32,000 nt of DNA from an uncultured Candidatus Saccharibacteria bacterium (GTDB taxonomy: Bacteria > Patescibacteriota > UBA1384 > XYA2-FULL-43-10 > 1-14-0-10-43-13). The translations under genes were made by a program, and so were the position numbers. Where the stretch lies: positions 1-32,000 of the forward strand of contig CAZIYE010000003.1 in assembly GCA_964543385.1 (NCBI GenBank), given 5' to 3'. The first letter of the stretch is position 1, and the number at the start of each line of letters is the position of its first letter. Below the pieces are notes generated by a model that had not been told where the DNA came from, did no database searches, and worked only from the letters and a program-made list of their open reading frames with translations. This document shows, in pieces, positions 1-32,000 of the stretch.

Positions 1-131
1 AAAACTAACGCCCACAATTCCCAATTCATGACTCATGATTCAAATTTTTTGGTAGACTTGATGCACTTTCATTTGAATCATTGCTGGATTGGTTAGACCA
101 GCTTATGTGTGCTTATCAAGTCGAAGATGAT

Positions 132-344
132 CTAGTCGAGTGATTTTACGCCTAGAGCTTTTTTAATGTGCTCTATTTTTACCCAAGTCGGATTTTCCTC
201 TCCCCTTTCGATACGAGCGTAATAGTTAACACTGATACCCGCCTTGGTGGCCACTTCGGCCTGAGTAAGTCCTGCCTTTTCCCGCAATGTTTTCAATTGC
301 TGACCCAACCCTTTACTCATGTTTTTTTCACTTTCATTGACCAT
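132..344 (-). CDS. XRE/Cro-family helix-turn-helix transcriptional regulator (70 aa)
   Basis: The ORF translation contains LKTLREKAGLTQAEVATKAGISVNYYARIERGEENPT, a textbook XRE-type HTH ending in the ...IERG... signature. TAG stop at 132..134. It is divergent to the PLD-family gene. The true start could be the internal Met9 (MSKGLG). Confidence 0.85.
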   Translation of the reverse strand: MVNESEKNMSKGLGQQLKTLREKAGLTQAEVATKAGISVNYYARIERGEENPTWVKIEHIKKALGVKSLD

Positions 345-408
345 AGAGACAATATACCATATTTTAACACAAAATCAACCTAAAAATCATTATTAACTAA
401 GGAGCTCC
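345..408. promoter_or_regulatory. Divergent intergenic control region between the HTH regulator and the PLD-family gene
   Basis: 64-bp AT-rich spacer between divergent starts at 344 and 409. An AAGGAG Shine-Dalgarno sits at 399..404, 4 nt before the ATG at 409. I could not assign promoter hexamers confidently by eye. Confidence 0.4.
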
Positions 409-1098
409 ATGTTTAACCAGACACAAGCTTGGAAAGAATACCTCAAAAGAAGAGAGAACGCGATTAATCAAGTAATAACTCGAGATTTATTTAACGATAA
501 AACATTCTATCGAGCTTTTGCGGGAGACCTGCTTGCGGCCAAGAAAGAAGTTATTATTTATAGTCCTTTTGTTTCCAAATTTAGGGCGAACTATTATAAG
601 AGAATTATTGAAAAGCTAAGAAATAGGAATATTGAAGTTTTTATCTTTACTCGCACACTCGATGAATATGACTCAATAATACAGGCCCAAATTGAACATA
701 TTCTAGAAATTTACCAGAAAGAAGGAGTACATATCAATTATTTTGGTAAATATATTCACGAAAAAACAGCCATCATTGATCGAAAAATTGTTTGGGAAGG
801 CAGTCTAAACATCCTCTCACATCGAGCGAGCAGCGAAATGATGACAAAAACTTTAGATAATAATCTAGCCGAGAATGTAATGTCGATGCTAAATCTGAAT
901 AACTCGATCGCCAATGGGTATAAAATTAGGTATGAAGAATGTTGTCATAATCTAACAACCACTAAATGCAAACAGCTCAACCAGATTCGAAATTTATTGG
1001 TTGGTTGCCTAATTATACTGACGCTCATATTATTTTTGTTCTTCAAGGATAGTATCCTACATGCCTTGATTTATTTTATCTTCCGTACTCTCTTTTAG
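409..1098 (+). CDS. PLD-superfamily (single HKD motif) nuclease/phosphodiesterase with C-terminal transmembrane anchor
   Basis: HEKTAIID matches HxK(x)4D and is followed by the accompanying GSLNILSH (GSxN) element. There is only one HKD copy, as in Nuc/BfiI-type enzymes that dimerise. The C-terminus LLVGCLIILTLILFLFF...ALIYFIFRTLF is strongly hydrophobic. Strong SD upstream. Confidence 0.8.
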   Translation: MFNQTQAWKEYLKRRENAINQVITRDLFNDKTFYRAFAGDLLAAKKEVIIYSPFVSKFRANYYKRIIEKLRNRNIEVFIFTRTLDEYDSIIQAQIEHILEIYQKEGVHINYFGKYIHEKTAIIDRKIVWEGSLNILSHRASSEMMTKTLDNNLAENVMSMLNLNNSIANGYKIRYEECCHNLTTTKCKQLNQIRNLLVGCLIILTLILFLFFKDSILHALIYFIFRTLF

Positions 1099-1139
1099 AA
1101 TTAGGCTCCGGTCTCAAGTATGATATAATCAATTCAGAT

Positions 1140-1310
1140 ATGAAGTATAGAATATGTGATAAGTGCGGAGAATTCGTCACCAAGACTGGTATAATCTCTA
1201 GCATTCCTAATTTGAATAAAACTAGTAACTTTGCCAAATGCCACAACAAAGACTGCGGCAAGCTTTTTTCGAAGATTGAATACGAAAAACTCAAAATCGA
1301 GGACTTCTAA
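1140..1310 (+). CDS. Small zinc-ribbon protein (56 aa), below the ORF-track length cutoff
   Basis: My own translation is MKYRICDKCGEFVTKTGIISSIPNLNKTSNFAKCHNKDCGKLFSKIEYEKLKIEDF*. The CxxC...CxxxxC spacing is typical of a 4-Cys zinc ribbon. A TATAAT sits at 1124..1129, only 10 nt before the ATG, so the transcript may be leaderless. There is no clear SD. The overlapping antisense ORFs 1076..1294 and 1291..1512 look spurious. Confidence 0.4.
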   Translation: MKYRICDKCGEFVTKTGIISSIPNLNKTSNFAKCHNKDCGKLFSKIEYEKLKIEDF

Positions 1311-1385
1311 TTTTGTTAGCCCAAAATATTTTGCAATTGCAAGAATTACTGGTAAAATATAAATAAATCATTTGTACTAACAAGG

Positions 1386-2126
1386 ATGTATATGGAGGGT
1401 GAAGAGGGTAAAAAATTTGATGGTTTAGGCTTTTATCAACCTGACAAAGGTGAAGTTTTGGCTGTGGAATTATCGCCCGAGCAACAGAGAAATCTTTTAG
1501 ATAAAATAACAATTATTGCGCAGGCAGTTGTTAATAAAGAAACGATTGCCGGTTGGAATTCCGAGCAGCTCGGCAAACTTATAGAAGAGGTTAAGCAAAT
1601 AAAAGCCGGCCTTCTTGATCCGCAGACAGCTAGTGATTATGAAGAAAATGCAAATCGCTTAGTTGAAATCATAGGAAAACTTAAGAATAAGCCAGCGGAA
1701 GTTTCGGATATTACTGAATCTCAACTGCCAACTATGCAAGAACCGATAGTTGAAGATACTGCTTTTACTGCTCCAATAGCCGAATCCGAACAGGTAACAA
1801 ATTCAACTCGAAATGATCAACGGGATCCAAATGCAGCTCCGAATGAACCGGCTGAAGAATCTGGCGCTAGTTTAAGCGGCGGAGAAAGTACAAGTGACAT
1901 GAGAGATCTTAGTCCTCAAGAAGTTTTGACAAGAGTTGATCAGATGGAAGCTAGACTTCATGAAGTCTATAAAAACAAGAAAGCAGAACTTGATGGCCGA
2001 CAGAATCAACTGAATGCAGAAAAGGAACAACTGGACGCTGATTACCAAGCAAGGATCCAAAGGCTTGCAGAAGGCAAACAAAAACTCAAGGAAGACCTAC
2101 AACAAATAATTGAACTCGCGGCTTAA
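1386..2126 (+). CDS. Hypothetical acidic protein with C-terminal coiled coil
   Basis: 246-aa ORF convergent with the large minus-strand cluster. The middle is acidic, low-complexity and E/P/S-rich. The C-terminal heptad-like segment is KKAELDGRQNQLNAEKEQLDADYQARIQRLAEGKQKLKEDLQQ. AAGGA at 1382..1386 favours the second ATG (1392) as the real start. I recognised no catalytic motif. Confidence 0.6.
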   Translation: MYMEGEEGKKFDGLGFYQPDKGEVLAVELSPEQQRNLLDKITIIAQAVVNKETIAGWNSEQLGKLIEEVKQIKAGLLDPQTASDYEENANRLVEIIGKLKNKPAEVSDITESQLPTMQEPIVEDTAFTAPIAESEQVTNSTRNDQRDPNAAPNEPAEESGASLSGGESTSDMRDLSPQEVLTRVDQMEARLHEVYKNKKAELDGRQNQLNAEKEQLDADYQARIQRLAEGKQKLKEDLQQIIELAA

Positions 2127-2153
2127 TTCAAATATGCATATCGAACTTATTGA

Positions 2154-3392
2154 CTAGGTTCCGTTTTCTCCCCAAGCTAAAACGGATTTCTTTTCTGCTG
2201 ATATACTATAGATATTTTGTTTCTCAATTACCGGTCGGCACAAACCACCATATCCACGCTCAGGGAGATCGGCGATAGTGCCGTTTATGTAGTTCCAAAC
2301 AAACATTGTTCCATCTGAATCAGTGCAAAGAATATTATTACCATGGATTTGATCTATTCGCATAGCCCTTCGGTCGATTTCCCTCACAAGCTTCATATCC
2401 TTACTATTCCAAAGCGATATCTTGCCCCAATTAGTAGAGATTAAGTATTTCTTGTCGGCTGACAGTAAAGACTGAGTAATAAAACTTTTTTCGCCACTAG
2501 GCTCAAAATACTCACCTCTTCGATTGCTTTTGCCGAGAACTTCTAAACTTTTTCCGTGACCAAAAACAAATCGTCCATCTGGCAATTCCGAGACAGAGTG
2601 GTTATCCAAACTAGTATTCGATCGATGTTGATCAACCAATTCGCCAGTCGAAAGTTTGAAGACATAGACATGAACACTTGCCTCGACAACTAATCGATCA
2701 GAATTCTCAAAAACATTGAACCATTTCACTTTGTCGAAACCATCAGGCAATGCGATTTCAACGGTTTGTGGCCCATAGAGGTCGATTATTTTTAGTGTTT
2801 TTTCATCTCGACCAAAAAATATGATTTTCTCATTGTTGGCTATCACCTCGAAATGGACAATCTCGCCATTGGAAGTGTGAGCCAACTCCACAGGCCGCTC
2901 AGTCCCATTGCTATGAATAAATAGAGAGCCGCCGATAGAGAAGATAGTACCTGGTCCGTCAACTAAAGTCTTAACTCTTCGCTCCTCATCTGGCCTCTTA
3001 TCTCCATAATCATAATGAAATAAAACCCTTTTAGTTTCCTTGTCTATAACTGCAAATGTCGTGACACCCTTCCGTGTATTCCGATCGTCACTCATTTTTT
3101 CATACAATACAAAGATTTTGCCCTCTTTCTTATCGCTATCAATACCGGCGCTAACAAGGCGAAAATCATCTTCAATATCTAAGGGTATCTCATCAACAAC
3201 CGTAAATTTCGAATACTCTGGAACCATTAAGTCTTTTATATTTTCAAAGATCAAATCCATTTCATACTTAAAACTCAAAAGATTGGTTATTTCTTTAACC
3301 TTAAAGGCATTATCAAAATCACTCTTTAGATCCCTTAGAGTCGAAATAGAATTGGTAATCTGTTGGCAACTAGGATAAGCCATTGTGTCCAA
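2154..3392 (-). CDS. Family paralog: N-terminal Cys-module + WD40-like beta-propeller domain (412 aa)
   Basis: The N-terminus MDTMAYPSCQQITNSISTLRDLKSDFDNAF carries the C-Q-x-I-T-N family motif. The remainder is strand-rich with repeat ends ISLWNSKD, MFVWNYING and VLAWGENG. It is the last gene of the co-directional cluster, with a TAG stop at 2154. Confidence 0.7.
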   Translation of the reverse strand: MDTMAYPSCQQITNSISTLRDLKSDFDNAFKVKEITNLLSFKYEMDLIFENIKDLMVPEYSKFTVVDEIPLDIEDDFRLVSAGIDSDKKEGKIFVLYEKMSDDRNTRKGVTTFAVIDKETKRVLFHYDYGDKRPDEERRVKTLVDGPGTIFSIGGSLFIHSNGTERPVELAHTSNGEIVHFEVIANNEKIIFFGRDEKTLKIIDLYGPQTVEIALPDGFDKVKWFNVFENSDRLVVEASVHVYVFKLSTGELVDQHRSNTSLDNHSVSELPDGRFVFGHGKSLEVLGKSNRRGEYFEPSGEKSFITQSLLSADKKYLISTNWGKISLWNSKDMKLVREIDRRAMRIDQIHGNNILCTDSDGTMFVWNYINGTIADLPERGYGGLCRPVIEKQNIYSISAEKKSVLAWGENGT

Positions 3393-3398
3393 TTAATA

Positions 3399-4484
3399 TT
3401 ATGCAATTCTCACTGCAGTCCTCGGAACGTGCTCATTATTTCGACCACCATTGTCATATCTGTAACATTCAATACTTTTCGCATTCTCATTCCAGTGCCC
3501 AGCGGCGATGTAATTTCCTTTTGGGTAATAAGTCCCGAGTAGAAGGCTGCCACTATTGCCAGCTTTATATTTCTCAGTTATTTGCTTGTTTTTCTCTAAA
3601 CTGTACAAGTAAAAGATCAACCATGATTCATAGGTAAATCCAATTTCATTTTGATAGGTGGCAGATTTCGAAAGTTCCTCCATCCATTCACTAAAGCTCG
3701 GAATACTTTGGCCATTCCAAATCTTACCAAATTCTTTCCCAAAAGCTTTGCCCGTCGGATCTAATTGAGTTCTTCCACCAATTGTTTCGCAATCATCGGT
3801 TTGTGGCAATTCCCATAACGGCTCGACCATCAAAATCTGCCAACCTGGAAATGCCGATTCAGATTCGACCTCACTTTTGGTTTTTCCCCCATGATTAGCC
3901 ACGTCAAAAGAGGTTGGATAATAAACCGCGCTAACTTCGAGAGATTGATGGAATTGTTCACCTGTCCATGATAGGAATACCTCTTCGGTGTTAACATCGT
4001 CAGCTATTAATCCTTGTGCTTTCAAATCGGCAACATATGACCCGACTCTAGAAGCCATATCTTCAAGATTCAAACCAAAAGGGACGAGAAGAGGCTGAGT
4101 AAATCCTTGCTTGAATTTTTCTGCAAGTTTTTCTCTTTTTTCCAGAATCACTGCATTCATTTGCTCAACACTTGGTATTGGGCAAATCTGTCCTCCCTCT
4201 CCTAAAATACCCCTCACACCATTATAGTCTCCGATCATACCTCGATCAGTCATTAAACTTATCTGATCGTTGATTATTCCCTTAAATTCATCCTTTGGTA
4301 AATTTTCAAATGGCCAAAAATATTCAAGAACCTCTCCGATCTCAATTTTTATTTTGTCATGAAGACTAAGCGCTTCTTGGATATTAATCGGTTGTTGATC
4401 AATTATAAAATCAAAATCTACTTTCGATTTAGAAAGTTTTTTAATTAAATTAGTCAAATGTTGGCAAAAAATATTATCGGCCAT
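3399..4484 (-). CDS. Family paralog: N-terminal Cys-module + orphan globular domain type 1 (361 aa)
   Basis: The N-terminus MADNIFCQHLTNLIKKLSKSKVDFDF is the family module. The C-terminal ~270 aa aligns by eye with the C-terminal third of ORF 14409..16631: GFTQPLLVPFGLNLEDM vs GFKKLLLIPFGVSINSL, FPGWQILMVEPL vs FAWQVVLSEDI, and GFTYESWLIFYLYSL vs GQIPETWLIYAMTCL. It starts 2 nt after the upstream stop. Confidence 0.7.
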   Translation of the reverse strand: MADNIFCQHLTNLIKKLSKSKVDFDFIIDQQPINIQEALSLHDKIKIEIGEVLEYFWPFENLPKDEFKGIINDQISLMTDRGMIGDYNGVRGILGEGGQICPIPSVEQMNAVILEKREKLAEKFKQGFTQPLLVPFGLNLEDMASRVGSYVADLKAQGLIADDVNTEEVFLSWTGEQFHQSLEVSAVYYPTSFDVANHGGKTKSEVESESAFPGWQILMVEPLWELPQTDDCETIGGRTQLDPTGKAFGKEFGKIWNGQSIPSFSEWMEELSKSATYQNEIGFTYESWLIFYLYSLEKNKQITEKYKAGNSGSLLLGTYYPKGNYIAAGHWNENAKSIECYRYDNGGRNNEHVPRTAVRIA

Positions 4485-4486
4485 CG

Positions 4487-4816
4487 CTACGCAGGAGTAG
4501 CCTCTGTTTGCTGTTCGCCGCCATTAAATGGCTCACCAAACATCTCTTCGTAAATGCGCGCACCGTCAAGACATGCTTCATGGTTTCCTTCTTGTCCACA
4601 AATTTCTTGCTGTGCCTCGATAATCATGTGCATATTATCTTTAAACTCGCCATCTCGCCACTCTTTTAGCTCTTTTAGTTGTAGCTCTTCGTGAGTTTTC
4701 TCCATCTCTGCAAGAGCACCATCGATCGCCTCACCGGCCTCTTCACGAAAGTCAAATTCTTCATCCTTTTTAAGTCCGGCCTCGTCAGGACCGGCACCTT
4801 GAAATTCTCCTGGCAT
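4487..4816 (-). CDS. Small acidic hypothetical protein (109 aa) immediately downstream of the AAA+ gene
   Basis: An AAGGAG SD lies 5 nt upstream of the ATG at 4816. The protein is Glu/Asp-rich and predicted helical (EEAGEAIDGALAEMEKTHEELQLKELKEWRDGEF), with two Cys in EICGQEGNHEAC. It is tightly packed between the ATPase gene (12-nt gap) and a family paralog (2-nt gap). Confidence 0.6.
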   Translation of the reverse strand: MPGEFQGAGPDEAGLKKDEEFDFREEAGEAIDGALAEMEKTHEELQLKELKEWRDGEFKDNMHMIIEAQQEICGQEGNHEACLDGARIYEEMFGEPFNGGEQQTEATPA

Positions 4817-4828
4817 GTTTCTCCTTAA

Positions 4829-7756
4829 TTATTTCCAAATATCATTAACTAGTTTATTTTTATCATCGATCGAACCACCCAAAGCTGCATCAGCTGCCTC
4901 TTTATCAATCATACCATGACCGGAAGCAAAATTGATAAGCATGTCGTAAAATTCATTTACCCCCATCAAGAAACCGGCATCATCCATCGTGTCTCTTTGC
5001 TCTTTTTTGCAGATCGGTAAAGCCCTCATTTGGTCAATGACCTCTTTGCAATCAGTCGAGCTCTCGTAGTTTTCAATGTTGGCAACCTTTCTCGCAACTT
5101 CAGCAATACCTCGCACTAGCCTCATTTTTTCTTCTTTATCAAGGTTGATAGACTTTGCTTCATTTAACTTTTGTCCTATTTTCTCATACTCCTCTTTTTT
5201 CCGAGGTGGAAGATAGCCAAAAACAATCTGCATTGTTTCAAGAGATGAAAAGTACTGTAGGGAATATTCACCATTCGTATCTAGTAAAGTAGTAAATTCT
5301 CCATTTTTTCTAACTTTCTTGTACTTTGGAACTGTATCTATCGGGTTAAAACTCATTCGCTCCTTGAATTGACCGATCGCATTGTCCCCCTGAATATCTG
5401 AATATTCTGACCAGCCCTCTCCTCGAAAGAACTGGGCCTGTTTTAACACAGCATACAGAATTGCTTGCTCCTCAGGATGACTATCATACTTTTTCACAAA
5501 ATTCCAAAGATAGTATTCAATATCCATATTGCACCCGCCATCTAGATAACCGCCGACAATATTATCCATCAATTCTCTCATCGAGAGATTAGCCTTTTTC
5601 AGCGTCTGTTTTAGCGTTGCTGCTTCGTTCGATCCAACAATTCCAGCTAAATTTAAATCTGGAAATGTAGCGGGATCAATATTACCTTCAAATAGATCCA
5701 TAATCATTCTAGCGCCAACACCAAGACGATAGAGATCTTTAAAAACAGAATATCGATCATCGGTTTTGACAAGCAGCTCGGCGCCAAGTCTTCGATTCAA
5801 AAGCTTAGTTGCGAGCACTTGGAATATTTGATCATTGATTGCATCTTTGCGATAAGTTTTAACAAACTCTTCAACATCGGTACCTTCAAAGGTCACTTCA
5901 TCGATCTTTTGCAAATCAAGTCTCGCGACATCTGATTCAATTGAATTATATGCATTCGAATTTGGTAAATATCGCACTTCGATTGGATTAATTCGACTAT
6001 AAGTGGCTGGGTCAACATCATTGAAACGAGAACTTTTATATCTATCACCAGTATTACCAGTCCAGATCACACAATAGCCAGGTTTAACTGTGATATCGCC
6101 CTTTTCCGTTCTTGTCGCAATATTGCTACCAAATTTTCTTGTGAGTAAATCATTGAATGCAATCAAGACATCAGGAGAAATAGCATTGGCTTCATCCATT
6201 ATTAACGGCCGGCCCTCTGACATTGCCTGATACATTGCACCCATAATGTATCGACCCTGGACTTGATTAGAATAAAACGTTGAAACTTGATCATCCACTC
6301 TTTTCTGTATTTCTGGGTCAAGCTCGTCTATGTCTCTGCCGTTTTTCCGGTACTCATCCAAGAGATTAGCTCTTATTTGTTCGGTAAGTTCTCCCTGAGA
6401 AGCAACTAGCTCTGTTGCAAGATCTGCGAATCTAGTATCTTCTCCAACTTCTTTATCAACACCCATATCTTTATAAATTTTTGTTAAAAACTCATTTACT
6501 GGGAGCTTTTGTATTCGGAATTCCTCAGTAAAACGATCCGGATCTAGAAACTTGCTACCAGAAACAATGATTGGCTCTTTGCCAAAACGAGTTTTTGCAA
6601 TATGAGTTGCAAGGGCAGTCTTACCAGTGCCAAAGTCACCGTGAAGATATACAATTGTTGGCGGATTCTTTTCAAGTGAAGGCAATGCGCGCTCAATAAT
6701 CTCCCGAACATATTCAGTCTCGACGATCTTTCCTTTATTTAGCAGATTGAAGAGTGATGACAATTCTTGGCGGTAGTTAACATACGAAGTGACAAAGTCC
6801 TTATCAACAGCGTCAATGTGGGCATCGTAAATCCTTTCTACTCCCAATTCGACTTTTTCGCCGAATTCTTCTTCATATGCCTCAGATAGCCAATCGCTGA
6901 CTTCGTCAATCTCCGTGGTTTCAACACCATAAATATTGGCTATCTCGTCAGGTTTTCTAACAACCTCTGGGCTCTTAGAAACATTGGCCGACAGAATACC
7001 TTTTTCCAATTTATGAATTTCTGTCAATGCTCGACGAACATCATCTTTGCTGGCAAGTCCATAAGCCTGTATTTGCGTTAACTGTTCTTCGGAAAAGGAG
7101 GATAATTTATTTAATAAAAGTTGAAAATGAGATTTCAAAAGAAATGCAATTTTCGCTGATCGACCAAGTGTTTGAGCTTTGATTGTGTCTTGAACTTTTG
7201 TGTTATCTGCTTGGTCAGAATCATTGCCAACCATTTTTTGCTCATGACGGCGTATGCCCTTAAACACCAAGTCTTTAACAACAGCTTTTGGATCTTCTTT
7301 CCATAATTGGACTAGATCTTCAAGTGTTATCTGAAGTTTGTCTCGATCTTGAAGCGTTTCAATTTTAGCCCTGATGAAATGAGAGTCAAAAACAGCATCC
7401 CCTTCTTCCCGCTGATCTTCTGGCAATGCATTCAGATATTCTTCTTTGAGTCTATCTCTCAGTGAATCGGTTCTGGACTCAGACCATGATCTCTCTTCAC
7501 CATCCTTATTTTGAATCACATCAATTATTCTTTGATACAGATTTTCATCCTTTTGGAAAGATGAACATATTGAAGATTCCGCGAGACTATCATAAGTTAC
7601 ATATTGGCCGATCTCATCAGCTATTACATGCATTTCTTCCGTGCCAACTTTGTACTCATAAGCTAATCGTTCCGCTTCTCGTGGCTCAAGCAGTTTTTCT
7701 TCAGCTTCAGTTACTTCAGGATGCGTTAATATTGGCGGGCTCATTAGTTCTGACAT
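4829..7756 (-). CDS. Large MoxR/AAA_5-like AAA+ ATPase (975 aa)
   Basis: Walker A LHGDFGTGKT is encoded at 6617..6646. Walker B LIMDEAN is at 6185..6205 and is followed by AISPDVLIAFNDLL, resembling the DExN...L..L segment of MoxR/AAA_5 ATPases. A sensor-like VIWTGNTGDRY lies downstream. A single ATPase core is flanked by ~360-aa N-terminal and ~400-aa C-terminal helical extensions I cannot assign. An AAGGA SD precedes the ATG. Confidence 0.8.
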   Translation of the reverse strand: MSELMSPPILTHPEVTEAEEKLLEPREAERLAYEYKVGTEEMHVIADEIGQYVTYDSLAESSICSSFQKDENLYQRIIDVIQNKDGEERSWSESRTDSLRDRLKEEYLNALPEDQREEGDAVFDSHFIRAKIETLQDRDKLQITLEDLVQLWKEDPKAVVKDLVFKGIRRHEQKMVGNDSDQADNTKVQDTIKAQTLGRSAKIAFLLKSHFQLLLNKLSSFSEEQLTQIQAYGLASKDDVRRALTEIHKLEKGILSANVSKSPEVVRKPDEIANIYGVETTEIDEVSDWLSEAYEEEFGEKVELGVERIYDAHIDAVDKDFVTSYVNYRQELSSLFNLLNKGKIVETEYVREIIERALPSLEKNPPTIVYLHGDFGTGKTALATHIAKTRFGKEPIIVSGSKFLDPDRFTEEFRIQKLPVNEFLTKIYKDMGVDKEVGEDTRFADLATELVASQGELTEQIRANLLDEYRKNGRDIDELDPEIQKRVDDQVSTFYSNQVQGRYIMGAMYQAMSEGRPLIMDEANAISPDVLIAFNDLLTRKFGSNIATRTEKGDITVKPGYCVIWTGNTGDRYKSSRFNDVDPATYSRINPIEVRYLPNSNAYNSIESDVARLDLQKIDEVTFEGTDVEEFVKTYRKDAINDQIFQVLATKLLNRRLGAELLVKTDDRYSVFKDLYRLGVGARMIMDLFEGNIDPATFPDLNLAGIVGSNEAATLKQTLKKANLSMRELMDNIVGGYLDGGCNMDIEYYLWNFVKKYDSHPEEQAILYAVLKQAQFFRGEGWSEYSDIQGDNAIGQFKERMSFNPIDTVPKYKKVRKNGEFTTLLDTNGEYSLQYFSSLETMQIVFGYLPPRKKEEYEKIGQKLNEAKSINLDKEEKMRLVRGIAEVARKVANIENYESSTDCKEVIDQMRALPICKKEQRDTMDDAGFLMGVNEFYDMLINFASGHGMIDKEAADAALGGSIDDKNKLVNDIWK

Positions 7757-7777
7757 GTTTATCCTTTTTTATATATT

Positions 7778-10700
7778 CTATAGGTTGTTTTCAATTTTTT
7801 CCAATGTTTCCATCATCGGTTTTTCTATCTGGCTCTCGATGATCTGTGTTAGAAAAGCGCTAAACTTCTCAGCGATTTCATCTGGATTGTTGGCTGGAAT
7901 TACGTTTTCTCCGTATCTGCTTCGTAGTCCCTCAACCGCACCTGCACCAATGCCCATAGCACCGGTACCTATTGCATAATTTTCCCGCAAATACTTCATC
8001 GCATCAAAAGTATTTGCAGTTATTCCTGTATTATGATCAATCTCTTGGTGACTAATAGAGGCACCATCAGAAATTTGAAAAATAATTTCAGATAAATAAC
8101 CAGAATTCAGAAGTTCCTTTAATTTCGGGTTTTGATCATGAGCTAAAGCAATCCTAGACCAGGCCAGCGCATCTCTCGTATCACCATCTTTTGCGTTCAT
8201 TCTTTGAAATGCCCTGATTGTACTAACCGTTTCAGTCTCGGCCATTTGTAATAATGTTGGCCTTGCTCCCGATTTCGTTTTGTCGGTTAGAAATGAAAAG
8301 TCAGTAACGCTAAAAGGTTTTATCAAACTGACCCTATCTCCAAAAAGCCAGATTTCAGTATCACAAACAACATCCATCTCATCGATATTTTCCGTTACGG
8401 CGCCACCAACCACTTGCTGGAAATTCTTTCGAAAATTTCGCAATGAAGAGTTGAGCAACATCACAGACATTCGGACAGCATCAAGATTGCCACTCATACT
8501 TCCAGAGTTATCTACCAACAACAAAACTCGAAGCATCTTTGGTTTTAGCTCGGCTTTAATTTTTTCGACAATGAGTGAATGAATCAGTCTGCGATCAATA
8601 TCGGCGCCAAATTCAATTTCTGGCAGGAGTTTTTGTAATCGTTTGATATCCGGTTTCCCTTGTCGGTAATATTTATCAACGATAGTATCAATTTTCCGGG
8701 AGATATTTTTGATGATTTGTAGCCAAGCTTCAGCCATCTTGTTGGCTGGTACTCGAAGTTTTTCTTCAAGTTCGAGAAATTTGTCGACCATCTCCTGGGG
8801 TGGAAGAGGGCGGCTTTCTTGTTCCTGGCTAGCGGGTTGATTGTCTTTTAATTGATCTAACAATCTCTTAAACTTATCGTTTTGCGTTTTTTTCTTTTGA
8901 TATTCAGGACTTCTTTTCTCTGACTCGACTTCCTTTATGGTTTCGTCTCGTTCATCTTGTTCGATCATCTCTCGCAAGGCTTTTTCGTAATCACTCACAA
9001 CTTCATCAATATTCTGTGGTTCTTGTTCTGCTCCAGCACTACCAGGTTGACCGGGTTCACTCGCTGGCTGATTATCTTGTTTTTTAGGCTGACCTTTATC
9101 TTCAGATTCACCATCATCCTGATCGTCACCATCTTTATCTTCAGTTTCCTCATCGCCTGGCTCTTTTTCCTTCTCCTCACCATCTTCTTCGTATTCTGTG
9201 TCTCGATCGTCAGTAAAGTCACTTTTTCGCTGCTTCTCGTTTGACTTTTTCTTAATTACCTTCAATTTATCGTTGATTGGAGAGGTTATAGTTTCTGTGA
9301 TTCCTGCCAGCTTTGAACCATCTGCCATTTTATTTTTTTCGTCGAGATATTCCACCTCAACAGAAGTTATCCCTTCTTCATTTCGTAAAACCTTGGTAAT
9401 TATTCCTTTTTTGCCAAAATTAGGACTTTGTCGATCTTTGTTCTTCACTTTATCGCCAGGCTGCCAGTCTGGTGCTTCCTCAATTTCAGGAGGCTCCCCA
9501 CCTTCGCCACCACCCTTGCCATCACCTTTTTGTGGCTCTGGCGGCAATTCCGACTTAAAGCTATCATCAAGAACGCAGAGAAGGCTATAGAGAGGCTCTA
9601 GGATATTTCTGATGGCTCTGGTTCTAGTTACCAGATTATATTTCAAAGGCTTTGTACCAAAGACTGTTCTAGAACGGTCAACCTGCTTAAAGAGGTTGAA
9701 TATGTCCATATACTTAACATTTGAAATTTTGGAAAAATCGAAAGGTAATCCAAGTTGCTTTAAGGAATCCCTTATTTTTCTTTCAAATAATTGGGTGGCG
9801 AAATTAATATCAATTCTCTGATAATCAGAATAAACTGGACCATTTTTACCAACCTCTGCAACATTGACATATACCTCATCCCTTACATAGTTCTTCTTAC
9901 CGCCTTTAAGATCATAAAATGGGACTTTGATCTGGTCACTCATAAAATCAAGATACAAGGATAGTTTATCTGGATCATCTTTGTATTTTTGGACAAAACG
10001 CTCGAGTAACATCTTGTAAGCCTCAGAAAGTGGCCGAGTATAGATAACCCCAACATCTTCATTCAACTTATGTTTACCTTCGGGATTTTTTGATTCATCA
10101 AAAACTTCATTGGTTGACAAGCCAGTCATCTGGTTTTTCATAAAATAGGTCACAAATTGAGATGATCGATTCATCTTGGGAACAGTTTTATCCCAGTCAA
10201 AACCTTGCCCGTAATCCTCTTTCTCTGCGACTCGGATATTACCCTTTCCTTCATCAACATTGATAAGAGGATTCTGACCAAGTTGCTCCATTTGTGGCAT
10301 ATAGACAAAGTCACCGTTATTTTCACCTACTTCTAGGTAGACAGGGAAAAACTGGTTCGTATAAAGATCAACAACTTCCTGATTGTTCCTTCTTGAGTTT
10401 TCAGTGAGAGTGCGGCCATATATTCCTGTGCCAAACACCAAACTATTTACAATTGCGTCTTCGCAGATATTGTAATATTGCCGATACATCGATGCAGCAG
10501 ACATCCGAACTTTTTCGCCCTGTTCATTTCGAACAAAGTAACCTTTTTTCTTTTCATAATTAAACTGTTCAAGCTCGTTGTATTTGCCTGCTAAATCAAG
10601 CTCGCCCATAGTTTTGAGATGGGCAAATTCATGCATAGCGCCGAACATAATTTGCGCAGATGTCATACCTCTCTCTTCACGCATTTTTTTGAATTCCGTC

Positions 10701-11065
10701 ACGTCTAGAGAGATAATGTCTTTTGTTGGCGCATGATAAAAACCCATACCAGCGATAAGCTTGAACTTGGCATTTTTGCGGTATTGCAAGAAGGAAACAA
10801 GGTCAGTATAACGGCCATCCTGGTTGATCCACTGCAACATCTCATCTCTGTATGGCCATAATTCTTTAGGGACATCATTTTCGTCTTTTTCTTCCCTTTC
10901 CGGTTTTTCTGGTGGTTTGGTCGGGTCTTCTGGATCGGGATCTGGCGGCTCGGGACGATCCGCCATTCTTTGCATACCAAAATCAGCCCGATCTTCTGGC
11001 ATTCCCAAATCGGCCGCTGGATTTATTTTTGGCTCTTCGCCAGTTTTCCCAAAAAATTCGGGCAC
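7778..11065 (-). CDS. vWA-domain protein with N-terminal HExxH metallopeptidase-like region and acidic disordered linker (1095 aa)
   Basis: The start is GTG at 11065 with a GGAGGG SD at 11073..11078 (7-nt spacer). HEFAH (HExxH) is encoded at 10619..10633, with a downstream acidic candidate ligand in NICEDAIVN. The central low-complexity stretch is EEDGEEKEKEPGDEETEDKDGDDQDDGESEDKGQPKK. The C-terminal vWA domain has the MIDAS motif LLLVDNSGSMSG (DxSxS), encoded at 8489..8515. This architecture resembles the metallopeptidase+vWA partners of MoxR ATPases. Confidence 0.8.
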   Translation of the reverse strand: MPEFFGKTGEEPKINPAADLGMPEDRADFGMQRMADRPEPPDPDPEDPTKPPEKPEREEKDENDVPKELWPYRDEMLQWINQDGRYTDLVSFLQYRKNAKFKLIAGMGFYHAPTKDIISLDVTEFKKMREERGMTSAQIMFGAMHEFAHLKTMGELDLAGKYNELEQFNYEKKKGYFVRNEQGEKVRMSAASMYRQYYNICEDAIVNSLVFGTGIYGRTLTENSRRNNQEVVDLYTNQFFPVYLEVGENNGDFVYMPQMEQLGQNPLINVDEGKGNIRVAEKEDYGQGFDWDKTVPKMNRSSQFVTYFMKNQMTGLSTNEVFDESKNPEGKHKLNEDVGVIYTRPLSEAYKMLLERFVQKYKDDPDKLSLYLDFMSDQIKVPFYDLKGGKKNYVRDEVYVNVAEVGKNGPVYSDYQRIDINFATQLFERKIRDSLKQLGLPFDFSKISNVKYMDIFNLFKQVDRSRTVFGTKPLKYNLVTRTRAIRNILEPLYSLLCVLDDSFKSELPPEPQKGDGKGGGEGGEPPEIEEAPDWQPGDKVKNKDRQSPNFGKKGIITKVLRNEEGITSVEVEYLDEKNKMADGSKLAGITETITSPINDKLKVIKKKSNEKQRKSDFTDDRDTEYEEDGEEKEKEPGDEETEDKDGDDQDDGESEDKGQPKKQDNQPASEPGQPGSAGAEQEPQNIDEVVSDYEKALREMIEQDERDETIKEVESEKRSPEYQKKKTQNDKFKRLLDQLKDNQPASQEQESRPLPPQEMVDKFLELEEKLRVPANKMAEAWLQIIKNISRKIDTIVDKYYRQGKPDIKRLQKLLPEIEFGADIDRRLIHSLIVEKIKAELKPKMLRVLLLVDNSGSMSGNLDAVRMSVMLLNSSLRNFRKNFQQVVGGAVTENIDEMDVVCDTEIWLFGDRVSLIKPFSVTDFSFLTDKTKSGARPTLLQMAETETVSTIRAFQRMNAKDGDTRDALAWSRIALAHDQNPKLKELLNSGYLSEIIFQISDGASISHQEIDHNTGITANTFDAMKYLRENYAIGTGAMGIGAGAVEGLRSRYGENVIPANNPDEIAEKFSAFLTQIIESQIEKPMMETLEKIENNL

Positions 11066-11101
11066 AGAATATCCCTCCGGAAATCTGATATTTCAATTTA
11101 A

Positions 11102-11130
11102 ATTATAGCAATTTGTTGATGAAATAACAA
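11102..11130 (-). promoter_or_regulatory. Candidate sigma70-type internal promoter upstream of the vWA gene
   Basis: The minus strand reads TTGTTA (11130..11125), a 17-nt spacer, then TATAAT (11107..11102). It lies in the only sizeable intergenic gap of the cluster (67 nt, 11066..11132), about 30 nt upstream of the SD/GTG of the vWA gene. Confidence 0.4.
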
Positions 11131-11132
11131 AA

Positions 11133-12500
11133 CTATTCTAAGTCAATTAATTTTGTCTTGCCAGGATTCTCAGGATCGGCAACCCGCATTAATATCAGCC
11201 CGCCAGTCTTGTCTTTGGAAATCAAAGACTTGGCTTCTTCAATAGTTAAGTCTTCGATTTCTAGAACAATAGCGCCACCCGTCATCAGATAGCCAATATT
11301 ATCAACTCTCTGTCGCAAAACAATCAAATTTCTCTGCAATCCAGCAGTCGGATTCGTATCTTTTAACTCAGCATCTGCTGTGATGATAAATGAATTCTGA
11401 TCTTTATGTTGAATCAAAGATGAGTAAAATATTTCATTATCGCCGGATAGTTCGACTAACCCGGTACCATCAGGAGTTATGTACTTTGGCACAAGAGAAT
11501 TGTCTTCTAGAGACAAAGGGTGCCTGTCATCGGCAGTTGTCTCAAATTTATCAGCAAGAACTTCACCGCCTTCTATGGCACCAAAGCCTACAGCTTCATC
11601 GAAATAAACAAAACCATTCTTCATACCGCGACAACAATCCTCCCCAGCTTTTTCAACGTACCCACTGCCACCATGCATATAAGTAAACGCCCGGTCTCCT
11701 ATTTTATTTGCCTTTGCTTTGCCGCCATCCATTGAGGAACAAAAATTATCGCCGGCTTCCAAAACTACTAATTCGCCGCCTTTCATCGAAGTACCACAAC
11801 CTTCCCCAGCATGGTCGATAATAATCTTACCCCCTGTCATGGAAATACCAGCAGAATCTCCGGCCTCAACTGCCTTTAGACTACCGTTTTTCATGATCGC
11901 TCCAAAAAAGTTTCCTGCTTTAACAACTTGGAGATCGGCTCTTGGATTATCCAGCCCTATGACAAAATAATCAGATAGCGGTTTTGGAATATCATTTATT
12001 ATTATTTTTTCGCCATCACACCCGAGGTTTAAAAAAATCGTGTTTACGATCTGCGCAAATATTGTTTTCATGTCCCCCTTGACCTCACTTCCAAATGAAT
12101 ATTTGTCAGCTAGCTTAACAATGTCTGCATAAAAGCGACTCCGAAGATACTCTTTCAAAAAGCGTTTATAATATTTGCTGTTTAATTTTATTGCCGGTAA
12201 ATTTTCTCTATTAAATCGGCTTGCAATCCTTGCCATGATTTCAGGAATCAGCATTTCGCCTTCTTCTCTATCATCGTCATCTAGCTTGTCTATATAAGCT
12301 TTCAGATCGCTAATGATTTCGCCTCTTTTGTCTTCAAGATCACGCAAAAATACCTTATCAATGCAGGTTAAGTTTTCTACAAACTCTTTTATCCCGAGTG
12401 CTTCGTCAATGCGAAGAGAATCTTGATTCATGGCGATATCAAAAGATTTCTTTTTGACTGACAGAGTTTCAATAACTTTTGTGATTTCTTGGCAATTCAT
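11133..12500 (-). CDS. Family paralog: N-terminal Cys-module + GXGXG beta-helix domain (455 aa)
   Basis: N-terminus MNCQEITKVIETLSVKKKSFDIA. About 19-aa repeats of the form aGDxxGxxMxGGxIxV are encoded at roughly 11595..11930: AGNFFGAIMKNGSLKAVEAGDSAGISMTGGKIIIDHAGEGCGTSMKGGELVVLEAGDNFCSSMDGGKAKANKIGDRAFTYMHGGSGYVEKAGEDCCRGMKNGFVYF. This matches the GXGXG motif of FwdC and the glutamate synthase C-terminal domain. The conserved tail is GGLILMRVADPENPGKTKLIDLE. The ATGA overlaps the upstream stop. Confidence 0.75.
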   Translation of the reverse strand: MNCQEITKVIETLSVKKKSFDIAMNQDSLRIDEALGIKEFVENLTCIDKVFLRDLEDKRGEIISDLKAYIDKLDDDDREEGEMLIPEIMARIASRFNRENLPAIKLNSKYYKRFLKEYLRSRFYADIVKLADKYSFGSEVKGDMKTIFAQIVNTIFLNLGCDGEKIIINDIPKPLSDYFVIGLDNPRADLQVVKAGNFFGAIMKNGSLKAVEAGDSAGISMTGGKIIIDHAGEGCGTSMKGGELVVLEAGDNFCSSMDGGKAKANKIGDRAFTYMHGGSGYVEKAGEDCCRGMKNGFVYFDEAVGFGAIEGGEVLADKFETTADDRHPLSLEDNSLVPKYITPDGTGLVELSGDNEIFYSSLIQHKDQNSFIITADAELKDTNPTAGLQRNLIVLRQRVDNIGYLMTGGAIVLEIEDLTIEEAKSLISKDKTGGLILMRVADPENPGKTKLIDLE

Positions 12501-13549
12501 TCTTGTACAGCCTTTCCGTTCTTAAAATCCATCTTTCTTCCATGACGATCTATATAATACGACTTGCCTCTGTCAGTAACACCGGCTAATCCTTCGGAAA
12601 AAGAATTGGCAAAGGTGTATCTCTTTCCGGAAATCGGCTTGCCTAACTTATTAATAAAAAAATATCCGCCATCATCCGCAACACGCGCCCGGCCTTCGGA
12701 AAAATTTAAGGCATTAATATATGTTTCGGGAAAAAACTGCTTGCCTTGTTCATTTATAAAAATCTTCCTGCCACCCTTGGCCACGCTGGCTAAACCTTCG
12801 GAAAATTCAGGGGGAATACTACTTAATTCCTCCGGCGGTATATGTCTGCCAGTGATATCAATATAAAACCTCACGCCGCCCTTTTGGACGCGAGCCATAC
12901 CTTTTACAAAGAAGGCCTCGTCGTCGAATGTTTCTTCAATAGCCGACTGCCCGTATGTGTCAATAAAACGCCATTGTGGCCCTTCAAGAGGTTTTCCTTC
13001 CTCGTATACGGTTGCCAGACCTTCTGAAAAAGATTTTGCGTGTTTGAATTTTCCCGGAAAGGCTTGTTGGCCCGAATGGTCAATATAAAAATACTCTCCG
13101 TCATTTTTGACTAACGCTAAGCCATCTGAAAAAGAAGAACCATCTTCGTAGTCTTCCTCGAAAACTCGACGGCCTTCTTTGTTTATAAAAAAGAACTTCC
13201 GTTCGTAATTCACTACTGCCAGACCTTCGGAAAAAGGGCCGATTTCCCAATATTCTGGGGTAATAAGATTTCCATTTCGGTCTACTAGAAGCCATCGGCT
13301 TCCCCTTTGAACTCTCGCAACACCATCGTCAAATGTAGAAATAAAATCAGCTCCAAGCTTTTTACCCAGTTTAAGTCTAAGTTGCAACTCAAAGGGATCG
13401 GTTATAACCTCAATCTCATGAATCTCCGCCACCAATTCTGCTCTTTGCTTCATCCCTGCCGCCACATCATTACGATCTAATGTTTGCTTAAAAATTTCTT
13501 TTTTAGATTGAATGTTTTGTATTTTCTTTGTTATTTCTTGGCATTTCAT
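12497..13549 (-). CDS. Family paralog: N-terminal Cys-module + WG (KWG-type) repeat domain (350 aa)
   Basis: N-terminus MKCQEITKKIQNIQSKKEIF. There are at least six repeats of the form FSEGLAxV...G.(W/F/Y)xFI(D/N)xxG: FSEGLAVVNYERKFFFINKEGRRVF, FSDGLALVKNDGEYFYIDHSGQQAF, FSEGLATVYEEG..WRFIDTYGQ, FSEGLASVAKGGRKIFINEQGKQFF, FSEGRARVADDGGYFFINKLGKPIS and FSEGLAGVTDRGKSYYIDRHGRKM. Confidence 0.8.
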   Translation of the reverse strand: MKCQEITKKIQNIQSKKEIFKQTLDRNDVAAGMKQRAELVAEIHEIEVITDPFELQLRLKLGKKLGADFISTFDDGVARVQRGSRWLLVDRNGNLITPEYWEIGPFSEGLAVVNYERKFFFINKEGRRVFEEDYEDGSSFSDGLALVKNDGEYFYIDHSGQQAFPGKFKHAKSFSEGLATVYEEGKPLEGPQWRFIDTYGQSAIEETFDDEAFFVKGMARVQKGGVRFYIDITGRHIPPEELSSIPPEFSEGLASVAKGGRKIFINEQGKQFFPETYINALNFSEGRARVADDGGYFFINKLGKPISGKRYTFANSFSEGLAGVTDRGKSYYIDRHGRKMDFKNGKAVQE

Positions 13550-13554
13550 TATTA

Positions 13555-14412
13555 TTAAATCCTTTCAACATCTTGGCGAGCAAACATTAAAAAGCGAATC
13601 AATACTTTTTCCTTATACCGAGCGTTGCGTTTATAGATCCATGTTAGCCAAAAAGGTGTATCTGCGTAAGTATCAGAGTGATATCCTATAACCCTTGCAG
13701 GCTCACGATACTTTGAATGTTCACATTGCTCAGCTAGAAGCAACACGCCGCCGCCATTTCTTCCATAATCATCCATAAAACTGTCGTTTTTTAGATAATG
13801 GTAAATCTGATGGAGTAGGTATTCCTTACGGGTATAACCGTCTAAATCTGGATTTTTTGCAGAAACCTCTCTTGCCATATCCGAAAAAGCAACTGGATAG
13901 CAAGGTTGGTTATTGGAGTGGGCATCTTTTGCCAGTTCTTGTGGCTTCGTATAGACAATATAGCTTCTTTGTGGACGCGGAGAACTAGTAATTTTGTCTT
14001 CGTCACCTTCATCGACAGGACTATAATCTTCTCTTATAAAATAATTATTTAATTTCAATTGTTCGTCCGCCGGCACCTTCAAATCAAGGGTGTCTAAGAT
14101 AACAATTGGCTGAGTATAACCTTCTCGCTCTGCGATTTCTTTCGATTCGGGACTCAGATCGAGAAGTTCACCGTTTTTATATAATTCAGAAATATTTACC
14201 TCTACCCCAAGCCAATCGTATAATTTCTGATTTCTATTAATCATTTTAAATTTTTCGGTTACTTCCAGAATATCCTGTCGATTTAATATCTCGGTCAGCT
14301 TACTCTTAATATTAAGAGCCCCCTCAATCTCGTTATCATCGACAAAATCACTAAATTCATCTCGAGAGCTCTTTATCTCGGTGATTATTTGTGTTATTTC
14401 TTGGCAATTCAT
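13555..14412 (-). CDS. Family paralog: N-terminal Cys-module + orphan globular domain type 2 (285 aa)
   Basis: N-terminus MNCQEITQIITEIKSSRDEF. The body aligns by eye with ORF 16628..17617: KLYDWLGVEVNISELYKNGELLDLSPESKEIAEREGYTQPIVI vs PVFDWLDLGINLKNEIFTGNILLPTNEEYAESKKHGFSEILII, and DGYTRKEYLLHQIYHYLK vs DGLTLEQGVMLLINRYKK. I recognised no known motif. Confidence 0.7.
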   Translation of the reverse strand: MNCQEITQIITEIKSSRDEFSDFVDDNEIEGALNIKSKLTEILNRQDILEVTEKFKMINRNQKLYDWLGVEVNISELYKNGELLDLSPESKEIAEREGYTQPIVILDTLDLKVPADEQLKLNNYFIREDYSPVDEGDEDKITSSPRPQRSYIVYTKPQELAKDAHSNNQPCYPVAFSDMAREVSAKNPDLDGYTRKEYLLHQIYHYLKNDSFMDDYGRNGGGVLLLAEQCEHSKYREPARVIGYHSDTYADTPFWLTWIYKRNARYKEKVLIRFLMFARQDVERI

Positions 14413-16631
14413 AGTGGCAAAACCAATCTATTGCAAGATCTTGGTGGGTCGCACCGTCCTGGATCAGCCAAACCAAGGTACATATGTGGAGAATCTGGCG
14501 TCGACCCATCGTCACGTTGAACAAAAGGGATTAAATTAGGAGATGTTTTGAGCTTACAGTTTGTAAAAAGCAGTCTATCGCTCCAGCCGCCTTTGTCAAT
14601 TATGCCTTTCCCCTCTGTCAGACAGGTCATAGCGTAAATAAGCCAAGTTTCAGGTATTTGACCAGATATGCCCGCATACTTATGTGTCCACATTTTCTGA
14701 GCAAATTCCCTATAAGATTGATTCTTTTCTTTATAAATATACGGTCTAGCGATGCTGAAATCTTTAAGATACGTTATATCTTCGCTCAATACCACCTGCC
14801 AAGCAAATCCATCACCAATTAGCTCCAATTTGCTCCCGTTATTTTGTGGCGAGAGAGAATAAATCAAATCACCTGTAGTATCACTATCTATCAGATCATC
14901 TTTTACGCGGACAGGATCGGTTTTATCAATATATATTGGCCGATCGTTAAGCTTGTTCATGAATCTGCCGTTGTCGTCTGAATGCAAAATCAAGTTTTTA
15001 TATTTTTCCACTAGAGAATTAATAGATACTCCAAATGGAATAAGAAGCAATTTTTTAAAACCCCCGTCTATATTCTTCTCAAAAAAATCAAGGCTATCCT
15101 TTTTCATTCTACTCACTATTTCGATGTATTTTGGAACAGAGTATTCCTCACCATCAATGCCAATAATTCCTTCGGAGCCATCTGAGAGCTTTTGAAGAAT
15201 ATTGTTGTCACGAAGTAAATTCAATTGTGAATCATATTGTTCTCTCAGTTTGATTTTTTCCGCAAGTAGCAAGGCAGGTATAATTTCCGTTAATTTAATA
15301 GCCAAATGCTCGATATCTTCCTTCACTTTCAAAGCTGAAGGTATATCCGGTAGCCCATAAGCTGTATCAAAAGAATTTTTCTTGATAGAAAGTGTTTTAA
15401 TATATTGGAGGTAATTTTGTCCACCTAATCGTGCCATTATGACTCCGTCAATTCCCTCATTGAAAAAATTTATAGAATCAAAAGAGTCCGAAAAGGTGTG
15501 TCCATCAACATCTGCCTCCTGCCAGCCTCCTTGAGTCAAAACCCAGATGACGCCTGACTTGGAAACATCAATCTCCTTAAATCCTTTGCTAGAAAGCAAT
15601 CGGGTTTCGTGATTTAATATAAACCATTTATCACCAATCTTTACGGTTGCAAAGTCCTTGTTGTACGCTCCAGTTTGATCGTATGTACCACCGTCGACTG
15701 ATTCAAAATTTTTATCAATAAACTGCAATTTACCGTTTTCCAAAACGGGAGCAATTCCACCGTTAAAATCCAATGCCTTTTGGAAATTTTTCGATACCTT
15801 TTCGCCTTTTTTATTGATATAGAAAGAATCATCTCCTTGTGTCACAGCCAAAAGATCTTCTTGAAAATAAGTTCCCATGAAATGATCGTACTCTTCTTCG
15901 TTGATTCTCTGGCCATTTTCACCGACAAAAAAAGTTTTGCCATCGCTCGTAAAAGCGATGGGGAAGCCATGGAAGTGTATCACCGAAGTAGCATACTCTT
16001 CGCCCAATCTCTGAAAGTTCTTATCGATCAGAAAAAATTGTTTGTTGTTTCTAACACAAGCGAAATCTTTGTTCTGGAAACCATAAGTATCATCATATTC
16101 ACTGCTAATCTTATCACCGGATTGATCGATAAAATATGATTTTCCATCTTTGCGCACACAAGCCAAACAGACTGATGGATCCTCCAAAATTATCCTATCA
16201 TAATCACCTGGCAATTGCTCCGACTGCTTACCGTATTTGTCGATAAAATGATATTTCTTGTCTTCTACCGCAAAGGTCGGCTCACCTGTTTGATCTGAAA
16301 AGCGGATATCTTCAAATTCTTTATCATTTATTATTCTCCCATAAAAATCTAGAAGAATTGATTTGCCATTTGGTAGTCTGAGACTGCCTAAACCAGATTT
16401 CCCAAAGTATGGTAAATCGTGCGGTTTGTTTTTTTTGATCTTTTGGCAAACACCTGCCAAAATCTGAGCTCTTACTCGAAAATCGGCGGCAAAAAAGGGG
16501 TAAAATAAGGGTGATTCCCTTAAGAGAAATTCTCGATAGCCGGCCAAGTCTTTATTCCTGACAATCATAGTTCCTTCTTCTTGGCTAGCCGCTAATTCTT
16601 TGATTTTTTGTGTTATTTCTTGGCAGTTCAT
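14409..16631 (-). CDS. Family paralog, apparent fusion of two units: Cys-module + WG repeats + internal Cys-less module copy + orphan domain type 1 (740 aa)
   Basis: N-terminus MNCQEITQKIKELAASQEEG. WG-type repeats include YHFIDKYGKQ, KSYFIDQSGDKIS, FFLIDKNFQRL, SFYINKKGEKVS, LQFIDKNFESV and KWFILNHETRL. At aa ~403-470 (about 15221..15425) the segment GGQNYLQYIKTLSIKKNSFDTAYGLPDIPSALKVKEDIEHL mirrors the N-module of 11133..12500 (CQEITKVIETLSVKKKSFDIAMNQDSLRIDEALGIKEFVE). The C-terminal third is homologous to ORF 3399..4484. Confidence 0.75.
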   Translation of the reverse strand: MNCQEITQKIKELAASQEEGTMIVRNKDLAGYREFLLRESPLFYPFFAADFRVRAQILAGVCQKIKKNKPHDLPYFGKSGLGSLRLPNGKSILLDFYGRIINDKEFEDIRFSDQTGEPTFAVEDKKYHFIDKYGKQSEQLPGDYDRIILEDPSVCLACVRKDGKSYFIDQSGDKISSEYDDTYGFQNKDFACVRNNKQFFLIDKNFQRLGEEYATSVIHFHGFPIAFTSDGKTFFVGENGQRINEEEYDHFMGTYFQEDLLAVTQGDDSFYINKKGEKVSKNFQKALDFNGGIAPVLENGKLQFIDKNFESVDGGTYDQTGAYNKDFATVKIGDKWFILNHETRLLSSKGFKEIDVSKSGVIWVLTQGGWQEADVDGHTFSDSFDSINFFNEGIDGVIMARLGGQNYLQYIKTLSIKKNSFDTAYGLPDIPSALKVKEDIEHLAIKLTEIIPALLLAEKIKLREQYDSQLNLLRDNNILQKLSDGSEGIIGIDGEEYSVPKYIEIVSRMKKDSLDFFEKNIDGGFKKLLLIPFGVSINSLVEKYKNLILHSDDNGRFMNKLNDRPIYIDKTDPVRVKDDLIDSDTTGDLIYSLSPQNNGSKLELIGDGFAWQVVLSEDITYLKDFSIARPYIYKEKNQSYREFAQKMWTHKYAGISGQIPETWLIYAMTCLTEGKGIIDKGGWSDRLLFTNCKLKTSPNLIPFVQRDDGSTPDSPHMYLGLADPGRCDPPRSCNRLVLPL

Positions 16632-17617
16632 TGTTCTGTCTTTCTAACTGCTTCTTCTACTGATTTCGGATATACCGCAAGCTGTACTCTATCAAATGCA
16701 TTAAAGTCATTACCACCCCAAAACCCTCCTGCGTTTCTTATTCTCAAATCTTGTAATTCATCTGCCATTTCATGACTGTGCCACCAAATATTTAAGAATT
16801 CTGGCGCATAGGGCCTTCCATCTGCTTCAATCCACTTTTCTTTTGTTAGTAGGAGGGGATTGTCGATGGATAGAAACTCTGCCAACTCGCCCCATAGCTG
16901 ACCGTCGGCGTTACGTCTCGCAATTAAATCTGTCGCCTTCTTATATCTATTAATAAGAAGCATGACGCCCTGTTCTAGTGTTAGCCCATCAATAAACAAA
17001 TCGTCTTTTTTCATTTCTTGGCACATTGTATCAATAGCAGGCAAAATCTCACTTGCTTTTTTGTGTTCAAGCTCAGGAAAGGCGTTTTTTCCGTCAAATT
17101 CCTTTTTTACCAAGAGTGTATAAAGTTGCTTGGGACAAGTGGCGTTTCGCCCCTCTTCAGTATTCATCAATGACTCATATTCGCTCGGATTACTTGAACT
17201 GTTATTCCACACACCAGCCATACGGTCATTGTCCGGGTTTAAATCCAATCGGATAGCTTCTGAGGCTTTTTGACACAGAGCGATCCGGTCGATTTGGCCA
17301 GGGATGATTAATATTTCCGAGAAACCATGTTTTTTTGACTCCGCATATTCCTCATTCGTTGGTAACAATATATTTCCAGTAAAAATTTCATTCTTGAGGT
17401 TGATTCCAAGATCAAGCCAATCAAAAACTGGACGAGATTGTTCTGTTGCTTTTTTGATTGCTTCGAGACACTCACCGGAACGGTTCCAAATTTCAAAATC
17501 AATCTCCTTAAGTATTCGCTTGGAATCATCAAAATCATGGCTGTATTGTTTTTGAGCCATCTCAGCATTTAATCTATGAATATTCGTGACTTTCTGTGTT
17601 ATTTCTTGGCAGTTCAT
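16628..17617 (-). CDS. Family paralog: N-terminal Cys-module + orphan globular domain type 2 (329 aa)
   Basis: N-terminus MNCQEITQKVTNIHRLNAEMA. The body is homologous to 13555..14412 (see that entry). There are ATGA overlaps at both ends. Confidence 0.7.
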   Translation of the reverse strand: MNCQEITQKVTNIHRLNAEMAQKQYSHDFDDSKRILKEIDFEIWNRSGECLEAIKKATEQSRPVFDWLDLGINLKNEIFTGNILLPTNEEYAESKKHGFSEILIIPGQIDRIALCQKASEAIRLDLNPDNDRMAGVWNNSSSNPSEYESLMNTEEGRNATCPKQLYTLLVKKEFDGKNAFPELEHKKASEILPAIDTMCQEMKKDDLFIDGLTLEQGVMLLINRYKKATDLIARRNADGQLWGELAEFLSIDNPLLLTKEKWIEADGRPYAPEFLNIWWHSHEMADELQDLRIRNAGGFWGGNDFNAFDRVQLAVYPKSVEEAVRKTEQ

Positions 17618-18720
17618 TGTTTTTTCTCACCCCATTTTAAAACTACACCACCCTCATGGGAAGAGTATAAGACACCATTGGCATAGCAAAGATTTCTAAC
17701 AGCTTTGTCAGATTTTTGTAAAATCGTTCTTTCCGGACACCCAGCTGTTGGTTCTGAAATCACAATTGCACCATTATGTATTCCTCGAGCAATTTTACCA
17801 TCTGGCAAAATAATAATTCTTTTAGTTTCCCATGATAAATCTTCTACCAGCAGCGTTGGGCTCTCGGGCTGATTTTTGTTAACCATATAAATTGCTCCAC
17901 CGTCTGCAACAACATACTCGCTGTCTGAGATATTTGAGACTGAGTTAACTTTACTCAATAATGATATTTCATTTGATTGAATTGAGTTTGAGTTTGGATT
18001 ATAAATCATCTGTACGACCCGTCCCAGTCCTCTGTTTGCACAAAAAACAAATTCGCCATCACCAAGCGGAACGATTTCAGCTTCCGGTGTAAGATCTTCG
18101 ATTGTTTGATGAACATCAGGCTCTGGATTTATATTGCCGTCTTCATTAACTTTCCAGGCATAGATACGGTCAGATCTAAGGCTGACCAGCCAGCCGTTAG
18201 CGCAGATGATGCTGCGTTCATCTCCTTCAAGTGGGGAGCTTTCCTGAATAATTTTACTTGATTTTAGGTCAACAACCGCCATATGCTTTGAACCAAATAG
18301 CTCGACCGCAATGAAGTCTTTGCTTAGCTGTGCAATATTATCAGTGAAGTCCTCTGCGTTTTCCAAAATATCAATTTTTATTTTTTCCCGTTTGCCGTTC
18401 CTAGGATTGAGCTGCATCAATAGATCTTTCCATGAGTCCTTTTGCAAAGTTATATTTAGCCAGACTTTATTGTTTATTTTTGTCAGTTGGGCGGCGGTTT
18501 GAACGGGATTGTTATATTCCTTCGCTATATCTATCTTATCCAATATCTCGACTCTCTCCCAATTAACTTGGCGCTCGGGGATACGGTTCTCAACAAAACG
18601 ATCAATTTTCTTGCTTTGGCTAATTGCTTCATCAAAATTGCCATTATTAAAAGCGTTTATAAAATCCTTGAACAGATCATTGGTCTCGGTGATTAATTTT
18701 GTTATTTCCTGGCAGTTCAT
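17614..18720 (-). CDS. Family paralog: N-terminal Cys-module + WD40-like beta-propeller domain (368 aa)
   Basis: N-terminus MNCQEITKLITETNDLFKDFINAF. The body is strand-rich with propeller-like blade ends RIYAWKVNEDGN, GAIYMVNKNQ and GVVLKWGEKKQ, and with WLVSLRSD and FVFCANRGLGR segments. The general pattern resembles 2154..3392. Confidence 0.65.
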   Translation of the reverse strand: MNCQEITKLITETNDLFKDFINAFNNGNFDEAISQSKKIDRFVENRIPERQVNWERVEILDKIDIAKEYNNPVQTAAQLTKINNKVWLNITLQKDSWKDLLMQLNPRNGKREKIKIDILENAEDFTDNIAQLSKDFIAVELFGSKHMAVVDLKSSKIIQESSPLEGDERSIICANGWLVSLRSDRIYAWKVNEDGNINPEPDVHQTIEDLTPEAEIVPLGDGEFVFCANRGLGRVVQMIYNPNSNSIQSNEISLLSKVNSVSNISDSEYVVADGGAIYMVNKNQPESPTLLVEDLSWETKRIIILPDGKIARGIHNGAIVISEPTAGCPERTILQKSDKAVRNLCYANGVLYSSHEGGVVLKWGEKKQ

Positions 18721-19763
18721 TTATTTTTCGCCCCAAATTTAACTCTCCTACCTTTGCAGTCAATATAAAACTCTTTGCCACCTTTCTTAACAGCAGCAAC
18801 GCCATCATAAAATTCTTGCGCATCATCATATGTATCTTGAAAAACTAGCTGACCACTTTTATTAACATAAAACCACCTGCCATCTTTTTTAACCGGCGCC
18901 AACCCTAAGAAAAAATCTTTGATTTCGTCAAATCTTTCGTCGTAAATAGGTTTGCAAGATTTATCAATGTGAAAAGATTCGCCGTTATTTTTAACCCGGG
19001 CGATACCATCAGAAAAGGTATAGGCGTTGTCAAATGTTTCACTGGAAATTGGGGATCCACTGGTGTCAATGTAAAACCACCGATTATTGTTCAAAACCCT
19101 AGCTATCCCATCTGAAAATCTATTAGCTTGATCAAATGTCTTGCCGTTAAACATTGAATGACCTGCTTTATCGATATAAGACCATTTTTTATTCTTCCGA
19201 ACTGGTGCCAAACCATCTCCAAATTCATCAACCCAATCATAGTCACCTTCAAAATAGTGCTTACCGAAGGTGTCGATAAAATGCCACTTTCCTTCTGGAT
19301 TCCATGACTTCCCCTTTTCTTGCTCGATTATGACCCTAGCCATACCATCATTAAAACGGCTCGCTGACTCAAAAACTTCGCTAAAAGCTTGTTCACCATT
19401 CCTGTTGATATGTACAAAATCGCCGTTTCTTTTCGCCAAAGGGATGTCATCACGGTATTCGGCAATATGGTCAGAGGTCTTGCTGGATATCAGATCGCCC
19501 GTCTCATCAATCAAAAACCATGACCCATCCTTTTCCGCCCTAGCCAAACCTTCAGAAAACGATGAGATATAAGTGGCATCAAGCCTTTGGGATAATGCAA
19601 CCCGGCGGGCAATCTCTCGAGAATATGGATCGCATTTTTCAGCCATTTCTTGAATTTCTTTTGTCAACGCCAGAGACTCTGTTATTCTATCCTTGGGCTG
19701 ATCGATAATATCGAGATTATCGGCGATTTTTATAATAAATTTTGTTATTTCCTGGCAGTTCAT
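18717..19763 (-). CDS. Family paralog: N-terminal Cys-module + WG repeat domain (348 aa)
   Basis: N-terminus MNCQEITKFIIKIADNLDII. Repeats are FSEGLARAEKDGSWFLIDETGDLIS, FGDGLAPVRKNKKWSYIDKAGHSMF, FSDGIARVLNNNRWFYIDTSGSPIS, FSDGIARVKNNGESFHIDKSCKPIY, FFLGLAPVKKDGRWFYVNKSGQLVF and FYDGVAAVKKGGKEFYIDCKGRRV. Confidence 0.8.
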   Translation of the reverse strand: MNCQEITKFIIKIADNLDIIDQPKDRITESLALTKEIQEMAEKCDPYSREIARRVALSQRLDATYISSFSEGLARAEKDGSWFLIDETGDLISSKTSDHIAEYRDDIPLAKRNGDFVHINRNGEQAFSEVFESASRFNDGMARVIIEQEKGKSWNPEGKWHFIDTFGKHYFEGDYDWVDEFGDGLAPVRKNKKWSYIDKAGHSMFNGKTFDQANRFSDGIARVLNNNRWFYIDTSGSPISSETFDNAYTFSDGIARVKNNGESFHIDKSCKPIYDERFDEIKDFFLGLAPVKKDGRWFYVNKSGQLVFQDTYDDAQEFYDGVAAVKKGGKEFYIDCKGRRVKFGAKNK

Positions 19764-21112
19764 GAGACCTCCAAATCGATGAGTTTAGTTTTGCCTTCAT
19801 TTTCCGGATCAGGCACACGCATCAAGATTAGACCGTCGCCTGGTTTGCGATTTTTGGAGATTTGGGATCTGACCTCATCTGGCGTTTTTTCTAAATCATT
19901 TATGATTATAACACCGCCGGTGACACCTTCGCCAAGCTCTCCCTTGGGCAGGTCATTGCATATCAACAGACCCTTTTTCATGCCCGATAATTCAGCAGCA
20001 TCTATTATTCTTGGAGTGTTTAGAATTCCTATATTTGCACGCTCACCGTAATTATTAGTATCTTTTGTTTTAAATTCTTGAAGACTACTGCTGTCAAAAA
20101 TGAAATCAATCGCCATTTTTGTTGTATTCGCCCTGTAGTAGTGGTTGACCTCGGGATTGTAATAAATCGTACAATATGAATATTTATTATTGCCAAGATC
20201 TCTTCTACTCTCCAGCCCATCTATATAATCTTTGCTTACCAGTGTAACTGCATCGGAATTGGGTGATGATGGCGAAGTTGCTGACTCTGCGATGATTACA
20301 ACTTTATATGTCGAGCCGCCAGTATCTCCAAAACTTTTAACATCACCAGTGACATAGATTACTCCATCGGGAGCGAACATTCCCAGTTCATTACCACAAT
20401 TACCAAGTTTCAAAACGCCGCCCCGCATATATTCACCGGCATAATCGCCAGCCTCACTTGCCTCGATCTGACCGCCTGACATCAACATGCCCAGCTGATT
20501 GCCAGTCTTGTTGACTGATATCTTGCCTTTCTGAAGCCCAATACCGAAGTAGTTCTCGAGATATGGGGGGAGTTCTTCACATCTTAATTCTGTGTCTGCC
20601 TCCATCGACTGATTGATCGTTTTGGACAGCAAAAGATTGGAATAAAATTTATTGTTGAAGATTTCCTGCATCGATTCAAGATCGTAACCAGTAAATTCTT
20701 CCTGGATAAGCAGCTCATTAATCTGGACTTCTTGTTCTAGAAGCATTTTTTGGATTTTTTTGCTGCCGATTACTCTTTTTATCAATATTTCAAAAACTTT
20801 TTGATTTATGCCATCCGGCAAGTTAATATTTGGGACAAGCTCGTAAATCTTTTCGAAATTATCCTGATCGTTTAGATAGAAATCAGTTCCTTGTTCGACA
20901 ACTATTTCCTTTGCTTGCGCAAATAACGGTTCCCAACTTTTAGGGTCATAAACTTCAGGAATAATGTCACAAAAAGGCGACTCGATAGCCTTGATGATCT
21001 CCTGCTTCTGTTGCAGAGCAGCTTTTGCATCTTTGGCTTCCATAAAACCATTCAGTAGCGATAATTTCTGAGATATTTGGACAATTTCTTTTGTGGCATA
21101 TTCGCAATTCAT
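19760..21112 (-). CDS. Family paralog: N-terminal Cys-module + GXGXG beta-helix domain (450 aa)
   Basis: N-terminus MNCEYATKEIVQISQKLSLL. GXGXG-type repeats are TGNQLGMLMSGGQIEASEAGDYAGEYMRGGVLKLGNCGNELGMFAPDGVIYVTGDV. The tail GDGLILMRVPDPENEGKTKLIDLEVS closely matches the tail of 11133..12500. Confidence 0.75.
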   Translation of the reverse strand: MNCEYATKEIVQISQKLSLLNGFMEAKDAKAALQQKQEIIKAIESPFCDIIPEVYDPKSWEPLFAQAKEIVVEQGTDFYLNDQDNFEKIYELVPNINLPDGINQKVFEILIKRVIGSKKIQKMLLEQEVQINELLIQEEFTGYDLESMQEIFNNKFYSNLLLSKTINQSMEADTELRCEELPPYLENYFGIGLQKGKISVNKTGNQLGMLMSGGQIEASEAGDYAGEYMRGGVLKLGNCGNELGMFAPDGVIYVTGDVKSFGDTGGSTYKVVIIAESATSPSSPNSDAVTLVSKDYIDGLESRRDLGNNKYSYCTIYYNPEVNHYYRANTTKMAIDFIFDSSSLQEFKTKDTNNYGERANIGILNTPRIIDAAELSGMKKGLLICNDLPKGELGEGVTGGVIIINDLEKTPDEVRSQISKNRKPGDGLILMRVPDPENEGKTKLIDLEVS

Positions 21113-22380
21113 TTATTTCCCCCAAATTCAACAGGCTTGCCCCAATGATCTAGATAAATCCATTGATCAGATGATTCGGTCGTTTTGCAACGGATCAAGC
21201 CATCTTTAAAACTAACAGGAATATCGTTAGATTTATCAACACCGAGGAGGCGGATAATTTTACCTTTGTTTCGTAAATATTTTCCACGCTTGTTAATCAA
21301 ATAATATCCCTCTTCGTCTTTTTTCTTGATTACTGCAATCCCTTCGGAAAAGTCAGAAGCTACCTCAAAGTAAGTACAGGAGCTGTATCTCTCTGCTGAC
21401 TCGTCAGTAAGGTTGTAATTTTTTGGACTGATATAATAGCTGCTATTTTTACCGCTGACTCTGGACCAGCCATCGTGAAATTCTGATGGAGTCTTTTCTT
21501 CGTATTCATCCTTCAGTTCAATAGGATGGAATTTTCCAAGCAAGTTGTCAGCCAGATATTTGCGAGGCTTGCCGTCAGACCCGATAAGTTCCCAATATTT
21601 TCTCGAATAAGTCATGCCATAATTTTCAAGCTGGCGTTTTCTGTAAATCCAGGCCAGACCTTCAGAGAAATCTGTTGCCTTTTCGAACTCTGATTGACCG
21701 TTTTCGGTAACCAATGATTCACCTGTTTCGGTGCAAAATCCATAAGTTTGTTCAACTTTGCCAAACCCACCGTTCTTAGTTTGTTGAAAACGAACAATGC
21801 CATCATCAGAAAAATTGGAAAATCTCTTTTTCTGCCCGGCAAATGTTTCCACCGGCTGACCATCCTTATCAATGATCTTTGAGATCATACCATCGGGAAT
21901 TGCAGTCATACCAAGATGAAATCGGTATTGCCTTGGATCATCGTCGGCCGATGTAAGCTTTCTCAAAATCACCGTGCCATCAGTTCTTAAAAATGTAATT
22001 TTTCCTAATCTATTTACGGCTGCAACTCCTTCAGAAAACCGATCGGCCTTACCTGGATCAATTACTAGGATACGACCATCAGTCATATCGGGATCTTTAA
22101 TGAAATTCCCTTCCTAATCGACATAAACATCGCAGACTTTTCGCCTTGCTAGCGCACAGCCGTCATAAAAATCACCAACATAGTCTAGTTCAAGCTTTTT
22201 CGACAGCCCCTGTCGCAGTTTGAGGTTGTATGGATATATGTTTTCAATCTCGACGATTGTATTCTGAATTTCCGAAATCAAAAACTGCGCCTTGTCGATA
22301 TTACCAGGCCGAGGATCAAGCAATATATCCTTTTGGCTAGATATTGACTGAATAAATTTTGTGACTTCTTGGCAATTCAT
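21109..22380 (-). pseudogene. Family paralog (Cys-module + WG repeats) interrupted by a single in-frame TAG; ORF-track pieces 22114..22380 and 21109..22086
   Basis: The 88-aa piece MNCQEVTKFIQSISSQKD...DFYDGCALARRKVCDVYVD ends at a TAG (22114..22116). My translation of the next 27 nt in the same frame gives EGNFIKDPD, followed by MTDGRILVIDPGKADRFSEGVAAV..., the 325-aa WG-repeat ORF. The stop therefore sits inside a WG unit (VYVD*EGNFI). The joined length of ~423 codons matches the intact paralogs (426-453 aa). Confidence 0.7.
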
Positions 22381-22384
22381 AGAT

Positions 22385-23821
22385 CTATTTTACCTCAATT
22401 AGCTTGGTTTTGCTTGAGGTTGCCCGATTATTTTCAGCTGGAACAGGTACACGCATCAAAACAACACCGGTAATCTTGCGATCCATTTTCACTCTTTTTT
22501 GCGCTTCTTCATAAGTTAAGTTTGGTGCTTCCAGAATCACAACACCGCCATCCATTTGGCTACAGAAATCACCATCAGGAATTGCTCGTAAGACCATGAT
22601 GCCATCTTTTAGTCCTTTAGTTGGGTCACCAGAAATATTTGAGAGATCATCGATGACACAGAGGCCACGTTCTTTTTTCTTCCAATTTAGTAATTCATCT
22701 TCACTAGAAATAATTGGCGGATCTTCGTTTTCCAAATAATCGTAATATCCACGATTTTCGTCATAGCCATAAACCGGTTTTGTGAATTTATCCTTAGTCT
22801 TCTCGGCCGGATCGGTAGTATCCTCCCTGGGCTGATTTATCAGGACTGTATAGTCAGGATCAGCAATGAGACGGGGGTGCATTGAACGTGTAAATATGAT
22901 CGCTCCACCAGTTTTATTGTATGGTAAATGATAATAATAATCACCGATTATAAAAATCGCTCTGCCCGAACCGTTGGCCATATCTCCGCCAGTGCTTCCG
23001 GCCGTAAAGACTCCGCCGGAAGCACACCAACCAAATTTCTCACCGGCTCCTCTTGTATAGATACGGCCTCCTCGCATCAACATGCCAGTAACTTCGCCAA
23101 TACTGTCAGCGTGGATCTCACCCCCCGACATTTGCATTGCCGTCATATTACCAATATTTTCTGCTTGAATTTGTCCTCCAGACATATATTTTGCGCAAAA
23201 ATTCCCTATGGATTCAGCCCTAAAAATACCCTTGCCCATATTGAGACCTGTATAATCGCACTTGTTTCGCCCCGAGTAACTGCTTTTCACTTCTACATCT
23301 GAATTTGATTTGATCAAAGTATTTATAACCGCCGCTTTTATTGCGTCGATCAGCTCGTCTGTTTTGCTTTTTCGATCCTTCTCATCTTCAATATTTTCAA
23401 ATAGCTTCCTCAATAAAACCTTATATTCGGAGTCATCTGCCGGATTTCCCAGCTTGTCATAAAACTGATGGATTTCTGATTTGCTGGCTTTTATCGGTAG
23501 CGGGGTAAATAATGCTTGAACCAAAGCATAGTAGGCGGAATTGTCAGTATCAGTTATCTGTTCTTTTATTTGTGGCATCTTCAAAAGCTCAATCAAGGTT
23601 CTGCCGAATTGAGGATCATTTATCCTGTCCTCGACAGCAGAAAGAGAGAAGTTTTCTCGGATAAATTCTTTGACAATGCCCTCTAAATATTCTTTGTCTT
23701 GAAATAAATCCTTGATCTGACCCTTGCCAGGCACAGCCGTCTCCAAATCACGACAAAATTTATCGCCAGTCCTGGCAATATTTGTCATATCTAAAGTAAT
23801 TGCCTCACAAAATGAATTCAC
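22385..23821 (-). CDS. Family paralog: N-terminal Cys-module + helical region + GXGXG beta-helix domain (478 aa)
   Basis: GTG start at 23821 with a GGAGGG SD 5 nt upstream. N-terminus MNSFCEAITLDMTNIARTGDKFCRDL. GXGXG repeats are IGNFCAKYMSGGQIQAENIGNMTAMQMSGGEIHADSIGEVTGMLMRGGRIYTRGAGEKFGWCASGGVF. The C-terminal part NISGDPTKGLKDGIMVLRAIPDGDFCSQMDGGVVILEAP...KITGVVLMRV...KTKLIEVK is close to its neighbour 23847..25262. Confidence 0.75.
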   Translation of the reverse strand: MNSFCEAITLDMTNIARTGDKFCRDLETAVPGKGQIKDLFQDKEYLEGIVKEFIRENFSLSAVEDRINDPQFGRTLIELLKMPQIKEQITDTDNSAYYALVQALFTPLPIKASKSEIHQFYDKLGNPADDSEYKVLLRKLFENIEDEKDRKSKTDELIDAIKAAVINTLIKSNSDVEVKSSYSGRNKCDYTGLNMGKGIFRAESIGNFCAKYMSGGQIQAENIGNMTAMQMSGGEIHADSIGEVTGMLMRGGRIYTRGAGEKFGWCASGGVFTAGSTGGDMANGSGRAIFIIGDYYYHLPYNKTGGAIIFTRSMHPRLIADPDYTVLINQPREDTTDPAEKTKDKFTKPVYGYDENRGYYDYLENEDPPIISSEDELLNWKKKERGLCVIDDLSNISGDPTKGLKDGIMVLRAIPDGDFCSQMDGGVVILEAPNLTYEEAQKRVKMDRKITGVVLMRVPVPAENNRATSSKTKLIEVK

Positions 23822-23846
23822 ACTGTCCCTCCGTATATTTGTATCT

Positions 23847-25262
23847 TTATTTTACCTCAATAAGTTTTGTTTTGCCGTCTATTTCCCCGTCTGTAATTCT
23901 CATAAGAACCACTCCTGTAATTTTTCGATCCATCTTAACAATTTCTTGCGCTTTTTTATAGGTCAGGAATGGCACTTCCAAAATCACAACGCCGCCCTCC
24001 ATTTGAGCGCAGATCTCGCCGTCAGGGATAGCTCGCAAGACCATTATCCCATCTTTGAGTCCTGCTGTCGGATCCCCAGAAATGTTTAAAAGCTCATCGA
24101 TGAGGCAGAGACCGATTTTCTTTTCCTTCCACTCTGCCAGTTCCTGATCGTTTTTGGGAGAAAATATCTCATTGCCATGCAGGTGTTCAATGTATTGCCC
24201 TTTTTCATCGTCATAACCGAAGATTTCCCCCTTCGTTTTTAACTCTTTTATCTGTTCCTTGCCAGAAATATTGAGACGGTTCACCAGTGCTGTGTACTTA
24301 ATATCTGGCTCCAAGATATTGGCCACAGTAGTTTCGTTTGCAATAAAAACGCCCGATCTTTTCATCATCGGCAAGTCAAAAGCATGTCCAATGATAAAAA
24401 TTGAATCGCTCGAGGAATTTCCTGCCGGATGATTAGCATAATCAGCAAAAAACACTCCGCCGCCGGCTATCCAGCCAAATTTTTCTCCGACTGATCTAGC
24501 ATAAATACGACCACCGTCCATCATCATGCCGGCACCATCGCCAATATTTTCACAATGAATTTCGCCGTCTTTCATAAATTGGGCGGCCATATTTCCCACA
24601 GATTCTGCCTCGATCCGGCCACCCTTCATCGCATAGCCACAATGATCGCCGATGCTTGGCATTTTGATCAATCCTCTGGTCATATTAAAGCCAATGTAAT
24701 CGCTCTTTTTTGTAGTTGATCCCTTATCTCCAATCTCAAGACGACCCTGGCTTTCCAGTACTCGATGGATTAGGGCAGTTTTCAAAGAATCAATCAACTT
24801 CTTGATCTTGCTCTCATCACTCTTCCCCTCAACCTCGGGATATGCCAAAGCGACTACCTCCCGCAGCTTTTCATCCCATCTCATTCTCTTATAAAAATCA
24901 TCCAATTCGTCAGCACTGTCGCTCTGAAGTAAGATTGGATATCTGGCAAAGACAAATTTGACCAAACTGTAAAGATTGACTTCATCTTTCTCAATATTTC
25001 GGATCACTTCTTCCTCCTTGAGCAGTTCGCCAAAGAGCCGCCAGTTGTCCGGATTTTCGATTCTCTCCAGATAGCCATTGACTGAAAACTTATTTTTCAT
25101 ATATTCCGCCAAGTGCTCTTGAAAGAATTTTTGCATTTCCATGAGCTCAGCGACCTTGCCCTCGCCGGGCTTGGCAGCTCGTAAATCATCACAAAAATAC
25201 TGACCGGCTTCTGCGATCGTAAGTAAATCATTTGTCAGTTCTTCACACAAAGAATCAAACAC
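23847..25262 (-). CDS. Family paralog: N-terminal Cys-module + helical region + GXGXG beta-helix domain (471 aa)
   Basis: GTG start at 25262 preceded by GGAGGG. N-terminus MFDSLCEELTNDLLTIAEAGQYFCDDL. GXGXG repeats are IGDHCGYAMKGGRIEAESVGNMAAQFMKDGEIHCENIGDGAGMMMDGGRIYARSVGEKFGWIAGGGVF. Tail KITGVVLMRITDGEIDGKTKLIEVK. It is a tandem duplicate of 22385..23821. Confidence 0.75.
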   Translation of the reverse strand: MFDSLCEELTNDLLTIAEAGQYFCDDLRAAKPGEGKVAELMEMQKFFQEHLAEYMKNKFSVNGYLERIENPDNWRLFGELLKEEEVIRNIEKDEVNLYSLVKFVFARYPILLQSDSADELDDFYKRMRWDEKLREVVALAYPEVEGKSDESKIKKLIDSLKTALIHRVLESQGRLEIGDKGSTTKKSDYIGFNMTRGLIKMPSIGDHCGYAMKGGRIEAESVGNMAAQFMKDGEIHCENIGDGAGMMMDGGRIYARSVGEKFGWIAGGGVFFADYANHPAGNSSSDSIFIIGHAFDLPMMKRSGVFIANETTVANILEPDIKYTALVNRLNISGKEQIKELKTKGEIFGYDDEKGQYIEHLHGNEIFSPKNDQELAEWKEKKIGLCLIDELLNISGDPTAGLKDGIMVLRAIPDGEICAQMEGGVVILEVPFLTYKKAQEIVKMDRKITGVVLMRITDGEIDGKTKLIEVK

Positions 25263-25278
25263 TCACCCTCCAAAATAT

Positions 25279-26637
25279 TTATGAGAAAACCCGTCTGCCT
25301 TTTTTATCGATATAGAACATATTATTATGGCCGTCGCTTAGAATTTTTCCGACCAAGGCAACACCGTCTTTAAACGGCTGTGCTGTTGTTATTCTCTCGT
25401 CAGATTCAATAATGCTTCCGTCTAATGTGATCAACTCCTGCTCACGTACGGTTGTTTGCAGTGCTCTCCCGTCTGATGTCGTGAAATTAAATTGTTCGCT
25501 AGGGCCACTAACAAATCCTAAACCTTCAGAAAAATCATGTATCACAAATCGCTCTCCTTCTCTCTCCAAGAGTATTTTTCCTGTAATGTCGACTAGGTGG
25601 TAGGAGCATATCTGTGGAGGCCCATTACTAATAGTCTTCTCAAAAAGTAGTAAGCCATCCTTTATTTTGCTATGAATAGGATTTATTTTTCCAAGAGACT
25701 CCGTCTGAAATTCACGAATAATTTTCCCATGAATATCAATAAGAAGGGTTTTCCCGTCCGCTGTTTGCACAAAAGCACGATCTTGGTAAAAATCAGTGGC
25801 ACTCTCGAATCCTTGACCAAGTACACCTTCATTAAGATTTTCGCCTTTTTGATTTATAAAGTACCAAGAATTATTCGATCTATTTTTTCCAAATCGATCG
25901 CAAACTTTAGCAATACCGGTGTTTAGGTCACCCATACCATCTTCGAAGAATTTACTCGGATCTTTTGGTATCCTTTCCCCACTCGGAGCAACATGCCAAG
26001 CGCCAAAATCCGGCGTATGCAGCCCCAGATACCCAGAACCGCTCCAACGATCATCCATAATTCTCCCTATATCGATCGTCCTAATCTCATTTCCTTTGTA
26101 ATCAATCAGATGATATTTTTGTTTCTCCTCTTGCCCATGATAGCGAACAAGCGCCTGGCCAAATTTATATGAATTAGCTTCTCTATAATTTTTATCGTCA
26201 ATTCTTTTTCCATCAACATCGATATAATAATGTCCTTTTTGACCGCCAGAGGCTTCAATTGAAACCAACGCCAATCCTTCAGAGAAGTCCGAAATTTTGC
26301 ATTTCTTGTCATTATCTTCAGAGAAAATGACCTCTCCTTTTTTATTAATCAAAATCTCGGGAGATTCTAGGCCTTCCAGTTTAAAAACGGCTTTTGCTAG
26401 TCCATATTCATTGAACTTTCCGACAAAAGAATAACCTTTTTCTTTGGCGATTCTATCTCGTAGCTCAACTTGGTCGCTGTCTAAAAATTCTAGAAGCTCT
26501 GCAATTTCCGATCTTATCTGTCTTTTTGTTTCCAAAGCAAGATTGAGCGGATTATTTTCGGTGACAACTAAACCAGGCGCGGTTCGAGCGACTTTTTTTA
26601 TAAGATTCGTATAGTTTTCACAAGTTGGTGTAAACAT
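25279..26637 (-). CDS. Family paralog: variant Cys-module (MFTPTCENYTN) + WG-type repeat domain (~452 aa)
   Basis: The ORF track starts at a TTG (26640). The ATG at 26637 is the more likely start and shares its A with the upstream TGA stop (TGATG). Repeats include FSEGLALVSIEASGGQKGHYYIDVDGKRI, FGQALVRYHG..KYHLIDYKGNEI, GIAKVCDRFG...WYFINQKGENL, FSEGLGFV and FKDGVALVGK...MFYIDKKGRRVFS. Confidence 0.8.
   Translation of the reverse strand: MFTPTCENYTNLIKKVARTAPGLVVTENNPLNLALETKRQIRSEIAELLEFLDSDQVELRDRIAKEKGYSFVGKFNEYGLAKAVFKLEGLESPEILINKKGEVIFSEDNDKKCKISDFSEGLALVSIEASGGQKGHYYIDVDGKRIDDKNYREANSYKFGQALVRYHGQEEKQKYHLIDYKGNEIRTIDIGRIMDDRWSGSGYLGLHTPDFGAWHVAPSGERIPKDPSKFFEDGMGDLNTGIAKVCDRFGKNRSNNSWYFINQKGENLNEGVLGQGFESATDFYQDRAFVQTADGKTLLIDIHGKIIREFQTESLGKINPIHSKIKDGLLLFEKTISNGPPQICSYHLVDITGKILLEREGERFVIHDFSEGLGFVSGPSEQFNFTTSDGRALQTTVREQELITLDGSIIESDERITTAQPFKDGVALVGKILSDGHNNMFYIDKKGRRVFS
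26554..26637 (-). repeat. 84-bp near-identical 5'-end repeat, copy 1 (partner at 27876..27959)
   Basis: A base-by-base comparison at an offset of 1322 nt gives 83/84 identical positions; the single difference is c at 26608 versus t at 27930. Identity drops abruptly upstream of 26554/27876. Confidence 0.9.
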
Positions 26638-27959
26638 CAACTAAATACCCTTCTACCTTTTTTATCGATATAGACTGGATGACTAACTCGAAATCCATTC
26701 TTATCTCTTTCTACTGGATCATCATACGTGAATTTGGCTACGCCATTTTTGAAACCTATTTCCAATCGAGTCACAGGCTCTTCAATTTCTGCGAAATTAC
26801 CATAGGTATCAACAAGATAATTTTTGCCCTCATGGGCCATGAAACTCAATCCCTCATGAAAAGGAGAGAAAACTTGTTGGTATTCTCCCTGGATTAGGAC
26901 ATTTCCGTTTAAATCCATGACTGTTCTGCCCTGCGTTGCAAGATTGCCATTTCGGTTGATGAAAGTAATTATCCCTTCGGAATAGGTGTGGCTTGCCTGT
27001 ACAACCGAGCCGAGCTCTGACCTGTGACCTACCTCTTTAATTTTATCGCCTTTTGAATTGATAATCAAAATGTGCCCTTGGACGGTTTCGATAAAGGCCC
27101 TGTCATTATAAAAATTTGAAATAGCACGAAAATTCAATGATAATACCCCTTCATCAAGACGTTTACCGTTTTGGTCAATATAATACCAAGTTTGCCGTTC
27201 ATGATCCGTAACACGTCCGTCCTGGCCCTTACCCAATCGATCACAGACCTTTGCGATACCGTTGTTTAGGTCGCCAGCACCATCCTCAAAATATTTGCTG
27301 GGGTCACTCGGAATTCTTTCGCCATTCGGCGAAATATACCATATCCCAGAACCGCTCTGGTGAACTTTCAAATATCCAGCGTCAGAACCTTCGAAATAGG
27401 CTGCCTCTGGAAGTTCGAATTCCCTGATTTGATTTCCCAATAAATCAATTATGGCATGGTTTTTCTTATTTGTTTCCCCGCGATATCTAACAACTGCTTG
27501 GCCAAATTTATATGGGTGAGCTTCTTGATAAACTTTACCATTTAACCGTTGTCCATCTTCTTTGATATAATAGCTACCATTGGTTGATTCAATAATGGCG
27601 ATTCCGTCAAAGAATTCTTTTATCAAGAAACTGTCTTGTTCACTTGGTAATATCTTTTCCCCACGCGCATTGATCAATACAGATGCCGCCTTAAAATTAG
27701 TATCTAACCTGGCTATCGCTAACCCATGCTTATTGAACTTATCTACAAATTTATAGCCTTTTTCTTTTGCGATCCGATCCCGTAATTCAATCTGATCACC
27801 ATTCATGAATTCAAGACATTGGGCAAGTTCATTTTGTACTTGCTTTTTTGTTTCTATTGCTGATTTGATTGGATGATTTTCGGTGACAACTAAACCAGGC
27901 GCGGTTCGAGCGACTTTTTTTATAAGATTTGTATAGTTTTCACAAGTTGGTGTAAACAT
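26637..27959 (-). CDS. Family paralog: variant Cys-module (MFTPTCENYTN) + WG-type repeat domain (440 aa)
   Basis: The first 28 aa are identical to the neighbour 25279..26637, after which identity falls to roughly 60%. Repeats are FFDGIAIIESTNGSYYIKEDGQRL, FGQAVVRYRG...AIIDLLGNQI, GIAKVCDRLG...WYYIDQNGKRL, FHEGLSFMAHEGKNYLVDTYGNF and FKNGVAKF...VYIDKKGRRVFS. Confidence 0.8.
   Translation of the reverse strand: MFTPTCENYTNLIKKVARTAPGLVVTENHPIKSAIETKKQVQNELAQCLEFMNGDQIELRDRIAKEKGYKFVDKFNKHGLAIARLDTNFKAASVLINARGEKILPSEQDSFLIKEFFDGIAIIESTNGSYYIKEDGQRLNGKVYQEAHPYKFGQAVVRYRGETNKKNHAIIDLLGNQIREFELPEAAYFEGSDAGYLKVHQSGSGIWYISPNGERIPSDPSKYFEDGAGDLNNGIAKVCDRLGKGQDGRVTDHERQTWYYIDQNGKRLDEGVLSLNFRAISNFYNDRAFIETVQGHILIINSKGDKIKEVGHRSELGSVVQASHTYSEGIITFINRNGNLATQGRTVMDLNGNVLIQGEYQQVFSPFHEGLSFMAHEGKNYLVDTYGNFAEIEEPVTRLEIGFKNGVAKFTYDDPVERDKNGFRVSHPVYIDKKGRRVFS
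27876..27959 (-). repeat. 84-bp near-identical 5'-end repeat, copy 2 (partner at 26554..26637)
   Basis: See copy 1. It covers codons 1-28 (MFTPTCENYTNLIKKVARTAPGLVVTEN) of both genes. Confidence 0.9.
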
Positions 27960-27964
27960 AATAT

Positions 27965-28849
27965 CTAAACCTCACTTCCATCGAAAAAATACCAGGCCTT
28001 TTCATGGTAAACGACAACCCCATCTGGATGTGCGCTGAAGGTTATATCCTCAGCGCCAAATTTATCCGTTAAATCAACAAGGACTTTTGTATTGTTTAAA
28101 TAAATTTTTCCGTCACGCTTAATCAAAAAGCCCCTTGGATGACCGCGCCAGCTTGCTTTTTCGCCGGAATATAGGGCTTGGCCAGTATGCAAGCGAATTT
28201 CCAGATTATTCCAGTCCGAGTAGCCAAGCAATACACCTCTTTCTGTCACATCCCAATTCGACAATTCCATTGATACATTTGATATATTACTTTTCTCAAT
28301 CGGGATTGGATTATCTCTGTCGCCATTAAGAAGAAATTCATCTGTATTTTTGTTATAAACGACACAATCGTTGCCAAAGACACGAAAATCAAATTGACCA
28401 TTGCGATCACTAGTAAAAACCCTCTTTCGGCTTGCCCTATTAAACAAATAATCGAAGTCCATATGCGCATCAGTACTTTTATAAAAGAGGCTACTCGCCG
28501 AAGAGATAACTTGGTCTCGAGGTGCCTTAGATCCAAGCCCATGCCACTGTCCAAGCGGATCGACATAACGTATGCTATCACTATCAGAGATCAATATCCC
28601 ATCTTTAAAAGACTGCCAACTACTATACCTATTATTAGATCGAGCTATAACTTCGCCATTAGTATATTTTTTCCATTCACGATAATGGCGTTCAGAAAAA
28701 TGTATCTCTAATAAATCTTCGAGCTCCTGTTTTATCTCTATCGCTTCCTCGACGATTTTGTTTATCGACAAAACATTTTTCATTTCACTATCCGTGTCTT
28801 GCAGGCCCCTCAAAACGTTTGTAAATTTTTGGCAGTCATACCCAATCAT
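27965..28849 (-). CDS. Family paralog: N-terminal Cys-module + unclassified beta-rich domain (294 aa)
   Basis: N-terminus MIGYDCQKFTNVLRGLQDTDSEM (C-Q-x-F-T-N). The body is strand-rich (FDFRVFGNDCVVYNKNTDEFLLNG, GFLIKRDGKIYLNNTKVLVDL, GVVVYHEKAWYFFDGSEV) and lacks the FSEGLA WG signature. The ATGA overlaps the upstream stop. Confidence 0.65.
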   Translation of the reverse strand: MIGYDCQKFTNVLRGLQDTDSEMKNVLSINKIVEEAIEIKQELEDLLEIHFSERHYREWKKYTNGEVIARSNNRYSSWQSFKDGILISDSDSIRYVDPLGQWHGLGSKAPRDQVISSASSLFYKSTDAHMDFDYLFNRASRKRVFTSDRNGQFDFRVFGNDCVVYNKNTDEFLLNGDRDNPIPIEKSNISNVSMELSNWDVTERGVLLGYSDWNNLEIRLHTGQALYSGEKASWRGHPRGFLIKRDGKIYLNNTKVLVDLTDKFGAEDITFSAHPDGVVVYHEKAWYFFDGSEV

Positions 28850-30126
28850 GCGAATACCTTCCTGCCATTCTTATCAATGTAATATGTTGGCTGGCTCCAT
28901 TGATCTTGGACTTTAGCCACGCCGTCGATGAATGGTCTGGCGTCAGCAAAATGCTTTGTACCAAAGGTACCATTTCCTGGGAAAAGCGCTTTGCCAACCT
29001 TGTTTATGTAAATACGGCCGCCATCTGTGTTGTCCTCGTTTACCCCTATATCTTCGGGTAAAACAACGCTTGCCCCTTCGTGAAAATCATCCACCGAAAT
29101 ATAATTCGAAACACTAAAAGCTTCTCTCTCGTCGGTATCAATAAAAATATTCCTTGTAATATCGTTCTCATATTGATCTAGAGAATCTTCTCGGACAAGT
29201 GCCAAACCGTCACTAAAATCGTTCGCATCCGAATAAACTTCTCCTTCAGTGGAAAAGCTGCCAGTATCAGCGTTATATTTCAAGAAATAATGTCCTGTTT
29301 CAGAAATTTGATATCGAGCCATACCATCACGGAGCGGATGAATGTCTGTTACGGCCAATAAATTCAAGTCTGTTATGTTACCTTCTATATCAACAGCAAA
29401 CCAATCATTTGAAAAATCGCAATAAAAAGCGTAGTTTTCACTAAATTGAGTAAACTTTTCAACATTTTCAAGCACTAATTTTTCCTTGCCTGTTTCGTCG
29501 ATAATTCTGTATTTATTATCTTCTTTTCTTGTCCAGGATCGCCCACAAGCAAAATCTGTCGCTAATTCATATTTATCATTCCATTCAGAACCATCAGGAT
29601 TAAGAAAAGTATATGTTTTACTGCCGCCGGGAGCAAAATTCCACACCAGTCTAGGAACGCTTTCACTGACGGAAACATAGTTTTTGGATATTTTTTCACC
29701 TTTCTGATCGACCAAAAAATAGCGATAGGTTCTCTCGGAAGTCATTTCGTCATCGCTAATATCATATTCACCAACAACACAAGTGCCTTTTTGAAATTTA
29801 CCAAATGATGCAATTTGCTGGCCAATATAATCCTTGATCACCTCGCCTGAAGCCGAAACAAGGATATAGTCTTCGCCAGGTTTTCGACCAAAAGCTAATC
29901 CTTCGCTAAAATTTCCTAGCCAGGCAAGACCAAGATTTTTTGCAATTTTATCTCTTACGGTAATTTGATCAGGGTCGATTCTTTCTAGAAGGTGCTCGAC
30001 TTCAGAATTAATTTCCTTGTATTTTCTCCATGCCTCAGCAATATTGCCTTCAGTAAAAATACCTTTGTATTCGGTAAAAAGGATCTTTAGCTGTCGTACC
30101 CCATTTGTCAGTGCATTACAATTCAT
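28846..30126 (-). CDS. Family paralog: N-terminal Cys-module + WG-type repeat domain (426 aa)
   Basis: N-terminus MNCNALTNGVRQLKILFTEY. The linker VRDKIAKNLGLAWLGNFSEGLAFG is followed by FACGRSWTRKEDNKYRIIDETGKE, LRDGMARYQISETGHYFLKY, FSDGLALVRED, FHEGASVVLPE...RIYINKVGKALF and FIDGVAKVQDQWSQPTYYIDKNGRKVFA. Confidence 0.8.
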   Translation of the reverse strand: MNCNALTNGVRQLKILFTEYKGIFTEGNIAEAWRKYKEINSEVEHLLERIDPDQITVRDKIAKNLGLAWLGNFSEGLAFGRKPGEDYILVSASGEVIKDYIGQQIASFGKFQKGTCVVGEYDISDDEMTSERTYRYFLVDQKGEKISKNYVSVSESVPRLVWNFAPGGSKTYTFLNPDGSEWNDKYELATDFACGRSWTRKEDNKYRIIDETGKEKLVLENVEKFTQFSENYAFYCDFSNDWFAVDIEGNITDLNLLAVTDIHPLRDGMARYQISETGHYFLKYNADTGSFSTEGEVYSDANDFSDGLALVREDSLDQYENDITRNIFIDTDEREAFSVSNYISVDDFHEGASVVLPEDIGVNEDNTDGGRIYINKVGKALFPGNGTFGTKHFADARPFIDGVAKVQDQWSQPTYYIDKNGRKVFA

Positions 30127-30138
30127 ACTGTTTCATAC

Positions 30139-31449
30139 TTAGGCAAATACTTTCTGTCCCTTTTTATTAATATAATAAGGCTCACTATCTGGTTGATCTT
30201 GAACGCAGGCCATGCCATCTTGATATGGCCGTGCCTTGTAAAAATGCTTTGCGCCGTCAATCCCTTCGCCAGAGAAGAGCGGCTTTCCTTCAGTATTAAT
30301 ATACGTCCAGCCACCAAAACGATTATCAACATCGTCAAGATCTATCTGTACCGCCGCAGCACCTTCAGAAAAATCAGTAATAGAGAGGTAGGTCTCTAGA
30401 AAAGCTTGCTCCCCAGCCTTGTTGATAAAGTAATACTTAATAGGATTGCCTTCGACGCGAGAACCAACCGCAGCAAAACCACAAGAAAAATCACCGGCCT
30501 CTTCAAAATACTCAGCCTCATCCTCGGATTTGCCTTTGTTCAAATCGTCGAGACCAGCATTCGCTAGTGTCGCATAGCTAAAAAATCTATTGTTTCCCGT
30601 GACATGCTTGTATTCCCTCCTAATTATGCCCTCCGACAGTCTGTGCAAATCCTCACCACCAAACCAATATTGAGGCAACAAATTTCCCTGTTGGTCAAAG
30701 CATTGCCAAAAAGGAGCAAAACCACGTTCTTTGACTTGTACAAACGAATATCCCTCTGAGAATGGTTTAACTTTTAGATATTTACCTTGATGAAGCATGT
30801 TGCCGCTTTCATCAATTAATTTATATGGCCCGTTTTCTTCAATCTGGACCCAGGCTCGGTTATCATTAAAAGAAGTAGCGAAGAAAAATGAATCCTCGCC
30901 ATCTACGATAATTTTTTCTCCATCATGCTTAACAAGCGACCATTTATTTTTCAATGTGTCATTCTTTTTTGCCAAATAAATACCACTATCTGAAAATTCA
31001 ACTTGAGCATACCAGTCTCTGCCTAATTTTCCGCTCGAATCAATAATTGACCACTTGGGAAGCGGACCTCTTATTCCAACATATTGAACCCATGCTAAAC
31101 CATTTTTGAATGGCTTGGCATAAATAGCAGGAATCGTTTCGTCTGAAAAGTGAAGGACAATCTCAGCGTTTTCATTCACCAAACTTACCATTTTTTCGTG
31201 TTGTTCTCTTCCCCAAGCCAAGCCCTCGCTAAATTTATCAAGCCAAGATAAACCAAGTTCTTTAGCAATTCGATCTCTTTTCCTAATCTGATCGGGCTCT
31301 GTTTCTTCAAGTAAATATTCTGATTTTGAATAAATCTCTTTTTTATCATGAAGAGCATCGGCAATTTGCCTGCTATTAAAATAACTCTCAAGAGATTTAA
31401 GAATTTTCCGAATTTCTACTATTCCCTTTGTTATCCCCTCACAATTCAT
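30139..31449 (-). CDS. Family paralog: N-terminal Cys-module + WG-type repeat domain (436 aa)
   Basis: N-terminus MNCEGITKGIVEIRKILKSLESYF. The linker KRDRIAKELGLSWLDKFSEGLAWG is followed by FKNGLAWVQYVG...WSIIDSSGKL, FNDNRAWVQIEENGPYKLIDESGNML, FSEGYSFVQV, FSCGFAAVGSRVEGNPIKYYFINKAGEQAF, FSEGAAAVQI...WTYINTEGKPLF and YQDGMACVQDQPDSEPYYINKKGQKVFA. A GAGGT SD lies upstream. Confidence 0.8.
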   Translation of the reverse strand: MNCEGITKGIVEIRKILKSLESYFNSRQIADALHDKKEIYSKSEYLLEETEPDQIRKRDRIAKELGLSWLDKFSEGLAWGREQHEKMVSLVNENAEIVLHFSDETIPAIYAKPFKNGLAWVQYVGIRGPLPKWSIIDSSGKLGRDWYAQVEFSDSGIYLAKKNDTLKNKWSLVKHDGEKIIVDGEDSFFFATSFNDNRAWVQIEENGPYKLIDESGNMLHQGKYLKVKPFSEGYSFVQVKERGFAPFWQCFDQQGNLLPQYWFGGEDLHRLSEGIIRREYKHVTGNNRFFSYATLANAGLDDLNKGKSEDEAEYFEEAGDFSCGFAAVGSRVEGNPIKYYFINKAGEQAFLETYLSITDFSEGAAAVQIDLDDVDNRFGGWTYINTEGKPLFSGEGIDGAKHFYKARPYQDGMACVQDQPDSEPYYINKKGQKVFA

Positions 31450-31472
31450 ATGATTATTCTACCTCAAGATAT

Positions 31473-32000
31473 TTATTCATGTGCTTTCTTTGAAGACCTA
31501 CTCTCAGAGGATTGGCAACCCAGTAAAACTCCAAAATCGGCCTTGCTCTCCTCTTTTTGACCAATTAAATATTCTGTCAATCTTGGCACTATATGATTAC
31601 CATCAAAGAGAAGTTTGCGTTTTTGCAAAGTACAAATTTTCGCCAAATAATACTCGCGAAGAATTTCATCCTTTATTTTTTGGGTAAAGCTCTCTGCTTG
31701 GACAAGATATTTCATCTGATCCTGACCCGATTCGGCAGATTTTTCGGCCATAAACAAACAAAGTCGTGCCTTATTTCGCTCAAGATGAAGTTCGCCGAGA
31801 ATTCGCTCGAAGAGTGAGTCGTCATTATCTGTTTTTTGTTGGATTTGTTCGATTAAGTTTTTAGCAACCCTAAACTCTGAATAATAGAGTTTTTTGGTGC
31901 CGTCGCGTTGTTCAAATATTTTATTAACAGAGGCAAATATTTCATTGACCATCTCATCGTTTTGCCAATCAAGTGCCAACTCTAATAATTTTTGGTAGTG
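31473..32000 (-). CDS. Hypothetical helical protein, 5'-truncated by the window edge
   Basis: The ORF-track start at 31979 is a TTG. My translation of 31980..32000 in the same frame (HYQKLLE) has no stop, so the reading frame continues off the right edge. The sequence is helical and lacks the family Cys motif in the visible part. TAA stop at 31473, 23 nt before the first visible paralog. Confidence 0.55.
   Translation of the reverse strand, partial: HYQKLLELALDWQNDEMVNEIFASVNKIFEQRDGTKKLYYSEFRVAKNLIEQIQQKTDNDDSLFERILGELHLERNKARLCLFMAEKSAESGQDQMKYLVQAESFTQKIKDEILREYYLAKICTLQKRKLLFDGNHIVPRLTEYLIGQKEESKADFGVLLGCQSSESRSSKKAHE

Follow-up and report, generated by a model that had tools for sequence, protein, structure and literature searches.

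Organization of the locus

The window analysed here, a stretch of 32,000 nt from an ultrasmall bacterium of CPR/Patescibacteria type, contains 18 genes (g01 to g18) that all lie on the minus strand, are separated by intergenic gaps of 68 nt or less with frequent 4-nt overlaps, and code for proteins that share an N-terminal Cys/helix element, termed here the N-Cys module or tag (Table 1). This is the co-directional, tightly packed array of paralogs described in an earlier reading made from the letters alone (the sequence-only reading), which also anticipated correctly that the array continues past the right window edge: the edge gene g0 (locus L043) is a further paralog with a TPR region, and three more lie upstream of it, beyond the window, giving a total of at least 22 client genes.

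Downstream of the module the clients differ. WG_beta_rep is found in eight genes (g01, g02, g04, g05, g08, g10, g13 and g15), the number to which WG repeats had been assigned, and both orphan domains hold as proposed, with g17 being homologous to the C-terminal half of the fusion g13 and g12 to g14 (E 3e-9). The four-gene GXGXG beta-helix class also holds: g09 and g16 score under the Pfam gathering cut-off, and BLAST places g06 and g07 with them (E 1e-13 to 1e-20). The three genes grouped as WD40-like or beta-rich (g03, g11 and g18) do stand apart from the others, but they are singletons, with weak WD40 hints in g18 only. The first ~87 nt of g04 are 97–100% identical to g05, and g08, which carries an in-frame TAG between its module and its WG-repeat body, is probably a pseudogene or reflects a sequencing error.

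Table 1. Genes, domains and motifs of the array and its core, with positions in the window.
Feature	Nucleotides	Residues	Strand	Description
g0, 3' part	31473..32000		-	742 aa in full; start MQCEQITSY (N-Cys module); TPR repeats
g01	30139..31449		-	N-Cys module + WG repeats
g02	28846..30126		-	N-Cys module + WG repeats
g03	27965..28849		-	N-Cys module + beta-rich domain, no family match
g04	26637..27959		-	N-Cys module + WG repeats
g05	25279..26640		-	N-Cys module + WG repeats
g06	23847..25262		-	N-Cys module + GXGXG-like beta-helix class
g07	22385..23821		-	N-Cys module + GXGXG-like class
g08	21109..22380		-	N-Cys module (MNCQEVTKF) + WG-repeat body
g08 in-frame TAG	22114..22116			between module and body
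g09	19760..21112		-	N-Cys module + GXGXG-like domain (Pfam 24.7 bits, sub-cut-off)
g10	18717..19763		-	N-Cys module + WG repeats (Pfam E 9e-42)
g11	17614..18720		-	N-Cys module + beta-rich domain, no family match
g12	16628..17617		-	N-Cys module + orphan domain akin to g14
g13 (fusion)	14409..16631		-	N-Cys module + WG repeats + second internal module + QGF domain
g13 internal module	15279..15407	409-451		Cys-less
g14	13555..14412		-	N-Cys module + orphan domain akin to g12
g15	12497..13549		-	N-Cys module + WG repeats (Pfam E 8e-43)
g16	11133..12500		-	N-Cys module + GXGXG-like domain (Pfam 29.6 bits, sub-cut-off)
HExxH/vWA protein	7778..11065		-	1095 aa
HExxH domain	9551..10894	58-505		N-terminal
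HExxH motif	10619..10633			
Small beta-barrel		~535-605		five strands; 1095-aa protein
Acidic linker		~606-690		disordered; 1095-aa protein
Long helices		~690-840		1095-aa protein
vWA domain		~840-1095		fold and motif based; 1095-aa protein
MIDAS DxSxS	8498..8512			in vWA domain
AAA_5 (MoxR/CobS-like) ATPase	4829..7756		-	975 aa; long N- and C-terminal extensions
Walker A	6617..6640		-	GDFGTGKT
Walker B	6188..6205		-	IMDEAN
Small acidic helical protein	4487..4816		-	109 aa; third core gene
Invariant Cys of small protein	4598..4600	73		closes heptad helix
g17	3399..4484		-	N-Cys module + QGF domain
g18	2154..3392		-	N-Cys module + beta-propeller-like domain; final gene of unit

The N-Cys module

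Clients are built from a leader of 2–10 residues (2–8 in g01–g18, where C-x3-T follows), an invariant Cys, an amphipathic heptad helix of ~25 residues, a second helix and then a domain of repeat or ligand-binding type. In a Cys-anchored, ungapped comparison of 113 non-redundant members, the Cys is invariant and positions +3, +7, +10 and +17 are hydrophobic in 98–100%. Of the Cys and Thr previously taken to be invariant, only the Cys is so: the Thr is constant within its own genome, but a T is found in 38% of members family-wide. Likewise, a common module is present at the N-terminus as described, but strong conservation covers ~25–30 residues (helix 1) rather than the first ~60–70, the remainder, up to ~60 residues, being loosely conserved. 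E or D reaches at most 44–55%, at +16 and +18, and no acidic residue is invariant. In g15, the tag Cys is the sole Cys of the protein, and the tag appears to be position-dependent, as the internal copy in g13 has lost its Cys, with a Tyr in its place.

A Cys within residues 1–12 combined with the four hydrophobic positions is found in 19 of 21 paralogs, compared with 0.62% of 200,000 shuffles and ~1% of unrelated ORFs, which supports the similarity as significant, although HMM scores on their own are weak for g01–g07 and g09 (profile from other genomes only, shuffle p 0.001–0.28, versus <2e-4 for g08 and g10–g18). The module matches no Pfam model and, for the paralogs scanned, none in NCBIfam, PADLOC or PHROGs, consistent with the earlier reading, in which it was not recognised.

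The core proteins

The ATPase is, as first assigned, of the AAA_5 (MoxR/CobS-like) type, with invariant Walker A and B motifs, a partial match to GvpN and a CobS-like hit to PHROG 249 (‘porphyrin biosynthesis’, E 7e-13). It measures about 1000 aa across core loci, and the HExxH/vWA protein about 1000–1150 aa. In 27 homologues of the latter, the HExxH, E202/D203 and MIDAS residues are all invariant. On the evidence of modelled fold and motif, its C-terminus forms a vWA domain whose MIDAS motif is intact; this domain is undetected by Pfam and PDB sequence profiles, and its fold matches include CMG2, the Rea1 MIDAS domain (6qt8, 6qtb; E about 2e-6) and NorD. The HExxH domain, which is confidently modelled, has zero matches among solved or viral folds, known peptidase folds included; metal binding and catalysis are therefore suggested by the motif alone. 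Of the earlier label ‘metallopeptidase-like/vWA’, the second half thus stands, while the first reduces to an invariant HExxH...ED motif.

A third core gene, overlooked by the sequence-only reading, encodes a small acidic protein of 54–144 aa that directly follows the ATPase gene in 24/24 loci. In all 24, a Cys closing a heptad helix is invariant, and in 19 of these proteins it is the sole Cys. Its layout mirrors that of the clients: Cys then helix in the client, helix then Cys in the small protein.

Conservation across Patescibacteria

In a survey run outward from ATPase homologues, 21 distinct loci had usable flanks, and in 17 of them the ATPase/vWA homologues are flanked by N-Cys genes, a recurrent linkage that bears out the earlier expectation and, reaching across deep lineages (Saccharibacteria, Parcubacteria, Berkelbacteria, Gracilibacteria and other CPR; at least six CPR groups), is not due to chance. 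The locus represents a gene system conserved in Patescibacteria (CPR), with a three-gene core and variable clients. Gene order varies among linked loci, and the number of clients per core locus ranges from 0 to at least 22, with four in the nearest relative; a minimal version has four genes with housekeeping genes on both sides (L045). As the neighbourhoods of core loci are largely made up of housekeeping genes and effector domains such as nucleases or TIR are absent, a defence reading is weakened.

The QGF domain and its diversification

The g17 domain, termed QGF, is part of a family that counts at least 629 clusters, and ~70% of the family representatives are without the tag. Tagged QGF clusters may outnumber the detected ATPase clusters, so that clients may not depend strictly on the machine. 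Seven untagged AAA_5-QGF fusions, one of them labelled Patescibacteria, occur among the best 148 QGF representatives that were examined, and this independent fusion of a client domain class to AAA_5 ATPases fits a docking or adaptor role. In one related locus (L022), a DGR (RVT_1 E 1e-21, bAvd E 6e-11) is located directly upstream of the vWA-ATPase pair; all nine of its TR/VR mismatches fall at TR adenines, and its target is the final 39 residues of a QGF protein. Since the DGR mutates the QGF C-terminus, QGF can be regarded as a DGR-type ligand-binding domain, and that of g17 is presumably CLec-like. This DGR-target nature had been missed; together with the one-Cys protein, it places the locus nearer to the known sensor systems of MoxR-vWA and AAA-CLec type than was previously assumed.

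Proposed function and alternatives

In our view, and with a probability of about 0.5, the tag docks interchangeable binder proteins onto an ATPase/vWA transducer, and the array is a germline recognition repertoire. In the proposed model, the N-Cys module would act as a docking tag that plugs swappable binders into the machine. The mirror-image layouts suggest that the client helix and the small-protein helix pair in an antiparallel manner, with both Cys meeting as a thiol or metal clasp that might complete the HExxH metal site. Together, the AAA+ motor and the MIDAS/vWA domain may then remodel the client or relay its ligand-bound state or, alternatively, set off proteolysis by the HExxH domain. 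On the model of the DGR-diversified CLec-AAA and MoxR-vWA ‘antigen sensor’ systems, the repertoire of recognition proteins could be directed at phage, other invaders or the epibiont's host cell.

It is unlikely, though worth keeping in mind, that the system instead serves processing and assembly, with an HExxH peptidase trimming the leader to yield an N-terminal Cys and the AAA+/vWA pair acting as a chaperone, as in GvpN, CbbQO or RavA-ViaA, that builds one large structure, for example a cytoplasmic scaffold or attachment apparatus. Leaders such as MNC mostly escape methionine aminopeptidase, the leaders here are short and variable with the Cys as the sole fixed residue, and all 27 homologues have the catalytic Glu of HExxH. 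The client domains are of scaffold type and none is an enzyme, the ATPase has its partial GvpN match, and those MoxR-vWA pairs that have been characterised act as chaperones in maturation (PMC9976466, PMC4660213). However, the HExxH domain resembles no peptidase fold, a structure of fixed composition would not be expected to vary so widely in client number, and DGR hypermutation of a client suits recognition better than architecture.

We consider it improbable that the pair powers metal delivery in the manner of NorQD, CoxDE or CobST, with a metal being passed to each client's N-terminal Cys by the one-Cys protein together with the HExxH site. The two invariant Cys and His-x3-His are all potential metal ligands, the CobS-like ATPase and the NorD fold match would agree with such a role, and the N-domain/acidic linker/vWA layout recalls that of CobT and BchD; but each client offers one invariant ligand with no conserved second, unlike a cofactor site, the client domains are not known metalloenzymes, and no CobN/BchH-like or reductase partner is found in any locus.

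Export or targeting, in which the module sends adhesin- or effector-like proteins to unconventional secretion or the cell pole and the ATPase is a secretion chaperone, seems very doubtful. Surface or adhesin proteins typically contain WG-repeat, beta-helix and propeller domains, and a helical-hairpin N-domain followed by a variable C-domain resembles the logic of LXG/WXG100 substrates. CPR are, moreover, epibionts that need host-binding proteins (PMC13622651). Yet TM segments and signal peptides are absent from all components and conserved neighbours, the loci share no conserved translocon-like gene, and the AAA_5-QGF fusions suggest that the domain works attached to a cytoplasmic ATPase.

That an expanded paralog family merely adjoins an unrelated ATPase/vWA pair is strongly disfavoured: three long loci (L015, L020, L038) do have the core with no client within reach, and the QGF family is far larger than the detected ATPase family, but adjacency recurs in most informative loci of deep lineages despite variable gene order, AAA_5 ATPases carry a client domain as an independent fusion, and client and small protein mirror each other's invariant Cys/heptad features.

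Comparison with known systems

At least 22 adjoining binder-type genes together with a motor, a metal-site/vWA protein and a one-Cys protein look like an undescribed plug-in recognition system, and we found no published description of one. The closest parallels are the MoxR-vWA ‘ternary’ conflict systems, which use effector-associated domains as adaptors (Kaur, Burroughs, Iyer & Aravind, eLife 2020; PMC7159879) and whose DGR-diversified examples have been interpreted as sensors of antigens (Dore et al., PNAS 2024; PMC10907252). Both comprise a MoxR-clade AAA+ ATPase, a vWA protein, a conserved third component and variable ligand-binding or repeat domains on a small helical adaptor; both show DGR association (here at one related locus) and have components predicted to be cytoplasmic. 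In contrast, no VMAP-C, iSTAND, FtsH or EAD model matched here, there are no enzymatic effectors, and the vWA domain is C-terminal, behind the HExxH domain, whereas theirs is N-terminal with effectors behind. The third component here is the one-Cys protein, the variable domains are carried on up to at least 22 separate paralogs, and the system is confined to CPR, which the ternary survey excluded from its multicellularity statistics (PMC7159879). EAD-style homotypic pairing does not apply, since a copy of the module was sought in the ATPase and the vWA protein and is absent from both.

CLec-AAA ATPases are DGR targets in CPR/DPANN (Paul et al. 2017, as summarised in PMC10907252). As far as that summary describes them, they resemble the present system in that QGF, the domain found in g17 and g13, bears the VR of the L022 DGR target and occurs fused to AAA_5 ATPases in the seven representatives above. 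The window QGF domains, by contrast, have the N-Cys tag in place of an ATPase fusion, no RT, TR or VR lies inside the window, and QGF, whose fold is only presumably CLec, has no match in Pfam or PDB.

Rea1/Midasin unites an AAA_5 motor, a D/E-rich linker and a MIDAS domain, and its clients Rsa4 and Ytm1 are beta-propellers that share an N-terminal UBL domain. Its MIDAS domain is among the top vWA fold matches, an acidic linker likewise precedes the MIDAS domain, and in both cases diverse repeat or propeller proteins have one small N-terminal recognition domain in common. The likeness is an analogy only: motor and MIDAS reside here on two separate proteins, and the tag is a Cys-capped helical module rather than a UBL, lacking an invariant acidic residue for MIDAS binding.

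As for NorQ/NorD, CbbQ/CbbO, CobS/CobT, RavA/ViaA and GvpN, an AAA_5 ATPase gene adjoins that of a vWA/MIDAS partner, and the NorD fold match and the CobS-like and GvpN-like partial ATPase matches extend the resemblance. Both proteins are, however, about three times larger here, and the known clients (Rubisco, NOR, CobN, gas-vesicle genes) are absent, the clients being instead a tagged multigene family.

Organisation of the array and its core

All genes of the system lie on the minus strand of the window, along which GC content is uniform (~39-41%) and GC skew constant, and they are tightly packed, with gaps of at most 68 nt and 4-nt overlaps at nine junctions (see table). The core, composed of a 1095-aa HExxH-vWA protein, a 975-aa AAA_5 ATPase and a 109-aa acidic protein that was absent from the gene list of the earlier, sequence-only reading, is flanked by paralogs that share an N-terminal Cys module, hereafter the tag, and differ in their C-terminal domains. 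Judged by gene packing, a single transcription unit for array and core is plausible; promoter-like and terminator-like sites are as numerous in the window as in shuffles, which makes them uninformative on a single operon, and Rfam, tRNA and tandem-repeat scans gave nothing relevant. The array has one sizeable gap, of 68 nt on the upstream side of the vWA gene, and in it lies a good sigma-70-like match (TTGTTA-17-TATAAT, with an extended -10, TG before), a possible internal promoter of the core genes. The unit stops at 2154, facing two convergent plus-strand genes, which may both be defence-related: one encodes a PLD-like nuclease (PLDc_2, E 5e-9) whose tail is hydrophobic and which has MkoC/DrmC-like matches in PADLOC (MkoC-like E 4e-11), the other an acidic coiled-coil protein.

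That the array might continue past the right edge had been suspected, and a contig around g01 (L043) indeed carries further tagged genes. The gene cut at the edge (g0) is complete there and encodes a 742-aa paralog with TPR repeats and the start MQCEQITSY; upstream of it lie a 386-aa propeller-like paralog, a 382-aa WG paralog and a WG gene cut by the contig end. Counting these, the number of tagged genes is at least 22, and the array takes up no less than 35 kb.

Positions of features in the window and, in the last five rows, in the related locus L022
Feature	Position (nt)	Strand	Remark
PLD-like nuclease gene	409-1098	+	convergent with the unit
Coiled-coil protein gene	1386-2126	+	convergent with the unit
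g18	3392-2154	-	paralog, last of the unit
g17	4484-3399	-	paralog, after the 109-aa gene
109-aa acidic protein	4816-4487	-	after the ATPase gene
975-aa ATPase	7756-4829	-	after the 1095-aa gene
1095-aa HExxH-vWA protein	11065-7778	-	after g16
Sigma-70-like match	11102-11130	-	candidate promoter
g01-g16	31449 down to 11133	-	sixteen paralogs, first in transcription order
Conserved ~27-nt starts, examples	12474-12500, 17591-17617, 19737-19763	-	from the set g08, g10-g16
g14	13555-14412	-	
Internal second module of g13	15279-15407	-	aa 409-451
g12	16628-17617	-	
g08	21109-22380	-	module start 22380
In-frame TAG of g08	22114-22116	-	between module and WG body
5' tract of g05	26551-26637	-	start region, 97-100% identical to g04 tract
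5' tract of g04	27873-27959	-	start region, 97-100% identical to g05 tract
L022 DGR	1-2030		directly upstream of the vWA-ATPase pair
L022 VR	199-315		
L022 TR	602-718		
L022 bAvd	717-1058	-	E 6e-11
L022 RT	1036-2028		RVT_1, E 1e-21

The N-terminal cysteine tag

The tag is a real and conserved feature. Every paralog of the window begins with a leader of 2-8 residues followed by C-x3-T, and across 113 non-redundant family members from many lineages, aligned ungapped on the Cys, leaders measure 2-10 residues, positions +3, +7, +10 and +17 are hydrophobic in 98-100% and +21 in 89%, which amounts to a heptad pattern, and E/D is enriched at +16 and +18. A Cys and a Thr had both been described as invariant; the Cys is so throughout the family, whereas Thr stands at +4 in 38% of the members. 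When scored as a Cys within the first 12 residues plus hydrophobic residues at +3, +7, +10 and +17, the pattern is present in 19/21 paralogs, as against 0.62% of shuffled sequences and roughly 1% of unrelated ORFs. A profile built from the paralogs that start MNCQEIT ranks g18, g01, g17, g03 and g02 above all 20,000 shuffles and leaves g04-g07 and g09 undetected, and a profile built from other genomes only gives p < 2e-4 for g08 and g10-g18 and p 0.001-0.28 for g01-g07 and g09. The HMM evidence for significant similarity is uneven, being weak for g01-g07 and g09, but the position-specific Cys/heptad evidence is decisive.

The view that the module belongs to no named family has held: no Pfam match covers it in the paralogs, and NCBIfam, PADLOC and PHROGs, all searched with several paralogs and the core proteins, gave nothing relevant. 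A 52-sequence profile of the module, run against a set of 5.8 billion proteins, gave 67 candidates via a word index and, from these, one 100-aa match, on contigs too short to inform. A lipoprotein or signal peptide is ruled out by the lack of a hydrophobic stretch (maximum KD19 1.23), and an anti-sigma zf-HC2 zinc motif by the lack of HxxxCxxC and of a Pfam match and by the single conserved Cys of the module.

At the DNA level, the first ~87 nt of g04 and g05 show 97-100% identity; beyond this tract the two genes are about 60% identical, and upstream of it they are unrelated, a sign of recent gene conversion or recombination limited to the tag. The first ~27 nt of g08 and g10-g16 (ATGAAYTGCCARGAAATAACA) are 77-93% identical, synonymous sites included, with random identity thereafter. 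Such identity at tag starts points to short-tract gene conversion or recombination, or alternatively to a nucleotide constraint at start sites (translation initiation or coupling), and its restriction to the tag, with diverging bodies, fits the description of a constant module joined to swappable bodies.

Client domains

The C-terminal classes proposed for the paralogs, here also called clients, are borne out by Pfam and BLAST. The WG_beta_rep class (PF14903) has eight genes in the window, six of which (g01, g02, g08, g10, g13 and g15) exceed the curated cut-off of 25.6 bits, while g04 and g05 fall below it and are tied to the class by BLAST; WG-repeat clients are also the most widespread, with 26/72 non-redundant members in 9 loci. 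The four-gene GXGXG-like class (PF01493, cut-off 32.5 bits) consists of g16 (29.6 bits) and g09 (24.7 bits), both short of the cut-off, and, solely by BLAST (E 1e-13 to 1e-20), g06 and g07, and clients of this type are present in Berkelbacteria too. The product of g12 is homologous to that of g14 (E 3e-9), g17 to the C-terminal half of g13, and g03, g11 and g18 are beta-rich singletons. Cysteines are scarce in the paralogs (1-9 per protein), the tag Cys being the sole one in g15, and no component of the system has a transmembrane segment or signal peptide.

Two paralogs depart from the common layout. In g08 an in-frame TAG cuts the module off from the WG body, and an ATG 10 codons past the stop could yield an untagged body; the interruption may mark a pseudogene or a regulated split, or may stem from a sequencing error. 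The 740-aa g13 product represents two former genes fused, and in its internal second module (QNYLQYIKTLSIKKNSFD) Tyr replaces Cys, a substitution which suggests that the tag Cys matters only near the N-terminus.

Core proteins

Assignment of the ATPase to the MoxR-like AAA_5 group is upheld by a score of 32.0 bits (cut-off 22, E 1.4e-7) and by homologues that carry PF07728. Across 20 homologues, G373, D374, G376, G378, K379 and T380 of the Walker A motif (GDFGTGKT) and I519, D521, E522, A523 and N524 of the Walker B region are invariant. The protein also has a partial GvpN match and a match to the phage CobS-like PHROG 249, and PDB sequence and profile searches returned nothing. The defining feature of the MoxR clade is a helix-2 insert (Kaur et al. 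2020, PMC7159879).

The 1095-aa protein has no sequence match in Pfam, NCBIfam or PDB, profiles included, and in particular none to Pfam VWA models or PDB vWA sequences at E <= 10, nor with an 11-sequence profile. In two alignments of its homologues (11 and 16 sequences), H145-E146-x2-H149 and E202-D203 are invariant, as are the MIDAS residues D852, S854, S856, D965 and D1000 (DxSxS...T...D); T963 is invariant in one of the two (A2) and reaches 90% conservation or more in the second (A4). In the AF2 model (mean pLDDT 73.8) the N-domain is folded and is followed by a five-strand barrel, an acidic linker that is disordered, long helices and a C-terminal domain. The proposed vWA domain is corroborated by Foldseek searches with this model, which gave 58 matches at E <= 1e-3, among them CMG2 (7n1o, E 8e-7), the Rea1 MIDAS domain (6qt8) and NorD (9qhg). 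The isolated HExxH domain (aa 58-505) is modelled with a pLDDT of 90.8 and a pTM of 0.90 and runs through three strands, a helix, the HExxH helix, a helix, a hairpin and the ED helix, an order compatible with a zincin, in which a third ligand would sit on a helix downstream of HExxH. Foldseek finds no significant match for this domain, the best E values being 0.55 in PDB and 0.08 in BFVD. The label 'metallopeptidase-like' derives from the invariant HExxH and E202/D203, and no fold similarity to a known peptidase family goes with them, so it is a statement at the level of the motif only.

The small acidic protein directly follows the ATPase in 24/24 distinct loci, client-less ones included. Cys is its sole invariant residue and, in 19/24, its only Cys; the preceding heptad helix is hydrophobic at -4, -8, -11 and -15, with Glu occupying -2 in 71% (Glu or Asp in 79%) and -7 in 67%. 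This helix-then-Cys arrangement is the mirror image of the Cys-then-helix arrangement of the client tag.

Linkage of tag and core in other genomes

Only 29 relatives of the ATPase could be detected among the 5.8 billion proteins, those with a name being from CPR (e.g. Candidatus Buchananbacteria), and core loci were collected from species-representative genomes (13) and metagenomes (20), labelled Saccharibacteria, Parcubacteria, Berkelbacteria, Peribacteria, Gracilibacteria and Buchananbacteria. The predicted linkage of the module to the ATPase and vWA genes recurs, since the same Cys-helix module starts flanking genes in other genomes: 17/21 loci, counted after removal of duplicates and of contigs with <2 kb of flank, have at least one tagged gene. 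The largest numbers are 11 (L013, example start MSNLNCPQLKKQL), at least 9 (L039, example start MNCKELTTFLQKVL), 9 (L046) and 7 (L016, example start MNENCQKWHEQ), followed by 5 (L012), 4 (L017) and 4 (L044), and several other loci have 1-3 each. A tag HMM run over 415 ORFs gave two false matches, both weak (E 0.1-0.2). The parts of the system, their invariant residues and their recurrent linkage are established by these comparisons.

The smallest complete unit (L045) has the genes for ATPase, small protein and vWA protein plus a single WG client, with housekeeping genes on either side, and the closest relative of the window (63% ATPase identity) has 4 clients only, so client copy number shifts quickly. 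Three loci, L015 and L020 (=L004), both from Peribacteria, and L038 have the vWA protein, ATPase and small Cys protein and no tagged client within 10 kb or, in L038, within the smaller distance that its contig covers; the client genes may lie elsewhere, or the core may have a function that does not depend on clients. In L022 a QGF-domain target (see below) is present, its N-terminus lying off the contig. One locus with a core and tagged clients typical of the CPR family is labelled 'uncultured Gammaproteobacteria' (L019) and is probably a mis-binned contig.

The 11-client locus (L013 / L041 1-4500) is listed as viral in IMG/VR, and it adjoins two phage-like genes, for a C1q-domain fibre-like protein and an Amidase_2 lysin, and a gene for an AAA_14/DUF4143 ATPase. 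A phage origin of the system was considered on account of this one contig and its prophage-like neighbours, but was rejected because other loci lie amid housekeeping genes.

The QGF domain and diversity-generating retroelements

The domain shared by g17 and the C-terminal half of g13, which we call QGF, is marked by the motifs QGFTKLLLVPFG, GKTK, W.ILL.ED.P.IP, GGR.Q, Y.GE.G.TPE and a C-terminal G.R.AVR[IV], in this order, and adjoins the core in L016, L017, L019 and L026. It has no Pfam match (g17 and 20 representatives scanned) and no PDB sequence match. When 1.84 billion representatives were scanned in full with HMMER, 629 QGF clusters reached E <= 1e-3 and 447 the stricter threshold of E <= 1e-10. 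Among the best 148 representatives, the two top matches of which are g17 and g13 themselves, ~41 have the N-Cys tag, ~100 lack it and 7 are AAA_5-QGF fusions (P0051, P0054, P0114, P0137, P0140, P0196 and P0197; AAA_5 E 1e-7 to 4e-13), one of them labelled Patescibacteria. Five QGF proteins of ~750-850 aa (P0081, P0090, P0099, P0111 and P0150) have an N-terminal region without Pfam match, which in P0081 contains a VGVEIEFG motif that may be amidoligase-like. Both g12 and g14 contain KHGFSEILIIPG, which resembles QGFTKLLLVPFG, and GYTRKEYLLHQIYHYLKNDSFMDDYGRNGGG, which resembles G.TPEDWLIYALTHLEETNQVIDDYQGNG; they may be very divergent QGF relatives, and were not accepted as such, the motifs being colinear but the HMM scores non-significant (E 0.07-0.08).

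Immediately upstream of its vWA-ATPase pair, L022 carries a complete DGR. The TR/VR pair of this DGR measures 117 nt, the mismatches fall at TR adenines in 9/9 cases, and the VR covers the C-terminal 39 residues of a protein with a QGF domain. QGF is therefore a DGR variable-protein domain, i.e. a ligand-binding domain, presumably of CLec type, a prediction to be set beside Pfam and PDB sequence searches that give no match to a C-type lectin / FGE-sulfatase fold. The window itself contains no DGR, having neither an RT nor a TR/VR pair. In a passage of Dore et al. (PMC10907252), Paul et al. are cited on CLec-AAA DGR targets, a description that the AAA_5-QGF fusions fit.

A possible mechanism

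The mirror-image Cys and heptad features suggest that a client helix and the small-protein helix pair in antiparallel fashion, juxtaposing both Cys. The tag would dock interchangeable binder proteins onto the core, and the two HExxH His together with both Cys could form an inter-protein metal site in the style of a cysteine switch or zinc clasp; alternatively, tag Cys and small-protein Cys might be joined by a thiol-based link. The tag-less AAA_5-QGF fusions fit the tag as a substitute for covalent tethering. Both the connection to a DGR and the binder-type domains point to clients that work as sensors or receptors; the MoxR/vWA(/HExxH) core would be the transducer or remodeller. In its fullest form the proposal is a 'cysteine-clasp' code, in which the Cys-helix of each of up to 22 or more binders, the antiparallel helix-Cys of the small protein and the HExxH His pair would make up a metal site that reversibly plugs germline-encoded or DGR-diversified receptors into a MoxR/MIDAS motor. 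This CPR-specific receptor exchange would serve immunity or host recognition, and we consider the whole proposal unlikely as it stands, with roughly one chance in five of being right. Rival readings are that the core is a processing-and-assembly chaperone for the tagged proteins, that the system serves metal delivery, or that the tag targets proteins for export.

Significance and relation to known systems

The tag, small Cys protein, HExxH-vWA protein and AAA_5 ATPase form a conserved four-part module not previously described, to whose clients the tag offers a sequence handle, and whose HExxH domain has a confident model without fold match in PDB and BFVD. The module is tied to AAA-CLec DGR targets, the commonest yet functionally unexplained class of DGR targets in CPR. 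Genomes of CPR/Patescibacteria measure roughly 1 Mb, so a system that takes up at least 35 kb is unlikely to have a marginal role. If the docking model is true, many interchangeable recognition domains are coupled to one ATP-driven transducer in a new way, by a short Cys-capped helix and not by domain fusion or a Death-like adaptor, and what the hypervariable binders of CPR sense and how they signal becomes testable with recombinant proteins; if the cysteine-clasp reading also holds, the role of the abundant AAA-CLec DGR targets of CPR would be explained.

No account of this CPR system turned up in literature searches, in agreement with the sequence-only reading. Its logic is similar to that of the MoxR-vWA ternary conflict systems with EAD adaptors (PMC7159879) and of DGR-coupled antigen sensors (PMC10907252), and the locus can be classed with the MoxR-vWA / AAA-CLec kind as a variant whose tag, small Cys protein and HExxH domain appear undescribed. 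The third component of the ternary systems is VMAP-C, FtsH, an inactive STAND or a vWA-fused propeller (Kaur et al. 2020, PMC7159879), whereas here it is the small Cys protein, and the vWA architecture differs as well; no protein of the window has a Pfam match to VMAP-C, iSTAND or FtsH, and the model of the vWA protein has no propeller. EADs occur as one copy on a core component and one on a stand-alone effector, which pair homotypically (PMC7159879). The likeness of the N-module to EADs, which had been pointed out, extends to this overall logic but not to homotypic pairing or to a Pfam EAD match, and an EAD-type homotypic adaptor was rejected, as a search with the N-module HMM turns up no copy in either of the two large core proteins and none of the Pfam EAD models matches a paralog. 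Rea1/Midasin offers a helpful functional analogy; its MIDAS domain is among the top fold matches of the vWA domain described here. In Rea1/Midasin, this domain lies behind an acidic linker and grips the shared N-terminal domain of different beta-propeller proteins.

Follow-up and report, generated by a model that had tools for sequence, protein, structure and literature searches.

A 975-aa AAA_5 ATPase (P0001; 4829..7756) and a 1095-aa partner comprising a zincin-like head, an acidic linker and a vWA (MIDAS) domain (P0002; 7778..11065, GTG start) are encoded side by side in the window, the 32,000-nucleotide stretch of a Candidatus Saccharibacteria contig analyzed here; all features described below lie on the minus strand. 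Together with a small acidic Cys protein, the two form a conserved core that has so far been found in Patescibacteria (CPR). The pair is genomically coupled to protein families whose members share a lineage-specific tag at the N-terminus and bear protein-binding scaffolds (WD40, WG repeats, beta-helix). By analogy with known systems, we tentatively favor, at somewhat below even confidence, a reading of the pair as a split midasin-like mechanoenzyme that grips or remodels diversified tagged binder proteins; its role would probably lie in conflict or sensing. This would point to an undescribed machine for gripping and remodelling tagged binding proteins.

Domains of the ATPase and its partner

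The AAA+ core of P0001 occupies residues ~341-600 (5957..6736), as seen from the secondary structure of the AlphaFold model (pLDDT 82.7) and the homologue alignment. Strands beta1 to beta5 are modelled at residues 368-373, 396-399, 518-521, 563-568 and 589-593, with a pre-sensor-1 hairpin at 545-556 and a helical insert at residues 400-498 (6263..6559) in the helix-2 position. The core contains Walker A LHGDFGTGKT (6617..6646), Walker B LIMDEAN (6185..6205) followed directly, on recomputation, by AISPDVLIAFNDLL (6143..6184), sensor-1 WTGNTGDRY (6038..6064) and R588 (5993..5995). Across 38 ATPase homologues, G373, G376, G378, K379 and T380 of Walker A, D521 and E522 of Walker B, sensor-1 N568 and R588 are invariant. 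The coordinates given in an earlier note on this DNA for the Walker A, Walker B, HEFAH and MIDAS motifs were exact on recomputation, and the motifs are not chance occurrences, as the catalytic and metal-site residues are invariant in these homologues and in 23 full-length homologues of P0002. The same note described a single core embedded in ~750 aa of helical extensions; extensions of ~340 aa (N-terminal) and ~375 aa (C-terminal) are indeed present, but the core is not uninterrupted and holds the ~100-aa helical insert.

The placement of P0001 in the MoxR/AAA_5 group, as claimed earlier, agrees with Pfam AAA_5 (32 bits; cut-off 22), with the CobS-like phrog_249 (7e-13, PHROG) and with midasin, the only significant PDB sequence match for the AAA-core profile (8e-15 to 5e-12). 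The midasin match adds up from 4-5 per-module matches, each of them weak (9-17 bits), which counts against a midasin-like reading. The best NCBIfam match is GvpN (1.5e-8, 34.5 bits), far under the cut-off of that model. In a Foldseek search with the AAA core, NorQ is best by target-normalised TM-score (0.58); McrB and HslU outrank it by E-value, which also counts against the midasin-like reading. Judged by its motifs, P0001 is an AAA_5 ATPase of the MoxR/CobS/midasin type with its catalytic machinery intact.

A search of 1.84 billion representatives gave 188 homologues of P0002 at E<=1e-3, and the AlphaFold model of P0002 has a mean pLDDT of 75. The HExxH head domain, residues ~60-500 (9566..10888) by the model and alignments, is mostly modelled at pLDDT 83-95. 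It contains HEFAH (10619..10633) and a second invariant motif in the alignment, YNICEDAIVN (10445..10474). In the model, the HExxH helix comes after a three-stranded sheet and before helix 191-211, which carries N199, E202, D203 and N207. The H-E-H residues, N199, D203 and N207 are invariant in the head alignment (20 sequences), as are H145, E146, H149, D203 and N207 in the 23 full-length homologues. Of 105 representative homologues with a length of 600 aa or more, 101 have HExxH within the N-terminal 350 residues; most also have [DE]DxxVN and nearly all DxSxS. The head signature read from these alignments is an invariant HExxH...N-x-x-[DE]-D-x-x-V-N.

The head had earlier been called peptidase-like. 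The invariance of HExxH and of the second acidic motif is in keeping with this, but the head had no Pfam match and hhalign against M48 aligned the HExxH helix alone. A zincin fold is tentatively suggested by the order of secondary structure in the AlphaFold model and by sub-threshold PDB matches, among which the only named ones are zinc peptidases. Pfam had been expected to return AAA_5, vWA and metallopeptidase models; it did so for AAA_5 on the ATPase, but no peptidase or vWA model in Pfam or NCBIfam matched P0002.

Beyond the head, the model contains a small five-stranded SH3/KOW-like beta-barrel at residues ~535-606 (9248..9463; strands 539-542, 553-562, 565-574, 586-593 and 600-605), with weak KOW and SH3_13 matches in single homologues. 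Between the head and the vWA part lies a D/E-rich linker of 84 residues (607-690; 8996..9247) with 32 D/E against 11 K/R, predicted to be disordered from its composition and a pLDDT below 50 at residues 607-618 and 627-690. It is followed by a helical stalk, residues ~691-843 (8537..8995), with modelled helices at 692-717, 720-741, 757-800 and 825-839, which in distant relatives is conserved along with the vWA domain, as the alignment shows. P0002 ends in a true vWA domain (7781..8536) with a full MIDAS metal site, comprising D852-x-S854-x-S856 within VDNSGSMSG (8489..8515), T963 (8177..8179) and D1000 (8066..8068). Four of these residues (D852, S854, S856 and D1000) do not vary among the 23 full-length homologues, and T963 hardly does. 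A profile of the domain matches the TRAP, C2 and integrin vWA domains in the PDB at 1.5e-5, and Foldseek against the PDB returns MDN1/Rea1 MIDAS domains as best (2e-7), the top matches being MIDAS-UBL complexes, followed by CMG2, C2a and NorD. Both the vWA/MIDAS domain and the long acidic linker that the earlier note placed between it and HEFAH are thereby confirmed.

Locus, tagged paralogs and genomic spread

A promoter-like TTGTTA-17-TATAAT and a GGAGGG ribosome-binding site are read 5' of the P0002 GTG start (11066..11132), and the genes of the locus are co-oriented and tightly spaced. The third conserved component is a small acidic helical protein of 109 aa (4487..4816; 30 D/E against 9 K/R). 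It contains a single invariant Cys, and its gene has its own AAGGAG ribosome-binding site. It is recognised by ORF conservation across loci; its ORF lies directly 3' of the ATPase gene in 9 of 9 long-type loci, with the common motif I-x-x-x-C-[AGPK]-x-E.

The pair does lie inside a paralog array, as had been noted. By N-module alignment and Pfam, 16 intact Cys-handle paralogs and one split member (22114..22380 and 21109..22086) are found upstream (11133..31449), and two more are found downstream of the small acidic protein (2154..4484). All 20 significant matches (E<=2e-8) in an N-module search of the genome are on this contig. C-terminally, the upstream paralogs carry WG repeats, GXGXG beta-helices, propeller-like domains or domains without an assignment. 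Each handle is a helical hairpin rather than a UBL domain, which counts against the midasin-like reading. The handle leader before the Cys varies from 2 to 13 residues and conservation starts at the Cys. C-x-E or C-E occurs in 13 of the 17 window handles; the acidic neighbor of the Cys is not invariant, which counts against a grip by the MIDAS site. An EAD-type homotypic adaptor was considered for the tag and rejected because the core proteins carry no copy of it. The Cys-handle paralogs are presumed to be clients or adaptors of the pair.

The 11 related loci come from Berkel-, Buchanan-, Sacchari-, Gracili-, Peri- and Parcubacteria, and the ATPase and vWA genes adjoin in 9 of them, across these six CPR lineages. 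Cys-handle genes flank the pair in 10 of the 11 long-type loci; L012 (Peribacteria) has no handle gene nearby, which counts against the proposed machine. Short-type loci have differently tagged paralog arrays, with tags that lack Cys, and linkage to tagged paralogs is seen in 3 of 5. Where the linkage recurs, identity is 30-45% and the gene order is shuffled. The earlier note had considered that orthologous pairs might never be linked to the paralogs; this is not the case, since the linkage is kept in other CPR lineages. Shorter relatives accompany WD40 arrays bearing other tags, and in loci L007 and L016 the tagged paralogs are WD40 propellers. Three distant ATPase genes have a DGR variable repeat at their 3' end, the ATPase of this sister branch itself carrying a DGR-hypervariable tail. 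The system is sporadic and was found in 6 of 301 genomes (2% of those sampled).

Proposed mechanism and alternatives

If the pair works like Rea1/midasin-Ytm1/Rsa4, NorQ-NorD and CbbQ-CbbO, the ATPase would assemble as a ring onto which the vWA/MIDAS domain docks, its metal ion gripping an acidic residue of the binder's N-terminal handle. ATP hydrolysis would then pull or remodel the binder or its cargo, and the zincin-like head may serve as a catalytic or zinc-dependent output that cleaves the handle or a captured partner. Tag processing, or tag capture by the MIDAS site, had been inferred in the earlier note and is hypothetical here too. The machine would be cytoplasmic and ATP-driven; the pair proteins have no transmembrane segments. 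Binding modules are diversified by two routes, up to ~20 paralogs here and a DGR on the ATPase tail in the sister branch. This diversity and the sporadic occurrence make recognition of variable targets the most likely role, by analogy with the MoxR-vWA "ternary" conflict systems for which models have been published (PMC7159879; PMC10907252). No classical effector (nuclease or TIR domain) is present, which counts against a conflict role, and no PADLOC model matched.

The pair could also be a dedicated maturation or metal-insertion chaperone that loads metal or assembles the handle proteins into a larger structure, which we regard as unlikely. Models for such a function are NorQ-NorD (Fe), CoxD-CoxE (Cu/Mo) and CobS-CobT (Co). 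Handles and small acidic protein each keep exactly one invariant Cys, which would act as metal ligand or disulfide partner. The CobS-like and far-below-cut-off GvpN matches of the ATPase point the same way, as do the vWA and whole-length matches, which include CobT and phage CobT-like proteins, and MoxR-vWA pairs are typically maturation factors (PMC7159879). However, the tags of short-type loci lack Cys, CobN and CobT are both absent from the genome, and housekeeping maturation would not be expected at such a low frequency or tied to DGR hypervariation.

It is rather doubtful that the pair is a trans-acting FtsH-like protease, in which the tags are degrons, the vWA adaptor delivers, the AAA+ ring unfolds and the head degrades or processes; tag processing in this sense was the earlier note's suggestion. 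Neither the HExxH glutamate nor a candidate acidic ligand downstream of it varies, suggesting that catalysis is retained, and the variable handle leader and the zinc peptidase matches of the head, all sub-threshold, would also fit. Against this, peptidase family models do not match, the head is tethered in the model via the ~85-residue disordered linker rather than stacked on the ring, and it is difficult to see why ~20 genes would be kept only for their products to be degraded. Nor is any AAA_5/MoxR-type ATPase known to feed substrates into a protease.

A phage- or mobile-element-derived CobS/CobT-like module, independent of the paralogs and adjacent to them by hitch-hiking in a variable genomic island, is improbable. 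In its favor are a structural alignment over the whole length with haloviral and phage vWA/"CobT-like" proteins, the phrog_249 match and the patchy distribution, but the linkage to tagged paralogs recurs across divergent loci, the genes are tightly co-oriented with a promoter-like site 5' of the vWA gene, and P0002 has no PHROG match. That the ATPase is a McrB-like GTPase of a restriction-type system can be practically dismissed: McrB is the top Foldseek match by E-value (1.8e-5) and sensor-1 NTGDR resembles the McrB motif MNxxDR, but the TM-score to McrB is low (0.34, against 0.58 for NorQ), the conserved partner is a vWA protein and not the McrC nuclease, and sequence profiles favor midasin, CobS and GvpN.

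Comparison with known systems

The earlier note had pointed to a known family that joins a metallopeptidase-like domain to a vWA-like one. DUF2201_N (PF13203) + DUF2201 proteins similarly have an HExxH domain N-terminal to a vWA-like domain and a MoxR-type ATPase partner, but P0002 is set apart by its size, its acidic linker and its second motif, [DE]DxxVN, and the PF13203 model had no match in P0002, the host genome or 60 other Patescibacteria. NorQ-NorD, CbbQ-CbbO and CobS-CobT (CGN/CobS-type) also have an AAA_5 ATPase and a vWA/MIDAS partner encoded side by side. NorQ has the best AAA-core TM-score, NorD is among the vWA fold matches, CobS is reflected in the PHROG match, and CobT and BchD have an acidic linker before the vWA domain. 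However, the cognate client enzymes (NOR, Rubisco, CobN) are absent from the host genome, the proteins here are ~three times larger, and NorD, CbbO and CobT lack an HExxH head as far as the models tested show.

The MoxR-vWA ternary systems (VMAP, iSTAND, FtsH and beta-propeller types; Kaur et al. 2020, PMC7159879) share a MoxR-clade ATPase, a vWA protein and variable components, among them peptidase domains and beta-propellers, as well as a patchy phyletic pattern and, with their DGR-diversified versions (PMC10907252), diversification via paralogy or DGRs. They carry trypsin or caspase domains on VMAP, whereas here a zincin-like domain is fused N-terminally to the vWA protein, whose vWA domain is C-terminal and without an effector tail. 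Their propellers are fused to the vWA protein, whereas those here are separate, multi-copy and tagged, and no copy of the tag occurs in the core proteins. The ATPase is also three times larger, and the hosts are unicellular ultra-small CPR bacteria.

Midasin (Rea1/MDN1) differs in having six fused AAA modules and the MIDAS in the same protein, whereas here there is one module per polypeptide, presumably in a homo-oligomer, and the MIDAS is on a separate protein that additionally has an HExxH head and a small barrel. The present system is bacterial and sporadic with no visible tie to ribosome assembly, and helical hairpins with an invariant Cys replace the UBL handles of midasin clients. Both have AAA_5 modules, with midasin the only significant PDB sequence match of the core, and both have a flexible D/E-rich linker before a MIDAS-type vWA domain, with the MDN1/Rea1 MIDAS the best fold match. 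The midasin clients Ytm1/WDR12 and Rsa4/NLE1 are beta-propellers with a small N-terminal handle domain, as are presumed clients here; midasin has two of them and the present pair up to ~20.

The ATPase and its vWA partner

The window has a G+C content of 39%, and its minus strand carries nearly all of its genes. An AAA_5 ATPase gene (4829..7756, minus strand; an ORF of 975 aa) lies beside a head-vWA gene (7778..11065, minus strand; an ORF of 1095 aa), whose GTG start is preceded by a GGAGGG ribosome-binding site and a promoter-like TTGTTA-17-TATAAT. The positions of the four motifs (Walker A, Walker B, HExxH and MIDAS) in an earlier note on this pair were all exact on recomputing. Each of the two genes is single-copy in the 0.90 Mb genome, which is in four contigs and 98.7% complete. 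The pair is surrounded by genes that share an N-terminal module (MNCQEITK...), referred to here as the handle or tag, with 16 such genes upstream and 2 downstream. A handle HMM run against the window genome gave 20 significant matches (E<=2e-8), all on the window's contig. Some domains of these paralogs are unassigned; the others are WG repeats, GXGXG beta-helices or propeller-like. A further member of the array is interrupted by a stop: its first ORF of 88 aa (22114..22380, minus strand) encodes an MNCQEVTK handle and begins a WG repeat, and beyond the stop and a 27-nt gap comes a 325-aa WG-repeat ORF without a handle (21109..22086, minus strand). This paralog is disrupted or recently frameshifted. 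The sole plus-strand genes (409-1098 and 1386-2126) are found at the locus edge and encode one PLD-like protein (PLDc_2) with a hydrophobic C-terminus and one acidic coiled-coil protein.

The ATPase belongs to the AAA_5/MoxR-type clade, as the earlier note had proposed: the Pfam AAA_5 model (PF07728) matches at 32 bits against a cut-off of 22, AAA_5 is the precomputed annotation on nearly all of 57 homologues, and the catalytic motifs are invariant. Residues conserved throughout 38 homologues are G373, G376, G378, K379 and T380 of Walker A, D521 and E522 of Walker B, the sensor-1 residue N568, and R588 (Arg finger). The name labels of homologues include Berkelbacteria, Buchananbacteria and "Patescibacteria group". 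AAA_3 (PF07726, MoxR proper) is absent among the Pfam matches at E<=1, and MoxR proper was thus ruled out as the identity of the protein. The best NCBIfam match is GvpN (34.5 bits, far under the model cut-off). A profile of the AAA core searched against the PDB returned midasin only (8e-15 to 5e-12). That score adds up four or five weak matches to individual modules, which centre on the segment G-A-l-x-x-A-m-x-x-G-x-hhh-DE-x-N-x-x-x-x-x-V-L-x-x-L-N-x-L-L.

In the AlphaFold model of the ATPase (pLDDT 82.7), the core runs in the order beta1, Walker A, beta2, insert, Walker B on beta3, pre-sensor-1 hairpin, sensor-1 N568 and R588. The hairpin (545-556) precedes the sensor-1 strand, whereas the helix-2 position, usually a short hairpin in this clade, holds a helical insert of ~100 aa (400-498). 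About 340 N-terminal and 375 C-terminal residues form confidently folded, mostly helical extensions, which match nothing in searches. The Foldseek list contains McrB, HslU, ORC, NtrX, NorQ, Mdn1 and dynein; HslU is probably listed because it also has an insertion domain, and the best target-normalised TM-score is that of NorQ (0.58). Because of these profile, model and fold results, the ATPase is placed in the AAA_5 or MoxR-sensu-lato clade. It has a single AAA core and its MIDAS lies on a separate protein, rather than six AAA modules, linker and MIDAS in one chain as in midasin.

The vWA protein has 188 relatives in an exhaustive search and no match to a curated family in Pfam or NCBIfam. Its AlphaFold model (pLDDT 75) has six parts. 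The N-terminus (residues 1-57) is disordered; it leads into a head modelled with confidence (60-500) and a barrel of five strands (about 535-606). A disordered acidic linker (607-690; 32 D/E in 84 residues) and a helical stalk (691-843) come next, and a vWA domain (844-1095) ends the protein. A vWA domain with a MIDAS had been read from the sequence, and this reading held. Of the MIDAS residues, D852, S854, S856 and D1000 never vary and T963 hardly ever does, and the family profile of this domain matches TRAP, complement C2 and integrin I-domains in the PDB (1.5e-5). The top four PDB fold matches of this part are MIDAS domains of human MDN1 and Chaetomium Rea1 with UBL ligands (Foldseek probability 1.0, E 2e-7), followed by CMG2, C2a and NorD; by sequence profile the match to the midasin MIDAS is weak (E 0.75). 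Searches of the full-length profile against the PDB gave low-complexity matches to acidic tails only and were repeated domain by domain. Of the Pfam matches anticipated for the two proteins, AAA_5 was found, but the vWA and metallopeptidase models had no match on the vWA protein itself. Pfam VWA stays under threshold there and passes it on the distant homologue P0135 (28.8 vs 23.8 bits).

In a viral structure library (BFVD), proteins of ~700-800 aa from a halovirus and from uncultured phages, labelled "VWFA" or CobT-like (entries R4THQ9 and A0A6J5N5I1), match the modelled vWA protein over its whole length. Judging from these models, phage CobS/CobT-like pairs may share the same broad architecture. 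In one Saccharibacteria locus (L011:1722-4866), head and vWA are encoded by two ORFs (543 and 497 aa) with 19 nt between them, which is either a true split gene or an assembly frameshift.

The HExxH head

Among 105 representative homologues with a length of 600 aa or more, 101 share the HExxH motif carried by the N-terminal head of the vWA protein. Most of the 105 also contain [DE]-D-x-x-V-N some 40-90 residues after HExxH, and nearly all contain DxSxS. An alignment of 20 head sequences, with a mean column identity of 25% and 17-45% identity to the window protein, has H145, E146, H149, N199, D203, V206, N207, Y235 and F240 as invariant residues. In the model, H145-E146-x-x-H149 lies within a helix (136-154) that follows a three-stranded sheet, and a further helix (191-211) bears the second motif, with invariant D203, N199 and N207 and an always acidic residue 202. 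The predicted order of these elements appears to be that of a zincin, with the third ligand on the following helix, and D203-x-x-x-N207 may stand in place of the usual E-x-x-x-D.

The suggestion of a metallopeptidase-like head thus stands as to the HExxH, which is invariant and on a helix, but no known peptidase family was matched above threshold. The head profile found proabylysin (0.098), projannalysin (0.15), and then fragilysin, ADAMTS and MMP-14 in the PDB, all sub-threshold, and DUF4344 matched one of the 20 head sequences (0.004). Whole-model fold searches were uninformative on the head since their lists were filled by vWA matches. Kinship with M48/HtpX was rejected, as hhalign against an alignment of relatives' HtpX covers the HExxH helix only (19 columns, 8% probability). 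DUF2201_N (PF13203) was likewise set aside, with no match in the window's genome or in 60 genomes of the phylum; control genomes did match. Of 301 Patescibacteria genomes sampled, only 6 have the head domain; it was not found in those sampled from the window's own family, order or class.

Conserved neighbourhood and wider family

Eleven related loci were compared, ten of the long type (a large pair as in the window) and one, L006, of the short type. The taxon labels present among them are Gracilibacteria, Saccharibacteria, Peribacteria, Parcubacteria and Buchananbacteria, with one bin labelled Gammaproteobacteria. The head-vWA gene adjoins the ATPase gene in 9 of these 11 first-round loci; in the other two, the contig stops just upstream of the vWA gene or about 1 kb beyond it. 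The order of the pair varies, with either vWA or ATPase coming first. The pair is linked to tagged paralogs elsewhere too, contrary to one of the refuting outcomes named in the earlier note: handle genes flank the pair in 10 of 11 long-type loci, the window included, in copy numbers from 1 to about 20. In the handle, a short leader that varies is followed by an invariant Cys and then by an amphipathic helix ("..C[KQE]E[IL]..L..L...F[DE]"), and in the Buchananbacteria locus the handle is carried by WD40 propellers. No copy of the handle was found by the handle HMM in the ATPase or vWA protein of the window. Tag HMMs found no copy in the core proteins of the window and three short-type loci, and an EAD-type homotypic adaptor was therefore rejected. 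No window neighbour matched a STAND family in Pfam.

A small acidic ORF (58-120 aa) directly follows the ATPase gene in all nine long-type loci with sequence at that place. This family of small acidic helical proteins comprises the product of 4487-4816 (minus strand) in the window and the ORFs after the ATPase in L001, L007 and L010-L015. In every copy a single Cys is invariant, that of the motif I-x-x-x-C-[AGPK]-x-E. The handle proteins, too, keep exactly one invariant Cys. From sequence conservation, these two cysteines suggest a Cys-Cys or shared-metal relation between handle and small protein.

The short-type relatives have a head-vWA protein of 630-890 aa and an ATPase of 600-1100 aa. In the further short-type loci the pair is adjacent in 3 of 4, and in L019 both genes are on the same contig with paralogs between them. 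Other tags accompany these pairs: eleven WD40 paralogs (L016:773-15073) share an acidic tag "EESNEELSTLKESLRQA..", six paralogs (L019:178-11538) share "DLRDFTxxVA", and three paralogs (L018:4801-12352) share "NPF..LG..FL.A.DA". Tag HMMs show that these three tags are not repeated in the core proteins. From lineage to lineage, tag and machine seem to change together. Within the 750 nt that separate the short-type vWA gene from its ATPase gene there is an AT-rich direct repeat of 109 nt with 72% identity (L006:9523-9631 and L006:9907-10015).

The most distant ATPase branch (28% identity) has no paralog array. In these distant ATPase genes, the last ~120 nt are repeated 340-510 nt downstream, beside bAvd and reverse-transcriptase (RVT_1) genes. 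The pattern was seen in three ATPase genes at two loci, with repeats at L006:13180-13298 and L006:13519-13637, at L020:2061-2184 and 2568-2691, and at L020:10141-10262 and 10501-10622. A base-by-base alignment of the L006 pair places the mismatches almost solely at A positions of the downstream copy. Read from sequence, these repeats are the signature of a diversity-generating retroelement (DGR), predicted to hypermutate the C-terminus of the AAA_5 ATPase. No reverse transcriptase was found in the window's genome.

Proposed function and comparison with known systems

Neither the ATPase nor the vWA protein has a predicted transmembrane segment, which places them in the cytoplasm. The machine would operate as in Rea1/midasin, NorQ-NorD and CbbQ-CbbO: the MIDAS ion of the vWA domain would take hold of a tag carboxylate, and the ATPase ring would turn ATP hydrolysis into pulling or remodelling. 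Rea1/midasin exerts its pull on the N-terminal handles of Ytm1 and Rsa4 (PMC6624252, PMC8837202). By analogy, the likeliest of the roles considered for the pair with its tagged binders would be one in conflict or sensing, because the binders are diversified and the distribution is sporadic, the hallmarks from which such a role was argued for MoxR-vWA "ternary" systems (Kaur et al., PMC7159879; Doré et al., PMC10907252). PADLOC has no model for the system and gave trivial P-loop matches only, so that known defence systems were set aside.

Besides a conflict or sensor role, the pair could serve the paralog family as a chaperone for maturation or metal insertion. A chelatase role of the CobS/CobT kind was rejected, since CobN (PF02514) and the CobT N-domain (PF06213) are unmatched in the 98.7%-complete genome. 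Another rival is an FtsH-like protease working in trans on tagged substrates. For the head itself, candidate functions are peptidase output, tag processing or zinc-dependent docking. The reading as a phage-like CobS/CobT module that acts independently is disfavoured: the ATPase does match a CobS-like family in PHROGs (7e-13), but synteny and profile results speak against it. McrB is in the Foldseek list, but a vWA protein as the conserved partner makes an McrB-like GTPase unlikely, with synteny and profile results also against it. No McrC-like match was found among the window neighbours; neighbours that are conserved comprise the vWA protein, tagged binders and the small acidic protein.

A more specific and, as a whole, doubtful form of the conflict or sensor reading is that of a bacterial split analogue or relative of midasin. 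It would comprise a homo-oligomeric AAA_5 ring, a tethered MIDAS "hand" acting on interchangeable handles, and a zincin head switched by pulling, together forming an intracellular diversified-receptor system for immunity or host sensing in CPR. The binder library would consist of the beta-propeller, WG-repeat and beta-helix proteins, and the variable binder of the sister branch would be the DGR-hypermutated lectin-type tail on the motor. When a binder holds its ligand, an ATP-driven pull on it would expose the zincin head or feed it; one way would be to draw the invariant Cys of the handle off the catalytic zinc (cysteine switch).

CPR/Patescibacteria genomes are smaller than 1 Mb. The locus takes >30 kb, over 3% of the window genome, and a locus of this size in a small genome is likely of importance to life as an epibiont or to defence against phages. 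Known building blocks are an AAA_5 ATPase with a vWA partner and, as a concept, a zincin-vWA fusion; no description of this system in Patescibacteria was found in the literature searched. The head family with [DE]DxxVN, the small Cys protein, the lineage-specific tags on binder arrays and the DGR-targeted ATPase tail of the sister branch were not found in the domain libraries or in the literature searched. The HExxH/[DE]DxxVN-vWA proteins form a family of at least 188 representative clusters unrecognised by current domain libraries. Three subjects that are mostly treated separately, MoxR-vWA remodelling pairs, zincin peptidases and repertoires of diversified binders (paralog arrays or DGRs), come together in this system, with one design principle across at least six CPR lineages.

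In the beta-propeller type of ternary system of Kaur et al., the propeller is C-terminal on the vWA protein, whereas here the vWA domain ends at residue 1095 and the propellers are separate genes. The likeness to midasin is striking in the motor, the acidic linker with a MIDAS domain, and the handle-plus-propeller clients; a D/E-rich region precedes the Rea1-type MIDAS domain here as in midasin/Rea1. With a motor and MIDAS that resemble midasin and with such clients, the system offers a tractable model, in a prokaryote, of how MIDAS domains mediate mechanical extraction, and possibly insight into the origin of the Rea1-Ytm1/Rsa4 relationship. It differs from midasin in the number of AAA modules, in being made of two polypeptides and in the fold of the handle.

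Follow-up and report, generated by a model that had tools for sequence, protein, structure and literature searches.

The window, i.e. the whole stretch of 32,000 nucleotides analysed here (from an uncultured Candidatus Saccharibacteria bacterium; GCA_964543385.1, CAZIYE010000003.1:1-32000), carries on its minus strand a large family of paralogous genes that flank a three-gene core. The core encodes a zincin-like/vWA protein of 1095 aa (7778..11065), a MoxR/AAA_5-type ATPase of 975 aa (4829..7756) and a small acidic protein of 109 aa with a conserved Cys motif (QQEICGQEG..AC; 4487..4816), whose gene adjoins the AAA+ gene in each of the six loci that were compared (the window and the related loci L003, L004, L007, L008 and L009). 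Sixteen paralogs form a tandem array at 11133..31449, with starts at 31449, 30126, 28849, 27959, 26637, 25262/25259, 23821/23818, 22380, 21112, 19763, 18720, 17617, 16631, 14412, 13549 and 12500. Two further members are found downstream of the core, one at 3399..4484 (MADNIFCQHLTN...) and one, with a propeller-like C-terminal part, at 2154..3392 (..AYPSCQQITN...). An HMM of the N-terminal domain (N-domain), built in four iterations, matched these 18 genes, the last two with E values of 2e-5 and 2e-6, and none of the three core proteins. The two downstream paralogs are absent from the gene list of an earlier note on this DNA.

The zincin-like/vWA protein comprises a zincin-like region, an SH3/KOW-like barrel, an acidic linker and a putative vWA domain with a MIDAS motif. 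The zincin-like motifs are HEFAH (10619-10633) and EDAIVN (10445-10462), and their residues H145, E146, H149, E202 and D203 are invariant across 17 homologs. In the AF2 model of the region (pLDDT 89.7) a beta-sheet is followed by the HExxH-helix (73-91) and by a second helix (128-148) that bears E202/D203. Motifs and predicted topology together would place the region among the gluzincins, which combine HExxH with a downstream Glu on a second helix. The region has no Pfam match, no structural neighbour in the PDB (best Foldseek E 0.23) and no recognisable kinship to a known peptidase family or fold. The match of the vWA region to Pfam VWA is weak (E 0.005, in three of 17 members), and the MIDAS (DNSGS at 8498-8512, T at 8171-8185, D at 8063-8074; D852/S854/S856...D1000) is invariant or nearly so in the 16 homologs that cover the region. 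The ATPase, with Walker A (GDFGTGKT, residue 373) and Walker B (LIMDE, residue 518), is an AAA+ protein of the MoxR/AAA_5 clade. It scores 32 bits against Pfam AAA_5 (cut-off 22; E 1.4e-7) and matches NCBIfam GvpN partially, far below the GvpN cut-off (E 1.5e-8).

The paralogs are a fast-evolving, orphan-rich family. Those of the array end in WG beta-propellers, GXGXG-like beta-helices or orphan domains. Two array genes have an unusual structure. The gene at 14409-16631 (740 aa) contains an internal relic of the N-domain (15255..15416; NYLQYIKTLSIKKNSFD..., with Tyr in place of Cys), a sign that two former paralogs were fused, and another gene is split by an in-frame TAG (22114..22116) into ORFs at 22114-22380 and 21109-22086.

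The earlier note had drawn attention to eight nearly identical gene openings. A pattern search of the window for ATGAAHTGCCARGAARTMACA indeed gave exactly eight matches with no mismatches, all on the minus strand, where 100 shuffles of the window let none be expected. The plus-strand ends of the matches are at 12500, 13549, 14412, 16631, 17617, 18720, 19763 and 22380. In the gene 11133-12500 the 21-nt motif (12480..12500) reads ATGAATTGCCAAGAAATCACA and encodes MNCQEIT. The remaining copies are located at 13529..13549 (MKCQEIT, gene 12497-13549), 14392..14412 (gene 13555-14412), 16611..16631 (gene 14409-16631), 17597..17617 (gene 16628-17617), 18700..18720 (gene 17614-18720), 19743..19763 (gene 18717-19763) and 22360..22380 (MNCQEVT, the broken gene 21109-22380). 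The looser versions were recovered as well, with ATGAATTGCGAATATGCCACA at 21112 (21092..21112; MNCEYAT, gene 19760-21112), ATGAATTGTAATGCACTGACA at 30126 and ATGAATTGTGAGGGGATAACA at 31449. The ATG is the exact onset of conservation, the sequences upstream of the starts being unrelated. The rapid divergence described past the start holds beyond codon 8, with identities of 9–36% among the N-domains and C-terminal parts that are unrelated or at most 43% identical. The repeated 21 nt are best explained as the 5' end of the coding sequence in a family of paralogs and not as an independent DNA or RNA element.

These 21 nt encode a two-residue leader, the N-cap Asn of helix 1 and the opening turn of that helix (M-N-C-Q-E-I-T), a peptide that heads an N-domain of about 65 residues and three helices common to all 18 paralogs. 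In the AF2 model of 12497-13549 (pLDDT 89.4), helices at 2-25, 29-50 and 52-65 are followed by beta-repeats resembling the propellers of eIF2A, BamB and clathrin. In the N-domain alignment, C3 and T7 alone are invariant. Every copy in the window has the Cys between residues 3 and 9, and the early Cys is kept in 82 of 82 genes with this N-domain from 15 related loci, so that its conservation in the orthologous loci examined, on which the earlier note had staked its reading, is complete. The leader before the Cys consists of 2-12 polar residues, and the residue directly preceding it is N, D, S or T in 60 of the 82 genes, which fits a helix N-cap. Start motifs are specific to the genome (MNCQEIT in the window, MPKHCPQLR in L008, IDCKEL in L006). 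The peptide, and above all its Cys, is under strong purifying selection both within and between Patescibacteria genomes. Since the protein encoded at 12497-13549 contains this one Cys only, the role of the residue is not that of an intramolecular disulfide or Zn site. The N-domain itself matches no Pfam family at E<=10.

Unrelated metagenome proteins also start with MNCQEIT, and position 1 of the zf-HC2 model aligns to that Cys. ZAS proteins use the first Cys/His in helix 1 to bind zinc. A ZAS anti-sigma factor (zf-HC2, PF13490) was nevertheless rejected, as there is no HxxxCxxC half-site, no match at E<=10 and an hhalign alignment of just 12 residues; the likeness is one of analogy, not homology.

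The bases of the motif are more uniform than the peptide demands. A comparison of the kind suggested in the earlier note bears this out: in codons 2-7 the fraction of same codons is 0.805, where 0.47 would be expected and the remainder of the domain gives 0.466, for pairs that are not phylogenetically independent. The excess is replicated in L004 (0.75 vs 0.41) and also in L008. Other genes have more A at third positions in codons 2-8 (0.41 vs 0.28), and TGC is used at the invariant Cys in 51 of 82 cases compared with 95 of 257 at other Cys codons (p=7e-5). An A-ending codon bias near starts, the preferred use of TGC for the invariant Cys and gene conversion between neighbours are likely contributors to the extra uniformity. 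The conserved bases are mainly the shadow of the conserved peptide; a combined stop, start and Cys signal, as the earlier note had it, was not supported.

It could be argued that the 21-mer is selected in the RNA as a module for translational coupling, the ribosome stopping at the TGA of ATGA and restarting on an A-rich, unstructured and fixed downstream sequence. This would account for frozen codons as well as residues. From ORF coordinates and bases, ATGA overlaps are present at all eight junctions where they had been described (12500, 14412, 16631, 17617, 18720, 19763, 21112 and 28849). The synonymous excess, the A-ending codons CAA, GAA, ATA and ACA together with the general enrichment of A, the weak folding of the junction RNAs (-1.5 to -13.7 kcal/mol over 66 nt) and the recurrence of identical codons in other species are all in line with such a module. 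However, the 21-mer is also present at the non-overlapping starts 13549, which follows a 5-nt gap, and 22380, it is missing from the overlapping starts 21112 and 28849, and the peptide is kept in L004 arrays that lack overlaps. Furthermore, folding z-scores scatter about 0 (-1.9 to +1.25), the SD-like purine tracts upstream of the junctions are variable, no Rfam family matched, and a general A bias of 0.41 would not be strong enough to yield ACA in eight of eight copies. We consider selection for re-initiation unlikely. Nor do the overlaps explain the invariant M-N, as had been suggested in part: of codon 2 they determine no more than the first base, the non-overlapping starts 13549, 22380, 30126 and 31449 have the same N/K, and orthologous arrays without overlaps show MDC/MNC. 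Judged from the sequence, the ATGA overlaps reflect the usual close packing of operon genes and would permit coupled translation. The identical junctions have also been seen as sites of homologous exchange, at which starts are homogenised and cassettes reshuffled, duplicated or deleted. Part of this stands, since gene conversion between neighbouring 5' ends does occur in the window. An 84-nt tract at the start of one gene (26554..26637) is 99% identical to that of the adjacent gene (27876..27959), with 83 of 84 nt the same from the ATG onwards and an abrupt fall to 63% directly after. In addition, the longest identical runs among the core starts are between neighbours (26 nt for 19763 and 18720, 23 nt for 17617 and 16631), one gene of the array is fused and one broken, and in L008 synonymous sites are homogenised along the entire N-domain (0.67-0.74) but not in the C-terminal domains, which stay at the expected level (0.50). 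On the other hand, efficient homologous recombination usually needs a minimal length that runs of 21-26 nt do not exceed, and the synonymous variants of the core eight do not cluster significantly in space (Mantel p=0.16). The 21-mer is also present in other genomes, so conversion within this genome is not needed to explain it. Shuffling of cassettes was not seen: the N-domain body tracks the class of the C-terminal domain, which means that there are no chimeras, and the repeats are direct, so that a crossover would delete or duplicate whole genes instead of shuffling them. As the explanation of the junctions, recombination is doubtful, if somewhat less so than re-initiation. A programmed, shufflon-like locus, which would have inverted recombination sites and a site-specific recombinase, was rejected, with all repeats direct on one strand and a domain search detecting no recombinase gene or domain in the window.

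The core protein has 17 relatives among 5.8 billion proteins, and all those with a named organism are from Patescibacteria. In every locus examined, from Berkel-, Sacchari-, Parcu-, Buchanan- and Gracilibacteria, it co-occurs with genes for the Cys-bearing N-domain, although in a Berkelbacteria MAG some of the paralogs are on another contig. The AAA+ gene is adjacent to or near the core-protein gene in the window and in L003, L004, L007, L008, L009/L010, L014, L016 and L017; no AAA+ gene is present within the flank fetched for L006.

Several known systems share parts with this locus. MoxR AAA+/vWA pairs are regarded as chaperones that remodel particular clients or bring them to maturity (background in PMC9976466, PMC13036017). 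As in RavA-ViaA, NorQ-NorD, CbbQ-CbbO and GvpN, the gene of an AAA_5/MoxR-like ATPase here adjoins that of a protein with a putative vWA domain and an intact MIDAS motif. Unlike in those pairs, this protein begins with an HExxH...E module, apparently of a new fold, and also contains an SH3/KOW-like barrel; the ATPase is extended by about 350 residues N-terminally and about 300 C-terminally; a small acidic Cys protein joins the two as a constant third member; as many as 18 genes for tagged, putative clients lie around the core; and the organism-named relatives are restricted to Patescibacteria. In eukaryotic ribosome assembly, Midasin/Rea1 likewise combines an AAA_5 motor (dynein-related in Rea1) and a MIDAS with a small N-terminal handle on beta-propeller proteins, the Rea1-MIDAS binding the UBL handles of Rsa4 and Ytm1 (PMC6624252). 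The Rea1 handle is, however, a UBL fold with an essential Glu, whereas that of the window is a three-helix domain with a conserved Cys. In the window, the motor and the MIDAS are divided between two proteins, there is a zincin-like module in addition, and nothing ties the system to ribosomes. EAD1-11 of the MoxR-vWA ternary conflict systems are small, helical, non-enzymatic terminal modules on many proteins (Kaur et al. 2020, PMC7159879), and as with the N-domain, copies within a genome are more similar than copies between genomes.

Could the Cys be a lipoprotein or secretion signal, or some other export tag? In other bacteria, proteins with WG repeats are frequently located outside the cytoplasm. 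Here, the leader is short and polar, no operon product is a membrane protein, and no protein of the operon has a hydrophobic segment, before the Cys or elsewhere (maximum Kyte-Doolittle 19-residue mean 1.23). An export tag is extremely improbable, and a lipobox, with L-x-x-C after a hydrophobic h-region, was rejected for want of such a region, in agreement with the earlier note. The N-domain might instead be an EAD-type homotypic adaptor of a MoxR-vWA biological-conflict (defence) system, with the paralogs as effectors or sensors recruited on activation. The small, helical, non-enzymatic and terminal N-domain in many lineage-specific copies, the published link of EADs to MoxR-vWA cores (PMC7159879), the scaffold-type domains such as beta-propellers that are common in effector position there, and the rapid evolution of the family would suit this. 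The defining rule of EADs is a copy fused to a core component, yet the HMM matched none in the core; the N-domain has no match to any Pfam EAD, PADLOC gave no match, and a VMAP, iSTAND or FtsH third component is lacking. The cargo consists of scaffolds with no enzymatic or toxic effector domain found, and EAD systems are typical of multicellular bacteria, whereas the hosts here are Patescibacteria with tiny genomes. A defence adaptor therefore seems quite improbable to us. A Midasin-like mechanism, in which the vWA MIDAS binds the N-terminal handle, the AAA_5 motor pulls propeller and beta-helix clients out of or into an assembly and the Cys is just structural, has a slightly better claim, although we would still not expect it. 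The parts are the same, and the second residue after the Cys is often Glu (CQEIT). Nevertheless, MIDAS ligands are Asp or Glu and the handle has no invariant acidic residue (only C and T), and the invariant HExxH module and the Cys would be left without a role.

We regard it as fairly probable that the 21-mer is the coding start of a family whose N-domain serves as a handle for the core machine, with the Cys as the contact. The N-domain would then be a common docking or processing handle by which a single-copy core recognises many clients, the cargo being scaffold domains of several kinds, for the most part non-enzymatic (WG beta-propellers, GXGXG beta-helices and orphans). Such a handle would explain its own uniformity within a genome despite divergent cargo. 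The exposed thiolate of the Cys at the helix N-terminus may be the critical contact to the core, and its most plausible partner would be the HExxH zinc, with the Cys either ligating it in the manner of a cysteine switch or forming the P1' residue at which a leader is cleaved off. The propeptides of MMP/ADAM cysteine switches combine a single conserved N-terminal Cys with an HExxH zinc site, for which the thiolate is a natural fourth ligand. The window resembles them in having a single N-terminal Cys alongside an HExxH site, but here the Cys and the putative zinc are on different proteins, the fold is unrelated to that of the switches, and the contact is one that we infer. Alternatively, the partner could be the conserved Cys of the small acidic protein. 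The ATGA overlaps are ordinary; the novelty is the system itself, a previously undescribed set of ATPase, zinc-protease-like and vWA genes whose organism-named relatives all come from the ultra-small Patescibacteria/CPR bacteria.

The window consists of a single long gene cluster on the minus strand. The 21-nt start pattern encoding an MNCQEIT-type peptide matches without mismatch at eight sites, every one of them on the minus strand (plus-strand ends at 12500, 13549, 14412, 16631, 17617, 18720, 19763 and 22380) and each forming the initial 21 nt of an ORF, against none in 100 shuffled sequences. Looser copies are present at 21112, 30126 and 31449, and ATGA stop/start overlaps occur at eight positions (12500, 14412, 16631, 17617, 18720, 19763, 21112 and 28849). 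This confirms the pattern, the looser copies and the overlaps described in an earlier note on this DNA. The same note's proposal that the overlap helps to explain the invariant Met-Asn did not hold, as ATGA accounts for at most one base of codon 2. Conservation sets in exactly at the ATG, and the 40 nt upstream of the starts are unrelated except where two upstream genes share similar C-termini. The repeat chiefly reflects conservation of the peptide, and the junction by itself is ordinary: a conserved N-terminal peptide together with common ATGA overlaps. The start of the gene at 25279-26640 (window 26635-26640, minus strand) is ambiguous. Its listed TTG at 26640 directly precedes an ATG at 26637 (TTGATG), the upstream TGA stop shares one base with this ATG (TGATG), and with a start at 26637 the protein begins with MFTPTC, just as the neighbouring paralog does.

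The peptide opens an N-terminal region of about 60-65 residues (N-domain) that is common to 16 consecutive genes, from 31449 down to 11133. Two further paralogs, missed in the earlier note, share this region and are located on the minus strand downstream of the three core genes described below (3399-4484 and 2154-3392). A profile of the N-domain matches these 18 genes and no other gene in the window. Only two of its columns are invariant among the window paralogs, namely a Cys located at residue 3-9 and, four positions after it, a Thr. For the 350-aa paralog at 12497-13549, AlphaFold gave a model (mean pLDDT 89.4) that consists of helices 2-25, 29-50 and 52-65 followed by WG beta-repeats, with the Cys in the first turn of helix 1. 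The beta part of this model resembles the beta-propeller platforms of eIF2A, BamB and the clathrin terminal domain, and other paralogs carry GXGXG-like beta-helix regions or domains without a match. Identity between the C-terminal parts does not exceed 43%, most pairs being 25–30% identical or unrelated, and the paralogs must therefore be old. In an exhaustive search with the profile, 17 of 1.84 billion representatives matched, and 13 of these were the window's own genes. This leaves almost nothing outside these loci, and a wider family for the N-domain was rejected on this ground. The orphan C-terminal domains could not be assigned a function through relatives, as the 361-aa paralog had no homolog except itself.

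The array contains one broken and one apparently fused gene. The WG-type paralog at 21109-22380 is broken by a single in-frame TAG at 22114-22116 (minus strand), between CDVYVD and EGNFIKDPDMTDGR, which leaves two ORFs of one frame, an 88-aa ORF with the N-domain only and another of 325 aa. TAG otherwise serves as a regular stop codon in this operon, so the interruption has the look of a nonsense mutation, giving a pseudogene or a split gene. The 740-aa gene at 14409-16631 encodes a second, internal and degenerate N-domain at 15255-15416 (minus strand; QNYLQYIKTLSIKKNSFD), with Tyr in place of Cys, preceding a domain like that of 3399-4484. Apparently, two former neighbours were fused here through loss of the overlapping stop/start junction.

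Other identities for the junction were considered. Rfam returned no RNA family match and the window contains no tRNA genes, the 16 junction RNAs fold weakly (z-scores about 0) and show neither a conserved structure nor unusual stability or instability, and promoter- or terminator-like sites are in no excess above background; an independent RNA or DNA element was rejected accordingly. No recombinase gene is present in the window. A metagenome scan with a 20-mer of the motif gave 39 single isolated matches, about the number we estimate from chance alone, mostly in short ORFs or in proteins of no relation, zf-HC2 anti-sigma factors and one ECF sigma factor among them, and a widespread mobile repeat was rejected. 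Some of the zf-HC2 anti-sigma factors start with the identical MNCQEIT in the same codons as the window paralogs (L041, 4028-4855; also L050, L052, L053 and L060). The likeness ends at 12 residues, homology to the N-domain was rejected, and the shared peptide is convergence on a Cys-first helix. In ZAS proteins a Cys at the start of the first helix can be a zinc ligand, and these factors illustrate that such a helix may serve this purpose. A known defence system was also rejected, PADLOC giving nothing meaningful and NCBIfam only weak partial matches (GvpN and FwdC-like).

The DNA is more conserved than the peptide requires. In codons 2-7 of the eight genes with perfect matches, two genes that share a residue also share its codon in 80.5% of cases, against 47% predicted from codon usage and 46.6% in the rest of the N-domain; the other ten window copies show no such excess. 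The excess was replicated in a second locus, L004 (0.75 vs 0.41), and in L008 it spans the whole N-domain (0.67–0.74), the C-terminal domains being at expectation. Three contributors were identified. Codon bias near the start is one of these: third-position A in codons 2-8 of genes in these loci has a frequency of 0.41 vs 0.28 elsewhere, matching the CAA, GAA, ATA and ACA codons of the motif. Another is a preference for TGC at the invariant Cys, found in 51 of 82 genes; at the remaining Cys positions of these genes TGC accounts for 95 of 257 codons (Fisher p=7e-5). Furthermore, the identical 21-mer occurs in other organisms (L019, and the Berkelbacteria locus L020), which argues that part of the uniformity reflects long-term selection and not recent copying.

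The third contributor is gene conversion. Two neighbouring genes, with starts at 26637 and 27959, differ at a single base in their first 84 nt (26554-26637 and 27876-27959 on the minus strand; 83 of 84 nt, or 99%, identical). Beyond this tract, across a sharp boundary, identity falls to 63% and synonymous sites are at random expectation. Among the eight genes with perfect matches, identical runs of 26 and 23 nt join adjacent genes, and the clustering of synonymous variants between neighbours is suggestive, not significant (p=0.16); spatial autocorrelation was therefore rejected as proof of conversion within this set. Thus, both the extra synonymous-site conservation expected in the earlier note and recombination at the 5' ends were observed, but not the shuffling of cassettes that it had envisaged. 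The body of the N-domain tracks the class of the C-terminal domain, so the genes duplicate as wholes, with no sign of shuffled chimeras.

Three constant genes, all on the minus strand, form a core located between both paralog groups. A 1095-aa protein (7778-11065) with only 17 relatives among 5.8 billion proteins contains a zincin-like HExxH region, an SH3/KOW-like segment, an acidic linker and a C-terminal vWA-like region with the MIDAS residues DNSGS...T...D. In the alignment of this protein, H145-E146-x-x-H149 and E202-D203 are invariant, the latter in a "NILEDAIVN" helix. The HExxH region (residues 64-503; window 9557-10876) was modelled by AlphaFold with pLDDT 89.7 and pTM 0.89, as a beta-sheet followed by the HExxH helix and the Glu helix. 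Neither Pfam nor the PDB sequences contained a match to it, Foldseek found no neighbour in the PDB (best E 0.23), and the literature on DUF2201 held nothing informative for it. We therefore call the region zincin-like and reject membership of a known peptidase or DUF2201-type family; it could represent a novel fold, or else a zincin that has diverged very far. The second core gene (4829-7756) encodes a 975-aa AAA_5/MoxR/GvpN-like ATPase with Walker A and B motifs. The third (4487-4816), which comes after the ATPase gene in six of six loci compared, encodes a very acidic 109-aa protein with the conserved motif ELKEWRDGEFK...QQEICGQEG..AC. Its Cys motif is kept, at least one Cys being retained even in distant loci. 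No transmembrane or signal-like segment was found in any protein of the cluster, bearing out the view that the invariant Cys of the paralogs is not a lipobox. Divergent from the operon, on the plus strand, is a PLD-like (PLDc_2) gene at 409-1098 whose product ends in a segment of strong hydrophobicity (hydropathy 2.52). The next gene, at 1386-2126, encodes a coiled-coil protein, and neither of the two has an evident link to the operon.

In a scan of one genome per species, all relatives of the core protein with an organism name belong to the Patescibacteria (Gracili-, Sacchari-, Berkel-, Parcu- and Buchananbacteria). From one to more than 12 genes with the layout of the N-domain, hereafter the handle (a short polar leader, Cys, then an amphipathic helix), adjoin the core in every locus examined. 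As had been anticipated, the early Cys is conserved, being present in 82 of 82 handle genes from 15 loci, where it follows a leader of 2–12 residues. The preceding residue is N, D, S or T in 60 of the 82, and a Glu at +2 from the Cys is frequent. This would fit a helix N-cap and capping box, with the Cys as the first residue of the helix. Behind the Cys, each genome has its own motif (window, MNCQEIT; L008, MPKHCPQLR; L006, IDCKEL). A Berkelbacteria MAG (GCA_026397135.1) holds five further handle paralogs on contig JAPLVL010000015.1 (L020, 4534-12079), three of them bearing the exact window 21-mer, next to a Y1 transposase gene (PF01797); its core locus, L007, is on another contig, so handle paralogs are not always beside the core. 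In L013, from a Candidatus Gracilibacteria (5970-14465), a relative of the system stays open only when translated with code 25, in which TGA is read as sense. Since TGA serves as stop in the ATGA overlaps of the window, its organism does not belong to the recoded lineages.

The handle-bearing proteins, or clients, have only the handle in common, and within it only the Cys, plus the Thr in this genome. The core is present in one copy and invariably together with clients, and the handle is uniform within a genome and different between genomes. From these observations the simplest reading is that the handle would dock each client to the core machine. A Midasin-like model has the same parts list, a MIDAS that binds the handle and an AAA_5 motor that pulls propeller clients (PMC6624252), but the handle lacks an invariant acidic ligand, and the zincin and the Cys are left unexplained. 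The logic of a shared adaptor domain, as in the EAD model (PMC7159879), also fits, but the rule that defines it, one adaptor copy on a core protein, fails here, as the N-domain profile matches no core protein.

As one paralog contains this Cys alone, the role of the residue must be an intermolecular one. Among the sites of the core, the HExxH zinc would be the chemically natural partner for its thiolate, and the Cys might act there as a cysteine-switch-like ligand or be the residue following cleavage of the leader. The variable leader before an invariant Cys fits cleavage. Alternatively, the putative partner is the conserved Cys of the 109-aa protein. A fuller version of the docking reading, which we put forward as speculation and consider improbable as a whole, is that Patescibacteria possess an undescribed ATP-driven machine, with a MoxR-like motor, a new-fold zinc peptidase with MIDAS and a small Cys protein, reading a universal N-terminal Cys-capped helix as the tag of a broad and rapidly evolving set of binding scaffolds (propellers, beta-helices and orphans). 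The tag thiolate would plug into the peptidase zinc, holding clients latent until they are released or cleaved on demand, in a repertoire-type recognition or host-interaction system of episymbiotic bacteria, and 5' gene conversion would keep the tag uniform in each genome.

MoxR-vWA pairs and shared adaptor domains are already known kinds of system. The zincin-vWA core, the Cys-capped handle family and the occurrence of named relatives only in Patescibacteria appear to be undescribed; the literature on WG repeats and on MoxR in Patescibacteria yielded nothing relevant. The locus is a clean natural case of tandem paralogs with one end held uniform, which we attribute to selection and short-tract gene conversion, and the remainder diverging beyond recognition. 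The junction flags a compact, apparently uncharacterised system with a rare core protein, an HExxH module without a PDB neighbour and up to 18 clients per handle, to which the single invariant Cys offers a sharp experimental entry point. Patescibacteria genomes are very small, and devoting some 30 kb to this locus implies that its function is important; it may lie in dealing with hosts or invaders.
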